Assembly: GCA_026770705.1 (NCBI GenBank)
Contig: JANJGN010000035.1
Coordinates: 3,844,001-3,908,000, forward strand
Length of the DNA: 64,000 bases
Source: Isurus oxyrinchus
Lineage: Eukaryota
Reading direction: 5' to 3'
Part shown: in pieces, positions 1 through 64,000 of the stretch
Layout of the letters: the number at the start of each line of letters is the position of its first letter
Position numbering within the stretch: position 1 is the first letter of the stretch
The notes under the pieces: generated by a model
Told to the model about the DNA's origin: nothing
The model's input: the letters and a program-made list of their open reading frames with translations, nothing else
Database searches by the model: none
Translations under genes and position numbers: made by a program

Positions 1-1148
1 GTTGGAAGCTGTGGGAGGGAGATCCCCAGAGGAGATGAGGTCAGTGACAGTCCTGGAAACAATGGCTTGATGTTCAGTGGTGGGGTCATGGTCCAGGGAG
101 AGGTAGGAGGAAGTGTCTGCGAGTTGATGCTCAGCCTCCGTGAGGTAGAGGTCAGTGCGCCAGACAACAACAGCACCACCCTTGTCAGCAGGTTTGATGA
201 CAATGTCAGGGTTGGACCTGAGAGAATGGAGTGCAGTAAGTTCAGAGAGAGACAGGTTAGAATGGGTGAGAGGAGCAGAGAAATTGAGACGACTAATGTC
301 GCGCTGACAGTTCTCAATGAAAAGATCAAGAGAAGGTAAGAATCCAGAGGGAGGGGTCCAGGTGGAGGGAGAATATTGGAGATGGGTAAAAGGATCCGTT
401 CAACTGGGAGAGGACTCCTGCCCAAAGAAGTGAGCCCGGAGACGAAGACGGCGGAAGAAGAGTTCAGTATCATGCCGAGCCCGAAATTCATTGAGGTGAG
501 GGCGTAAGTGTATGAAACTAAGTCCTTTGCTGAGCACTGAACGTTCAGCATCGGAGAGGGGAAGGTCAGTGGGTATAGTGAATACACGGCTGGGGTTGGG
601 ATTGGAAGAAAGGGTGGGGACGGAGGGACAGGCAGGGGTGGAGGGTCCTAGATGGATGTTGGTGTCGATGAGTTGTTGGAGTTGCGTTCCTTAGCACTTG
701 AGAAAAAGAGAAAAAGTTTCTTGTTGAGGCGTCGGATGAGCCGAAGGATAAAATGAAACTGGGGGCACGCGCAGCTTTGCAAAAGGGTACGGCGGTGCTA
801 CTGGAGGGAGAGGTCGAGTGTGTTCATATGGCGGCGCATGGCACTGAGTGTGGATTTCAGAATGTGACGGGAACAGCAGTCCGAGAAACGTTTTATGTCC
901 CGGAGATACTGGTAATCCTGGGTGGGTTCGAAACATGAGGGGTGGAATTTCAGTTGAAATCCACGTGGGGTAAGTCGGAGACGGAGACAGTCACTGAGAA
1001 AGGAGATATGGCTGTGAAAGCGGGTTTTAGTAAACACCTTGTCAAACACCAGGAGGGAAATGGAAAGCAAAGAAGGTGAACAAGGCAACAGAGAGATACG
1101 GAAATCTTGTCGCAGAGAGGAACAGAACTTCTTCAAGGAGGTAGGCAT
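1..1148 (-). mobile_element. Penelope-like retroelement (Neptune-type), N-terminal part of the RT ORF; continues off the left edge
   Basis: ORF 798-1148 (MPTSLKKF...TPRGFQLKF) ends at a TAG. Reading continues after lesions as VFTIPTDLPLSDAERSVLSKGLSF...ELFFRRLRLRAHFF and IVIKPADKGGAVVVW (~165-205), the PLE DKG motif. Confidence 0.9.
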
Positions 1149-1282
1149 TTATTGAAGAGCAGTGGCAGTCAATTAAACACAGAGATAAAAACAAAAAAAC
1201 TGCGGATGCTGGAAATCCAAAACAAAAACAGAATTACCTGGAAAAACTCAGCAGGTCTGGCAGCATTGGCGGAGAAGAAAAG

Positions 1283-1321
1283 AGTTGACGTTTCGAGTCC
1301 TCATGACCCTTCGACAGAACT
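1283..1321 (-). ncRNA. Minimal type I hammerhead ribozyme motif in the PLE pLTR
   Basis: Minus strand reads AGUU-CUGUCGA-A-GGGUC-augag-GACUC-GAAA-CGUC-AACU: helix I AGUU/AACU, helix II GGGUC/GACUC, loopless palindromic helix III (ACGU), GUC cleavage triplet. Confidence 0.75.
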
Positions 1322-1365
1322 TGAGTTCGAGTCCAAGAAAAAGTTGAAATATAAGCTGGTTTAAG

Positions 1366-1450
1366 GTGTGTGTGTGGTGGGCGGAGAGATAGAGAGAGAG
1401 AGAGAGAGAGGTTGGGGGAGGGTTGGGGGGTCGGGGGTTGGGGGTGTGGT
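1366..1450 (+). repeat. (GT)n/(GA)n microsatellite plus G-run tract in the PLE 3' UTR
   Basis: gtgtgtgtgtgg, then (ga)n at 1384-1409, then four G5-G6 runs. Confidence 0.8.
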
Positions 1451-2290
1451 TGTATGGACAAACAAGCAGTGATAGAAGCAGATCATCAAAAGATGTCAAC
1501 GACAATGGTACAATAGAACACATAGGTGTTAAAGTTAAAGTTGGTGATATTATCTAAACGAATGTGCTAATTAAGAATGGATGGTAGGGCACTCAAGGTA
1601 CAGCTCTAGTGGGGGTGGGGGGAGCATAAAAGATTTTAAAATATTTAAAAATAATGGAAATAGGTGGGTAAAGAAAAATCTATATAATTTATTGGTAAAA
1701 AAAAAAGAAAGGGGGAAACAGAAATGGGGTGGGGATGGGGGAGGGAGCTCACGACCTAAAGTTGTTGAATTCAATATTCAGTCCAGAAGGCTGTAAGGTG
1801 CCTAATCGGAAGATGAGGTGTTGTTCCTCCAGTTTGCGTTGGGCTTCACTGGAACAATGCAGCAAGCCAAGGACAGACATGTGGGCAAGAGAGCAGGGTG
1901 GAGTGTTAAAATGGCAAGCGACAGGGAGGTTTGGGTCATTCTTGCGGACAGACTGCAGGTGTTCTGCAAAGCGGTCGCCCAGTTTACGTTTGGTCTCTCC
2001 AATGTAGAGGAGACCACGTTGGGAGCAACGAATGCAGTAGACTAAGTTGGGGGAAATGCAAGTGAAATGCTGCTTCACTTGAAAGGAGTGTTTGGGCCCT
2101 TGGACGGTGAGGAGAGAGGAAGTGAAGGGGCAGGTGTTACATCTTTTGCGTGGGCATGGGGTGGTGCCATAGGAAGGGGTTGAGGAGTAGGGGGTGATGG
2201 AGGAGTGGACCAGGGTGTCCCGGAGGGAGCGATCCCTACAGAATGCCGATAAGGGGGGTGAAGGGAAGATGTGTTTGGTGGTGGCATCAT

Positions 2291-2568
2291 ACCTTCAAAA
2301 ACGGTTCCTCTGACATGTCCTCCTTCTTCCTTAACCGAGGTTTTCCACCCACGGTCGTTGACAGGGCCCTCAACCGTGTCCGGCCCATCTCCCGCGCATC
2401 TGCCCTCACGCCTTCTCCTCCCTCCCAGAAACATGATAGGGTCCCCCTTGTCCTCACTTATCACCCCACCAGCCTCTGCATTCAAAGGATCATCCTCCGC
2501 CATTTCTGCCACCTCCAGCATGATGCCACCACCAAATACATCTTCCGTTCACCCCCCTTATCAGCATT
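2291..2568 (+). mobile_element. Inverted PLE segment (RT thumb/linker)
   Basis: Plus frame reads DMSSFFLNRGFPPTVVDRALNRV...RVPLVLTYHP...IILRHF, opposite in orientation to the adjoining PLE. 2520-2568 is an inverted copy of 2242-2290. Confidence 0.85.
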
Positions 2569-2602
2569 ACATTACGCTTTACATTACACTGGTTCGACCT
2601 AA

Positions 2603-2700
2603 CTGTCGAAGGGTCATGAGGACTCGAAACGTCAACTCTTTTCTTCTCCGCCGATGCTGCCAGACCTGCTGAGTTTTTCCAGGTAATTCTGTTTTTGTTT
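2603..2700 (+). mobile_element. Inverted terminal pLTR fragment with hammerhead core
   Basis: ctgtcgaagggtcatgaggactcgaaacgtcaac...gtaattctgtttttgttt is the reverse complement of ~1220-1317. Confidence 0.9.
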
Positions 2701-3341
2701 CTACAGGATATTTCACTGCTCTCTTGATCTCTGTTCTGAACTTGGACTAGGCCGTCGCACAAATAAACATATTTGTGCAGCAATTTATATTCCGCAGCAT
2801 AAAGACGTTAAATGGGCGATTGTTTCAGCACTCCAGTTGTGGTCTCAGCCAATCATTTTACAGTTGTAGCAAGGTCTCATTCTTGTTTATCATTAAAAAC
2901 CATTTAAATGTCAACCAGCCCAAATTAGTGAAATAGCTGGGATTTCTAACGCAGAGCCGGTGCACATTTCTAACTATCCATCTAGGATTATATATAAAAT
3001 AGGAGGGCACATTTTTTAAACAGAGAAGAAAGCAGGTTGTTGCCAGGACCACAGCCGCAGTTCTTACTGTGCAATATTTAGTCCTCAGCTTCTGAAAACA
3101 AATGGCCACAAATCGATCAAAGGGGAAAGTGAAGCTGAACCAAACAGAACTGTCTCTGGCTGCACTTCTCAGGACAGTGTTAACATGACACGCAGGTGTG
3201 AGTCTAGGAAACTTACTATTACCAACTGATATTGTTCAGTATAACTTCGGTGATTAGAACCAATGTATCTGCCACTGCCATGGCGACCAGTGGAGAGTCC
3301 GCACTTTGCCCAGGACAGGATCACAGCCGTCACTAAATTAA
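2701..3341 (-). pseudogene. GPR139-like GPCR pseudogene, copy 1, exon 2
   Basis: Acceptor cttacag|TTAATTTAGTG. Homologous to 63037-63932. Has a 17-nt deletion after GLS, stops near 3215, TM5-TM6 replaced by foreign sequence, and a C-tail cut by the PLE after KRAVKYPV. Confidence 0.93.
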
Positions 3342-4099
3342 CTGTAAGTCAGAGAGATCAGGAAATTGAGACAGGAAATTACTGGTCAAAGATTCTCGGC
3401 CTCTATGTTCAGGCTGTAAAAATTGAATTTTTATGCAACAAAAGTGGTTGGTAGCAAGTCTCAGTTTGGACATTGAAGTACTCCAACCACAACCTCAACC
3501 TGATCTTTCATTAATTTCCAGGTTTAATAGTCACGGGCAGGAGGTGATCAGGTCCATGGTCGCAGGTCTAAAGGCGAAACATTTGCAGGTAAATAGAATG
3601 TTCTCATTTAACCTGGCTTCGGGGTTGAATATTGGCTGACTGGAATTTCCGACAGCTGAACAAATACATCTTAGGAGATATCGTGAGTTGTTTCGCACCA
3701 TGATTGGGACAGGAGGAACAGCAATACCTCAACAAGGCCTCAAGTTCGCCCCTAATCTGACTGTTCCTTAGCAAATAGCCCGCTGTCATTCATTGGACTT
3801 CATCCCCTGCCCTCGATAGAATTACCCTGGGATCAGACTGATGGCCTGGTCTGTGATCGGACCAATATTGTCCTTTTGCTTCGGATTCCTCCCAAACTAA
3901 CGTAAAATCAAACCTGAAATCAACTCTACGTCATTGCAATGAAGCTATGAATTTAACAATGAACAATTTGTGAGAAGGAGGAGTTCAGAAAAATAAACAG
4001 GCTACAGAACCTTTGTTTCGTCGCGTGGTAATAAACTGTTCCAGTTTCTATATGTATAGTGAGATTCTGAAATTGCTGTCAGTATGATTTTAAAACCAA

Positions 4100-5300
4100 C
4101 ACTGCTGAAAATGCCCAGTCAGCCTAGAGGTGTCTGTGGAAAGAAAAGAAGCAGAATTAATGTTTCAGGCCGAATAACTCGTTCAGAACTGTAACACCTT
4201 CGAGATTAACTGATTGAAAGTGATAATAGTCTGGGATAAATGTTGGGTAGGTGAGTGGGAAGATAAATGGTGAGATTTGTGATGTAATGGAGGGTAAGAG
4301 TAATTCAGTGATTAAATGTCTGATAGAGCAAGGAGAATGGAGAGAGTTAAAGGAACAAAAGAGCGCTCCACAGGACATGTAAATGTTTCCATGGGAATAA
4401 AAGAACTGGGAAGAAAAATAAGAGGTTCAGGAAACTTGTGCAAAATGTTGGGAACCGCAAAGATGCAGAACATACCATGGTGCATTTATTTACCGGGATC
4501 CCCATCCCAGGGGCCAACGCGAAACTCCTTCCCTACTCACCTCCCAATGGCTTTTCTTTATCTAGCCCCCATGAGATCATTTTAGATTATTGGACCAGTG
4601 ATTGCCAACTGAAGTTTCTTGTTAACCTACTTGTTTCCAGCAGCAAATAAATTACGTTAGTAATAAATATTCAAATGGAACAATATAGGATGGTGAGATA
4701 AAGGGGCCAGATAGAAGCTGGACATCGAAGTGAACTGTAATGCTACCAGAAGCTTAAATTTCTGCTTGCAGACTTAAAGGAAGTTTTCAGCAAATAAATC
4801 ACTCGATCTACATTTAGCAATCTCCAATGTGCGGGAAACTGCATTGTTGGCGTTGAATACATGTAATAATTTGGAACGAGTAGATGGAAATTCCCGTTTC
4901 ATCGAAATGTTATTTCTGGCATACAAAACGCAGGTGAAATGGATATCTTTCATCTCCAAGACTTGCACATGTCTGTTCCTGAAAAAGAATAACCAGGATG
5001 TTGTGTTGGTGGAATCATGACCCAGTGTTCACAACAGAAAGGGCGCTAGGGGGAAAAGCATGTGTGTTTCGTGATTGTTTTAGCTCAGCATGGTAGAAAT
5101 AGTTGAAAGCAATGTGCTGAGTGTGAATCCAGTTGGACTGGAAGGTAAGACCAAGCGGATTATTTCTGGAAGGGATTATTGTGTGTGATGATAGATATGC
5201 AGGGATGAACAGGCTCGAGTCCCTGACAATCTCAGTGGAGCAGAATTTGCAGAGCATAAACAAACAGAATTCAGGAGCAGAGGAGAGGAAGGTGGCATCA
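4100..5300 (-). mobile_element. Old degenerate PLE remnant(s) with a decayed pLTR/hammerhead at ~4100-4191 (paralog 35540-36400)
   Basis: ctgctgaaaatgcccagtcagcc...ctgtggaaagaaa...aatgtttcagg matches the pLTR layout. Linker-like frame (NNPLGLTF..HIAFNYFYH) at 5015-5395. Confidence 0.5.
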
Positions 5301-7029
5301 CTGAAGCACATGCAATGGGTCAGTGAAACTGGCAGAATTGGTAAGAGGCCATGAAGAATGCCGGGTTGAAGGAAGTGCCCTGATTGGATCTGCATGTGTG
5401 TTATTGGGTTTTGGAGAGGAGAGTGGTGCTAGGACTGTTCCTGAAAAGCAGTTGGAGAAGTGGAGGAAAAGAATGATAAAATAAGTGATGGACGCTCTGA
5501 ATGCGAAAGAGGGACGGAAATTAGACGCAACACTTTTTAAGGGTGAGAACATCCGACGATTGCTAATCACAGTCGGATTAATAATCTGCTCCTTTTCACT
5601 TAGTTTATACGGGATTTGCGACTTTCTTGCCTGATCTTCCTAATCGGGCTGGATGAGAAGCGTTCAGCGGAGTGGGTTGCCAGACCCTGCAGTATGATGC
5701 AGTAGAGTTGGACAAAAGTAAGCCTAATATCTAAAGCAGTCAATTTTAAAGATCGCAGTTACTTTAAGAACTGGGGAGGAATGGTAGCTGTAAGTCAAGT
5801 TGCTAGTTTGTTCCAGTGGGGTGTCGGGTGGTAAGTGGTGGGTGTTCGGTTGGAACCATGAGTTCATGTGGTACATGGGGGGAGTGAGGTGGGGTGGGGT
5901 GCTATGGTTGGCCAGGTGGTCATTGGGGGCTTAGTGTAGAGTGAGCAGGGTAGGCTGATAGTGCAGGGGAGACAAGGGAAGGTGGCAAGTCTCGTCTAAG
6001 GGATTAGTCAGACTGTGGGGAGAAATCTGTCCGCATAGGGGGATAGTTGGGAGGAGCGAGGCATTCAGGAGCTGGGGGTTATTGAGGGTTGTGGAGGCCT
6101 AGCCTCGGGGTCCAGTGGGATTTCCGGGAGCCAATTCCATACTTGCCCAGGATTTAACAATGGTTTTAATTCTTTCCTGGCTAGCCCTTCCTCTCAGACA
6201 GTCAGAACCACCTGAAGTTTCAAATTTAAATCGGAGCACGGCATCGTTCCCATGGCATGATACTTGCCCAACAGACATTTAGAATTCCCAATGTACTTGA
6301 TGACTGACAAAAAGTAGAGGTTACGCAGAGAAATGAAATGCTGCTGAGCGGTTGAGGCAAGGAGAAGCTCCAGTGCAAATATGCGCCAAGATGTTTTAGG
6401 TTGACGGAATTTCCCTCCCTGCCATCCAAGGAGTGGGCAGCAGAAATCACCCCTCCCATTATGGCTGCCCCATAGCCATTTCACGACCATCTATGCTTTG
6501 AATGTTGGAGCTGGGCCCCGCAATCAGGAGAACATCGCACCTGAGAGAGTTGCTGGCCAAACCGATTGACCACCAGCTCCCCAATCACTGCAGCGCCAGC
6601 AGCTTCAGTTGACAGGACTGGGCTGCACGCCGCCCCCAGTGCCTCTGTCCCAGGAATCCAGGACCAGGTAAGTGTTGGGGGCCTCTTGGCGGGGACGAGA
6701 GTTGTGGCCAAATGTGATCCGCAGAGGCATTGGTTAGGAGTGCTGGTGGGGAGTCCAGATATCTGGAGGGACTACATTCTAAGGCCAGGGGTGGGGGTTG
6801 GTGTCTACGTTAAACATAGGCTGCTGATCGAGGCCCTTCACCTTCCCACCGAAGCCTCAATCTTTATATTTCTGGGCTTCCTCCCTGCACCAGAACTCCT
6901 CTCACCAGCCTGAAAATTGAGATTCAACAGGAAAATATTGGCGACAAGTGACTTTTGAATATCTCGTTGCATTTAACGTCCCCACCATCATCTCAACTGG
7001 ACTGTGAAATTACGCCTATGTTACAATGG

Positions 7030-9590
7030 CCCCGATTTCAAGGCATTGCAACAGGTTTCGGGGCAGTTCTTTACTGGACAAGACAGATGGGTTGCATTTT
7101 AGCAGGACTGGGCCAAAGATATTCACATGGAGATTTGCTAGAGCTGGTGGGAAGAGTTTAAACAAGGGAGGTAAGAGATGGGGAACTGAGATTGGAGGTA
7201 GCCAATTGGTAACATGAAGCACAATTGTAGTATGCATAATTAGAAGGCAGAGGAAGCGAAGCAGCAGTGGAACATAACACTGAATAATCATTAAAAACAC
7301 AACTTTAAAGACATTCTATCTGAATGCACACAGCATTTGGAACAGGGCAGATGACCTCAAAGCACAAATATAAGTGAAGCTGTATGATTTTATTCGAATT
7401 ATGGAAACATGGTTACAGTATGACCAGGGCTGGGAACTCACAGATATTCATCATATAGAAAGAATAGACATACAGTAAAAACAGATAGGGTAGCACTCTG
7501 AATAGGTGATAAGATCAGAACATTATTGAGAGGTAATTTTAGCTCGAAGAATTGAAATCAATTTGGCTGGAACAACGAAATTGCAGGGAAATGTAATTAA
7601 AGTGTGGCTCTCAAAATAAGCTAAAGATAGCTTTAGATCAAAGGAAGTGGCTTATCCGTGGTGTCAAAATGGGAGTTAATTCCAAGAATTAGGAGCAATT
7701 TAATTTCCAGAAAATGAGGACCAGGGAGCAGATCCTCAAGAAAGAGAAAAGAGACGATGAATGCAATATAGTGCAAAACAACAGGATGGATTTTAAAATG
7801 CTTTTAGGTCTGTGAAAAGGTAAATTTCAGCATGCAAAAATGTCCGTCCATTATAGGGGAGACTGGAAAATGCGTAATGGAGAATATGAAAATGGCGGAG
7901 GAACGAAACAATTACTCTTTGTCTGCCGTCGTGAAGGAAGATAGAGAACATTTCTCAGAGATACTGGGAACCAAGGGACTTGTAAAAATGAAGAACTGAA
8001 AATTTTAGTATTAACAAAGATATAGAACTCAAAAAATTAGTTGGATTGAAGTTTGAAATATCACTTGGACCAGATGAGCTACATCCTGAAGTGTTGAAGG
8101 AGGCGGCTGTAGAGATACTGGATGCTTTGGTGGTTAATTTCAAAATTCTATAGATTCTAGAAATGCCTCTGCAGACTGGAATATAGCGAATGTAACCTTG
8201 ATATTAAGAATGGAAGGAGGGTGAAATCAGAGAGTCCCCTTAATTTTATGCAGGGAAAATGCTAGAATCTATAATAATGGAAGTGACAATGAGGTACTTA
8301 GAAAATAATGATAGGATTGGGCTGGAACAACATGGCTTTATCGAAGGCACCTCATGTTTGACAAACCTGTTGGAAGTTTTGGAGTTGTTACCCACAGCAT
8401 AGATGAAGAAGAACCGGCGGATGCGGAGTATTTTGATTTTCGAAGGATTTTTTAAGCTCCTATATAGGATGTGAGTCAAGAAAATTAGCACACATGGGGC
8501 TGGGGGTAATATACTGGCTTGGATTGACAAATGGTTAACACAGGAAACAGAAACAGAATAATATGTGGGTCATTCTCAGGGTGGCAGGCTATTACTAATG
8601 CGAAACCAGAAGGATCTGTGCTGAGACCACAGCTCATCATAAACAGTGTAAATAATTTGGACGTGCTGATCAAAGGTATTATTTCGAAATTTGTTGATGA
8701 CACAAAACGATAAGGAATGTAAGTTGTGAAGAGGGGAAGACTCAATAGTATTTGTAGAGGTAAAGTTATTGGGCAAAAACATGGCAGAATCAATATAATG
8801 TGAATAAGTGTGAAGTTATCCAAATTGGTAGAAAAGAACAGAAATGCAGAACATTTCTTAAATGGTAAGATATCGGGAATTGTTGGCATCCAAAGGCCCC
8901 ACGTTACCCTTGTTCCTGAGTCACAAAAAGCTAGCGTGCAGGCGCAGCAAACAATCAGGAAGGCAAATGGCATGCTGGCTGTCATCGCGAGGGGCTGCAA
9001 GTAAAAATGTCTTGCTTCAGTTATGCAGATCCTTGCTGATATTGCACCTGCAGAATTGTGTACAGTTTTGATTTCCTAATCTGAGGAGGGTCATATTTGC
9101 CACAGATGGAATGCAACGGATGTTCACCATGCTAAACCCTGGGATGGTAGGATTGTTTTATGATTAGAGATTGAGCAAACTGAGCTTGTATGCTCCAGAG
9201 TTTTGGAGAAAGGGAGGTGATCTCATGGAAATTTAGAAACTACTTTCTGAGTGTGATGGGGTGAATGTGGAATGCATGTTTCTCCTGGTTAATGAGTCGA
9301 GAACCAAGAGACACTGTTTCTGAATCAGAGTGGTGCTGTTTGAGCCTGTTTTGAGTTGGGATTTCTTCACTCCGAGAGTAAGTCTTTGGCATTCTCTACC
9401 AAAGGGCGCTATGGAAAAACACTCATTCAGCTGTTCAAGATATAGATCAATAGAACTCTATATACTATTGACATCAAGGGATATGAGGATAGCGGGTAAG
9501 AAGTAGTGTAGAGGTAGATGCTTATCCATGATCTCATCGAATGGCAGAGGATGCTCCAGAAGGCGAATGGTTTCCCCCTTCTTCGATGTT
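7030..9590 (+). mobile_element. Degenerate CR1 LINE (ORF1 esterase end, APE endonuclease, RT)
   Basis: DGLHFSRTG (ORF1), FYLNAHSI (EN start), SLGPDELHPEVLKE, QHGFIEGTSCLTNLLE, ISKFVDDTK. Confidence 0.85.
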
Positions 9591-9594
9591 CCTA

Positions 9595-11050
9595 AGGTCC
9601 GATGAGAGGCTTACTAAACTGGGAATTTTTTCTCTGGAATTTAGAAGAATGAGACATGATCTCATTGAAACCTACAAAAAATTTGAAGGTGCTTGACAGA
9701 TTGTTTCCGCTCAATCCGGAGGATGAAACTTGGGGGCATAGTTTCAGGGTAGGAGGCAAATCATTTAGCACATAATGTAAGGACAGAATTCTGCTTTAAT
9801 GACTGGAAGCCCGTATCAAATGGCATACCACAGGAATCTGTGCTGAGCCCCCTAATCTTTATCAATTATATAAACAACAGAGGTGACCATGTGGGAGGTA
9901 GGATTTGTAAGTTTGTGTATGTCACAAAGATTGGTGGTGTGGTTAATAGTGAGGCTGAGTGTCTTGGGATACAGTAAGGTATGGTCAAATGGGCAGATAA
10001 CTGGCAGATGGAATTTTACGCTGAAAAGAGTGAGGCGATACACGTTAGAAGGAGTAATTTGAAAAGGAAATATTCAATGAACGACATGAGAATCGGAAGA
10101 TCTGAGGGACAAAGGGACATTGGTGTGAGTGTCCATAGATCTCTGAAGGCAGACAGGCATGTTAGTGGGGTGGTGCAAAACGTATTTGGGGCACTTGCGT
10201 TTATCAATCGAGGCATAAATTACAAAAATAGGGAGGTCGTTTTGGAGTTGTATAGGACGCTGGTGAGGCCACAGCTGGATTACTGTGTGCAGTTCTATTC
10301 ACCACATTATAGGAAGGATGTGTTTGGACTGGAGGGGGTGCAGAGGAGGTTGACCAGGATGTTGCATGGGATGAAACATTCAAGATATGAAGAGAGGTTT
10401 GATAGACTTGGGTTAATTTCTTTGGAGCAGAGAAGCCTGAGGGATGACCTGATCGAGGAGTACAAGATTATGAGGGGCATGGACAGGGTAGTGGTCAACT
10501 GTTCCCCTTAGTTGAAGGGTTAGTCACGAGGGGACGCAAGTTCAAAGTGAGGGGCGGATGATTTAAGAGAATTGTGAAGAAAACCTTTTTACCCAGAATG
10601 TGGTGGCTGTCTGGAATGTCCAGCCTGGAAGGATGGCAAAGGCAGTTTGCCTCACATCCTTTAAAATGTACCTAGAAGGGAACTTGGCACGACATAAATT
10701 TTAAAGCAAGGGCCAAGTACTGGTAAATGAGTTTAGGTAGATAGTTCAGGTGTTGCTCACATGTTGGTGCAGACTCGCTGGGCTGAACCGCTTTTTCTGC
10801 ACTGTGTGATTCTGTGATTCTGAGGAAAAACTACTTCACTCAAAGGTTTGCAAAGCTTTGGAATTCCCAACATGAGGTTTGTGGATTCTCCATCGTTTAA
10901 TACATTTAATGCTGGGATAATCAGATTCTTCATTTCTAAAGGACTTTCTGGATATCGGCGGGAACATGGACTTGAAGCCCGAAATCAGGCGGAGCAGGCT
11001 CGATGGAGCTTGTGGTCGCTCCTATTGTTATTCCTTGTGTTCATGTTTTC
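9595..11050 (+). mobile_element. Nested CR1 3' fragments (9790-10822 inserted within an older CR1 3' end)
   Basis: ORF 9981-10511 has WADNWQMEF...LYRTLVRPQLDYCVQF. A (GATTCTGT)n tail ends ~10822. The flanking pieces are contiguous CR1 3' sequence. Confidence 0.8.
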
Positions 11051-12619
11051 TCGTGTCAAATAATTTGATATGAGAAACTCGTAAGTGACAACTTCAGTTG
11101 TGGGCATTCAAAATGCAGAGTTCTTCAATGTAGGTCAGGGAGGGAATCAGGATGTACCTGTCTACTCCGAGAGTGGTGACAATGCTGACTATATTACCAG
11201 ATGAATTATTTAGAGATTACCAAGGTAGACAGGTGCATGAGGGAGATAAGAAACTAATTCTCCGCTGATCGGATTCAAAAGCAGGGAAGGAGGAACGTTT
11301 GTGCTGCAAACATCGAAGACATAACCCAATTGTGCCAAATCTTCCTTTATCTGTAAGTTCTATGAATTTTTCGGTATCTTGATTATTCATCACAGCCACC
11401 AGCTATCTCGTAATATCGGAGAAGAGGCGGACTCTTTATTTAAATGTTTATTAATATTTTTACAGCTACCAGCCTGATATCTGTACTTTGAAAGGTGGCA
11501 GGTCTTCCCTGTACTTGTGTAGAATTCTTCTCGCAGACAGACAAATCACTGAGGATAAGGGCAGAGATTTCTACCTGTTAAATGTATGGGTGCCCTCAAT
11601 CAGGATAACAATTGTTTCATCGGAACTTAAAATTATTTACAGAAGGGGAACAGTCAATGATGACAGTCTGGTCTAACTTAGTGAGAATAAAACCCGGGTG
11701 GAATTTTCATGTTCCACCAAAGTCAATGGAATTTTGCGTGGTTTGTGACATTTTACAGACCTGCCCCCTCCGCGATGGGCTGTAAATTTCTTCCGTAGCA
11801 CTTGTGACCCATATAGTGTTCGGGGCATACTGGGGGGAAGATAAATAATCAGCACTAGAAAATGTTTCCAATAACAATATTACAGAAGGAAAAATGCATT
11901 AGGCAGAGTGGTAAAATGCATAAAATGCTGTCTATCCACCTACAAGTAGTAACCTGTTTCTGTAGGTGCCGATCAACAGGAGATAAAACAACATCAATGA
12001 TTTCAACCTTTATGTTGGCAACAAGCATTTTCAAACAACAGCTAAGCCATTCATCATTGTCATTTATTGCATTGGTTAAACATGAACAGATTGGAGTGGA
12101 TAGATCAGTTCATTGAAACAATGATATCAAAGTTGAACTGGCTTGATACATTCCTATAAGTGACCCAAACGTAGCACAATTCTACAGTTCCATATGGTCT
12201 CACTAACACATCATGACTGCTGTGAGGTGTTCTGATCCATTTTGTGACCCAGACTCAACACAATTCAACAGGGACTGTGCTTTTAGTGGCCAGTGATGGT
12301 CAGTGAGCACAATTCGTAAAGTTTTACAATAAATATTATTTCAAGTAAAACCTTCAAACAGAAATTTGCCTACTCAAAGATTTAGTTCAAGAACACAAAT
12401 ATTCTATCTAAAACAGATTTATTTTCAGTTAAATCAAGCAAATTAAACCATGGAGGCACTACAGGCCATTGACTTGGGAATAATAGAAAGAAAGCATTGA
12501 TCCGTTGCCTGCATAGTGAAGATCACTACTACCCATGGCATGTAACGTCAATCACAGGGCAAAATGAAAGACCAGTGCATAGACTGATTTATACAGTTTC
12601 AATGGATATTTTCACTTAC

Positions 12620-12686
12620 CAGGAACGCCAATGACACCAATGACCATGTAGAAAACTTTAGCAACTGTCCAAATATTTTCAAGCTT
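12620..12686 (-). pseudogene. GPR139-like copy 1, exon 1 (start codon apparently ATG>AAG)
   Basis: Reads (K)LENIWTVAKVFYMVIGVIGVP-G|gtaagt. The phase-1 donor joins the exon 2 acceptor to give IGVP-V-NLVTAVILS (TM1). Intron 3342-12619. Confidence 0.88.
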
Positions 12687-13454
12687 ATTCTCGGTGAAGC
12701 GATCTGTCCCTTTGTTCAGGCTAACTCAGGCGATGCATTCACAAAACATTCAATTTATGCCTTTGAGAATCTCCATGGGGATATTGATGTTGCAACACTG
12801 TTCAATTAACAAAAAAAAAACAAAGAAGTTTTGTAATTGAATTGTGCTAGAATAGATTTCGGTCTGAGATTGAATTTTAAAATCAAACAGAATTGGCAAA
12901 TTCGTTCATACGATTAAGTAATGATAACCAAAAGCGTGTTCTGCTAGAACCGGTGATGCTCTTTCAGATAACTTCAGGCCTATCCATAGTTACCATATTG
13001 CGGTGGTGATGTTCTTCACTCTGCAATTCCAAATGTGAGAATGGCGCCTCCATCATTGCTCTTCTGAATGTTAAAAGCAAGTTATCCTCTTACACTGGGT
13101 ACATGCAATAAGTTAGTTCCAAATTTTATAATGCCCATCTCATTTTTGCTGTCCTGCACTTGTGGTGTGGCTGCCACTCTGAATCAATGCAATCTACATG
13201 TCACAGCAAACTTTCAAGGCTTTTTTCCTGTCCCCTGGGTTTTAACATGCTCTTTTACCATGGGCATTCAAATCAGTGATAACAGTGGATTACTTTAGCC
13301 TTGCATTGCAAAATTTAATCAATAAATCATCTTACACCAGCTAAAAACCTGAAATTCTTAAAATTAGCATGCCATTAACTCAGACGAATACAAAGTTTTA
13401 TATCAATTGGAAAACCAACATGCACTTACGTGAATGAATTAAATGTAATACCTC

Positions 13455-14290
13455 AAGATGGGCAAATGCATGGGAGACGCAGCATAATGTGGATAAATGT
13501 GAGGTTATCCAAATTAGTAACAAAAGCAGGAAGGCAGATTATTTTCTGAATGTCTATAAAATGACAGAGGGGAATGTGCAACGAGGCCTGGCTGTCCTTG
13601 CTGAACCATCGCATGCAGGTGCAACAGGCGGTAAAGAAGGCAAATGATATTTTGGCCTTCATAGCGAGAGGATTCGACTCTTGGAGCAGTGATGTTTTGC
13701 TGTAATTTTGCAAAGCTTTAGTGTGACCACAACTTGAATATTGTGCACTGCTTTGTCTCCTTATCTGAGGAAGGATGTACTTGCTATAGAGGGAGCGCAG
13801 CGAAGGTTTACCAGACTGATTCCTGGGATGGTGGGACTGACATTTGAGGAGAGGTTGAGTCGGTAAAGATTACATTCACTGGAATTCTGGAGAAAGGTCT
13901 CTCTCATAGAAACATATAAAATTCTAACAGGGCTAGACATGGTAGATACACAAAAGATGTTCCCGATGACGGGGTAGACCAGAATCAGGGGTCACGGTCA
14001 GAGGATACAGGGTATAACATTTAGGGCTGAGAGGAGGAGACATTTCTTCACACACAGAGTGGTGAGCTTGTGAAATTCGCTGCCACTGAAAGATGTTGAG
14101 GACAAAACGTTGTTTGCTTTAACGAAGGCGTTAGATACAGCTCTTGGTCTGAAATAGATCAAAGGATTTGGGGAGAAAGCGGGAGAAGGATCTTTATTTA
14201 GATGACCAGCCATGATCAGGATAAATGGCAGAGCAGGCTCGAAGGGCCGAATGGCCTACTCCTGCTCCTAATTTCTATGTTTCTGTGTTT
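13455..14290 (+). mobile_element. CR1 LINE 3' fragment
   Basis: QVQQAVKKANDILAFIARG; 3' hairpin gaagggccgaatggcct; tttctatgtttctgtg tail. Confidence 0.85.
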
Positions 14291-14584
14291 CTATACATAG
14301 CCTCTAACAAACACCCTTCAAACGACACCACCTCTCAACGACAACACCCTCTGAGTGAAAGAACTACTGCACCTGTTGCAGCCCGACTTACCAATGCAGG
14401 ACCACTAACTTACGCCGCCCCCCAAAAAATCAAATGAGAAACTGCAACAGATACATCACCAACTATCAATATGTTCCTTCCAACGGATTCAGCCCCAGCA
14501 AATGACAGATAATCTCAAAATGATACAGCCCTAGAAATCTATGCAAGCATTCCAGTTAATGAAAACACTGCAGTATTTAAGGGG

Positions 14585-15325
14585 GAGTTGTGTGGTGGTA
14601 ATGCTGTTGTACTCCGGTGACAGCTGGTGGAATTCAAATTCATCTAAGTGGAAGATCTGCAAATAAACGATAATTTCTCTCATGGTGACGATGAAAATAT
14701 GTTCTTTAAAGTCCATCTGATTCACTAATGTCCTTTAGGGAAGGAAATCAGCTGCCTTTGCTTGGTCATGGCCTACATATGATTATATTGGGCACAAAAT
14801 GTGATTGCCTGTTAATTTCCTTCGGAAGTGGCCAAGCAAAACACTCAGTTGTGCCAAATCAGACAGAAAATTAGAAAAGGATCAGAAGCAGATGAACTAC
14901 TGGAAAACAACCGGCAGACGGGAGATGACAAAAACAGGCAATGCCTTATGAATTCTGCAAAGTCCTCCTGACGAATACCTGACAAATACTTGAGACAAAA
15001 TTGGAGGAGCTGTCCTGTAAAATATTCAAGCAACAGCCTGATCACAGCATACTCATCAGACTTGTAAGCAATGTCTCATACAGCTCCAAGGAAGTTATGT
15101 TAAATTTGCATATAACACTATTCGGCCTCAACATCCAGAACTACATGTTACACTTTAGGGAAAATGTGAAAGCAGTAGAGACAGTGCAGAAAAGTTTCAC
15201 GAGAACGAACCCAGGAATAGGCAACTTCATTAAGTTACATAGATTGGAGAAGTTGGATCTATTTTCCTTGGAGAAGAGAAGGTTGAGAGGAGATTTGATT
15301 TTTGTAATCGAAATCATGAAAACAT
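14585..15325 (+). mobile_element. SINE-like repeat followed by LINE fragments
   Basis: ttcactaatgtcctttagggaaggaaat motif, with antisense relatives at ~16414-16640, 39830-40150 and 48165-48490. CR1 RT piece (LEKLDLFSLEKRRLRGDLI) at 15070-15325. Confidence 0.55.
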
Positions 15326-17999
15326 CATAACAATGGTACGTTAAACACGCCATTAATTATTAAACAAAATTTAACAATCAATTATGTATTTCTTCCCTCG
15401 CGAATTGGTTATCTTCTCAAATTAAATAATTATCTGCCACCTTATTCACATATGCATGACTTATTAGCCTAATTTCACAATAATTATTCACTTATTTCAG
15501 TTTGTCAATTATTAAGGAGATTGTAAGTATTGATTCTAAGCTTAATGTTGTGCCTTTTGGTATCATACCCATTATAACAATTAACTTTCACTTTCGAAGC
15601 TGAACCTTAGTTGCAATACGCTTTCACTTTTAATTACATTTATGCCTACTTGCTGGGACCTGGGCTGTGCTGGAAGAGCAGAAAAGAATTGGCCTTCACA
15701 TCATTATTGCTAAGGTAGTTTATTGTAGGTGGTGACTGAATGCACTGGCTGCAAACTGTTAAACTGTGTCTTGGTTCCCCAACACGAGAATGTCACTAAA
15801 GGTCAAGACCTCCTTCTCAATGTGACTTACTCCTCCTCACACTGCTTACTGTTTGTGAACTCAAATTTAACAACTACCTCCAGGTTTGCACCGATTTTGA
15901 TCCGTGATCATGACTATTGCAATAATTAATTCATTTTAATATTCATTGTATAAACGATAGTGTGATTGTTTAATTATTACCTCAGTTTTGGTTGTCATGT
16001 GCAAGCAAAACTAACTTTAACATCATTCCACCACATGTCAGTGATTAAGCCCAATTTAGCAATTAACCGAACATAAGTCTCCAGTGTATTGCTCTCAAAG
16101 TGAATGTCACCGATAAATGTAATTTTATTCGATGTGCCTTATTTATAAATCATACAACAACAGCAAAATATTTTTAAACTTATAACTTGGTCTTCTTTAT
16201 GCGGTGGAATTTGCATTTTAAGAATATGTTTATTCACCGGGGTTTGTTTATTTTGACCAAATGTATAACTAACTGGAATACACACCCATTTGTGTTAGCT
16301 ATCAGGTCCAAATTAACAATTAACTGGAAAGCTATCACCTTATGCATTGGTTATCAATCCCTATATTAATGATTAACTGTAACTTTCTACCCTGCGTACT
16401 ATTCATAATCTCTTGTGGGTCAGGCTGGTTAAGGGTGGCATATTTCCTTTCATGAAATACATGGGACGGTTTTCAAGAGAATCGTTTCAAGGTCACCAAC
16501 ATTGGGACTAGTTTTTCAATTCCTGTTTGTTATTTAAATTCAAATTCCATCAGCTGTTGTGGTGGGATTTGACATCTTGTTAACAGAGTATTCGCCTGGG
16601 CCTCTGGATTTCTATCTGAGTGACATTAACACTATGCCTCAATCTCCTTTCAAATTATTCTTTTACAGGTGATGCACAGACCTCAACGACCTTTTCAAAG
16701 ATTCGGAAGAAAAAAAAGCATTTTGGTTCCACCGACATTTCAAAGAATCCCTTACCGTACTGATTCCAGGTCAAATGACGTCAGAGTCTGGAATCACTGT
16801 GAATACAATCCCTATTCAGAAGTCTCTGCAATCACAGATCAAGTATGAGACTCTACTTGCATTCATCATAGTGCCAATCCCCTCTGAGTCTCCCACTGTG
16901 GAATCCATACAAACACAAGCACAATTGGCTACACCATATGCTCTGTGATTTCAGACAAACACAATGATTCAAATGTGGAGGATTTAATACAAACCAGCAC
17001 TGTGACTCACTGTGTGGAGCACTGGATAACCAGATTCAAAATAAGACATAATTTGTGACCCCCATGTGCCGACTCGAATTACAGATCCACTCTGTGAAAT
17101 CCCTTGTCGAGTCTCTGCAAGCCCAGACCCACTTGGTGACCCACACTGTAGAGTGCACCTAAGTGCAGTTCCACCCTCTGACCTCTCGGTGGAGCCTCGG
17201 ATATTAACGCTAACATTCAAAGTCCTGCTGAGGTGCCTCTGTAAACACAACTTTCTTCTTTACCACGTGTATTCTTTATAACTAGATACGCACTCATGCA
17301 CGTTTTCTGGAACCTATAAGTACAATATTCCCTGTTGACTGCTAGAAAGTGCAGCACAACTCAGTGACTTGCCCTGTGGCATGAGTAGAACCAACTTGTT
17401 CTGATAGACATGGTAATTAATTAACTGGGGGAATTAGGCACAATGAGGGAGACGTGCTCTTCTGGTACGATTCAGATCAAGGAATGGTCCTTCCACTGGA
17501 GCTGGAGAGAGCGAGGCCTGAGCTCTGAAATCCAGAGGCAGTAACAGGGTCCGAATGTAAGTGTTTTGCAGGTGACTTTTCATGTTTTTAATTCTTTCTT
17601 TGAATGAAGGTGGTGTTTCGAATTATGGCCAATGGAGAAACACTGTAATTTATTTATGAATTAGTTAATTTACTTGATGTAACGGAAATGTTTGCATTTG
17701 TTTTGCAATAAAGACTTCAGTTAATTAATTAAATGTAATGAGGCAAAGATGTTGCAGAGCGGGTTGTGTATTTGGACTGCAGAATGTGGCACTGCGTGGA
17801 TGATTGCAACCTGCACAATAACAAAGCATCAGGAGTTGCCTTCATGTCAGATTTTCTCGGCACAGAGTCAGTGAAATAGAATTTCAGTTGTAGAAAATGA
17901 AGGAATGGGTTTCAATCCAGGTCAGATTTACCTTGGACATCGGCAGACCACTGATCAAAGCATATGACGTGGAAAAGGATGATTTGATTGACAGGAATC

Positions 18000-19800
18000 A
18001 GTGCCGCGAAAATTTCAGTGAGGTTGGGACGGGGACACACGGACACTGTCCCATTATGTAAGAGCTACTTACAATCTTTTGGTGGTTCAGAACTTGAGTC
18101 GCTGGCAAAAGTGACATGTTGAAGCTTTTCGCCCAGCATTCATCAGGACACTTCATAAGAATACCAAAGTCAGGGCAAAACAGCAATTCATATTTTATAT
18201 GATGAAGGAATTGGTTTGCAAGTGGACTGTGACTGATCGAGGCGTTGCCATGGAGAATGCACCAGTGATGGTGACTGACAGTTAACTGCCAGGAATTGTT
18301 CGAAATTTGAACCAGGCAGCTTGACCTTTATTGATCAGTATATTATCCTGAGTCAGCAAATAACTGTCACTTATGTTGTTTAGCTGAACAAGGCAAATAG
18401 TGTGTCGATGTCTGCAAGAATAGGTCCCTGCGTATTAATTTAGGTAGTTCCAGGACACAGAAATGCGCCACACTTCGAGCCCAACTGACAGTAATAAATT
18501 GGTTGTCAGTGTAATTGTGGATTATTTAGCAAATGTTACCCAATCACGGAATCACATGCATTGTAGGACACCGTGTTTTGAGTTTTGCAAGCTCAGGCTT
18601 GTTTGGTATGATCTGTATCTTGAACATTGTGAACAGTGGCTGGGACATGCTGTTTGAGTTGATGGGCCAGTCTTTGGAATGTATGCCTTACTTACCTAGC
18701 ATTACACTAACATTGACATTCATATACCAAGTTAGTCATTTGTATGTTTGGCTGAATGTCTTTTTGGCTGGACTGCAGCATCCTGTTTGCAGCGAATACC
18801 ATTCATTGTGTTACTGCACAGTAGCAGCGTGAAACAGCTAGCTTCAAATCTTGCTTATTCTTTCTTTGAGATACCCTGCAATTCCAGGGTTATCTGACGC
18901 AGACTCTGCAAATTTCAGGGCCGAAAATGTCGGCCTTAGTCATGTTCATGAGTTTGCGTGATACACAGTGCCAAATGATCAGCTCAAGGCAGCAATCGCC
19001 TTGCAGGATGCCTTTGATGCGCCCTATTGCAGCATCAAGCTTGCATGGTGAGAAAATAGTTGGGACCCTATTTACAAGATTACCTTTAAGTCCTATCTTT
19101 TGCATGTGGGACTGTAAGAATCCCAACATCTGTATTAACCAGTGAAGGTAGGCTTGTAGGACGGTGGTGGAGAACTCTATGGAAATTTGTTGAACTGGAA
19201 TGTTAAGGAAGCGGAGTTCATCTGACTGTTCCATTTCATAGGCGAATTTGAGCGAAGGTTAGAGCCAAGTAGGCCTGATAACAAGTACTTACATGCAGCT
19301 GTTGAATTAAATGCAGCAAACGTATGATACACATACTGGAAATATGCAGGGCGTAGGAGGTAAGGATCCGTTTCTTCGAAGAAACGCTTCTCATGGAAGT
19401 CAGCAAAAATGTTTGAGACAGCTGGACCTAGGAGGGATCCCATGGCAGCAACGTCTATTTGGGCATGCATAGTGTCATAAAAACTGAACTGAACTGCGCA
19501 ACTTGTGGAATAAAAATTGCAGTGAAGCCTTATTCAGGCCATATTGGCTGGTCGAGATCGTCACTATATGATGCTGCACTGCAAATATCAACGAATTCCT
19601 TAGGAGGAATAGTGGTGAATAGGCTAGCAATTTCAAATGTGCACATGGACATGGCATTCCTATCGATATCTGAGTCCTGTGTGGCCTTCACAAAGTTGGA
19701 TGAGTCTTTGAACATGTATATGGAAAACTTGCCAACCAATCAGCACTCTCTTCACAAACAGAATACATTGCTGTTTTCCATTTATAAAGGTCTTCTTCCG
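18000..19800 (-). mobile_element. Old PLE (Poseidon-type RT plus GIY-YIG) remnant, unit A
   Basis: DSSNFVKA, FEIASLFTTIP, QIDVAAMGSLLGPAVSNIF, YFQYVYHTF. Paralog of 49960-51850. Confidence 0.8.
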
Positions 19801-21189
19801 AATGGTCCTGATTGTAAGTAACATTTTTATTGTTCTCTTGGGCGCTGGCTTCAAGATTGGACTGTGGCTATAAAAACTACCATGGCTCATTGAATATAAG
19901 TCGGGGAGAGGGTTTTCTCTTAGGGAAATCAAGTCAATGCCTCAGTCAATTCAGCCATGATCTTGTTGAATAGCGCAGCATGTTAGAGGGGCAGAATGGA
20001 CGGTTCATCATCCTATTTCCCACATCTTAAGATTTTAAGAGCTTAAATTGTAATCCTCGAACACTGCAATGCCCTTTAAAAACCAACCACCTAGGCTCGG
20101 AGTCCATGTTTGCGAAATATAAATTTTGCATGTTGCTCTTGTTAAAAAATTCAGGTTCACTGTCAACTTTCCATTTCCCAGAGTGCTCATTTTTGAGCAA
20201 TGCGGAGCAGTTCATTTCAGCAACACACACTGGTGCCTAGGTGCCAATGAAACGGTCAATGGATGTCATTTCAAACTGAAATCAAAGACTGACATTGATC
20301 CAAGCGCTTCACATTAATTCTGACAACCACAGCGATCGTTATTTTAGTTATGGTATTTATTGTGCATCCACGAGAATGGCCATCAATCATGAAGGGTTTT
20401 TGATTGTTCCAACATGCTGCCTGACAGGTTGATTTCTGCCAGAATTGTTCTGTTTTTATGTCAGCTTAGCATCTGCACCATTTTGCTGATGTCTTGCCAA
20501 TCTTTCTGCTTTTCCTTGATGTTGAATATTGTGGTGCAAGGAGTTCCGAGAGAACAACAATGGTGAAAAGAGAAAGAAATGCTGGGAGACAAAAATGCGC
20601 CTCAGACACAGTCGCCACCTATCGTAGGGGTTCAGTGAACTGTAGCGACTCTCAACCTCTCCTTCCTAGAGCTTTGATTTATAACCTCATGGCACAATTA
20701 AAAGTGGTTCTGGGAAGTGCACCTGTAATTTGTTTCCAAACTGTTAGAAGCACATTCACAATTTTCAATTTCCTCAACAAACAAAGCAAGAACCATGCGC
20801 TCTTCACAGTTTTTGCATTTGCCATGTGTCGTCTAAAAATCAAGACTTTTCCTGCCAGCATTGCTGGCAGAGACATTAAATTAAAAAATTATCATAAGAA
20901 CATAAACAACTATTTAATCAGAAGCGAGTCTCATAATATTAACAAAATGTTTTCTGCTCCCTAGACGTGATTTCATCGCTTTATCTGCTGATCTCGTTCA
21001 GTATTTGAATTTATGGGCACATAAAAGCTAATGTTGGGATGATGTTTAAATTGCTTGAAATTTGGAAAATATTGGGAAACATTTAATATTTCTACAGTAT
21101 TTATACACTTACAAGAAAATAATTTTACCATCATTTCTCATGTCAGTTGGACTTTTGACCTTTTGGTGATATTTGGAGTGCGTTAGGAC

Positions 21190-24100
21190 AAAGAAGAAAG
21201 AGAAGTACAGCACAGGAACAGGCCTTTCGGCCCACCAAGCTTGTGCCGATCATATTGCCTGTTAAACTAAAACATATTGCACTTCCGGGGTCCGTATCCC
21301 TCTATTCCCATCCTATTCATGTATTTGTCAAGCTGCCTCTTAAACACCACTATTGTACCTGCTTCCGCCACCTCCTCTGGCAGCGAATTTCAGACACTCG
21401 CTACCTTCTGCATAAAAAAATTCCCCTGCACATCTCCTCTTAAGGTTTCTCCTCTCACCTTAAATCTATGTCCACTAGTAATTGACTCTTACACCCTGGG
21501 AAAAAGCTTCTGAATATCTTCACTGTCCATGCAACTCATTTTTTTAAACATCTATCAAGTCGCCCCTCAATCTCCGTTGATCTAGCGAGAACAATTCGAG
21601 TTTATCCAACCTCTCCTCATAGCTAATAACCTCCAGCCCAGGCAGAATCCTGGTAACCTCCTCTGCACACTCTCCAAAGCCACCAAATCCTCCTGGTAAC
21701 ATGGCGACTTGAATTGCACGCAATATTCCAAGTGTGGCATTACCAAGGCTTTAGACATCTGCAGCATGGCTCCCCAGGCCTTATACTCAGTACTTCTGCT
21801 GTTGAAGGCAAGCATGCCTTATGCCTTCCTGAATGCCTTATCCACCTGCATTGCCACTTTCAGTGAGCTGTGGATCTGTACACCCAGCTCCCTCTGCCCG
21901 TTGATGCACTTAAGGGTTCTGCCATTTACTGTATAATTAATACCTGTATTACACCTTCCAGAATCCATTACACAGAACAAAGAATACAGAGAAGTCCAGC
22001 ACAGGAAAAGGCACTTCCGCCCTCCAAGCCTGCGCTGATCATATTGCCCATCAAGTTAAATATGTTGCAGTTTCGCGGTCCGATTTCTTCTATTCCCATC
22101 CTATTCATGTAATTGTCAAGCTGCATTTTAAAAACCACTATCGTACCTGCTTCTAGCACCTCCTCTGGCAATGAATTCCAGACACTCACTACCCTCTGCG
22201 TAAAAAAAAAAAAAATTGCCCCGCACATCTCCTCTATAGTTTTCTCCTCTCACCTTAAATCTATGTCCCCTAGTAATTGACTGTTCCACCCTGGGAAAAA
22301 GCTCCTTGCATGTTTCCGGATTACATCCATCTGCCATTTCTATGCCCACGTCTCCAACCGATCTAAATGCCGTTGTATCCTTTGCCAATCCTCTTCATTA
22401 TCTGCAACTCCTCCAACCTTAGTGTCATTGCAAACTTACTAATTAGCCCATTTACATTTTGCTCCAAATCATTTATGTTTACTACAAACAGCAAAGGTCC
22501 CAGTACTAATCCCTGCGGAACAGCACTAGTCACAGCTCTCCTTTCAGAAAAGCACACTTCCACTGCTACCCTCTGTCTTCTATGACCAAACCAGTTCTGT
22601 ATCCATCTTGTCAGCTCACCTCTGATCCCGTGCGACTTTTGGCTCTACCTTCTGTACCAGTCTGCCATGAGGGACCTTGTCAAAGGCCTTACTGAAATCC
22701 ATGTAGATAACATCCACTGCCCTTCCATCATCGAACATCTTTGTCACTTCCTCGAAAAACTCGAGGAAACTCCCTCACAAAACCATGCTGCCTCTCACTA
22801 ATATGCCCATTTGCTTCAAAATGGTAGTAAATCCTGTCACGAAGGAACTTATCCAATAATTTCCCTACCACAGTCGTAAGGCTTACCGGCCTGCAATTTC
22901 CTGGATTATCCCTGCTACCCTTTTTAAACAATGGAAAAACATTGGCCATTCTCCAGCCCTCTGGGACCTCACCTGTAGCCATTGAGGATACAAAGATTTC
23001 TCTCAAGGCCCCTTCCCTCTCCTCACTTGCCTCCCTCAGTACACTGGGATAGATCCCATTTGGCCCAAGGGACTTATCCACTTTAATATTCTACAAGACG
23101 CCTAACACCTACTCTTTTTTCATCTCAACATGATCCAGGCTATCTACACACTCTTCCCTATAAAGATGGACCGCTAAGTCCTTATCTTTTGTGAGTACTG
23201 TTGAGAAGTATTCATTTAGTATCTCTTTCAGTCCTTCTGGCTCTGTCCCTGAGTGGGCCTACCCTTTCCCTGTCTACCCTCTTGCTTATTGCATATGTGT
23301 GAAAGGCCTTGGGATTTTCCTTAATCCTGGTTACCAATGCCTTTTCATGACCCCTTTTAGCCCTCCTGACTCCTTGCTTAAGTTTCTTCCTTCTTTCTTT
23401 ATGTTCTCCACGGCCTTCATCTGTTCCCATCCTTCTAGCCCTTACGAATGCTTCCCTTTTCTTTTTGACTAATCTCACAATATCCTTCGTTATCCGAGGT
23501 TTCTAAAACTTTTTTTAGTAATCCTTCATCCTAGCAGGAACATGCCGGTCCTGAATTCTTATCAACTGACGTTAGAATGTCCCCCACACATCAATTGTTG
23601 ATTTGCCCTCAAATGTCCACCTCCAGTCTGGATTCCTTAGCTCCTGCCTACTATTGTTATCATGAGCCTTCCCGCAATTAATCCGAGGAATCCTGTTATC
23701 CTTATCCACCAGTCCTTTACAACTTACTGAATTATGGTCATTTTTCCCGAAATGCTCCCCTAAGGAAAATTTGAACAACTGGCCGGTTTCCTTCCCTAAC
23801 ACCATGTCCAGGATTGTCACTTCCCTTATTGGACTATCCACATATTGTCTCACGAAGCCCTCTTGGATGCACCTTACAAATTCTGCACCATCCAAATCCC
23901 TAGCACTTAGTGGTTCCCAGTTAATATAGGGAAAGTTAAAATCACCCTATTGCTTTTACACCTTTCCAAAATCTGCCTACATAACTGTTCCGCAATCTCC
24001 CACTGGCAATTGGGAGGCCTATTAGCAAACCCCCAACATTGTGACTGCACCCTTCCTATGCCAGAGCTCTACCCATATTGCCTCACTGCATGAGCCCTCC

Positions 24101-25070
24101 GAGGTGGCTTCCTGTCATGCAGCTGTGATATTCTTTTTAACCAGCAATGCAACTCCCCCAGTACTTCTACATCCCTCTCTATTCTGCCTGAAAATTCTAA
24201 ATCCTTGATCGTTTATCTGCCAATCCTGTTTGTCCTTCAAACAAGTCTCTGTAATCGCAATAACATCATAGTTCCGAGTACTAATGCAACTTCTTAGCTC
24301 ATCTGCCTTGCCTGTTATACTTCTTGCATTGAAACAAATGCATTTCAGACACCCAGTCCAACTGTGTTCAGTAATTTCTCCCTGCCTGCTCTTCCTCTTC
24401 GTCCTACTGGCCATATTACCTAGTTCTCAATCACTTATTTCTCCTGCTGACCTATTGCACTTCTTCCAAACCCCCCCCGGCTCCCCCCGGCCATACTAGT
24501 TTAAACCCTTTTGAGTGACACTAGCAAACGTCGAAGCCAGGATATTGGTGCCCCTCCAGTTAAGATGCAACCTGTCCTTCTTGCCCCGGAAGAGATCCCA
24601 GTGATCCAGATTTTGGAAACCTTCCCTCCTTCACCATCTGTTGAGCCACATGTTTAGCTGCAGTTTCTTCCTTATTCTAGCCTCACTGGCATGTGGCACA
24701 GAGATTAATCCTGAGATTACAACCCTAAAAATCCTGTTTATTAACTTTCTGCATAAATCTCTGAGCTCCTGCTGCAGGACCTTGTCCCTCTTCCTGCCAC
24801 TGTCATTATTACCAATGTGTACAACGACTTTGGGCTGTTCTACCTCCCCCTTCAGAATGTCCCTTACCGATCAGCAACATCCTGGATCCTGACACAAGGG
24901 AGGCACAATACCATCCTGGACAAAAACAGAATTACCTGGAAAAACTCAGCAGGTCTGGCAGCATCGGCGGAGAAGAAAAGAGTTGACGTTTGGAGTCCTC
25001 ATGACCCTTCGACAGAACTTGAGTGAGTCCAAGAAAGGGGTGAAATACCATCCTGGTGTCTCTTTCACGA
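21190..25070 (-). mobile_element. CR1 LINE (ORF1 end, EN, RT, 3' end) with a nested CR1 3' end at 21971-22303
   Basis: LKCICFNARSITGKADEL...IAITET (EN); KSLGPNGIYPSVLRE; VPQGLVLGPLLF; LVMPHLEYCVQF. Confidence 0.88.
24920..25043 (-). mobile_element. Solo PLE pLTR mini-insertion with a 13-bp TSD
   Basis: Nearly identical to ~1222-1350. Flanked by aataccatcctgg at 24907-24919 and 25044-25056. Confidence 0.9.
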
Positions 25071-25552
25071 CCTTTAGAAAGTGATTGCAAGTCAAACTGA
25101 AACATTTTACAAAATAAAATCATACCAGATTTCAAATTATTCACTGACAGTTTATTGGTGATCAGAGCAAAGTTCCAATCTTTGATCCTCGTTCAATGAA
25201 CGTGTCTTTAAATGTATATGTACAAACCCTCCTTTTCCCCAAATAATTGACAAAGAGATAACACTGTATTATCAAATAATGCAGAAAAAGACATGGAGCC
25301 AAGCGATCGAAAGCTCAAGATAAACAATATTCTCTTCCTTGTGCCAATTAGCTCAACAAACTGCATCAAGGACACAGAAATCAGCAGTAACCAGCGGGTG
25401 TACTGTCAATGTGTTGCTGTCCATGGTCCTCCACCAGTGCTTGCTTCAAATCATGTGAGGCAATACACAGTTCTTACCTTGCGAAGCTTCATCCTCCAAC
25501 CAGTGGGCCTTGGCTTTTAGCTTTAACTTCCATTAAGTGTCATTATGTATTT

Positions 25553-26874
25553 TGTTATTATCCCAGCTGAGGTTGCCCCAGGACCAGCATCACCTCAGAG
25601 TCTGATAGATCCTAACTTGTAATTTGCTTGTTTGGAAACGTGGAAAGCCGCTACTGATCCGAATTATCAGAGTCAGCTATTTAGCTTCTAACTTAAAGAA
25701 TAAAATATGCATTAAACAAAAAAGGTGAACTATATTACAATGCTCTTCCAACCACAGCTATACCCTCACAGATATAAAGAGATTTGTAGGGATAACACAA
25801 CGTAAAAAAGCTAGCTTATATTCTAATGTCCACACAAGGCACAAAAACGATGAACCAATTGGCACACTGCAGTCAGGCACTCTGAAACCAAATTGCAGAT
25901 TCCAACTCAAGAAGATGTTATGGATTTTTCCGCAACTCCCACTGGATGCTTGTCATACCATAAGCCAATCAGTCTCATTGAAATCAATGTTTCACACGAG
26001 CGTTTTGAATCTCCCCTCTCGAAGACCTCACCTTGGAATCTACTCTCAAGTTTACACTTTCTCTCAGGTGCATTCCCACCCCTCAGAGATTCAAACTCTC
26101 AGTTTGAATTTCCCTTCCCTGGGTCACCACATTCATTCAAGCTGTCTTCCACGCATTCTCCCACACCGACACAGCTGCTTCAGATGTCCATAGTAAAGCG
26201 TTAGCATAATTTTTCTCTTTGGTCCTTCTGGCCTCTTGCTAGCTGTTCTCACTTTAAGTCTGCTTTCTGAAGCTTTTATCTCTTTAAATCTGAAGCTTGG
26301 AGACTTTGTTCTGTGACCCTCACTCTTACCTTCTCTAAACAGAACCTTTTCTAGGTCCTGTCCTTTCTTTGATGAACAGGTCTGGTTGGGACTTTCTCCT
26401 ATTCCACTCCTCTGGATTTGTTTTTTTTTTCCTCAGCCTGTGACTTTCTCCCTATCAGTTTTCATTCAGTCTCTCCGGGCAGCTACTTTCATTTAAAAGT
26501 AGCGTGGAACATGATCTGCCCCTGCTAGGCTGTTCCTGGATCGCCAGCTATATTCAAAACTGCTGAACACCAACAGCTTCAAGTCAAAGTCTCTAGCTTT
26601 TCCGCGTGTGTCTGTGTGAGGGAACAGCCTCTTTGGACCCCGGTCGCTAGACAGCAGCCCAAGTATTCTACTCTTCTTTGCTTATTTAGCAGAGAGCAAT
26701 GAATGCTCCATGGAAATGCAAAGACCTATTTGAAGTGAAGCTAAAATTGAATTTGAACTTTCTTAACATACAAACACAGAAATATAAAAAAAACTTAAAC
26801 TTTAGAGCTAAAGCTCAGTCTTAAGACCTTCAAATACCAATTTAGCTTACTTAAACAATCTTTACTTCTCATCA
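25553..26874. mobile_element. Candidate solo LTR
   Basis: TG...CA ends (TGTTATTA...CTCATCA) with ATTT on both sides (25549-25552, 26875-26878). No coding remnant. Confidence 0.4.
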
Positions 26875-27729
26875 ATTTCTCCTCTGAAAGCCTCCCATTC
26901 TTATTACAGATGGTTTTTGGAATCACTTTTGACCTATCAAGATCGTGAGCACCGCTTGGGTATATTCCACGGCCTGTTGTTTGTCCAACCCCTGATGTGT
27001 GAGATTCGTGAGACATTGTCGCTGCTGGTAAGGCTAGCATTTATTTCCAATTTTTACTTTCTGCTTTAGAAGGCAGCGTTGAGTCTTCTTTTCCTGTACC
27101 AGCAGTTGCCTGTTCTGGTCAGGGTGCCCCCACAGTTACGCAGATAGATGGACCTCCCTGCTTTGTTACATTTGTGTGGCCTTCGATAGCGAATATCTGA
27201 CATTATTCCCTCCCTGTTTTCAGAAATGAAAACCTGAGCAGTGGAAATAGGGATGGAAGGATGAAATCGAATGAAAAGTTTATACATTTTGTTCTGAATC
27301 GAGGTAATGAAAGAAACCATCTGACGGCTGCAAATGGGCTTTGGTGATGGACAGAACTGTTTTGTGCTGTCTTTTCTCTAGCCGCAACCTTCTCAGAACC
27401 CGCCATGTTTGTGAGGTGCAACAACAAGAAGAGCAAAAGAAACACTTTTCGGGATGGTGCTACATTTATAAGGCAACAATACCATTCATTTTGAAACACT
27501 ATAATTTTTCAAAAGATAAGATGCTTGAGGGTTTAAAATGTCAACATTGCTCTACTGGCTGAAATTGATCTTTGAGCAGAGGGTGGAAAATCAACATGAT
27601 AGAGCACCCCAGCCACCTTCCCCATCCCAAATCAGTAATTGTATTACATGCACAGGAAAACTCTATCACCATGTTATCCAGTGTGCCCATCTGTGTCCTC
27701 TCCCAGAGGCAGGCTTAGAAATTAATGCA

Positions 27730-29480
27730 CAAATGTGGGGTGAAGACATGGGGAAAGACTATTGAAAGACTAGTGAGAAAGTTGTAGCGATGTTGGGAAA
27801 TGGCAAGCTAAAATGCAATGGGGTAATATGGAGTGGTAATAGGAAAAATAATGCAGAAAGGTTAATTGGGACTCATGGGGAGTGGTAATATGTGAGGGAT
27901 AATGGAGACAGAATTCTAAGAGGTCGGTAATAATGTTGGTGAAATGGTGAGCGGAAATGTTAATCGGTACGTATATAAAATGTTTTAAGAGGGAGGACCA
28001 ATGGGAAGAGGTGTTTTTTTAGAGTTGGAACTGGAGGAGGGCAAATGGGGATGAGCTGCATTTTGGGAGAGGTTTAATTAGGGCAGCCAATGCTCGAAGA
28101 TGTATGTAAAGGGAAATATGGGAGTGTAAAAGAAGGGGCCATGTGGATTGGTATCGGGGGTAGGGGATCTGAGTTGGGGTAATTATGATAATTACTGGGG
28201 TGCTGTCATGTTGGATGGTTAATTAGTAGAGTGAATGGGGAGACAACGTGGGAGGTATAATTGGGTGTGAGAGCTGGGTGATAAGATGGATGATTAATGG
28301 TAGTAGAGTAATAAAGGGAGAAACATCATCGGAATAGTATGATGGGTATTGCGGAGCAGTAATGGGGAGCAACATGTTGAATTATATTTACGGAAGAGCA
28401 ATCAGGGTGATAGTATGTGTGGGGCTAATGAGGTAATGGGAAGGGACAATGGGGAAGCAGTAATGAGATAATCAATGTGTAGTGGGGAGTGATGAGGGGA
28501 GATGGTAAGGGGCAGGGAAAATGAGGAAATTTCACTGAGGAAGCACAGCTAAGAGGTAATGACATGTGGTAGTGGGAGGGGGGAAGATGAAAGCTAATGC
28601 AGAGTTATGATTGTTTGGGAGAATCTGGGTAGGGCAACGGGTAAGGATATGTGGGTTTTGATAGGTTGGAGGGGCAATGGGTAGAGGTAGTGGGAAAACG
28701 GAGCGGGGATGCAAAAGGATGTGTAGGAACCTAGGTCGAAATGACGAGGAAAGGGGTGGGGCATAGTGAAAGAAGTAAAGGGGGCTGGCCATTAAGATAA
28801 TTAATGAGGAGGATAAATGTTTTGGTGCTTTGGGAATGGAGACTGGTGAAGGTTTTCAGGGAGGGGAATGGGGTGTGGTGATGGGGGCCATAAAGGGGAA
28901 AGAAATGGGGTCGGGAAATTGGAATGGTAAATGTCTATGAGCAGGGTATATTAATGTTGGTGTATAATGGGGATTATTAATAGGGCAGGGGCAATGAGGA
29001 AGCGGAATCGGGAAGGAAATGCGCAAAGCGATAATTGGACAATGAGAATGAATAAGAGTAACGAGGTTGGTGTATTCGAGGAGGGGTAATGTGTGAGGGA
29101 AAATCTGCAGTGGCGGATGGAGCAGTAATGGTGAAGTGTAATGGAGATGTATAATGGGGGAGCAATGGGAGAAGGGTAATGGTGATACATAATGATGGAG
29201 GTATAATTGGAGAGCATAAGTGGAGGGGTAAGATAGAGTTTGAATGGGAGTTGTGAAGTTTTGGGGACAAATCAATATAATGGACTAATAAAGAGGGGAA
29301 TTTGGAGGGAATGTGGAAAAGAATAATTGAAACTGGGACAGGTGATGGGATGATGGAACATGTGTATTGGATGTGCGAAATTTTATAATGCTTATGGCAA
29401 TGGGAGCTTAGGGAATGATAATCGTGAGGGGGAATTATGAATAGGAAAGCAAATTGTGAGGCATAATCCTGAGAGGCGAT
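27730..29480 (+). repeat. Purine/G-rich low-complexity tract (decayed tandem repeat), paralog 55155-56840
   Basis: Strong G/A excess with recurring aatggg/taatgg/gggag words. Confidence 0.7.
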
Positions 29481-29699
29481 AGGGATGTCTTATTTTTACG
29501 AGATTGCATTAGAACTAACATTTTGCTATTGTGAATTTCCACTGATAATACTAAAGTGACACACTGGCACAGTTAAGAGTACACCCATATAGGATGTGAT
29601 TGGACAGGTTACTGTTACGGTTAGTTATCTATACTATGCCCTGCACTGCGTTGGGTCTAAGGCGCGCAGATTCACTTCATTTTCCTCTGTAATTTGGTT

Positions 29700-31170
29700 C
29701 TTCCGCTACTTCCCCTCAATAGATAACCATGCAATAACCGGTTGACCATGCAAAACGCGCTGGAAACTCTCTGAAGTAGAAGTGTTTCAGCAGTGCAATT
29801 AATGATGTTGCCCAACATTTCATAAATATGAATATTCTTGTTGTCACTGAAAATGAGAGGCTTGTCTTTATGGACAGCTTCAATTTTAATGTTCCTTCTT
29901 CTCAGGGCAAAAGGAGAAAAGTATTTGCCACGTTTGCTCTCCTTCAATATCAAACACACCTCCGTTCACCAGCTTTCAATGAAAATGAGAAGTACTTGAA
30001 AGTACACATGCATGTGCGGAATACTGAATGGCTTGTCCGATTTTCACATGCAGTGTGAATGTTTGGTGGCGTCATGAGGCCTCAAGGCCATTCCAGTCAG
30101 AATTTTCTCTCAGCTTGAAAAAGGGAATGGAAATGTTATGCTTATCAAGCACAACTGTATTTAACAAATGCATGATTTTCTTAATGGCGGGTCCTAAGCT
30201 GCATCCATTGGACTTGCTGTCCAACATGACATATGGTCCCACTCGAAATCAAGTTGCAGAGACATCTTGTTTGATTTGTGAAAGAGTAGTCGTCTGCCTT
30301 GTGGCGTATATGATATGATTTCTCCGCACGGTTCATTGAATTGATGCATGTTTGGGCTGCCTAAGAAACATAAAAGCGATGCCCCTTAATCAACTCCCTT
30401 ATCTATGACTGGTTCTGCATCACTTGAATTGGGTAAATGGTTGACCGAGCTGCTGCAGGCAGTTTTGAAGGAAGTTTGCAAATAAACAGTGAAGGTCTCC
30501 TTCAATTTTGTGAGATACATATCGATAGCAAAGCCATGTTGATGTGTTTATTCCTCGTTGCTAGCCTGGTCACTAATGTGTCAGTCAAAGAAACCATAGG
30601 AATTTGCACCATGTCCAAATATCATGGCCATCACGCTACTATTGTCTGAATCTGGTTTAACTGAACTTATGAATTTAGCAGCTCGCATAGTTTATCTCAG
30701 CTTTAAAACTATTTACGCCCAAATAGATAGTGTTTCCATGGGATTCCCACTCGCCAATATTTTCATCAATTTCCACGAGAAACACGTTTTCAAAGGAATG
30801 GCACCTCACCTTTTCGGCCTTGCATGTTTTCAGTACATGGACAATACATTCGTTATATTTGAATCTGCAACTGCATGGACGACTTTCCATAGGCACTAAT
30901 CGCATTCGGACGCCTTTTCTAAATTCAAACAAAATCTTTGGGGCAACAGTTCTCTTGTGCATTCTCCCTCCAGGTCTGTGACTCGACCTGTCAGAACCCA
31001 CATCCAAGCAATCAGCACCTTGTTTTTCAAATTCGTTCCTCCCTTCGAACCGTCAAATCCTTGCATTTTTCCCGATTTAGTACATCATGAAAAGATTCGA
31101 CAGCATTTCTGTTTTTTGCAGAAATACACAAGTTCTTTACCACCAAGCTTTACATTTATGTTTGAGTTCA
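29700..31170 (+). mobile_element. Old PLE RT remnant (paralog ~57100-58500)
   Basis: IYAQIDSVSMGFPLANIF...FQYMDNTFVIF and VASLVTNVSVKETI are degenerate PLE RT motifs. Confidence 0.65.
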
Positions 31171-31194
31171 CAGTTTGGATTTGCATTCCAGATG

Positions 31195-31775
31195 CAGTTA
31201 GGTACAGTGAGGAATAGTTTTAATAGAAGGGCTAGGTTTAATATTCAGACTAGGGCTAGGGCTATAACTAATGTTAGGGCTAGCTGCATTTTGTTGTATA
31301 CTGAGTTAGGATTTAGATTAGGTGTATTTTGACAATTAGTATAAGTGCTAACATTAAAGATTGTGTTTTGGATCAATCAATGTTTATGCATAGCTTTAGG
31401 GTTAAATATTGTGCTCGGCTTTAGGTAACATTAGAGATAAATTTGGTTTGAAGATTAAATTTGGAATTGAATAAAAGTTGCAAAAAGCATTCTTGTTCAG
31501 GTATGTGTTTGGCCCACATTTAGTTTTATAATCGCGAGAGTCACTAGCATGGTTGGAATTTGGTTTAGGATGGTTTTAGGTTTATATTTATATTAGGTTT
31601 TATGATTGATGTAAGCATTAGGATTAGACTTAGAGCTACAATTATGCTTTGGAACTTGTTTTAGAGATAGGCTTAGGGTGAATTTTATGGATAGTGCGTT
31701 TATCGTTGAAGTTAGTTTGAGGGTTTAACATTAGGATTAATGATTCACGTTCAGTGGAGGTTAGCTTTCGGGTTG
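31195..31775 (+). repeat. Degenerate TTAGGG-like tract (paralog 59700-60310)
   Basis: ttaggg/ctaggg/ttagga/ttagag words throughout, e.g. ctagggctagggcta and ttagagttagggttag. Confidence 0.55.
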
Positions 31776-31789
31776 GATCCAATAAGCTG

Positions 31790-32700
31790 AAGGCACGGCT
31801 GTCAATGCTGGTGAAATTGAAATTGGCAATGTCGAAATTATATGAGCGAGGATATCTGGTGGTGTGTGGACAAGTGTGTGGGAAGATTGTAGGTGCTGAA
31901 GGAGGTTATAGTGACAGCGAGGATTGTGCAGGCGGGAGATGATGATGGAAAGAGGGGCGTGACTGGCTATAGAGGAATTTGCAAATGTGAATGGATATTG
32001 TAAAATCAGGATGTTGTCAATTAACCAGCGAGATCATGGATGGCTAACGGACTGGTCATGGTCCAAGTAAAGGCATGGACATGAGCCGTTTAGATGATCT
32101 CAAGTTTTGGTGGGTAGAAGGCAGTTCTTTATTCTGGAATGTTTTGAAATGTCAAGTTCAGTGGAAAAGAAAGGCATGCAGGGGTTTCAAAAGAAGGTAA
32201 TCTCAGAAAGGGGAATATTGAGGTGATATTAGTGATGTGCAAGTAGATGTCCTTAGTGGTGTTATGGATCATTGCATCTGCGATGTTTAATTGGCAGAAA
32301 AATCCAGCAGCTCTTAGTGTGGTATGGTAATGTACTCGGAGATTCAATTCCATGTCAAATTAAATGCAACGATTCTGAGCAGTCAGGTTCAGCCTCAGAT
32401 AGTTTCCAAGTAGAAGAATTGATTTTTAGCCGGTGAATAGCGCTTGTGGCGGAGTTCACAGATAATGATTTCTGTCTTCCAAAACTTCAGTCATAGAAAT
32501 ATTCAATCATACTGCATGGGATGGCGGAGAAGGAGACTAATTAATTAGAGATATTGGATCATTTGACAGAAGCGGTTGGAAGGAAGAGCTGTGTATCATC
32601 ACAATAGAAGTGAAAATATTTGTGGTTTTCAGTAATCTTGCCATGAGACAACAGGTAAATAAGGAACTTGAGTGGGCAAGGATACAGGTGGGAATGGAAA
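31790..32700 (-). mobile_element. L2-like LINE remnant (paralog ~60330-61100)
   Basis: Minus strand at ~32585-32613 reads FHFYCDDTQL (YADDTQL motif). Confidence 0.5.
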
Positions 32701-33872
32701 GAAGAAACATTAATGGAGATTTTCTGGCGGCGATTGTTTTACATAAAATTATAATCAGGAGTCGGCTGGAGGATGGTGGAAAAGCTCTGGAGGAGAATTG
32801 TATACTCAGGCATGGCACAAGGGTCCAGACAGACGGGGGTGGTGAGGGTGGGGTGGAGAATACAATATGTCATTATCACATCAGATGCCATTTAAGACAT
32901 TGTTCAGAAGCTGCTCAGGACACAAGATGTATCCATCTAATTCAAGGAATACAAACAGGGAATTCCCTAAAAGACGGGCATGTCAGCAGAGCTGACAGCA
33001 CTTTCATTGACTTTGGAGATTAAATTAAATTTTGAGGTGGGCTGATCGATTTCAGGAACAAAGTGGATATTTTTTTTTTCAACAGAGTGGTGAAGACTCC
33101 AGAGTTAACGGGGAAAGGGACAGAATCTTAAGAAAAATAGGAAGGTTAGATGAAACCAAGGGAAAACCTTCTGTGAGATCTGCATAATATGACAGCATCC
33201 ATCCTCGGGTTGTAAAGGATACCTGCTGAGATAGTTGGTGCACTGGTTCAGGTTTTGCAAAATTCCTCACCTCAGTGCACACTGGGAGTGAGCAAACATT
33301 ACACCACTGCTGCAGTCAGGAAGTAGATGGATACAAGTCAGTTTTCCCTGACATCGAGGGAATGTTGGATTATTAAGGAAGTCTTGATGCAATTTGAAAC
33401 CATGGTATGTTCAAATAAAGTCAACACAGTTTATTAAATTATGTTTGACAAATTTATTGGTGTTTTAAGGATTTATAAGAATGAGGCCTTGCTACAACTG
33501 TAAAGGGATTGGCTGAGACCACAGCTGGAGTCCTGAGCGCAATTTTGTAATGCTCGGAGCTCTTCCCTTCCAAACTGCCTCCCCCCTTCCTCCCAACACC
33601 CCCACCCCCCCCCCCCCCCACACCCCCCACACCAGACCCCGCTCCCCCTTCCTACGCAGCATATCACCATTTAACCCTTTCCCCGCTGGACATTTGTCAT
33701 GTGTGCCCCTACGGAAAAACCTTCGGGTCTTAGGATGGTGGCTGTTCCCCTGCTCCTATATTGTTTGATGCCAAAAATCCAGGCGTCCATGGCATCATTA
33801 ATTTGATGGAAACCTGAGGAAAAGTATCACATTCCTCATGTGGAAACACCGGCTGCCACCTCTAAGCTGGTC

Positions 33873-34767
33873 TCAGTTTTTTTGTTTGTTAATTAACCGA
33901 ATAAATGATGTTACTGGACATTTCACAGCTCTCTTGATCACTGCCCTGAACTTGGTCTGGGTCGCCCCATAAATAAATGTATTTGTGCAACGGTTTAAGT
34001 TCCGCAGCATATACGTGACTCATTCAAAGATATAAAAAGAATCTTCATCTAAGTGACTTGCAAACTTAAACATATAAAACAGATACCGTCCAGAGGAGTA
34101 TAAAGCTACCGGATATGGTGAAGATTAACACCGCTGACTTCCTTCTGTTCTCCATCTCTGGGTCACTGTGCTTCACTGTCTTGCAATGACCCCCTCAGCC
34201 CCTTCCAGACTCGACTAGCCACTAAAATGTGTCTGACTGTCAGAATGTTGAGTAACAGAATTAAGGCGAATGGGAGCAGTGGTGTTAACACCGTAGCAAA
34301 CCACTTAAATGTCAACCACCCCAAGTTAATGAAATAGCTGGGTTTTCTAACACAGAGCCACTTCACATTTCCAATTATAAATCTAGGATTATATGTAAAA
34401 TAGGAGGGAACGTTTTTTAAACAGAGAAGAATGCAGGTTGTTACCAGGACCAAAGCCGCAGTTCTTGCTGTGCAATATTTAGTTCTCAGCTTCTGACAAC
34501 AAATGGCCACAAATCGATGAAAGGAGAAAGTGATGGTGAACCAAACGGAAATGTCTCTGGCTGCACTTCTCAGTACCATATTAACGTGACACACTTGGGT
34601 GAGGTCTAGGAAACACAGTGGGAAATAATACCAACTGATATTGTTCAGTATAACTTCGGTGATTAGAACCAATATATCCCCCACTGCCATGGCGACCAGG
34701 TAGCGAGTGGTGCCGGTGGAGAGTCCGCACTTTGCCCGGGACAGGATCACAACCGTCACTAAATTAA
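33873..34767 (-). pseudogene. GPR139-like GPCR pseudogene, copy 2, exon 2
   Basis: Acceptor ctttcag|TTAATTTAGTG. DRF>HRF. +1 frameshift in a C-run at 34190-34194, giving TGA at 34163. Second indel ~34065 and an in-frame TGA after IFE. Original stop at 33873-33875. No exon 1 found upstream. Confidence 0.93.
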
Positions 34768-36734
34768 CTGAAAGTGAGAGAGGTAAGGGAAATGTGACTG
34801 GAAATTACTGATCAATGATTCTCGACCTCTTAGTTCGGGCTTTACAAAGTGAATTATTACACAAGAAACGGGGTTGGCAGCAAGTCTGAGATCTGACAAT
34901 AAAGAATTCCAAACACAACCTCTATCTGATCCATTCATTCATTTCCAAGTTTAATAGCCACGGGGCAGGAGGTTATCAGTAGATAGGTCCATGGTCGCAG
35001 GTCGAAAGGCAAGATATTTGCAGGAAAATATGAGGTTCTTATTTAACCTGGCTTTGGGGTTGATTCTTGGCTGACTGGAATTTCCGAAAGGTAAACCAAT
35101 ATATATTATGAGAAATGATGAGTTGTTTCGCAGCACGAATTGGACAGGAGGAGCAGGAGTACCTGGACAAGGCCTCATCCTCGCCCCTAATCTGATTCCA
35201 CCTTAGCAAAGAGCCCACTGTCATTCATTGGACTTCATGCACTGCCCTTGATAGGATTACCCTGGGATCAAACTGATCGCCTGTATGCGATCGGACCTAC
35301 ATTGTTCTGTGGTTTGCTTCGGATCCCTCCCAGCCTAACTGAAAATCAAACCTGCCACCCACTCTATGTCAGTGCAAGGAAGCTATGAATTTAAGAATGC
35401 ACAATTTGTGAGAATGAGGAGTTCTGAAAGTACGAACAGCCTACAGCACCTATGTTTCATCGCGTGTTAATAAACTGTTCCAAGTTCTATTTGTAAAGTG
35501 GCATTCTGAGATTGCTGTAAGCATCATTTTAAAAACAGACACTGCTGAAAATGCACAGTCAGAATAGAGGTGTCTGTGGAAAGAAAAGAAACAGAATGAA
35601 TGTTTCAGGCCGAATAGATCTTCAGAACTGTAACACCTTCGGGATTAACTGATTGAAAGCGATAATAGCCTGGAATAAATGTTGTGCGGGTGGGTGGGCC
35701 AAAGATGTGTGACGGGCAGGAGCATAAGAGTAATTCTGTGGTCAACTGTATGATAGAGCAAAAGGAATGGAGGGAGTTAAAGGAACGAAAAGGGGCTCCG
35801 CAGTAGATGTAAATGTTTCCACGAGAATAGCAGAAGTGGGAGGAAAAATAAGAGGTCCGGGAATCTAGTAGAACGTGATTGGATCCGCAATGATGTAGAA
35901 GATACCGAGGTGCATATATTTATCGGGGTTCCCATCCCAGGGGCCAATGCGAATCTCCTTCCCTTCTCACCTCCCAGTGGCACTTCTGCATCTAGCCCCC
36001 AATAGCAAGAGACAATCTTAGAAAATTGGACCAGTGCTTACCAGCTGAAGTTTCTTCTTAACGCAATTGTTTCCAGCAGCAAATAAATTTCCTTAGCGAT
36101 AAATATTCAAATATAACAATGTAAGTAGGTGAGGTAAAGGGGCCAGCGTGGGACCGGACATCGAAGTGAATAGAGCCCCTATCACTAGCTTTAATTTCTG
36201 CATGAAGACTTAAATGAAGTTTTCAGCAAAGAAATCACTCGATCTACATTTATTCATCTCCAATGTGCGGGAAAGTGCATTCTTCGCATTGAATTCATTT
36301 AATAAATTGGAACGAGTAGATGGAAGTTCCCGTTTCATTGAAATGTTATTTGTGGTGTCCAAGACACTGGTGAAATGGAGATGTTCCACCTCCTAGACTT
36401 GCTGGTGACTGTCCTAGACTTGGACAATCAGTAATCAAAATCAGTTAAATAACGGAATGGATAGTGGCGGTAAAGTTGTTGTGTGGTGTATTGTTATCAT
36501 TTTCAATGTATCAACCAACAGTAAATTTATTATGTGCAATGTAAAAGTGTTGGGAACTTTATCACTCCGTTTTTGGTTTGTCTCTAGTAAAAAAGTAATG
36601 GTAATTTATTCAACAGCGTGTGATTAAGATAATTTTATGAATTGAATGTAATATAACTCCCCGATGTATCGCAATCTGGATAAAAATTACAAATGACTGC
36701 AATTTTATTCCTTGTTAATCAATTTGCTACTAAG

Positions 36735-38630
36735 ACCATCACACCATAAGATATAGGAGCAGAAATTAGGCCAACCGGCCCATCGAGTCTGCTCCACCAT
36801 TCAGTCATGGCGAATAAGTTTCTCAACCCCATTCTCCCACCTTCTCCCCGTAACCTTTGATCTCCTTACCAATCAAAAACATACTTATCTCGGTCTTAAA
36901 TACACTCAATAACCCGGCCCCCACAGCATTCTATGGCAGTCAATTCCATAGATCCACCACTCTATGGCTAAAGAAGTTTCTCCTCATCTCTGTTCTAAAA
37001 GGTCTTCCCTTTTCTCTGAGGCTGTGCTCTCGGGTCGTAGTCTCTCCTACTAACGGAAACATCTTCCCCACGTCACTCTATCCAGACCTTTGAGTATTCT
37101 GTAAGTTTCAATCGGATCCCACGTCATCCTTATAATCTCCATCAAGTATAGACCCAGAGTCCTCAAATGTTCCTCACATGTTAAGCCTTTCATTCCTGAG
37201 ATCATTTTCGTGAACCTTCTCTGGACCCTCTGCAGGGCCAGCACATTAATCCTGAGATGTTGGGCCCAAAATTGCTCACAATATTCTAAATGTGGTCTGA
37301 CCAGAGCCTTATAAAGCCTCAGCAGCACATCCTTGCTTTTATATTCTAGTCCTCTCGAAATAAATGCCAACATTGTATTTGCCTTCCTAACTACCGACTC
37401 AACCTACATGTTAACCTAATGAGAATCCTCGAATAGGACTCCCAAGTCCCTTAGCAGTCCAGTTTTCTGAATTCTCTTCCCATTTAGAACATAGTGTCTG
37501 GCTCTACTCTTCCTACAAAAGTGCATGACCTCATACTTCCCCACATTGTCTTCCATCTGCCACTTCTTTGCCCATTCTCCTAACCTGTCGAAATCCTTCT
37601 GCAGTCTCCCCGCCTCTTCAATACTGCCTGTCCTCCACCTATCTTTGAATCATCTGCAAACTTAGCCAGGATGCCCTCAGTTCCTTCATCTAGATCATTA
37701 ATGTATTAAGTGAAAAGTTGTGATTCCAACACTGACCCATGTGGAACTCCACTAGTCACCGGCCGCCATCCTGAGAAAGACCCCCTTATCCCCACTCTGC
37801 ATTCTGCCAGATAGCCAATCTTCTATCCACGCTAGTACCTTGCCTCTAACATCTTATGTTACTGAGCAGCCTCCTGTGCAGCACCTTGTCAAAGGCCTTC
37901 TGGAAGCCCTAGTAGTTAACATCCATTTGATCTCCTTTGTCTAACCTACTCGTTACCTCCTCAAAGAATTCTAACAGATTTGTCAGGCTTGAGCTCACCT
38001 TGATGAAAACATGCTGACTTTGCCAGATTTTACCATGCACTTCCAAGTATTCTGAAATCTCATCCTTAATAATGGACTCTAAAATCTTACCAACGACTGA
38101 GGTCAGGCTAATTTGCCTGTAATTTCCAGCCTTTGGCCTCACTCCCTTCATAAACAGGGTTGTTAGCGATTTTCAGTCCTCTGTGACCTTACCTGACTCC
38201 AGTGATTCCTGAAAGTTCACCACTAATGCCTCCACTATCTCTTCAGCTATCTCCTTCAGAACTCTGGGGTGTAATCCATCTTGTCCAGGTGATTTATCCG
38301 TCTTCAGACCTTTCAGTTTTCCTAGCACCTTCTACTTGGTAATGGCCACCATACTCACCTCTGCCTTCCGACTCTCTTGAACTTTGGTGATGTAACTCGT
38401 GTCTTCCAATGTGAAGACTGACGCAAAGTACCTATTTAGTTCCTCCGCCATTTCTTTCTTCACCACTACTATATCTCCAGCGTCATTTTCCAGCTGAACA
38501 ATGTCCACTTTTGCCTATCTCTTACCCTTTACATATCTAAAAAAAACTCTTGCAATCTTTATTTATATTACTAGCTAGTTTCCCTCATATTTAATTTTCT
38601 CCCTCCTTATATCTTTTTTAGTTGTCCTCT
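36735..38630 (-). mobile_element. CR1 LINE 3' part (RT); duplicate of 45145-47055
   Basis: GNYRQISLTSVVGKILE and LYKALVRPHLEYCEQFW. Confidence 0.88.
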
Positions 38631-41584
38631 GTTAAATTGGACTATGTCCAATCTGAAAATTAACTGGAATTTTTTCTCCTTTATTTTGTCATCATGTACG
38701 AACAAGTAGCTGACTTCAATGAACATTCAACTGCGCATTGGTTTTCATAGCCAACTTAATCACTTACAATTATTTTTTCTCCCGTGTGCGGTTGGCATGG
38801 CCAACAACCAATGAGGTGTCTCTTTCCACGCCATTGTATTATTTGTTATGGCCGATAATACAATTGAGCGCCAATTAATGCACCAGAGTGTTCATTCTCA
38901 AATCAAGATCGAATAACTTCTTTTTTATGTTGAATACTCAATAGGTTATGAATAATTCCACCAGATTCTGGAGCAAGGTAACATAACTGAAAATCTGCAT
39001 TTTTCTTCCACGAATGCAATTGAGAGTTATCAACAATTTATGCCTTTTAATTTATACACTTTATTCGCTGTCAGGCTAAATAAAAAACATTCGTTATCAT
39101 GACTGAATGGACAATGTGTGTATAGTGCTGTTATGGATGTGGCCAACCCGGGTGAGAAGAGAAGAATGAGCAACAGGCTGTCTATAAGGCACAGGAAGAT
39201 AGTGCCAGGAGTCTCTGAGTGCACCACTTTTTCCAATCAGTATTCAGCTCTGTTCAATTTCTAAGCAGCGTAATTTGCTTGTGTTATTGGAGTGAATTTC
39301 AACTAAGTTGGCAGGAGTCTAGGAAGTCTCAGGTAAAAAACGGGAAGTTCCTTTGGGGTGCAGGAAGCATCTCGGCCAATGGGATTGCCCTCAACATTGC
39401 CACTGAAAGTAATATTTGAGGCATTAACTTTGTTCCCAAATTCCTCCCTTCTCCATCATTTTAGCCAGCTCCGGTATGATGCTGCCACCAAATACAGGTA
39501 CCCTGTCTTGTCTTTCATCATTCTCAAGGGACCGTTCCCTACACTGCACTCTAGCCCATTTCTCACTCACCCCAAGTCCCTTTCTCTTTCCCATACCACC
39601 TCTCTATGTCATCACAGTGCATACAACACCTGTACATTCATCTCAACTCTTGTCACCATACAAGGCTTCAAAAAGTCCTCCCAGGTGGATCAACTATCTA
39701 CTTATGCTTCTTTCAAATGAGTATACTCTATTGCCTTTTCACTATATGATCTCCTGTACAAAGGAGAGACCAAACATTGTCAGTTACCAATTTGTTGGAA
39801 AACTCCATTTAGCCTTGACATTGCTGGCACCGTTGGCCATTCGTAACTGCCTTTGAACTGAGTAGCTTGCCACACCATTTCAAAGGGCAGTTGAGACTAA
39901 AAACAAGATGCTGTCTGTCTGGAGTCACATGTGGGTCAGGCTGGTTAAGGGTGGCGTATTTCCTTTCATGAAGTACATGGGCCGGTTTTCAAGCGAATCG
40001 TTTCAAGGTCACCATCATTGGGACTAGGTTTTCAATTCCTGTTTGTTATTTAAATTCAAATTCCATCAGCTGTTGTGGTGGGATTTGAAATCTTGTCAAC
40101 AGAGTATTCGCCTGGGCCTCTGGATTTCTATCCGAGTGACATTAACACTACGCTTCAATCTCCTTTCGACTGATACTTTTACAGCTGATGCACAGACCTC
40201 AACCACCTTTTCAAAGTTTCAGAAGAAAAAAAAAGCATTCTGGTTCCACTGACGTTTCAAAGAATCCCTTACCGTACTGATTCCAGGTCAAATGACGTCA
40301 GAGTCTGGAATCACTGTGAATATAATCCCTATTCAGAAATCTCTGCAATCACAGATCAAGTATGAGACTCTACTTGCATTCATCATAGTGCCAATCCCCT
40401 CTGAGTCTCCCACTGTGGAATCCATACAAACACAAGCACAATTGGCTACACCATATGCTCTGTGATTTCAAACACAATGATTCACTTGTGGAGGATTTAA
40501 TACAAACCAGCACTGTGACTCACTGTGTAGAGCACTGGATAACCAGATTCAAAATAAGACATAATTTGTGACCCCCATGTCCCGACTCGAATTACAGATC
40601 CACTCTGTGAAATCCCTTGTCGAGTCTCTGCAAGCCCAGACCCACTTGGTGACCCACACTGTAGAGTGCACCTAAGTGCAGTTCAACCCTCTGACCTCTC
40701 GGTGGAGCCTCGGATATTAACGCTAACATTCAAAGTCCTGCTGAGGTGCCTCTGTAAACACAACTTTCTTCTTTACCACGTGTATTCTTTATAACTAGAT
40801 ACGCACTCATGCACATTTTCTGGCACCTATAAGTACAATATTCCCTGTTGACTGCTAGAAAGTGCAGCACAACTCAGTGACTTGCCCTGTGGCATGAGTA
40901 GAACCAACTTGTTCTGATAGACATGGTAATTAATTAACTGGGGGAATTAGGCACAATGAGGGAGACGTGCTCTTCTGGTACGATTCAGATCAAGGAATGG
41001 TCCTTCCACTGGAGCTGGAGAGAGCGAGGCCTGAGCTCTGAAATCCAGAGGCAGTAACAGGGTCCGAATGTAAGTGTTTTGCAGGTGACTTTTCATGTTT
41101 TTAATTCTTTCTTTGAACGAAGGTGGTGTTTCGAATTATGGCCAATGGAGAAACACTGTAATTTATTTATGAATTAGTTAATTTACTTGATGTAACGGAA
41201 ATGTTTGCATTTTTTTTGCAGTAAAGACTTCAGGTAATTAATTAAATGTAATGAGGCAAAGATGTTGCAGAGCTGGTTGTGTATTTGGACTGAAGAATGT
41301 GGCACTGCGTGGATGGTTTTGGGGGACGGGGACGGGCAGATCACTGCGCTGCGGCCTCCCACAAAGTAGGCGGCTCACCTTCTGGGCGACCGTTACCCGC
41401 TCAAAAATTCCTCTCGCACCAGGCGGCGAGGACCCGAGCGTCACTCCTGGTTATTTTCCTTACTCATTAGTTATGGTGCTAACCTGCACAATAACAAAGC
41501 ATCAGGAGTTGCCTTCATGTCAGATTTTCTCGGCACAGAGTCAGTGAAATAGAATTTCAGTTGTAGAAAATGAAGGAATGGGTT

Positions 41585-42040
41585 TGTGAGGAGAACCTTT
41601 CTTACCCAGAATGTGGTGGCTGTCTGGAATGTCCAGCCTGGAAGGATGGTAGAGTCAGTTTGCCTCACATCCTTTAAAATGTACCTGAAAGGGAACTTGG
41701 CACGACATGAATTTTAAGGCCATGGGCCAAGTGCTGGAGTTTAGGTGGATAGATCAGGTGTTGCTCACATTCGCTGGGCCGAAGGGCCTCTTCTACACTG
41801 TGTGATTCTGAGGAAAAACTACTTCACTCAAAGGTTTGCAAAGCTTTGGAATTCCCAACACGAGGTTTGTGGATTCTCCATCGTTTAATACGTTTAAGAC
41901 TGGGACAGTCAGATCTTTTGTTTCTCAAGGACTTTCTGGATATCGGCGGGAAAATGGACTTGAAGCCCAAGACGAGGCGGAGCAGGTTCGATGGAGCTTG
42001 TTGTCGCTCCTTGTCTTTTTCCTTGTGTTCATGTTTTCTC
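41585..42040 (+). mobile_element. CR1 3' fragments, paralog of 10574-11050
   Basis: Direct similarity beginning gtgaggagaacctttcttacccagaatgtgg. Confidence 0.75.
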
Positions 42041-45000
42041 GTGTCAAAGACTTTGATATGAGAAACTCGTAGGTGACAACTCCAGTTGTGGGCGTTCAAA
42101 ATGCAGAGTTCTTCAATGTAGGTCAGGGAGGGAATCAGGATGTACCTGTCTACTCCGAGAGTGGTGACAATGCTGACTATGTTTCCAGATGGATTAATTA
42201 GAGATTACCAAGGTAGACAGGTGCATGAGGGAGATAAGAAACTAATTCTCTGCTCATAGGATTCAAAAGCAGGGATGAAGGAACGTTTGTGCTGCAAACA
42301 TCGAAGACATAACCCAGTTGTGCCAAATCTTCCTTTAGCTTTAAGTTCTATGAATTTTTCTGTATCTTGATTATTCATCACAGCCACCAGCTATCTCGTA
42401 ATATCGGAGAAGAGGCGAACTCTTTACTACCAGCCTGATATCTGTACTTTGAAAGGTGGCAGGTCTTCCCTGTACTTGTGTAGGATTCTTCTCGCAGACA
42501 GACAAATCACTGAGGATAAGGGCAGAGATTTCTACCTGTTAAATGTATGGGTGCCCTCAATCAGGATAACAATTGTTTCATCGGAACTTAAATTATTTAC
42601 AGAAGGGGAACAGTCAATGATGACAGTCTGTTCTAACTTCGTGAGAATAAAACCCAGGTGGAATTTTCATGTTCCACCAAAGTCAATGGAATTTTGCGTG
42701 GTTTGTGACATTTTACAGACCTGCCCCCTCCGCGATGGGCTGTAAATTTCTGCCGCAGCACTTTCTACACACATATTGTTCGGTGCATACTGGGGGGAAG
42801 ATAAATAATCAGCACTAGAAAATGTTTCCAATTACGATATTACAGAAGGAAAAATTCATTGGGCAGAGGGTTAAAATGCATAAACCGCGTTGTTCTGCTG
42901 TCTATCTGCCTGTAAGCAGTAATCTGTTTCTGTAGGTGCCGATTAACAGGAGATAGAACAACATCAATTATTTCAACATTGAAAGAGTGAATTTTAAAAC
43001 CAAATAGAAATTGGTTCACATGTTTAAGTAATGATAACCAAAAGCGTGTTCTGCTAGAACTGGTGATGCTCTTTCAGATAACTTCAGGCCTATCCATAGT
43101 TCCCTTATTGCGTCGGTGATGTTCTTCACTCTGCAATTCCAAATGTGAGAATGGCGCCTCCATCATTGCTCATCTGAATGTTAAAAGCAGGGTATCCTCG
43201 TTCACTGGCCCATGCAATAAGTTAGTTACAAATTTTATAATGCCCATCTCAGTTTTGCTGTCCTGCACTCTAAGTGTGCTGTCCTGCTACTCTAAGTGTG
43301 GCTATTGAATCAATGCATTCTACATGTCACATTGAACTTTCAAGGCTTTTCTCCTGTCCCCTGGGTTTTAACATGCTCTTTTACTGTGGGCATTCAAATC
43401 AGTGATAACAGTGGATTACTTAAGCCATGCATTACAAAATATAATCAATAAATCATCTTACCCGATTTAAAAACCTGAAATACTTGCAACTTCAAAATTA
43501 ACATTCCATTAACTCAGACGAATACAAAGTTTTAAATCAATTGGGGAACCAACTTGCACTTATGTGAAGGCATTAAATGTAATACCTCCAAATAGGCAAA
43601 AGCATCATAATGTGGATAAATGTGAGGTTATCCAAATTAGTAACAACATCCAGAACTGTGTGCTACGCTTTAGGCAAAATGTGAAGGCAGTAGAGACAGT
43701 GCAGAAAAGTTTCATGAGAATGAACCCAGGAATAGGCAACTGCAATAATGTACATAGATTGGAGAAGTGGGACCTATTTTCCTTGCAGAAGAGTAGGTTG
43801 AGAGGAGATTTGATTTTGGTAATCGAAATCATGAAAACATCATAACAATGGAATCTTGAACACTCTGTTAATTATTAAGCAAAATTTAGCAATTCATTAT
43901 GTCTTTCTTCCCTCGTGAATTGTTATCTTCTTAAATTAAAGAATTATCTGCCACCTTATTCACCTATGCATGAGTTATTAACCTAATTTCACAATAATTA
44001 TACACTTATTTCAGTTTGTCAATTATTAAGGAGATTGTAAGTATTGATTCTAAGATTAATGCTGTGCCTTTTTGTATCATACCCATTATAACAATTAGCT
44101 TTCACTTTCGAAGCTGAACCCTAGTTGCAATACGCTGTTCACTTTTAACTGTATTTCTGCCTACTTTATTGTTTGTGAACTCAAATTTAACAACAGCCTG
44201 CAGCTTTGCACCGAGTTTGATCCGTGATCATGACCATTGCAATAATTAATTCATTTCAATAGTCAATGTATAAACAATAGTGTGATTGTTTCGTTATTAC
44301 CTAGCGCTTTGGTTGTCATGTGCAATGCAGTACTAACTTTAACATCATTCCACCACGTGTCAGTGATTAAGCCCAATTTAGCAATTAACCGAACATAAGT
44401 CTCCAGTGTATTGCTCTCAAAGTGAATGTCACTGATAAATGTAATTTTATTCGATGTGCCTTATTTATAAATCATACAACAACAGCAAAATATTTTTAAA
44501 CTTATAACTTGGTCTTCTTTATGCGGTGGAATTTGCATTTTAAGAATATGTTTATTCACCGGGGTTTGTTTATTTTGACCAAATGTATAACTAACTGGAA
44601 TACACACCCATTTGTGTTAGCTATCAGGTCCAAATTAACAGTTAACTGGAAAGCTATCATCTTATGCATTGGTTATCAATCCCTATATTAATGATTAACT
44701 GTAACTTTCTACCCTGCGTACTATTCATAATCTCTTTAAACAAAAAAAATCTATTCCCCGTTGTATTGCTTATCAAGCCGAGTTAAGCGTTCCTCTCTCT
44801 TAGTGCCCAAGTTCACTCGTTAAACCCACCAATGTAACAAGAAACACGTTTTCAAAATCAGTAAATAACGGAATGGATAGTGGCGGTAAAGTTGTTGTTT
44901 GTTGTATTGTTATCATTTTCAACGTATCAACCAACAGTAAATTTATTATATACAATGTAAAATTGATGGGAACTTTATTACTCCATTTTTGGTTTGTCTG

Positions 45001-45144
45001 TAGAACAAAAGTAACGGTAATTTCTTCAGCTGCGTGTGATTAAGATAATTTTACCAATTTGTAACATAACTCCCCGATGTATCTCCATCCAGATAAATAT
45101 TACAATTAACTGCAATTTTATTACTTGTTAATCAGTTTGATACT

Positions 45145-47055
45145 AAGACCATCAGACCCTAAGGCATAGGAGCAGAAATTAGTCCAATCGGCCCATCGAA
45201 TCTTCTCCACCATTCAATCATGGCTAATAAGTTTCTCAACCCCATTCTCCTGCCTTCTCCTCATAACCATTGATCCCCTTACCAATCAAAAACCTACCTA
45301 TCTCGGCCTTAAATACTCTCAATGACCTGGCCTCCACAGCCTTGTGTGCCAATGAATTCCATAGATTCACCACTCTATGGCTAAAGAAGTTTCTCCTCAT
45401 CTCTGTTCCAAAAGGTCTTCCCTTTGCTCTGAGGCCTTCCCCTGGGGTCCTAGTCTCTCCTACTAATGGAAACATCTTCCCCAAATCCACTCTATCCAGG
45501 CCTTTCATTATGCTGTAAGTTTCAATCACATCCCCCCTCATCCTTCTAAACTCCATTGAGTATAGACCCAGAGTCCTCAAACATTCCTCATATGTTAAGC
45601 CTTTCATTCCTGGGATCGTTCTCATGAACCTCCTCTGGACCCTCTCCAGGGCCAGAACACCCTTCCTGAGATATAGGGCTCACAATTGCTCACAACATTC
45701 CAAATGTGGTCTGACCAGAGCCTTATAAAGCCTCAGCAGCACATCCCTGCTTTTATATTCTAGTCCTCTTGAAATAAATGCCAACATTGCATTTGCCTTC
45801 CTAACTACGGACTCAAACTACAAGTTAACCTTAAGAGAATCCTGGACTAGGACTCCCAAGTCCCTTTGCTCTCCAGATTTCTGAATTCTCTCCCCATTTA
45901 GAACATAATTTATGCCTCTATTCTTCCTACCAAAGTGCATGACCTCACATTTCCCCAAGTTGTCTTCCATCTGCCACTTCTTTGCCCATTCTCCTAACCT
46001 GTCCAAATCCTTTTGCAGCCTCCTTGCCTCCTCATTACTACCTATCCCTCCACCTATCATTAGCAAACTTAGCCAGGATTCCCTCAGTTCCTTCATCTAG
46101 ATCATTAATGTATAAGTGAAAAGTTGTGGTCCCCACTCTGACGCCTGCGGAACTACACTAATCACCCGCTGCCATCCAGAGAAGGACACCCTTGTCCCCA
46201 ATCTCTGCCTCCTGCCAGACAGTCAATCTTCTATCCATGCTAGTACCTTGCTTCTAACACCATGGGCTCTTATCTTACTGAGCAGTCTCCTGTGTGGCAC
46301 CTTGTCAAAGGCCTTCTGGAAGTCCAAGTAGATAACCTCCATTTTCTCTCCTTTGTCTAACCTACTCGTTAACTCCTCAAAGAATACTAACAGATTTGTC
46401 AGGCATGACCTCCCCTTGATGAAAACATGCTGACTTTGCCAGATTTTACCAGGCACTTCCAAGTATTCTGAAATCCCATCCTTAATAATGGACTCTAAAA
46501 TCTTACCAACGACAGAGTTCAGGCTAATCGGCCTGTAATTTCCCACCTTTGGCCTCACTCTCTTCATAAACAGGGGGGTTACGTTATCAATTTTCCAGTC
46601 CCCTGAAACCTTCCCTGACTCCAGTGATTCCTGAAAGATCACCACTAACGCCTCCACTATCTCTTCAGCTATCTCCTTCAGAACTCTGGGGTGTAATCCA
46701 TCTTGTCCAGGTGATTTATCCACCTTCAGACCTTTCAGTTTTCCTAGCACCTTCTACTTGGTAATGGCCACCATATTCACCTCTGCCTCCCGAATCTCTT
46801 GAACTTTGGGGATGTCGCTCGTGTCTTCCACTGTGAAGACTGTCGCAAAGTACCTAATCAGTTCCTCCGCCATTTCTTTGTTCCCCACTACTACTTCTCC
46901 AGCGTCATTTTCCAGCGGAAAAATGTCCACTTTTGCCTCTCTCTTAACCTTTATATATCTAAAAAAAAATCTTGCAATCTTCTTTTATGTTCTTGGCTAG
47001 TTTACCCTCATATATAATCTACTTCCTCCTTATTTCTTTTTCAGTTGTCCTCTGG
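45145..47055 (-). mobile_element. CR1 LINE 3' part (RT)
   Basis: KSPGQDGLHPRVLKE, GRSCLTNLL, YLDFQKAFDKVPH. Confidence 0.9.
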
Positions 47056-49045
47056 TAAATTGGACAAGTAGCTGACTTCAATGAACATTAAACTGCGCAT
47101 TGGTTTTCATAGCCAACTTAATCTCTTACAATTATTTTTTCCCCTGTGTGCGGTTAGCATGGCCAACAACCAATGAGGTGTCTCTTTCCACGCCATTGTA
47201 TTATTTGTTATGGCCGATAATACAATTGAGCGCCAATTAATGCACCAGAGTGTTCATTCTCAAATCAAGATCGAATACTCAATACTTTATGAATAATTCC
47301 ACCAGATTCTGGAGAAAGGTAACATAACTGAAAATCTGCATCTTTCTTCCACGAATGCAATTGAGAATTATCAACAATTTATGCCTTTTAATTTATACAC
47401 TTTATTCGCTATCAGGCTAAATAAAAAATATTCGTTATCATGACTGAATGGACAATGTGTGTATAGTGCTGTTATGGATGTGGCCAACCCAGGTGAGAAG
47501 AGAAGAATGAGCAACAGGCTGTCTATAAGGCACAGGAAGATAGTGCCAGGAGTCTCTGAGTGCACCACTTTTTCCAATCAGTATTCAGCTCAGTACAAAT
47601 TCTTAGCAGTGTTATTTGCTCGTATTATTGGAGTGAATTTCAACTAAGTTGGCAGGGGTCTAGGAAGTTTCAGGGAAAACAGGAAGTTCGGTTGGGGTTC
47701 AGGAAGCATCTTGGCCAATGGGACTGCGCTCAGTATTGCCACTGAAAGGAATATTGAGGCATTATCTTTGTTTCCAACTTCCTCCCTTCTCCATTATTTT
47801 ATCCAGCTCCGGTATGATGCTGCCACCAAATACGGGTACCTTGTCTCGTCTTTCATCATTCTGAAGGGACCGTTCCCTCCCTTGCACTCTAGCCCATTTC
47901 TCAGTCACCCCAAGTCCCTCTCCCTTTCCCATACCACCTCTCTATGTCATCACAGTGGATACAACACCTGTACATTCATTTCAACTCTTGTCACCATACA
48001 AGGCTTCAAAAAGTCCTCCCATGTGGAACAACTATCTACTTATGCTTCTTTCAAATGAGTATACTCTATTGCCTTTTCACTATATTATCCCCTGTACAAA
48101 GGAGAGACCAAACATTGACTCAGTTACCAATTTGATGGAAATCTCTATTTAGCTTTGACGTCGCTGGCAAGTCCAACATTTATTGCCCATTCCTAACTGC
48201 CTTTGAACTGAGTAACTTGCCACACCATTTCAAAGGGCAGTTGAGACTAAAAAAATGATGCTGTGTGTCTGGAGTCACATGTGGGTCAGGCTGGTTAAGG
48301 GTGGCATATTTCCTTTCATGAAGTACATGGACCGGTTTTCAAGAGAATCGTTTCAAGGTCACCATCATTGGGACTAGTTTTTCATTTCCTGTTTGTTCCA
48401 TCAGCTGTTGTGGGATTTGAAATCTTGTTAACAGAGTATTTGCTTGGCCTTCTGGATTACTAGCCCAGTGACATTAACACTATGCCTCAATCTCCTTTCA
48501 ACTTTTTTTTTACAGCTGATGCACAGTCCTCAAAGTTCTTTTCAAAAGCATTCAGGTTCCACCGACATTTTAAAGAATTCCTTACCGTACTGATTCCAGG
48601 TCAAATAGCATCATGACTACCCGGTGGAATGACTGTGAATACAATCCTTATTCGGAAGTCTCTGCAATCACAGATAAAGTATGAGACTCCACTTGCATCC
48701 ATCATAGTGCCAATCCCCTCTGCGTCTCCCACTGTGGAATCCATATAAACACAAGCACACTTGGCTACACCATATGCTCTGTAATTTGAGACAAACACAA
48801 TGACTTACTTGCGGAGGGTTTAATACAAGCCAACACTTTGACTCACTGTGAAGAGCACTAGATAACCAGATTCAAAATAAGACATAATTTGTGACTCCCA
48901 TGTGCAGACTCGAATTACAGATCCACTCTGTGAAATCCCCTGTCGAGTCTCTGCAAGGTCAGACCCACTTGGTAACCCACACTGTAGAGTGCACCTAAGT
49001 GCAGTTCCACCCTCTGACCTCCAGGTGGACCCTCAGATATTATAT

Positions 49046-49273
49046 AAAAACAAAACAAAACTGCAGATGCTGGAAATCCAAAACAAAAACAGAATCACCT
49101 GGAAAAACTCAGCAGGTCTGGCAGCATCGCCGGAGAAGAAAAGAGTTGACGTTTCGAGTCCTCATGACCCTTTGACAGAACTCGAAGGGTCATGAGGACT
49201 CGAAACGTCAACTCTTTTCTTCTCCGCCGATGCTGCCAGACCTGCTGAGTTTTTCCAGGTAATTCTGTTTTTG
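49046..49273. mobile_element. Fold-back mini-element of two inverted PLE pLTR fragments with a 15-bp TSD
   Basis: Arms 49084-49174 and 49183-49273, 8-nt spacer, 38-nt extra tail. TSD cctcagatattatat at 49031-49045 and 49274-49288. Empty sites in the paralogs near 17195 and 40708. Confidence 0.92.
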
Positions 49274-49959
49274 CCTCAGATATTATATGCTAATATTCGT
49301 AGGTCTGCTGAGGTCTCTGTTGTGACTCCCCATGTGTATTCTTTAAAATTAGATACACACTCATACACCTTTTCTGTCATCTATAAATAAAAATATTCCC
49401 TGTTGACTGCTAGTAAGTGCAGCACAACTCTGTGACTTGTCCTGTGGCATGAGTAGAACTAACTCGGCTTGTTCTGATAGACATGGTAATTAATTAACTG
49501 GGGGAATTAGGCACAATGAGGGAGTAGTGCTCTTTTGGTACGATTCAGAACAAGGAATGGTCCTACCAATGGAACTGGAGAGAGCGAGGCCTGAGCTCTG
49601 AAGTCCAGAGGCAGTACTTGGATGAGAATATAAGTGATTTGCTGGTCATGTTTCATGTTTTTTATTCTTTCTTTGAACGAAGGCGGTGTTTCGATTTAAG
49701 GCCAATGAAAAATCAATGTAATCTATTTATGAATTAATTAGTTAATTTACTTGATGTAACAGAAATGTTTGCATTTGTTTTGCAATAAAGACTTCAGGTA
49801 ATTAATTAAATGTAATGAGGCAAAGATGTTGCAGAGCTGGTTGTGTATTTGGACTGCAGAATGTGGCACTGTGTGGATGGTTGCAACCTGCATAATAACA
49901 AAGCATCAGGAGTTGCCTTCATGTCAGATTTTCTTGGCACAGAGTCAGTGAAATAGAAT

Positions 49960-51850
49960 TTCAGTTGTAGAAAATGAAGGAATGGGTTTCATTCCTGTGC
50001 AGATTTACCTTGGACATCGGCAGACCACTGATCAAAGCATATGACATGGAAAAGGATGATTTGATTGACAGGAATCTGTGTCGCAAAAATTTCAGAGAGG
50101 TTGGGACGGGGACACACGGACATTGTTCCACTATGCAAGAGCTACTTACAATCTTTTGGTAGTACAGAACTTGAGTTGCTGGCAAAAGTGTCACGTTGAA
50201 GCTTTTCGCCCAGCACTCATCAGGACACTTCATAAGAATACCGAAGTCAGGATAAAACAGCAATTCATATTTTATATGAAGAGGGTATTGATTTGCAAGT
50301 GGACTCTGACTGGTCGAGGCGTTGCCATGGAGAATGCACCAGTGATGGTGACTGACAGTTATCTGCCAGGAATTGTTCGAAATTTGAACCAGGAAGCCTG
50401 ACCTTTATTGGTCAATATATTACCCTGTGTCAGCAAATAACTGTCACTTATGTTGTTTAGCTGGACAAGGCAAATGGTGTAGATGTCTGCAAGAATAGGT
50501 CCCTGCGTATTAATTTAGGTAGTTCCGGGACACAGAAATGTGCCACACTTTGAGCCCAACTGACAATGATAAATTGGTCGTCAGTGTAATTGTGGATTAT
50601 TTAGCAAATGTTACCCAATCACGGAAACACATGCATTGTAGGACACCGTGTTTTGAGTTTTGCAAGCTCAGGCTTGTTTGGTATGATATGTATCTTGAAC
50701 ATTGTGAACAGTGGTTGGGACATGCTGTTTGATTTGATGTGCCAGACTTTGTAATGTATGCCTTACTTACCTAGCATTACACTGGCACTGAAATTCATAT
50801 GCCACGTTAGTCATTTGTGTGATTTGCAAAATGTCTTTTAGGCTGGACTGCAGCATCCTCTTAGCGGCGAATATCATTCATTGTGTTACTACACAGTAGC
50901 AGCGTGAAACAGCTAGCTTCACATCTTGCTTACTCTTTCTTTGAGATACCCTGCATTTCCAGGTTAATCTGACGTACACTCTGCACCTTTCAGAGCTGAA
51001 AGTGTCGGCCTTAGTCATGTTCATGAGTTTGCGTGATACACAGTGCCAAATGATCAGCTCAAGGCAGCAATCGCCTTGCAGGATGCCTTTGATGCGCCCT
51101 ATTGCAGCATCAAGCTTGCATGGTGGGAAAATAGTTGTGGCCCTATTTATAAGATTACTTTTAAGACTAATCATTTGCGTAAGGAACTGTAAGAATTCCA
51201 ACATATATATTGACCAGTGAAGGTAGGCTTGTAGGACGGTGGTGGAGAACTCTATGGAAATTTGTTGAACTGGAATGTTAAGGAAGCGGAGTTCATCTGA
51301 CTGTTCCATTTCATAGGTGAATTTGAGCGAAGGATAGAACCAATTAGGCCTGATAAGAAAGTTCTTACATGCAGCTGTTGAATTAAATGCAGCAAACGTA
51401 TGATCCACATACTGGAAATATGCAGGGCGTAGGAGGTAAGGATCCGTTTCTTTGAAGAAACACTTCTCATGGAAGTCAGCAAAGATGTTTGAGACAGCTG
51501 GACCTAGGAGGGATCCCATGGCAGCAACGTCTATTTGGGCATGCATAGTGTCATAAAAACTGAACTCAACTGCGCAAGTTGCCGGATAACAAAATGCAGT
51601 GAAGCCTTCTTCAGGCCGTGTTGGCCGTTCTATATCGTCACCATATACTGATGTACCGCAAATATCTACGAATTCCTTAAGAGGAATAGTGGTGAATAGG
51701 CTAGCAATTTCAAATGTGCACATGGACACGGCATTGTTATCAATATCTGAGTCCTGTGTGGCCTTCACAAAGTTGAATGAGTCTTTGAACATGTATATGG
51801 AAAACTTGCCAACCAATCAGCACTCTCTTCACAAACAAAATAAATTGTTG
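49960..51850 (-). mobile_element. Old PLE (Poseidon-type) RT/GIY-YIG remnant, unit B
   Basis: 312-aa ORF 50878-51816 with FEIASLFTTIP, AMGSLLGPAVSNIF, YVDHTF, LKFTYEME and LRFLNI. Confidence 0.85.
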
Positions 51851-53269
51851 TTTTCCATTTATAAAGGTCTTCTTCCGAAGGGTCCTGATTGTAAATAATA
51901 TATTTTTATTGTTCTCTTGGGCTCTAGCTTCAAGATTGGACCGTGGCTATAAAAACTACCATGGCTTATTGCATATAAGTCGGGGAGAGGGTGTTCTTTC
52001 GGGAAATCATGTCAATGCCTCAATCAATTCAGCCATGATCTTATTGAATGGTGCAGCATGTTAGAGGGGCAGAATGGACGGTACATTTTCCTATTTATTA
52101 CATCTTAAGATTTTAAGAGCTTTAATTGTAATCCTCGAACATTGCAATGTCCTTTAAAAACCAACCCCCTAGGCTCCAAGTCCACGTTTGCGAAGTATAT
52201 ATTTTGCATGTTGTTCTTGTTAAGAAAAATCAGGTTCACTGTCAACTTTCCATTTCCCACAGTGCTCATTTTTCAGCAATGCAGAGCAGTTCATTTCAGC
52301 AACACACGCTGGTGCCTAGGTGCCAATGAAACGGTCAATGGACGTCATTTCAAACTGAAATCAGCGACTGACATTGATCCAAGCGCTTCACATTAATTCT
52401 GTCAACAACAGCGATTGTTAAATTAGTTATGGCAATTATTGTGTATCCACGCGGCCATCAATCATGAAGGGTTTTTAATTGTCCCAATGTGCTGCCTGAC
52501 ATGTTGATTTCTTCCAGATATGTTTATGTCTTTATGTCAGCTTAGCATCTGCACTGTTTTGCTGATGTCTTGCCAATCTTTCTGCTTTTCCTTGATGTTG
52601 AATATTGTGGTGCAAGGAGTTCCGAGAGAAGAACAATGGTGAACAGAGAAAGAAAATGCTGGGAGACAAAAATGCGCCTCAGACACAGTCGCCACCTATC
52701 GTAGGGGTTCAGTGAACTGTAGCGACTCACAACCTCTCATTCCCAGAGCTTTGATCTATAACCTCATGGCACAATTGAAAGCAGTTCTGGGAAGTGCACC
52801 TGTAATTTGTTTCCAAACTGTTAAAAGCACATTCACAATTTTCAATTTCTTCAACAAACAAAGCAAGAACCACGCGCTCTTCACAGTTTTTGCATTTGCC
52901 ATGTGTCGTCTAAAAATCAAGACTTTTCCTGCATTGCTGGCAGAGACATTAAATTCAAAAGTTAACATAAGCGCATAAAAAACTAATTAATCAGAAGCAA
53001 GTCTCAAAATGTTAACGAAATGTTTTCTGCTGCCGAGAGCCTGATTTCATCGCTTTATCTGCTGATCTCGTTCAGTATTTGAATTTATGCGCACATAAAA
53101 GCTAATTTTGGGAAGGCGTTTAAATTGCTTGAAATTTGGAAAATATTGGGAAACATTTATTCTTTCTACATTATTTGTATCTACACTTTCAAGAAAATAA
53201 TTTTACCATCATTTCTCATGCCAGTTGGACTTTTGACCTTTTGGTGATATTTGGAGTGCGTTAGGACAA

Positions 53270-55150
53270 AGAAGAAAGAGAAGTACAGCACAGGAACAGG
53301 CCTTTCGGCCCACCAAGCTTGTGCCGATCATATTGCCTGTTAAACTAAAACATATTGCACTTCCGGGGTCCGTATCCCTCTATTCCCATCCTATTCATGT
53401 ATTTGTCAAATGCCTCTTAAACACCACTATCGTACCTGCTTCCGCCACCTCCTCTGGCAGCGAATTTCAGACACTCGCTACCTTCTGCATGAAAAAAAAT
53501 CCCCTGCACATCTCCTCTAAAGTTCTCTCCTCTCACCTTAAATCTATGCCCCCTAGTAATTAACTCTTCCATCCTGGGAAAAAGCTTCTGACTATCTTCA
53601 CTGTCCATGCAACTCATATATTTTAAACTTCTGTCAAGTCGCCCCTCAATCTCCGTCGCTCTAGTGAGAACAATCCGAGTTTCTCCAACCTCTCCTCATA
53701 GCTAATAACCTCCAGACCAGGCAGCATCCTGGTAAACCTCCTCTGCACCCTCTCCAAAGTCTACAAATCCTCCTGGTAATGTGCCGACTAGAATTGCTCG
53801 CAATATTTCAAGTGTGGCATTACCAAGGCTTTAGACATCTGCAGCATGGCTCCCCAGGCCTTATATTCAGTACCTCTGCCGATGAAGGCAAGCATGCCCT
53901 ATGTCTTCCTGAATGCCTTATCCACCTGCATTGCCACTTTCAATGACCTGTGGACCTGTAGACACAGATCCCTCTGTCCGTTGATGCACTTAAGGGTTCT
54001 GCCATTTACTGTATAATTAATACCTGTATTACACCTTCCAGAATCCATTACACAGAACAAAGAATACAGAGAGCAAAGAAAAAAGAAAAGTACAGCACAG
54101 TAAGAGGCCCGTTGGCCCTCCAAGCCTGTGCCGATCATATTGCCCATCAAGTAAATAATTTTTCAGTTCTGGGGTCCATATTCCTCTATTCTCATCCTAT
54201 TCATATATTTGCCAAGCTGCGTTTTAAAAGCCACTACCGTACCTGCTTCTACCACATTCTCTGGCAGCGAATTCCAGACACTCGCTACCCTTTGCATAAA
54301 AAACTAGCCCTGCACATCTCCTCTATAGTTTTCTCCTCTCACCTTAAATCTATGTACCCTTTTAATGCACTCTTCCACCCTGGGAAAAAGCTCCTCTCAT
54401 TTTTCCGGATTAAAGTACATCTTCCTTTATTCCGCCCACATCTCCAACCGATCTAAATCCCGTTGTATCCATTGACAATCCTCTTCACTATCTGCAGCTC
54501 ACCAACCTTAGTGTCGTCTGCAAACTTACTCGTTAGTCCAGTTACATTTTCCTCCAAAACATTTACGTATACTACAAATAGCAAAGGTCCCAGCACTGAT
54601 CCCTGAGGAACACTACTAGTCACAGCTCTCCATTCAGAAAAACACCCTTCCACTGCTACCCTCTGTATTCTATGACCATGGCAGTTCTGTATCCATCTTG
54701 CCAGCTCACCTCTGATCCCATGCGACTTTCGACTTTACCTTCTGTACCAGTCTGCCATGTGGGACGTTGTCAAAGGCCTTACTGAAATCCATGCAGATAA
54801 CATCTACTGCCCTTCCATCGTCGATCATCTTTGTCACTTCCTCAAAAAACTCGATCAATTTTGTGAGACACGACCTCCCCTTCACAAAACCATGCTGCCT
54901 CTCACTAATATGCCCATTTGCTTCCAAATGGTAGTAAGTACTGTCACGAAGGAACTTCTCAATAGTTTCCCTACCGCAGACGTAAGGCTCACCGTCCTGT
55001 AATTTCTTGGAATATCCCTGCTACCCTTCTTAAACAATGGAACAACATTGGCCATTCTCCAGCCCTCTGGGACCTCACCTGTAGCCAGTGAGGATACAAA
55101 GATTTCTCTCAAGGCGCCTACGATCTCCTCCATTTCTTCCCTCAGTACTC
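53270..55150 (-). mobile_element. CR1 LINE with nested CR1 3' end; paralog of 21190-23045, truncated by a ~5-kb deletion
   Basis: VPQGSVLGPLLF, SKFADDTKVG. The junction at ~55150 jumps to sequence homologous to ~28015. Confidence 0.85.
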
Positions 55151-55345
55151 TGTAGTTTTTGGAGCTGGAACTGGAGGAGGATAAATGGGGTGCATTGCAT
55201 TATAGGCGAGGGTGAATTTGGACAGCCAAAGCTCCAAAACGTATGCAAAGGGAAAATGTGGGCGGGTAACAGTAAGGGGTCATGTGGATTGGTATTGGGT
55301 CGGGTCTCTGAGTTGGTTTATGTATGATAATTACGGGGTGCTGTC

Positions 55346-55630
55346 ATGTGGGAGGGATAATTGGTAGGGGGGAAGTAGACACAATGTGGGAGGGATAATT
55401 GGTAGGGGGGAAGTAGACACAATGTGGGAGGGATAATTGGTAGAGGGGGAAGTAGACACAATGTGGGAGGGATAATTGGTAGGGGGGAAGTAGACACAAT
55501 GTGGGAGGGATAATTGGTAGGGGGGAAGTAGACACAATGTGGGAGGGATAATTGGTAGGGGGGAAGTAGACACAATGTGGGAGGGATAATTGGTAGGGGG
55601 GAAGTAGACACAATGTGGGAGGGATAATTG
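55346..55630 (+). repeat. 38-bp minisatellite, 7 full copies plus a partial
   Basis: Unit atgtgggagggataattggtaggggggaagtagacaca starts at 55346, 55384, 55422, 55461, 55499, 55537, 55575 and 55613 (one 39-bp variant). Confidence 0.97.
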
Positions 55631-58507
55631 AGTGTATGCAGTGGGTGAAAAGACGGATGATTAATGGTACTAGAGTAACAAAGGGAGAGACATAATGGTA
55701 AAAGTGTGATGGGTATTGGGGAGAGGTAATGGAGAGCAGCATTCTGCATTATATTTGTGGAAGAGGAATCAGGGAGTTTTGGGTGGGGTTAATGAGGTAT
55801 TGGGAAGGGACCGTGGGGGAGCAGAATGAGGTAATTGAAGTGTACTAGGGAATGGGGAGGGGAGAAGGTAAGGTGCAGGGAAAAATAAGAAAGTGTAACT
55901 GTGAAAGGGGAGGCAAGTGGTAATGAGAAGTGGTAGTGGGAGGGGGAAGGTGAAAGGTAACGCAGAGGTGTGATGGTTTGGGATAATCTAGGTAGTGCAA
56001 CGGTTGAAGATATGTGGGGATTGATAGGTTGGTGGTGCAATAGGGAGAGGGAGTGCGAAGTCTGAGCGGGGAGGCAAAAAGATGTGGAGGAACCTGGGTC
56101 GAAATGAGGAGGAGAGGGGAGGGGTAATGTGAAAGAGGTAATGGGGACTGGCGAATAAAATGTTTAATAAGGAGGATAAATGTGTTGGCGCATCGGGAAA
56201 GGAGGCTACTGAAGTGTTTCAGGGAAGGTAATGAGGAGTGATGATGGGGGCCAGAGAGAGGAAAGTAACAGGGTGGGGAAAAGAGGAGGGCATGGTAAAG
56301 GCCTATGAGTAGGGTGGATTAATGTTGGTGGAAAACCAGGATTGTTAATGGGGTACGGACAATGTGGAAGTGGGATATGGAAGGAAATGTGCAAAGCGGT
56401 AAATGGACAACGACAATGAGCAAGAGTAATGAGATTGGTGTATTCCAGGAGGGGTAATGGGTGAGGGAAAATGTGGAGTGGTGGCTGGAGCAGGAATGGA
56501 GCTTTATAATGGGGGAGCAATGGGAGAAGTATAATGGTGATGTATAATGATGGATGGATAATTGGAGAGCATAGAGTGAGAGGTAATGTAGAGTTGGAAT
56601 GGGAATTGTGAAGTGGTGGGGACCAGTCAATATCATGGACTAATAAAGAGGGGAATTGGGAGGGATATTGGGTAAGATTAAATGAAACTGGGACGGGTGA
56701 TGTGATAATAGAACTTATAATGGATTTGAGAACTGGATAATGCTAATGGGAATGGGAGATTAGGGAATGATAAGTGTGAGGGAATTCTGAAAAGGAATGC
56801 AAAGTGTGAGGCATAATCAGGAGAGGTAATAGGGAGGTCTTATTTTTACGAGGTTGTATTCGCCCTAGGATTCTGCTATTGTGAATTACCAATGATACTG
56901 CTAAAGTGAGACTCAGCGACACAATTAAGAGTATGCCCATACAGGATCAGATTGGACAGATTAATGTTAGCGCTAGGTATTGATACCATTCCCTGCACTG
57001 TGTTGGGTCTAAAGTACGCAAATTATCTTCATTTTCCTGTTTAATTTGTTTGTGCTGCTATCTCAATAGATATCCTTGCAATAGGCAATACCCAGTTGAA
57101 ACTCACTGAAGTAGTAGTGTTTCAGGAGTACAATTAATGGTGTTGCCCAACATATCGCAAATGTCCCTTATCATGTTGTCACCGAAGATGAGAGACTTGT
57201 TCTTATGGACGGCTTCAATTTCAATTTTTCGTCTTCTCAGGGTAAACGGGAAGAGGTATTTCCTAAATGTGAACTCCTCCATTCCCAGATACCGCTCCAA
57301 TAACCAGCTTTCAACAAAAATGAGAAGCAGTTGAAAATGCGACTTATAGCACACATGCATTTGCAGAATACAGAATGTCTTCTCCAATTTTAACATGCAG
57401 CATGAATGTCTGGTGGCTTCATGAGGCCTCAAGACCAATCCAGTCAGAATGTTCTGTCAGCCTGACAATGGGACTGGGAATGTTATCCTTAACAAGCACA
57501 ACTGTACTGAAATGCGTGATGTTCCTAATGACGGGTTCCAATTTTCATCCATTCGACTGGCTGGCCAACATGACATACGGCCCTGCTGGAGATGAAGTTA
57601 CCACCAAGACTTGTTAGACTGATGTAAGAATAATCGAGTATCTTGCGGTGTATATGATATGAGTTCTCCTCAAGATTCGCTAAATCAATGCTTATTTGGG
57701 CTGCCTTAGACACGTCAAAGCGATGCCCCTTAATGACCTACCTGATCTATGACTGGTTCTGCACCGCATGAATTGGCTAAATGGTTGAGCGAGCTGCTAT
57801 AACCAGTTCTGAAGGAGTTTTCCAAATATACAGTGAAGGTTTCCTTCAATTTTGTGAGATACATATGCATAGCAAAGCCATGTTGATGTGTTCATTCCAC
57901 ATTGCCAGCCTAGTCACTGATGTGCCAGGGAAAAATAGCCATAGGCGTTTGCACTATCTCCAAATATCATGGTGATCACGCCACTATTGTCTGATGCTGG
58001 TTTAACTGAACTTATGAATTTAGCAACCCACATAGTTTGGCTCAGCATTAAAACTATTTACTCCCAAAGAGATCGTGTTTCCATGGGATTCCCATTTCAT
58101 CAGTTTCGAGGAGAAGCATATTTTCAAAAGTCAACTTTTAGGCCTTGCATGTTTTCAGTACATGGCCAATACATTTGTTATTTTTGAATCAGCAACTGTA
58201 TGTACGAATTTCCATACACACCAAATGTAGTCGGACGTCTTTTCTGAATTAAAATAAAACTTTTGGGGCAATAGTTCTCTTGTGCATTCTCCCCCGGGTC
58301 TGCGTGTCGACCAGTCAGAATCCACATGCCAAATATTCAGCACCTTGTTTTTAATGCAATGTAAATCGTAGTTCTGTTCAAAACTTGAAATCCTTGCATA
58401 TTTCCTCATCAGTGCATCGTGAAAAGATTCGACAACATTTCTGTTTTTTTCAGAAATACTTCAGCTCTTTACCACCAAGCTCTACATTTACGTTTGAGTT
58501 TACAGAT

Positions 58508-59580
58508 TAGAACAAAGAACACAGAAAACCACAGTACAGGAACAGGCTCTTCGGCCCTCCAAGCCTGCGCCAACCATATTGCCCGTCAACTAAAACATGT
58601 TGCACTTCCGGGGTCCATATCCTTCTATTCCCATCCTATTCATGTATTTGTCAAGCTGCCTCTTAAACACCACTATCGTACCTGCTTCCGCCACCTCCTC
58701 TGACAGCGAATTCCAGACACTCACTACCCTCTGCATAAAAAAACTTGCCCTGCACATCTCCTCTAAAGTTTTCTCCTCTCACCTTAAATCTATGTCCCCT
58801 AGTAATTGACTCTTCCACCCTGGGAAAAAGCTTCTGATTATCTACTCTGTCCCTGCCACTCATAATTTTGTAAACTTCTATCAAGTCACCCCTCAATTTC
58901 CATCGCTCTAGTGAGAACAATCCGAGTTTCTCCAAACTCTCCTCATAGTAATAACCTCCAGACCAGGCAGCATCCTCGTAAACCTCCACTGCACCCTCTC
59001 CAACGCCCTCATATCTTTTTGGTCATGTGGCTAATAGAATTGCACACAATATTCCAAGTGTGGCCTAATCAAGGATCTCTACAGCTGCAGCATGACTTCC
59101 CAACTTTTATACTCAATACCCCTGCCAATGAAGGCAAGCATACCATAAGCCTTCCTGACTACCTTATCCACCTGCGTTGCCACGTTCAGTGAGCTGTGGA
59201 CCTGTACACTCAGATCCCTCTGCCCATCAATGCACTTAAGGGTTCTGCCATTTACTGTATAATTCCTGCCTGTATTATAACTTCCAAAATACATTACCTC
59301 GCGTTTATCCGGATTAAACTCCATCTGCCATTTCTCCACCCAAGTCATCAACCGATCTATATCCCGTTGTATCCTTTGACAATCCTCTTCACTATATGCA
59401 ACTCCTCCAACCTTAGTGTCGTTTGCAAACTTACTAATTAGCCCAGTTACATTTTCCTCCAAATCATTTATGTATACTTTAAACAGCAAAGGTCCCAGCA
59501 CTGATCCCTGCGGAACTCCACTAGTCACAGCACTCCATTCAGAAAAGCACCCTTTCGCTGCTACCCTCTGTCTTCTATGA
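58508..59580 (-). mobile_element. 5'-truncated CR1 LINE present only in unit B
   Basis: VTSGVPQGSVLGPLLF...SKFANDTKVG. Absent at the paralogous site ~31175. Confidence 0.88.
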
Positions 59581-62519
59581 CTTAACTTCAATGATATACA
59601 CAGTATCCATAAAATTCATCCTAAGGTTATCTCTAACACAAATTCCAAAGCATAACTGTAGCCCTAATCCTTTGCATTCCAGATGCAGTTTGTATTCCAG
59701 ATACAGTTAGGTCTGGACTGAGAGTAGCAGTTAGGATTAGTTTCCATATAAGTGCTAGATTTGATATTAAGGTTAGTGATAGGGCTATGATTAGAGTTAG
59801 GGTTAGTTACATTTAGTTGTATGCTGAGTTAGGATTTGGATTCGGTGTATTTTGACAATTAGGGCAAAAGCTAACTTTAAAGTTTGTGTTTTTGATCATT
59901 GAACATTGATGCATAGCTTTAGGGTTAAAGATTGGTTTTGGGTTAAGGTAACGTTAGAGATAAACTTGGTTTGAAGATTCAATATAGAATGTTTTAAAAG
60001 TTGCACAAAGCTTTCTAGTTAAGTTATGTTTTCAGACCACATTTAGTTTTATAGATGCAATTGCAGTTAGAATGAGAGTCACTGGAATGTTTAGAACTAA
60101 GGTTGTAATGGTGTTAAGATTCTATTTATGTTACGTTTTAGGGTTTCAGTAAGCATTAGGATTAGAGCTACAGTTATGCTTTGGAATTGGTGTTAGAGTA
60201 AAGATTAGGGTGAATTTTATGGATACTGTGCTTATCGTTGAAGTTAGTTTGAATGTTTAACTTTAGGGCTAATGATTCATGTTCAGTGGAGGTTAGCTTT
60301 AGGGTTGGATCTAATAAGCTGAATAGGCTGTCAATGCTGGTGAAATTAAAATTGGGAATGTGCAAATGTCCAAATTATATCAGCACAGATATCTGTTGAT
60401 TTGTGAACGAGGTTAAAGGTATTGGAAAGATTGTAGGTGCTGAAGGAATATACAGTGATAGCGAAGGTTGCGGTAGATGATGATGGAAAGAGGGGGTGGG
60501 GATGCTGGCCATAGAGGAATTTTCAAATAAGGATGGATCTTGTAAAATCAGAGTGTTTGTCAATTAACCAAGGTAGCTTAGCGCGAATTTGGATGACTAA
60601 CGAACTGGACATGGTACAAGAAATGGCATGGAGAGCAGCCTCTTGGATGGCTTCAAGTTTTGGAGGGTAAAATGTGGTACTTTGTTATGGTATGTTTTGA
60701 AATGTCAAGTTCAGAGGAACAGAAAGGCAAGCATTGAGTTTCAAAAGAAGGTAATCTTAGACGGGGGAATATTCAGGTAATGTTAGTGATGTGCAAGTAG
60801 ATGGTCTTAGTGTTGTTATGGGTCACTGCCGCTGCGAAATTTAATGGACAGAAACATCCAGCAGCTCTTAGTCTGGCATGGCAATGTGCTCAAAGATTCA
60901 TGTCGAGGTCAAATATGATGGCAAGCCTCTGAGCACTCGGTTTCAGCCTCAGGTTGTTTCTAAGTAGAAGAGTGGTTTTGGAGTCTGGTGAATAGTGCTT
61001 GTGGCGGGGTTCACAGATAATGATGTCCAGCTTCCCAAACATCAGTCAATGAATATTTCTATCATACTGCATGGGATGGCAGAGAAACAGATTGATGAGT
61101 GATTTGGAGGATGGTGGAAAAGCACTGGAGGAGAACTGCATAATCAGCCATGGCACACGTGTCCAGACCTAAGGGGAGGGAGAATTCCACATGTCACTGT
61201 CACTTCGGATGCCATTTAAGACTTTAGTGAGAAGTTGTTCGGGACATGAGATGCAGCCATTTAAATCATGGAATACAAATAGGCAATTCCCTGAAAGATT
61301 GACATGGGGTTTGGGACGTGACAGCACTTTCATTGACTTTGGAAAGAAAACGAATTTTGGAGGTGGGGTGATCGTTTTCAGGCACAAAGTGGTTAAGTTT
61401 CTTTTTAAAGAGAGGGGTGAAGACTGCAGAGTTAACAGGGAAATGCTCAGAAACTTAAGAAAAATTGGAAGCTTAGATGAAAATATATTGTGTGAGATCT
61501 GCATAATGTGACAACGTCCATCTTGGGTTATAAAAGATACCTGCGGAGACAGTGGGTGCACTGATTCAGATTTTGCAAAATTCCTTACGTCAGTGCACAC
61601 TGGGAGTGAGCAAACATTACATCACTTCTGCAGTCAGGAGGTGGATGGACACAGGCCAATTTTCCTTGACATCGAGCAAATGCTGTATTGTTAAGGAAGT
61701 CTTGATTAATTTTGCAAACCATGGTATGATCAAATAAAGTCAACGTGGTTTATTAAATCATGTTGACAAAATTATTGGCATTTTAAGAATGTACAAGAAA
61801 GAGGCCTCACTACAACTGTAAACAGATTGGCTAAGGCCAAAGCTAGAATGCTGAGCACATTTTTGTCTCCATATTTAGTCAGAGTTATCATTGCATTGCA
61901 GGTGGTCCCACGAAGCATTCCTAAAATGCTCTCTGGGAAGCAATTAAAGCCGTGATTTAATTGGGACTCCACTCTTTGGAAAAACGAGAAGCGCTCCTCT
62001 ATAAGCACATACCATTTTGAAGGGAAAAATACTGAAATGCTGTTCACCAAGCTGACACTGCGAGAAAATGGGAGAATCAGCAAGGCGTAACCTTGTACCC
62101 CAGCATGTTCTGGCACGAGAATGACGAGTAATAATGGGACAACACACAAATTGGAAATTACCGAGCAATGATTTCACTAAGTTTTAATCCCACAATACAC
62201 GCTTTACAATACACTGGTTCATCACAAACACATAATCATAAATCATTATTTTGCTCATCCATAGAGTTGTCAATTCCCTGCAAGTCCTGCTCTTCAGTAG
62301 TAGAGGAAACTAGTCTGACTAAAGGTTGAGTGAGGCATTCTAATTATTTTTATTCCCTTTATTTCAAGGTGGAATATTGTTTCAATGACAACATTGACCG
62401 GCCTCTTCAAATAAAACTTCAGCTATGATTGTCGAATGAGGTATCCATTTATTTGTTTAATTATGATATGAGGTGCCCATTAATGCTTTCATTTGCATTT
62501 CGCGGGAGCCTATCCGACA

Positions 62520-62730
62520 GGCAATGGGCACTCGGCGGAGTGCGCCCAGCACAAGACCGGGCTCTCCCTCATAAACACACACACGAGGGGAGCAATTCAC
62601 CATAACCAACAGGAAGCCTGAGCACCCGGCGGAAACCCACGCAGACATCGGGAGAAACTCAACACTAACGTATACCAGAGGTCAGACTCCAACCTGGGTC
62701 CCAGGTGCTGTCAGGCAGCAGCTCCCTAAA
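62520..62730 (-). mobile_element. V-SINE / HE1-like tRNA-derived SINE
   Basis: gagcacccggcggaaacccacgcagac (V-domain) and aacctgggtcccaggtgctgtcaggcagc (antisense tRNA-like head). Confidence 0.7.
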
Positions 62731-63036
62731 CTTTAGCTTTTATCTTTGATACTCTGAGCTCTTTCCTTCCAACGTGCCTCCCCACTCTCATGCCATCCCC
62801 CCTCCCCACCACCATCGCCCCCACCCCCCCCGCAGCGTGTCACAGTTATTGGACATTTGTCATGTTTGCCCCTATGGAAATAACATCGAGTCTCAGAATG
62901 GTAGCTGTTCCCCCTCCTCCTATATTGTTTGATTCTAAATCTCCAGCCATTCATGGCATCATTAATTTAATGGACACCTGAGGACAAGTGTCACATTCTT
63001 GATTTGGAAATGCTGGCAGCCACACCTTGGCTGGTC

Positions 63037-63932
63037 TCAGTCTTTTTGTTTGTTAATTAACCAAATAAATGATGTTACCGGATATTTCACAGCTCTCTTG
63101 ATCTCTGCCCTGAACTTGGACTGGGTCGCCCCATAAATAAATGTATTTGTGCAGCAGTTTAAATTTCGCAGCATAAACCCGACTTGTTCAAAGATATAAA
63201 AAGAATCTTCATCCAGGTGGCTAGCAACATCAAAGAAATATAAAACAAATACCGCCCAGAGGAGGATAAAACTGCCAGATATCGTGAAAAGTAACACCGC
63301 TGACTTCCGTCTGTTCTCCATCTCTGGGTCACCGCGATTCTCTGACTTGCATTGACCCCTCAGAACCTTCCGGACCCGACTAGCCACTAAAATGTGTCTG
63401 ACTGTCAGAGTGTTGAGTAACAGAATTAAGACGAATGGGAGCAGTGGTGTTAACACTGTACCAAACCACTTAAACGTCAACCAGCCCAAGTTAGTGAAAT
63501 AGCTGGGTTTTCTAACACAGAGCCACGGCAGATTTCCAATTATAAATCTAGGATTATAAGTAAAATAGGAGGGAACATTTTTTAAACAGAGAAGAATGCC
63601 GGTTGTTGCCAGGACCAAAGCCGCAGTTCTTGCTGTGCAATATTTAGTTCTCAACTTCTGACAACAAATGGCCACAAATCGATCAAAGGAGAAGGTGACA
63701 GTGAACCAAACAGAAATGTCTCTGGCTGCACTTCTCAGGACAGTATTCACACGACACACATGGGTGAGGTCTAGGAAACACACTGGGAAATAATACCAAC
63801 TGATCTGATTCAGTATAACTTCGGTGATAATAACCAGTATATCCGCCATTGCCATGGCCACCAGGTAGCGAGTGGTGCCGGTGGAGAGGCCACACCTTCC
63901 CCGGGACAGGATCACAACCGTCACTAAATTTA
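63037..63932 (-). CDS. Class A GPCR, GPR139/GPR142-like, copy 3, exon 2 (intact; exon 1 beyond the window)
   Basis: Acceptor cttgcag|TAAATTTAGTG. Open frame to TGA with YLVAMAMADIL (TM2), FSFDRFVAIC (DRF), TPLLPF (TM5), FILLW (TM6), NCCTNTFIY (TM7) and QSKFR (helix 8). Confidence 0.92.
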
Positions 63933-64000
63933 CTGCAAGTGAGAGAGATAAGAGAAATGAGACTAGAAATTACTGATCAAAGATTCTCGGTCTCTGAGTT

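Follow-up and report, generated by a model that had tools for sequence, protein, structure and literature searches.

A Tandem Receptor Cluster in Isurus oxyrinchus Belongs to a Family of Two-Exon Class A GPCRs Found Across Chondrichthyans

The window, a 64,000-nucleotide stretch of Isurus oxyrinchus DNA, captures part of a tandem cluster whose genes belong to a family of two-exon class A GPCRs found across chondrichthyans. We hold the existence of this family and the diversification of its ligand pocket with high confidence. That the family forms a chemosensory repertoire, a reading drawn from sequence comparison, we consider about an even chance.

Gene copies and repeat units in the window

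Three copies of exon 2 lie on the minus strand; their acceptors, all of phase 1, are at 3341, 34767, and 63932, giving spacings of 31,426 bp and then 29,165 bp. The family profile detects them with E values of 3e-43 (copy 1), 5e-96 (copy 2), and 5e-150 (copy 3), and a search of six-frame pieces of the window with the same profile found no fourth exon 2 locus and no fourth gene copy. The first-pass annotation had described three paralogous copies at distances of 31.4 and 29.2 kb and a duplication of their flanks, and both the acceptor coordinates and self-BLAST blocks of 78-97% identity bear it out. Exon 2 of copy 3 (63037-63932, minus strand) is an open frame from TM1, with N1.50, to the stop codon; it matches the Pfam 7tm_1 domain (E 5e-18, 65.9 bits against a cut-off of 30.5), and its AlphaFold2 model is a 7TM bundle with a pLDDT of 86.9. 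Taken with the residues conserved in the family (N1.50, D2.50, D/E-R3.50, P5.50, W6.48, and Y7.53), the domain and the fold identify the copies as class A (rhodopsin-like) GPCRs. We note that copy 3 can be called intact for this exon only, as its exon 1 must sit past base 64000, outside the window.

The other two copies are pseudogenes. Copy 2 (33873-34767, minus strand) carries a 1-nt insertion near 34194, a 2-nt deletion near 34072, a TGA at 34020-34022, and the D3.49H substitution. Copy 1 (2702-3341, minus strand) has 17-, 7-, and 1-nt deletions, a TAA near 3220 and a TAG, and a SINE-like repeat truncates its 3' end at ∼2701. In place of its TM5-TM6 region, self-comparison reveals an insert (2804-2896), most of which comes from the downstream flank of the same gene in inverted orientation (84% match to 33442-33536). 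Copy 2 has none of the lesions of copy 1, and its three truncating lesions fall within the stretch missing from copy 1; the death of both is clear, but the independence of their lesions, also claimed earlier, is half shown.

The sole exon 1 in the window (12620-12686, minus strand) belongs to the dead copy 1, from which an intron of ∼9.3 kb with LINE fragments separates it (3342-12619, minus strand). This exon comprises 22 codons plus 1 nt before a G|GTAAGT donor, with AAG in place of the ATG start codon. It was found by tblastn (E 3e-6) and is the sole significant match of a refined profile (E 7e-5; an earlier, ragged profile had given E 1.3). In unit 2, a deletion with its junction at 42980-42984 has removed ∼860 bp that correspond to 12010-12867 and contain exon 1, and neither tblastn nor the profile found a second exon 1 in that unit when run over the whole window. 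The very short N-terminus proposed for the receptors is correct as to length, and exon 1 is likewise 22 codons long in 38 of 55 relatives, but the exon on which it was read is that of a pseudogene. No N-terminal sequon is present in any of the 51 stretches checked among relatives.

The units keep the ∼30-kb spacing first ascribed to them but are mosaics rather than uniform repeats, since divergence is 17-19% in the flanks near exon 2 versus 3-9% in the upstream blocks. Exon 2 of copy 2 with its downstream flank (28016-34835) is paralogous to 55156-64000, where the downstream flank of copy 3 was delimited by self-comparison at 55156-63036; these flanks are 17-19% diverged. The upstream block of unit 1 (10572-23046) is younger, being 6.5-8% diverged, in the blocks measured, from its paralogue in unit 2 (41584-55152). 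Unit 2 also contains an internal tandem duplication of ∼8.4 kb (36435-49989), whose halves, 36435-41585 and 44852-49989, are ∼9% diverged.

Between copies 3 and 2, dS is 0.197, equal to the flank divergence of 0.19-0.21, and dN is 0.071; the resulting omega of 0.36 is counted as purifying selection. By halves, omega is 0.31 for the outer and 0.40 for the inner part, so the copies within the window display no outer excess of amino-acid change. That the cluster is merely a duplication-prone cassette, with neutral variation and many receptors that are not needed, would suit the loss of two of three copies and the repeat-rich mosaic units, yet we regard such drift as very improbable: omega is 0.36 even against a pseudogene, and the family is retained in sharks, batoids, and a chimaera. 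Comparison with DNA contigs of four runs gave three exon differences among the rows listed, all synonymous and in line with purifying selection, and ∼2.3% divergence in the intergenic flank (81 differences over 3,457 bases in four flank pieces) with even coverage. In all four runs the conserved TM3/ICL2 bin reaches a summed contig depth of ∼800-1,100x single-copy, which is not a copy number and is read only as "many copies" because overlapping short contigs inflate depth.

A chondrichthyan family near GPR139 and GPR210

The family comprises 2,095 clusters at 90% identity (E<=1e-3), the best 120 of which are all shark proteins. Among the 120 matches listed, the horn shark Heterodontus francisci accounts by hand count for at least 78 distinct members, 36 of which share a longest contig of 74.5 Mb, and 20 of the 21 representatives with E<1e-50 that were looked up are chondrichthyan. 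Members occur in sharks, in the batoids Hypanus, Leucoraja, Rhinoraja, and Narcine, and in the chimaera Callorhinchus; many of the database models may be pseudogenes or mis-predictions. Together with the two dead copies in the window, these counts support the large lineage-specific repertoire with birth-and-death turnover that had been suspected. In the literature searched, which left most subscription papers outside its scope, we found no earlier description of this chondrichthyan expansion, and no match turned up in the whale-shark supplements covered, which were 12 of 24 files and, within file 19, 4.0 million characters.

Our trees, which took in no true GPR139 or GPR142 sequence, place the chondrichthyan rows in one clade with only moderate, unstarred support (89/71 with 38 rows, 88/82 with 18 rows) and contain deep subfamilies common to sharks and rays. 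The sister of this clade is an amphibian/sturgeon/bichir clade, starred in both trees (96/88 with 38 rows, 100/99 with 18 rows). Its gene (P0240, P0281, P0297, and P0315; labelled "probable GPR139") appears among the matches as one cluster per species and is apparently single-copy; it gives the best family-profile score outside chondrichthyans, 228 bits. It has in common with the family an acidic-Pro-Glu/basic motif before TM6 and the cysteines of C3.25 and ECL2, and it differs in keeping P6.50 and in a nearly frozen pocket. Coelacanth P0233 and teleost P0241 and P0317 branch just outside the family and its sister clade and are likely representatives of GPR210. The GPR210A/B orphans (ENSLACP00000014196 / 15589 / 19189) were described from coelacanth, gar, and teleosts and placed beside GPR139/142 (Rinne et al. 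2019, PMC6504862); in its main text that survey does not use the word "shark", nor does it list an amphibian GPR210. An "Orphan 139-like" entry stands in a table of PMC5207463. A few database names had suggested a chemokine, vasopressin, or capa receptor, and these identities were rejected; P0317, considered as a true GPR139/142, is another orphan, with 65 bits to GPR139.

"GPR139-like", the name first given to these receptors, is apt insofar as GPR139 is their best sequence match in the PDB (44.5 bits with the single sequence, 92.9 with the profile), but strictly speaking they are no paralogues of GPR139/142. Copy 3 is 22-23% identical to GPR139, while GPR139 orthologues, that of zebrafish included, keep at least 70% identity to the human protein (PMC7318219). 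Against the family profile, amphioxus orphans score 162-176 bits and worm orphans 120-137, compared with 92.9 for human GPR139, which fish and amphibian orphan receptors also outscore. A fold search (TM ∼0.7) returned CCKAR first and GPR139 at rank 2-3 and did not discriminate among peptide-type receptors. GPR139 and GPR142 resemble the family in a two-exon gene (for GPR139, PMC7318219), a proline-free TM7 motif, and W6.48. The NTFIY motif, pointed out earlier as a departure from NPxxY, was read correctly, in copy 3 as in 71 of 86 family rows, but is no novelty, as TM7 of GPR139 reads NFFLY and also lacks the proline. Unlike GPR139, which aligns an Asp at 3.25, the family keeps the cysteine pair of C3.25 and ECL2 (82 and 84 of 86 rows, respectively) and mostly lacks P6.50 (present in 4 of 86 rows); unlike both GPR139 and GPR142, it is multi-copy with a hypervariable pocket.

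GPR139 is activated by L-Trp, L-Phe, and ACTH/MSH peptides, mainly through Gq/11 (PMC7318219), and an earlier reading saw in the cluster amplified L-Trp/L-Phe-type sensors. Besides the PDB and fold rankings, this reading draws on W6.48, which 85 of 86 rows retain, and on the aromatics common at 6.51 and 7.39. However, residues E108, F109, H187, W241, R244, and N271 of the GPR139 agonist site are R, S, G, W, F, and F in copy 3; the five other than Trp are all replaced in 74 of 86 rows, and no row keeps more than two. With W6.48 the sole one of six kept and an identity this low, the genes do not qualify as GPR139/GPR142 orthologues. Nor can a role in amino-acid sensing be transferred to them, because five of the six agonist residues differ and other orphans score closer. 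Since the pocket is also the most variable part of the family, we judge it improbable that these receptors are amino-acid sensors of the GPR139/GPR142 kind.

Pocket and signalling face

To compare the ligand-binding and signalling parts of the receptor, we used protein alignments of 56 horn-shark paralogues (76% mean identity) and 20 amphibian orthologues of the sister gene (78%). The 30 pocket positions, placed by anchor residues, are what we take to be a generic class A set. In the horn shark, entropy falls from 1.71 at these sites to 0.80 over the other 49 outer-TM positions and 0.37 over the 127 inner ones (p 6e-6 and 1e-12), and the amphibian orthologues show the opposite order, with 0.13, 0.36, and 0.63, respectively. 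Pairwise identity at the pocket is 46% for the paralogues versus 95% for the orthologues, and at the inner G-protein face 87% versus 77%. The contrast stays when the horn-shark set is subsampled to 20 (1.54 vs 0.33), and 55 of the 56 paralogues have distinct pocket strings. ICL2, ICL3, and the inner parts of TM3/5/6/7 are nearly fixed; the variation lies in the pocket-facing parts of TM2, TM3, ECL2, TM6, and TM7. A variable pocket on a conserved G-protein face fits a repertoire for many ligands that feeds one signalling pathway, and the family does evolve in the chemosensory or immune manner that was first proposed. The preference for pocket-facing over other outer-TM sites, the reverse of the single-copy sister gene, likewise argues against drift. 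Selection among the relatives was read here from protein alignments, and codon-level comparison covers the three DNA copies of the window.

We propose that the family arose from a single orphan gene within the broader group related to GPR139 and GPR210, a gene that amphibians, sturgeon, and bichir retain, apparently in single copy. Unequal crossing-over or conversion between the ∼30-kb units may have produced new copies and mosaics, with exchange that would include the exon 1/upstream block. Many copies then die, as two of the three did here. In the survivors the intracellular face is nearly fixed and pocket-facing positions vary, and many receptors of different specificities would converge on one G-protein pathway. 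The most likely ligands would be small peptides or metabolites encountered outside the body or in its lumens, acting on putative chemosensory cells of the nose, skin, gill, or gut.

Candidate roles of the repertoire

Tandem clusters, pseudogenes, and a variable pocket on a conserved signalling face are also traits of the OR, TAAR, V1R/ORA, and V2R families, and FPRs and MRGPRs have them as well. The shark family has an origin separate from that of the vertebrate chemoreceptors: in copy 3 only 7tm_1 exceeds the Pfam cut-off, beside one weak DUF7535 match (E 0.028), and no domain specific to the OR, TAAR, V1R, V2R, or T2R families was found. A precedent is offered by the nematode srw chemoreceptors, which are closest to peptide receptors (PMC3963977) and which, with srw-like protostome expansions, also form a chemoreceptor-type expansion related to peptide receptors. 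PF10324 (Srw) occurs in 17-74% of the members of some Atlas neighbour clusters; copy 3 has no Srw match at E<=0.1, and the shark family is an independent, vertebrate event.

Birth-and-death turnover and a diversified pocket would be just as expected of receptors with an immune, somatosensory, or reproductive role. The main rival of chemical sensing is that the receptors serve as immune or irritant sensors of microbial, parasite, or damage peptides on granulocytes, mast-like cells, or nociceptive neurons, a role that FPRs and MRGPRs fill in mammals. Its evolutionary signature would be identical to the chemosensory one, and the very fast turnover, with two of three copies dead, suits it. We nevertheless think it unlikely. 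A sequence link to chemoattractant receptors is absent, the family profile giving 93 bits for GPR139 and at most 65 for chemokine receptors, and the very short, sequon-free N-terminus is unlike that of the latter. An MRGPR-type role is left open because cartilaginous fishes are reported to be without MAS1 and related receptors (whale-shark paper, PMC8455134).

We know of no ligand family that would match reproductive or pheromonal peptide receptors, of the kind that might act in sperm, the oviducal gland, or on seminal peptides under sexual selection in these internally fertilising fishes. Amidated aromatic peptides are the ligands of the protostome MIP, myosuppressin, and FMRFamide receptors, which belong to the wider group (PMC8557429), and testis enrichment is reported for some OR and V2R genes of the catshark (PMC11979771). 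A handful of partner peptides would not call for dozens of paralogues in each genome or for deep subfamilies common to sharks and rays, and a reproductive role is in our estimate a long shot.

Chemical sensing remains our preferred reading, and against it stands the description of the shark nose as V2R-dominated with robust V2R expression (PMC10116579), because of which a further olfactory family may be unneeded. The missing outer excess of amino-acid change between the window copies also speaks against it. Sensory or immune alike, the family looks like a large repertoire of vertebrate receptors that has not been described before, in a group noted for a "relative paucity" of GPCRs (PMC8455134). 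In the catshark, V2R has only 34 genes and each of the remaining olfactory families 4-9, a very small repertoire despite the shark sense of smell (PMC10116579), and the horn-shark members among the 120 matches listed alone outnumber the four known catshark olfactory families combined. The differences among members, which lie mainly in the pocket, suggest a new collection of chemical sensors in animals believed to be poor in them. A stronger version, which sequence comparison lets us put forward only tentatively and with less than even expectation, is that the family is an independent vertebrate chemoreceptor family with hundreds of genes per genome, on which cartilaginous fishes rely as their principal class A sensory repertoire. 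It would have escaped notice because "probable GPR139" is the name that annotation pipelines attach to every copy. If true, it would overturn the picture of sharks as poor in GPCRs and smelling through ∼34 V2Rs, and the frozen-pocket amphibian gene would be a direct route to the ancestral ligand. The apparently single-copy sister gene in Xenopus and salamanders is a natural control in model animals, which makes the ancestral function and ligand testable.

Receptor exons in mosaic tandem units

The window has a G+C content of 42%, is rich in repeats, and carries three exon 2 copies of a GPCR, all on the minus strand; their phase-1 acceptors lie at 3341, 34767, and 63932. Their spacing (31,426 and 29,165 bp) confirms the three copies at 31.4 and 29.2 kb reported in the first-pass annotation, which also held two copies to be dead by independent lesions and one to be intact; each of these latter statements stands in part. 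Copy 1 (acceptor 3341) is a pseudogene with 17-, 7-, and 1-nt deletions and two stops. A SINE-like repeat truncates its 3′ end, and TM5–TM6 has given way to a segment of the downstream flank that is mostly inverted (2804–2896), suggesting a template-switch rearrangement. Copy 2 (acceptor 34767) is a pseudogene free of all copy 1 lesions, with a 1-nt insertion at ∼34194, a 2-nt deletion at ∼34072, a TGA at 34020–34022, and D3.49H. Since its truncating lesions fall in a stretch that copy 1 has lost, both copies are dead and the independence of their lesions is half shown. Copy 3 (63037–63932) has a frame open from TM1 to the stop, and its structure model shows a 7TM fold. Between copies 3 and 2, dS is 0.197, equal to the flank divergence, and dN is 0.071; the exon differences from organism A DNA runs are synonymous (3/3 among the differences listed). 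The low dN against dS and the synonymous differences lend indirect support to copy 3 being alive. Its exon 1 would fall past the window end, so "intact" is valid for exon 2 only.

The sole exon 1 in the window (12620–12686, minus strand; 22 codons plus one base, GTAAGT donor) joins dead copy 1 over a 9.3-kb intron and has AAG in place of ATG. The 22-codon length proposed earlier is correct and is the commonest among relatives (38/55). In unit 2, ∼860 bp equivalent to the exon 1 region is deleted.

The units are mosaics. Divergence between them is 17–19% in the flanks adjacent to exon 2, 6.5–8% in the upstream blocks (10572–23046 versus 41584–55152), and 2.7% in one block, and unit 2 contains an 8.4-kb internal duplication. 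The upstream blocks are far younger than the exon 2 flanks, which points to exchange of an exon 1/promoter block between paralogues; repeated unequal exchange or conversion could set a younger upstream/exon 1 block before an older exon 2.

Family extent and relation to GPR139

The array is genuine and in itself unremarkable; the receptor family from which it comes is exceptional. A search with the copy 3 protein gave 2,095 clusters at 90% identity. The 120 matches listed are all shark proteins, with 118 named "probable" or "putative GPR139" and at least 78, by hand count, from the horn shark Heterodontus francisci. Without a filter, the search yielded 964 representatives at 50% identity, of which 110 have E ≤ 1e-30. 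The taxon look-up took in 30 of the 150 representatives listed, 21 of them with E < 1e-50, and 20 of these 21 are from sharks, batoids, or Callorhinchus. Provided that the Callorhinchus protein is nested where the trees put it, the family would predate the holocephalan–elasmobranch split. In several database models (P0002, P0003, P0004) a complete copy is fused to an incomplete one, as would be expected if annotation had mis-joined closely spaced tandem genes. We found no description of this chondrichthyan expansion in the literature searched, subscription papers being mostly outside its scope. Neither "GPR" nor "139" occurs in the main text of the catshark genome paper (PMC11979771), excerpts of PMC12294341 and PMC5207463 mention GPR139 only in passing, and an excerpt of the whale-shark paper (PMC8455134) describes a GPCR paucity in cartilaginous fishes.

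Human GPR139 is the best PDB match to copy 3, yet a weak one (44.5 bits, 22–23% identity); true orthologues share 70% or more (excerpt of PMC7318219). Coelacanth (117 bits), salamander (110), annelid-like (80), and amphioxus (73) orphans score higher, and the family profile also places these proteins, picked as top matches, over GPR139. At the six-residue GPR139 agonist site only W6.48 is kept, the other five all being absent in 74/86 aligned family members. On identity, closer orphans, and agonist site, the GPR139-like label of the first-pass annotation fails as orthology, and the amino-acid sensing attached to it is unsupported; a GPR139-like amino-acid sensor is improbable given the agonist-site losses. 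The TM7 motif NTFIY in place of NPxxY is present as described, but is no oddity against GPR139, which likewise lacks the TM7 proline; NTFIY is therefore a clade trait.

In two trees, both without true GPR139/GPR142, the chondrichthyan sequences form one clade (89/71 and 88/82, unstarred), whose sister is a clade of amphibian, sturgeon, and bichir sequences (96/88* and 100/99*); the bootstrap of the first tree (89/71; 96/88*) had yet to converge completely. The sister gene seems to be single-copy, with one cluster per species across 20 amphibian clusters, sturgeon, and bichir in word-limited searches. Coelacanth, teleost, and amphioxus orphans branch outside both clades and are probably the "GPR210" orphans named alongside GPR139/142 in an excerpt of PMC6504862. 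The sister gene (P0240, P0281, P0297, P0315) and the coelacanth (P0233) and teleost (P0241, P0317) proteins comprise at least three bony-vertebrate orphan subtypes, auto-named "probable GPR139" or nameless, that share a conserved ECL3 motif with amphioxus; no amniote member was seen in the searches run.

Pocket variation and candidate functions

From the 78 horn-shark proteins, those of 295–345 residues (56 paralogues, a number that may be off by a few partial models) were set against 20 orthologues from amphibians, at mean identities of 76% and 78%, over 30 pocket positions. These positions, which we take to be the generic class A set, were placed from anchors D2.50, R3.50, P4.60, C45.50, P5.50, W6.48, and Y7.53. 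Entropy at pocket, other outer TM, and inner-half positions is 1.71, 0.80, and 0.37 in the horn shark and 0.13, 0.36, and 0.63 in amphibians; pairwise pocket/inner identity is 46/87% and 95/77%, respectively. The 30 most variable shark sites include 14 pocket and 2 inner positions, and the contrast persists after subsampling to 20. The single-copy amphibian gene would act like a receptor for a single, unchanging ligand, with the shark family as its mirror image. The window's own copies have no outer excess (omega 0.31 outer versus 0.40 inner), which counts against pocket diversification. Tandem birth and death, overall purifying selection, a fixed cytoplasmic face, and a variable pocket are all seen, bearing out the repertoire-type evolution first proposed; drift is very improbable.

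Many receptor specificities would converge on one G-protein pathway. GPR139 couples mainly to Gq/11 (excerpt of PMC7318219), and catshark olfactory neurons are Go/TRPC2-positive (excerpt of PMC10116579). From these sequence patterns, chemosensation has about an even chance of being the family's function; immune or irritant sensing is possible though unlikely, and reproductive signaling is a slim prospect. Small peptides or metabolites are the probable ligands, because the wider group includes receptors for aromatic or amidated peptides (excerpt of PMC8557429).

Other elements of the window

SINE-like repeats of ∼100–140 bp, 94–100% alike, lie at 1185–1351, 2603–2700, 24920–25047, and 49044–49273; one of them cuts copy 1. 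The window also holds reverse transcriptase fragments that, from their motifs, we take to be CR1-like (∼9978–10508, 22731–23946, 45239–46753, 59082–59615) and Penelope-like, the latter with presumed GIY-YIG-like endonuclease fragments (1–2670 and 50881–51816). A full-length but diverged U12 snRNA copy (41333–41479, minus strand; Rfam 77.8 bits), probably a pseudogene, is inserted in unit 2 only, at a site corresponding to ∼17807 of unit 1 and without a target-site duplication. Each unit has one decayed purine-rich tract with 13/26/38-bp periodicity (27884–29317, 55232–56585), not adjoining exon 1, and a fresh 38-bp × 7.5 array (99%) lies at 55346–55630.

Follow-up and report, generated by a model that had tools for sequence, protein, structure and literature searches.

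The 228-bp insert at positions 49046-49273 of the window, that is, the whole 64,000-nt stretch of DNA analysed here, is very probably an abortive endonuclease-mediated PLE insertion, whatever the route by which it was made. As to that route, the balance of evidence leans towards one insertion event, dead on arrival, in which a young Neptune-type PLE integrated through double target-primed reverse transcription (TPRT). The window comes from an elasmobranch and contains receptor genes of the rhodopsin family in a duplicated cluster; the insert is composed as follows.

49031-49045, plus strand: left TSD, 15 bp (13-15), recognised against the empty paralogs
49046-49083, minus strand: tail, 38 nt of PLE 5'UTR between two putative RT start sites, aligning to parent 1185-1222
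49084-49175, minus strand: left arm, PLE-sense pLTR with 3 private differences from the family
49143-49183, minus strand: minimal type I hammerhead-like motif in left arm and loop, found by descriptor scan and constrained fold
49176-49181, minus strand: loop, 6 nt of templated PLE sequence (stem I 5' strand and core start)
49182-49185, no strand: centre junction, self-complementary TCGA
49182-49273, plus strand: right arm, inverted tail-less pLTR starting at core position 6
49274-49288, plus strand: right TSD

The two flanking 15-mers are identical at 15/15 positions, and the last 2 nt of the left copy match the element too, so that the TSD measures 13-15 bp. When the whole window was scanned, in position order, for perfect 15-mers spaced 60-500 bp apart, this was, among the matches listed, the sole pair outside the tandem array at 55.3-55.6 kb. 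The paralogous sites near 17195 and 40708, whose flanks are 85-90% identical to the insert locus, are both without the insert. The initial annotation had described a 228-bp insert with a perfect 15-bp TSD, a 38-nt tail on one side and two empty paralogous loci, and all of this is borne out. Both TSD copies carry the insert locus's own variants, which places the duplication of the target after the divergence of the paralogs; since the family copies differ at 0-4 positions over 92 nt while the paralog flanks are 85-90% identical, the insertion long postdates the segmental duplication.

The tail is unpaired and found on the left side only. The arms extend to a maximum of 92 nt each around a 6-nt loop, with three mismatches (49096, 49130 and 49173), and at all three the left arm is the copy that deviates from the other family copies; the right arm is identical to 2606-2697 at 92/92 positions. 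The count of about three mismatches had been given correctly beforehand, but the sizes of 91 and 8 nt for arm and loop had left out the innermost pair. The predicted fold of the hairpin RNA has an energy of -175.4 kcal/mol (z -26.8, with 0/200 shuffles as stable), and a transcript of either strand is predicted to fold into one long hairpin at -173 to -178 kcal/mol. With perfect runs of 33 and 42 bp this hairpin may act as a source of small RNAs, a role suggested earlier and structurally possible, which would depend on transcripts reading through the locus. The insert itself is probably inert and encodes nothing. Every base of the insert aligns to parent PLE coordinates 1185-1324, within the pLTR/5'UTR of the PLE at <1-2700, in agreement with the earlier claim of a PLE origin and a pLTR-only make-up. 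The remaining sequences of this family in the window are listed below.

1-1148, minus strand: start of the parent-family PLE ORF, which runs off the window and is broken by stops and frameshifts; N-terminus 38% identical to a full-length PLE protein
1149-1748, minus strand: parent-family 3'UTR/pLTR with hammerhead-like motif (1321-1283), tail (1222-1185) and 5'UTR
1749-2294, minus strand: C-terminal linker (C-x4-C-x2-C) and GIY-YIG endonuclease of a 5'-truncated upstream unit (Pfam PF01541, E 1.1e-5)
2291-2568, plus strand: ORF fragment in inverted orientation that shares 49 nt with the main unit, a twin-priming-like inversion; with the 49-nt duplication and the filler it takes up 2242-2602
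2569-2602, no strand: filler, 34 nt of non-element sequence with local repeats
2603-2700, plus strand: inverted tail-less pLTR of the large insertion, starting at core C3 and ending 72 nt before the start codon
24920-25047, minus strand: solo tail-less pLTR of the same family with a 13-bp TSD, ending 74 nt before the start codon

The parent PLE of the insert is young and, as judged from its sequence, probably Neptune-type. The PF01541 match at 1749-2294, which belongs to the parent copy (the insert has no ORF), exceeds the curated cut-off, and a linker C47-x4-C52-x2-C55 lies ahead of the GIY-YIG domain in a 181-aa frame. A CX2-5CxxC linker before GIY-YIG is described as a motif common to Neptune and Nematis (PMC8557442), and Neptune is preferred to Nematis here because the vertebrate sample of a preprint contained Neptune and Poseidon (bioRxiv 10.64898/2026.07.22.740005). 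The endonuclease part has 23 homologues, the best 6 of which come from sharks and rays at 58-62% identity, and PF00078 is present in 5/23; the DKG region lies at 1-399, with the rest of the RT core beyond the window edge. The parent copy forms its pLTR by a partial tandem, with the 5'-truncated unit (2294-1749) lying ahead of the ORF, whose start is at 1148. In the solo pLTR at 24920-25047 the 5' truncation lies some 30 nt upstream of the hammerhead motif, and the 5' junction shows a 4-nt microhomology. TSDs in the family measure 13 and 13-15 bp and are unrelated in sequence, and no tandem arrays were found at the family copies in the window. A search of bacterial and archaeal genomes with a 28-nt pLTR pattern gave 0 matches.

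The same pLTR family exists in Carcharodon carcharias, given that residues 108-136 of a COMMD9 isoform X2 model from that species (P0026) form a stretch of 29 residues identical to translated 1323-1237. This in-frame stretch ends at a splice-donor-like CAG/GTAA site of the pLTR (parent ~1238), which suggests possible exonisation. Older PLE sequences are present in the window as well: a relic at 50878-51816 (minus strand) contains an RT-like frame with 27% identity to a full-length PLE protein, and endonuclease-region relics at 47811-48113 and 39473-39775 are about 65% identical to the young family. RVT_1 fragments at 46223-46753 and 59079-59615 (minus strand) are probably LINE relics.

The receptor genes and relics of the locus form a tandem cluster, all on the minus strand (63037-63969, 34163-34804 and 2858-3235); the frame at 63037-63969 is open for 310 aa, with GPR139 as the closest solved structure, and the copy at 2858-3235 was assigned by DNA similarity only. 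A full-length U12 snRNA copy with a short 3' trailer at 41333-41479 (minus strand; Rfam 77.8 bits, gathering 53) is absent from the paralogous sites at 17805 and 49882, has no clear TSD and looks like a captured retrocopy. A 38-bp unit is repeated 7.5 times with 99% matches at 55346-55630, and a segment of about 330 bp recurs several times at 82-87% identity in the duplicated blocks 21183-22586, 53261-54676 and 58507-59581.

The ends of the family insertions fall at two positions relative to the PLE start codon. The tail-less ends of three separate insertions lie at -75 (49273, the end of the right arm), -74 (24920) and -72 (2700), and the tailed end (49046) lies at -37 to -39, counted on the parent copy. 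A UGUUUUU tract precedes each start site, the two tracts being 37 nt apart, and primer and template share 2 nt of homology at the tailed end but 0 nt at each of the 3 tail-less ends, in a mapping based on 4 insertion ends. Structured RNA was not seen at the start sites (z +0.93). At either end of the insert, the strand that runs inward from the TSD has PLE-antisense polarity, as a cDNA should have, which supports the initial proposal of an extreme abortive PLE integration.

This arrangement can be set beside the biochemistry of an anole PLE described in PMC11167929. The protein of that element, predicted to be a dimer, cuts and extends both target strands, starts internally on uncleaved RNA templates at two sites that delimit the tail and needs no homology to do so; the reaction requires the ORF's initial 172 nt, which extend some 55-60 nt past the start region at 111-118. 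By analogy, the insert would be the product of such a two-site, both-strand reaction in which both cDNAs were short. However, that biochemistry comes from the Poseidon clade and from AC-rich sites in the ORF, whereas the sites here are U-rich and lie in the 5'UTR. By this analogy the two-start-site model would be extended from Poseidon in vitro to a probable Neptune in vivo.

According to the double-priming reading, the GIY-YIG endonuclease would have nicked both target strands 13-15 nt apart, a spacing taken from the TSD. Each 3'-OH would then have primed a cDNA on uncleaved PLE RNA with the polarity that is seen in the insert, the top strand starting at the tailed site and the bottom strand some 37 nt upstream of it, at the tail-less site. 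The cDNAs end after about 136-140 and 92 nt at the hammerhead 5' edge, where the motif may have halted them. Joining of their 3' ends at the self-complementary TCGA, with fill-in, would then have produced the order TSD, tail, arm, loop, inverted arm, TSD; the loop is templated PLE sequence and thus belongs to the tailed cDNA. Microhomology at the centre junction amounts to 1 nt if exact, or to 3/4 with a G-T wobble against the TTGA of the family. Later decay, visible in part, would include two CpG transitions. The large insertion also carries at its 5' end an inverted pLTR together with the inverted ORF fragment 2291-2568, and this fragment, coming from upstream of the end of the main cDNA, requires a second primed cDNA.

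The initial annotation had placed a hammerhead motif in each arm, one with G8>A and one truncated at the core. The G8>A change on the left and the loss of core on the right are both present, but the core is non-canonical in every copy, parent included, through A6>U. Type I topology (stem I, extra nt, stem II, GAAA, palindromic stem III, NUH) is complete at 1321-1283 and in the left arm, where the motif has a 5-bp stem I, the extra nt, a 5-bp stem II, palindromic 15.2/16.2 and a GUC site, and where the core combines the family-wide A6>U with the private G8>A (a CpG transition at 49173). The right-arm motif is missing its 5' part, including core positions 3-5 and the stem I 5' strand, as the reported truncation implied. 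Core position 6 is U in 4/4 window copies holding the full core (1185, 2603, 24920 and the left arm), and a serine in the Carcharodon carcharias peptide is consistent with U at this position. A descriptor scan of the window gave 0 motifs with the canonical CUGANGA core, one (1317-1287) with position 6 freed, and two with positions 6 and 8 freed (adding 49178-49148).

Rfam reported no hammerhead at the motif. Among its 4 matches at E <=1 over the whole window, MIR2118_2 and Plastid-psbJ-1 fall on the insert below gathering score and reflect the hairpin only; its 1 match on the parent motif, a truncated HH9 with E 3.4 on the opposite strand, was rejected. An A6C change is described as lowering Mg-dependent hammerhead cleavage (PMC3088659, PMC7151607), and the insert, to judge by its letters, is not a working ribozyme cassette, as it holds no intact core.

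Five window segments reach the hammerhead motif, and three of them end at its 5' edge (parent 1314-1324), namely both insert arms and the inverted pLTR at 2603; of the other two, one stops some 30 nt beyond that edge (25047) and the other continues as far as 2290. Since the three motif-edge stops come from only two insertion events, they are a lead and not a statistic. Both arms run 28-38 nt beyond the predicted hammerhead cut site, indicating that the RNA templates were uncleaved; the idea that hammerhead cleavage set the arm ends was therefore rejected. In the insertion at 2603, 4 nt come after the cDNA, then a 6-bp copy-back of the same core, the filler and a jump into the ORF. Within the filler, 2592-2597 forms a 6-bp fold-back with 2604-2609 of the hammerhead core; a 6-bp stem was reached by 136/20000 random window fillers and 274/20000 shuffles in a post hoc comparison. 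A distant template for the filler was sought and discarded, with 1 non-local 8-mer within the first 4 kb, which is chance level. With its local repeats, the filler resembles templated end-joining inserts.

A speculative and rather doubtful extension of these observations is that in this family the hammerhead motif, its ribozyme function weakened by a fixed A6>U change, acts mainly as an RT stop-and-fold site, and that the genome holds many independent pLTR-only palindromes with clustered junctions. If so, cDNAs begun at either start site would frequently stop no more than about 10 nt from the motif 5' edge and join at TCGA, and pLTR-only palindromes would be a direct record of inverted pLTR formation, some of which could be re-mobilised or feed anti-family hairpin small RNAs.

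The main rival to double priming, possible though on present evidence the less probable account, is a single TPRT event with snap-back. The tailed cDNA would halt past the core, its 3' end would fold onto the TCGA 6 nt back, and DNA-templated copying would proceed to the tail boundary, followed by cutting or release and ligation to the target. This route would account for a loop templated by the tailed cDNA and for a junction that is a self-complementary 4-mer, and the independent fold-back at 2592-2609 (6 bp, 6-nt loop), at the same core position, indicates that cDNA ends may snap back there. Palindromes at PLE junctions are read as self-priming in PMC3846280, and microhomology fold-back at yeast breaks yields short inverted duplications (PMC11724301). 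However, the seed hairpin in the family sequence, with one wobble in 4 bp, is not predicted to be stable. A source variant with a ready-made TCGA/TCGA seed was considered and rejected, both other window copies that cover the position having TTGA and the P0026 codon being Q. Snap-back also needs an extra rule to halt exactly at the tail-less boundary (a copy-back stop within -72 to -75 would be expected in about 4/130 cases if stops were uniform), and the same boundary ends the solo insertion at 24920, which has no inverted partner. All arm differences being on one side counts against it too, but the 3-vs-0 split has a two-sided p of 0.25, and the probability of at least 3 arm differences is 0.08 at the five-copy mean and 0.014 at the mean of the other four; the split does not separate double priming from snap-back.

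The initial annotation had offered, as its second option, a MITE-like family of non-autonomous palindromes, whose transcripts the PLE protein would re-insert in trans, and this is unlikely. Class II MITEs are bounded by terminal inverted repeats on both sides, with a TSD that is short and fixed. One end of the insert is a 38-nt unpaired tail and the family TSDs (13 and 13-15 bp) have unrelated sequences, so that identity as such a MITE was rejected; identity as a non-LTR retrozyme was rejected likewise, the arrangement being inverted and no family copy having a tandem array. The insert does keep both start sites and the tail, pLTRs sufficed to trans-mobilise a host gene in Adineta (PMC3846280), and non-autonomous retrozymes derived from pLTRs have been described, among others from one chondrichthyan genome (bioRxiv 10.64898/2026.07.22.740005). 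However, the copy count that had been proposed as a check, run within the 64-kb window, found the centre junction in 1 occurrence at <=2 mismatches, and the other family 5' junctions differ, leaving the fold-back family without support. By analogy with the anole element, which requires RNA 3' of the start sites (PMC11167929), the insert would be missing a needed part; in its hairpin (-173 to -178 kcal/mol) both the tail-less site and the hammerhead motif would be sequestered; and retrozymes are arranged head-to-tail whereas the insert is inverted. Searches at the protein level with a 64-aa frame crossing the centre junction, a proxy that gives weak evidence, yielded no sequence spanning it: there was no candidate among proteins of near lengths, the 2 matches in a library of representatives were unrelated repetitive proteins (25-31% identity) and 1 match among 11 candidates of longer proteins covered the sense side only.

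Still less probable is a longer inverted-pLTR insertion, like that at <1-2700, whose middle was later lost by microhomology-mediated deletion. The long form is present in the window, where its inverted pLTR stops 3 nt away from where the arm of the insert does, and microhomology deletions disable PLE copies in Adineta (PMC3846280). However, such a deletion must remove all but 6 nt and create a near-perfect palindrome, in an insert that is young (0-4 differences/92 nt from its relatives). A near-perfect palindrome is, moreover, a less stable structure. An assembly or library artefact in the form of a fold-back chimera is highly improbable, for although near-perfect palindromes are a known artefact class, the mirror here stops at element boundaries, the TSD is direct, the tail is unmirrored, the arms have 3 mismatches and the flanks are colinear with two paralogs.

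The product without a middle is mechanistically informative, being the simplest record of the inverted pLTR reaction. Mechanistic work on inverted pLTR formation is called for in PMC8557442, and self-priming was proposed, and left untested there, in PMC3846280. A comparison of arms and junctions of such minis across the shark genome would separate double priming from snap-back.

Inverted pLTR ends and tail extensions, given as background in the initial annotation, are indeed documented PLE features (PMC3846280; PMC8557442, PMC2377424, PMC8969392). A search of the open-access full-text literature found no description of pLTR-only palindromic families or of shark PLE ends. In EN+ PLE insertions, as described for Pen2a_Av (PMC3846280), in a general scheme (PMC8557442) and for D. 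virilis form C (PMC2377424), an inverted pLTR occurs with an optional tail of 30-40 bp. The insert shares with them the head-to-head inverted pLTR, the tail at one end, the shorter inverted copy, the TSD and the palindromic junction, but lacks the ORF, the 3'UTR and the second direct pLTR, and measures 228 bp in total; its TSD of 13-15 bp compares with 8-10 bp in the Adineta examples (PMC3846280). PAc, a Poseidon element of Anolis carolinensis (PMC11167929), resembles the insert in its two tail-delimiting start sites, the extension of both strands, the absence of primer homology and the uncleaved RNA. However, synthesis on PAc RNA begins within the ORF, at 111-118 nt in an AC-rich stem-loop, whereas the ends mapped here lie 37-75 nt upstream of the ORF, following U-rich tracts.

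Minimal metazoan PLE hammerheads (PMC4209133) have, like those of the insert family, a short stem I, an extra nt between 9 and 10.1, a G10.1-C11.1 pair and palindromic 15.2/16.2, and opposite-strand pairs about 100-700 bp apart are described from Schistosoma mansoni in the same source. In contrast to those motifs, the insert family has U and not A at core position 6 and a 5-bp stem II, and its two motifs abut. Non-LTR retrozymes (bioRxiv 10.64898/2026.07.22.740005) are likewise small, non-coding and pLTR-related with hammerhead motifs, but they consist of head-to-tail repeats with complete motifs, whereas the insert is a single inverted pair in which both motifs are damaged. The nearest mechanistic analogue is LINE-1 twin priming (PMC11702581), in which both target ends are primed, the TSD is kept and the cDNA ends are joined with microhomology, and in which template switches of the second cDNA resemble the filler at 2569-2602; the two LINE-1 cDNAs, however, copy adjacent and nearly non-overlapping parts of the RNA, whereas those of the insert copy the same 92 nt. 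Seen against these systems, the insert is an extreme case of a documented PLE architecture, here without its middle, and is ordinary in kind.
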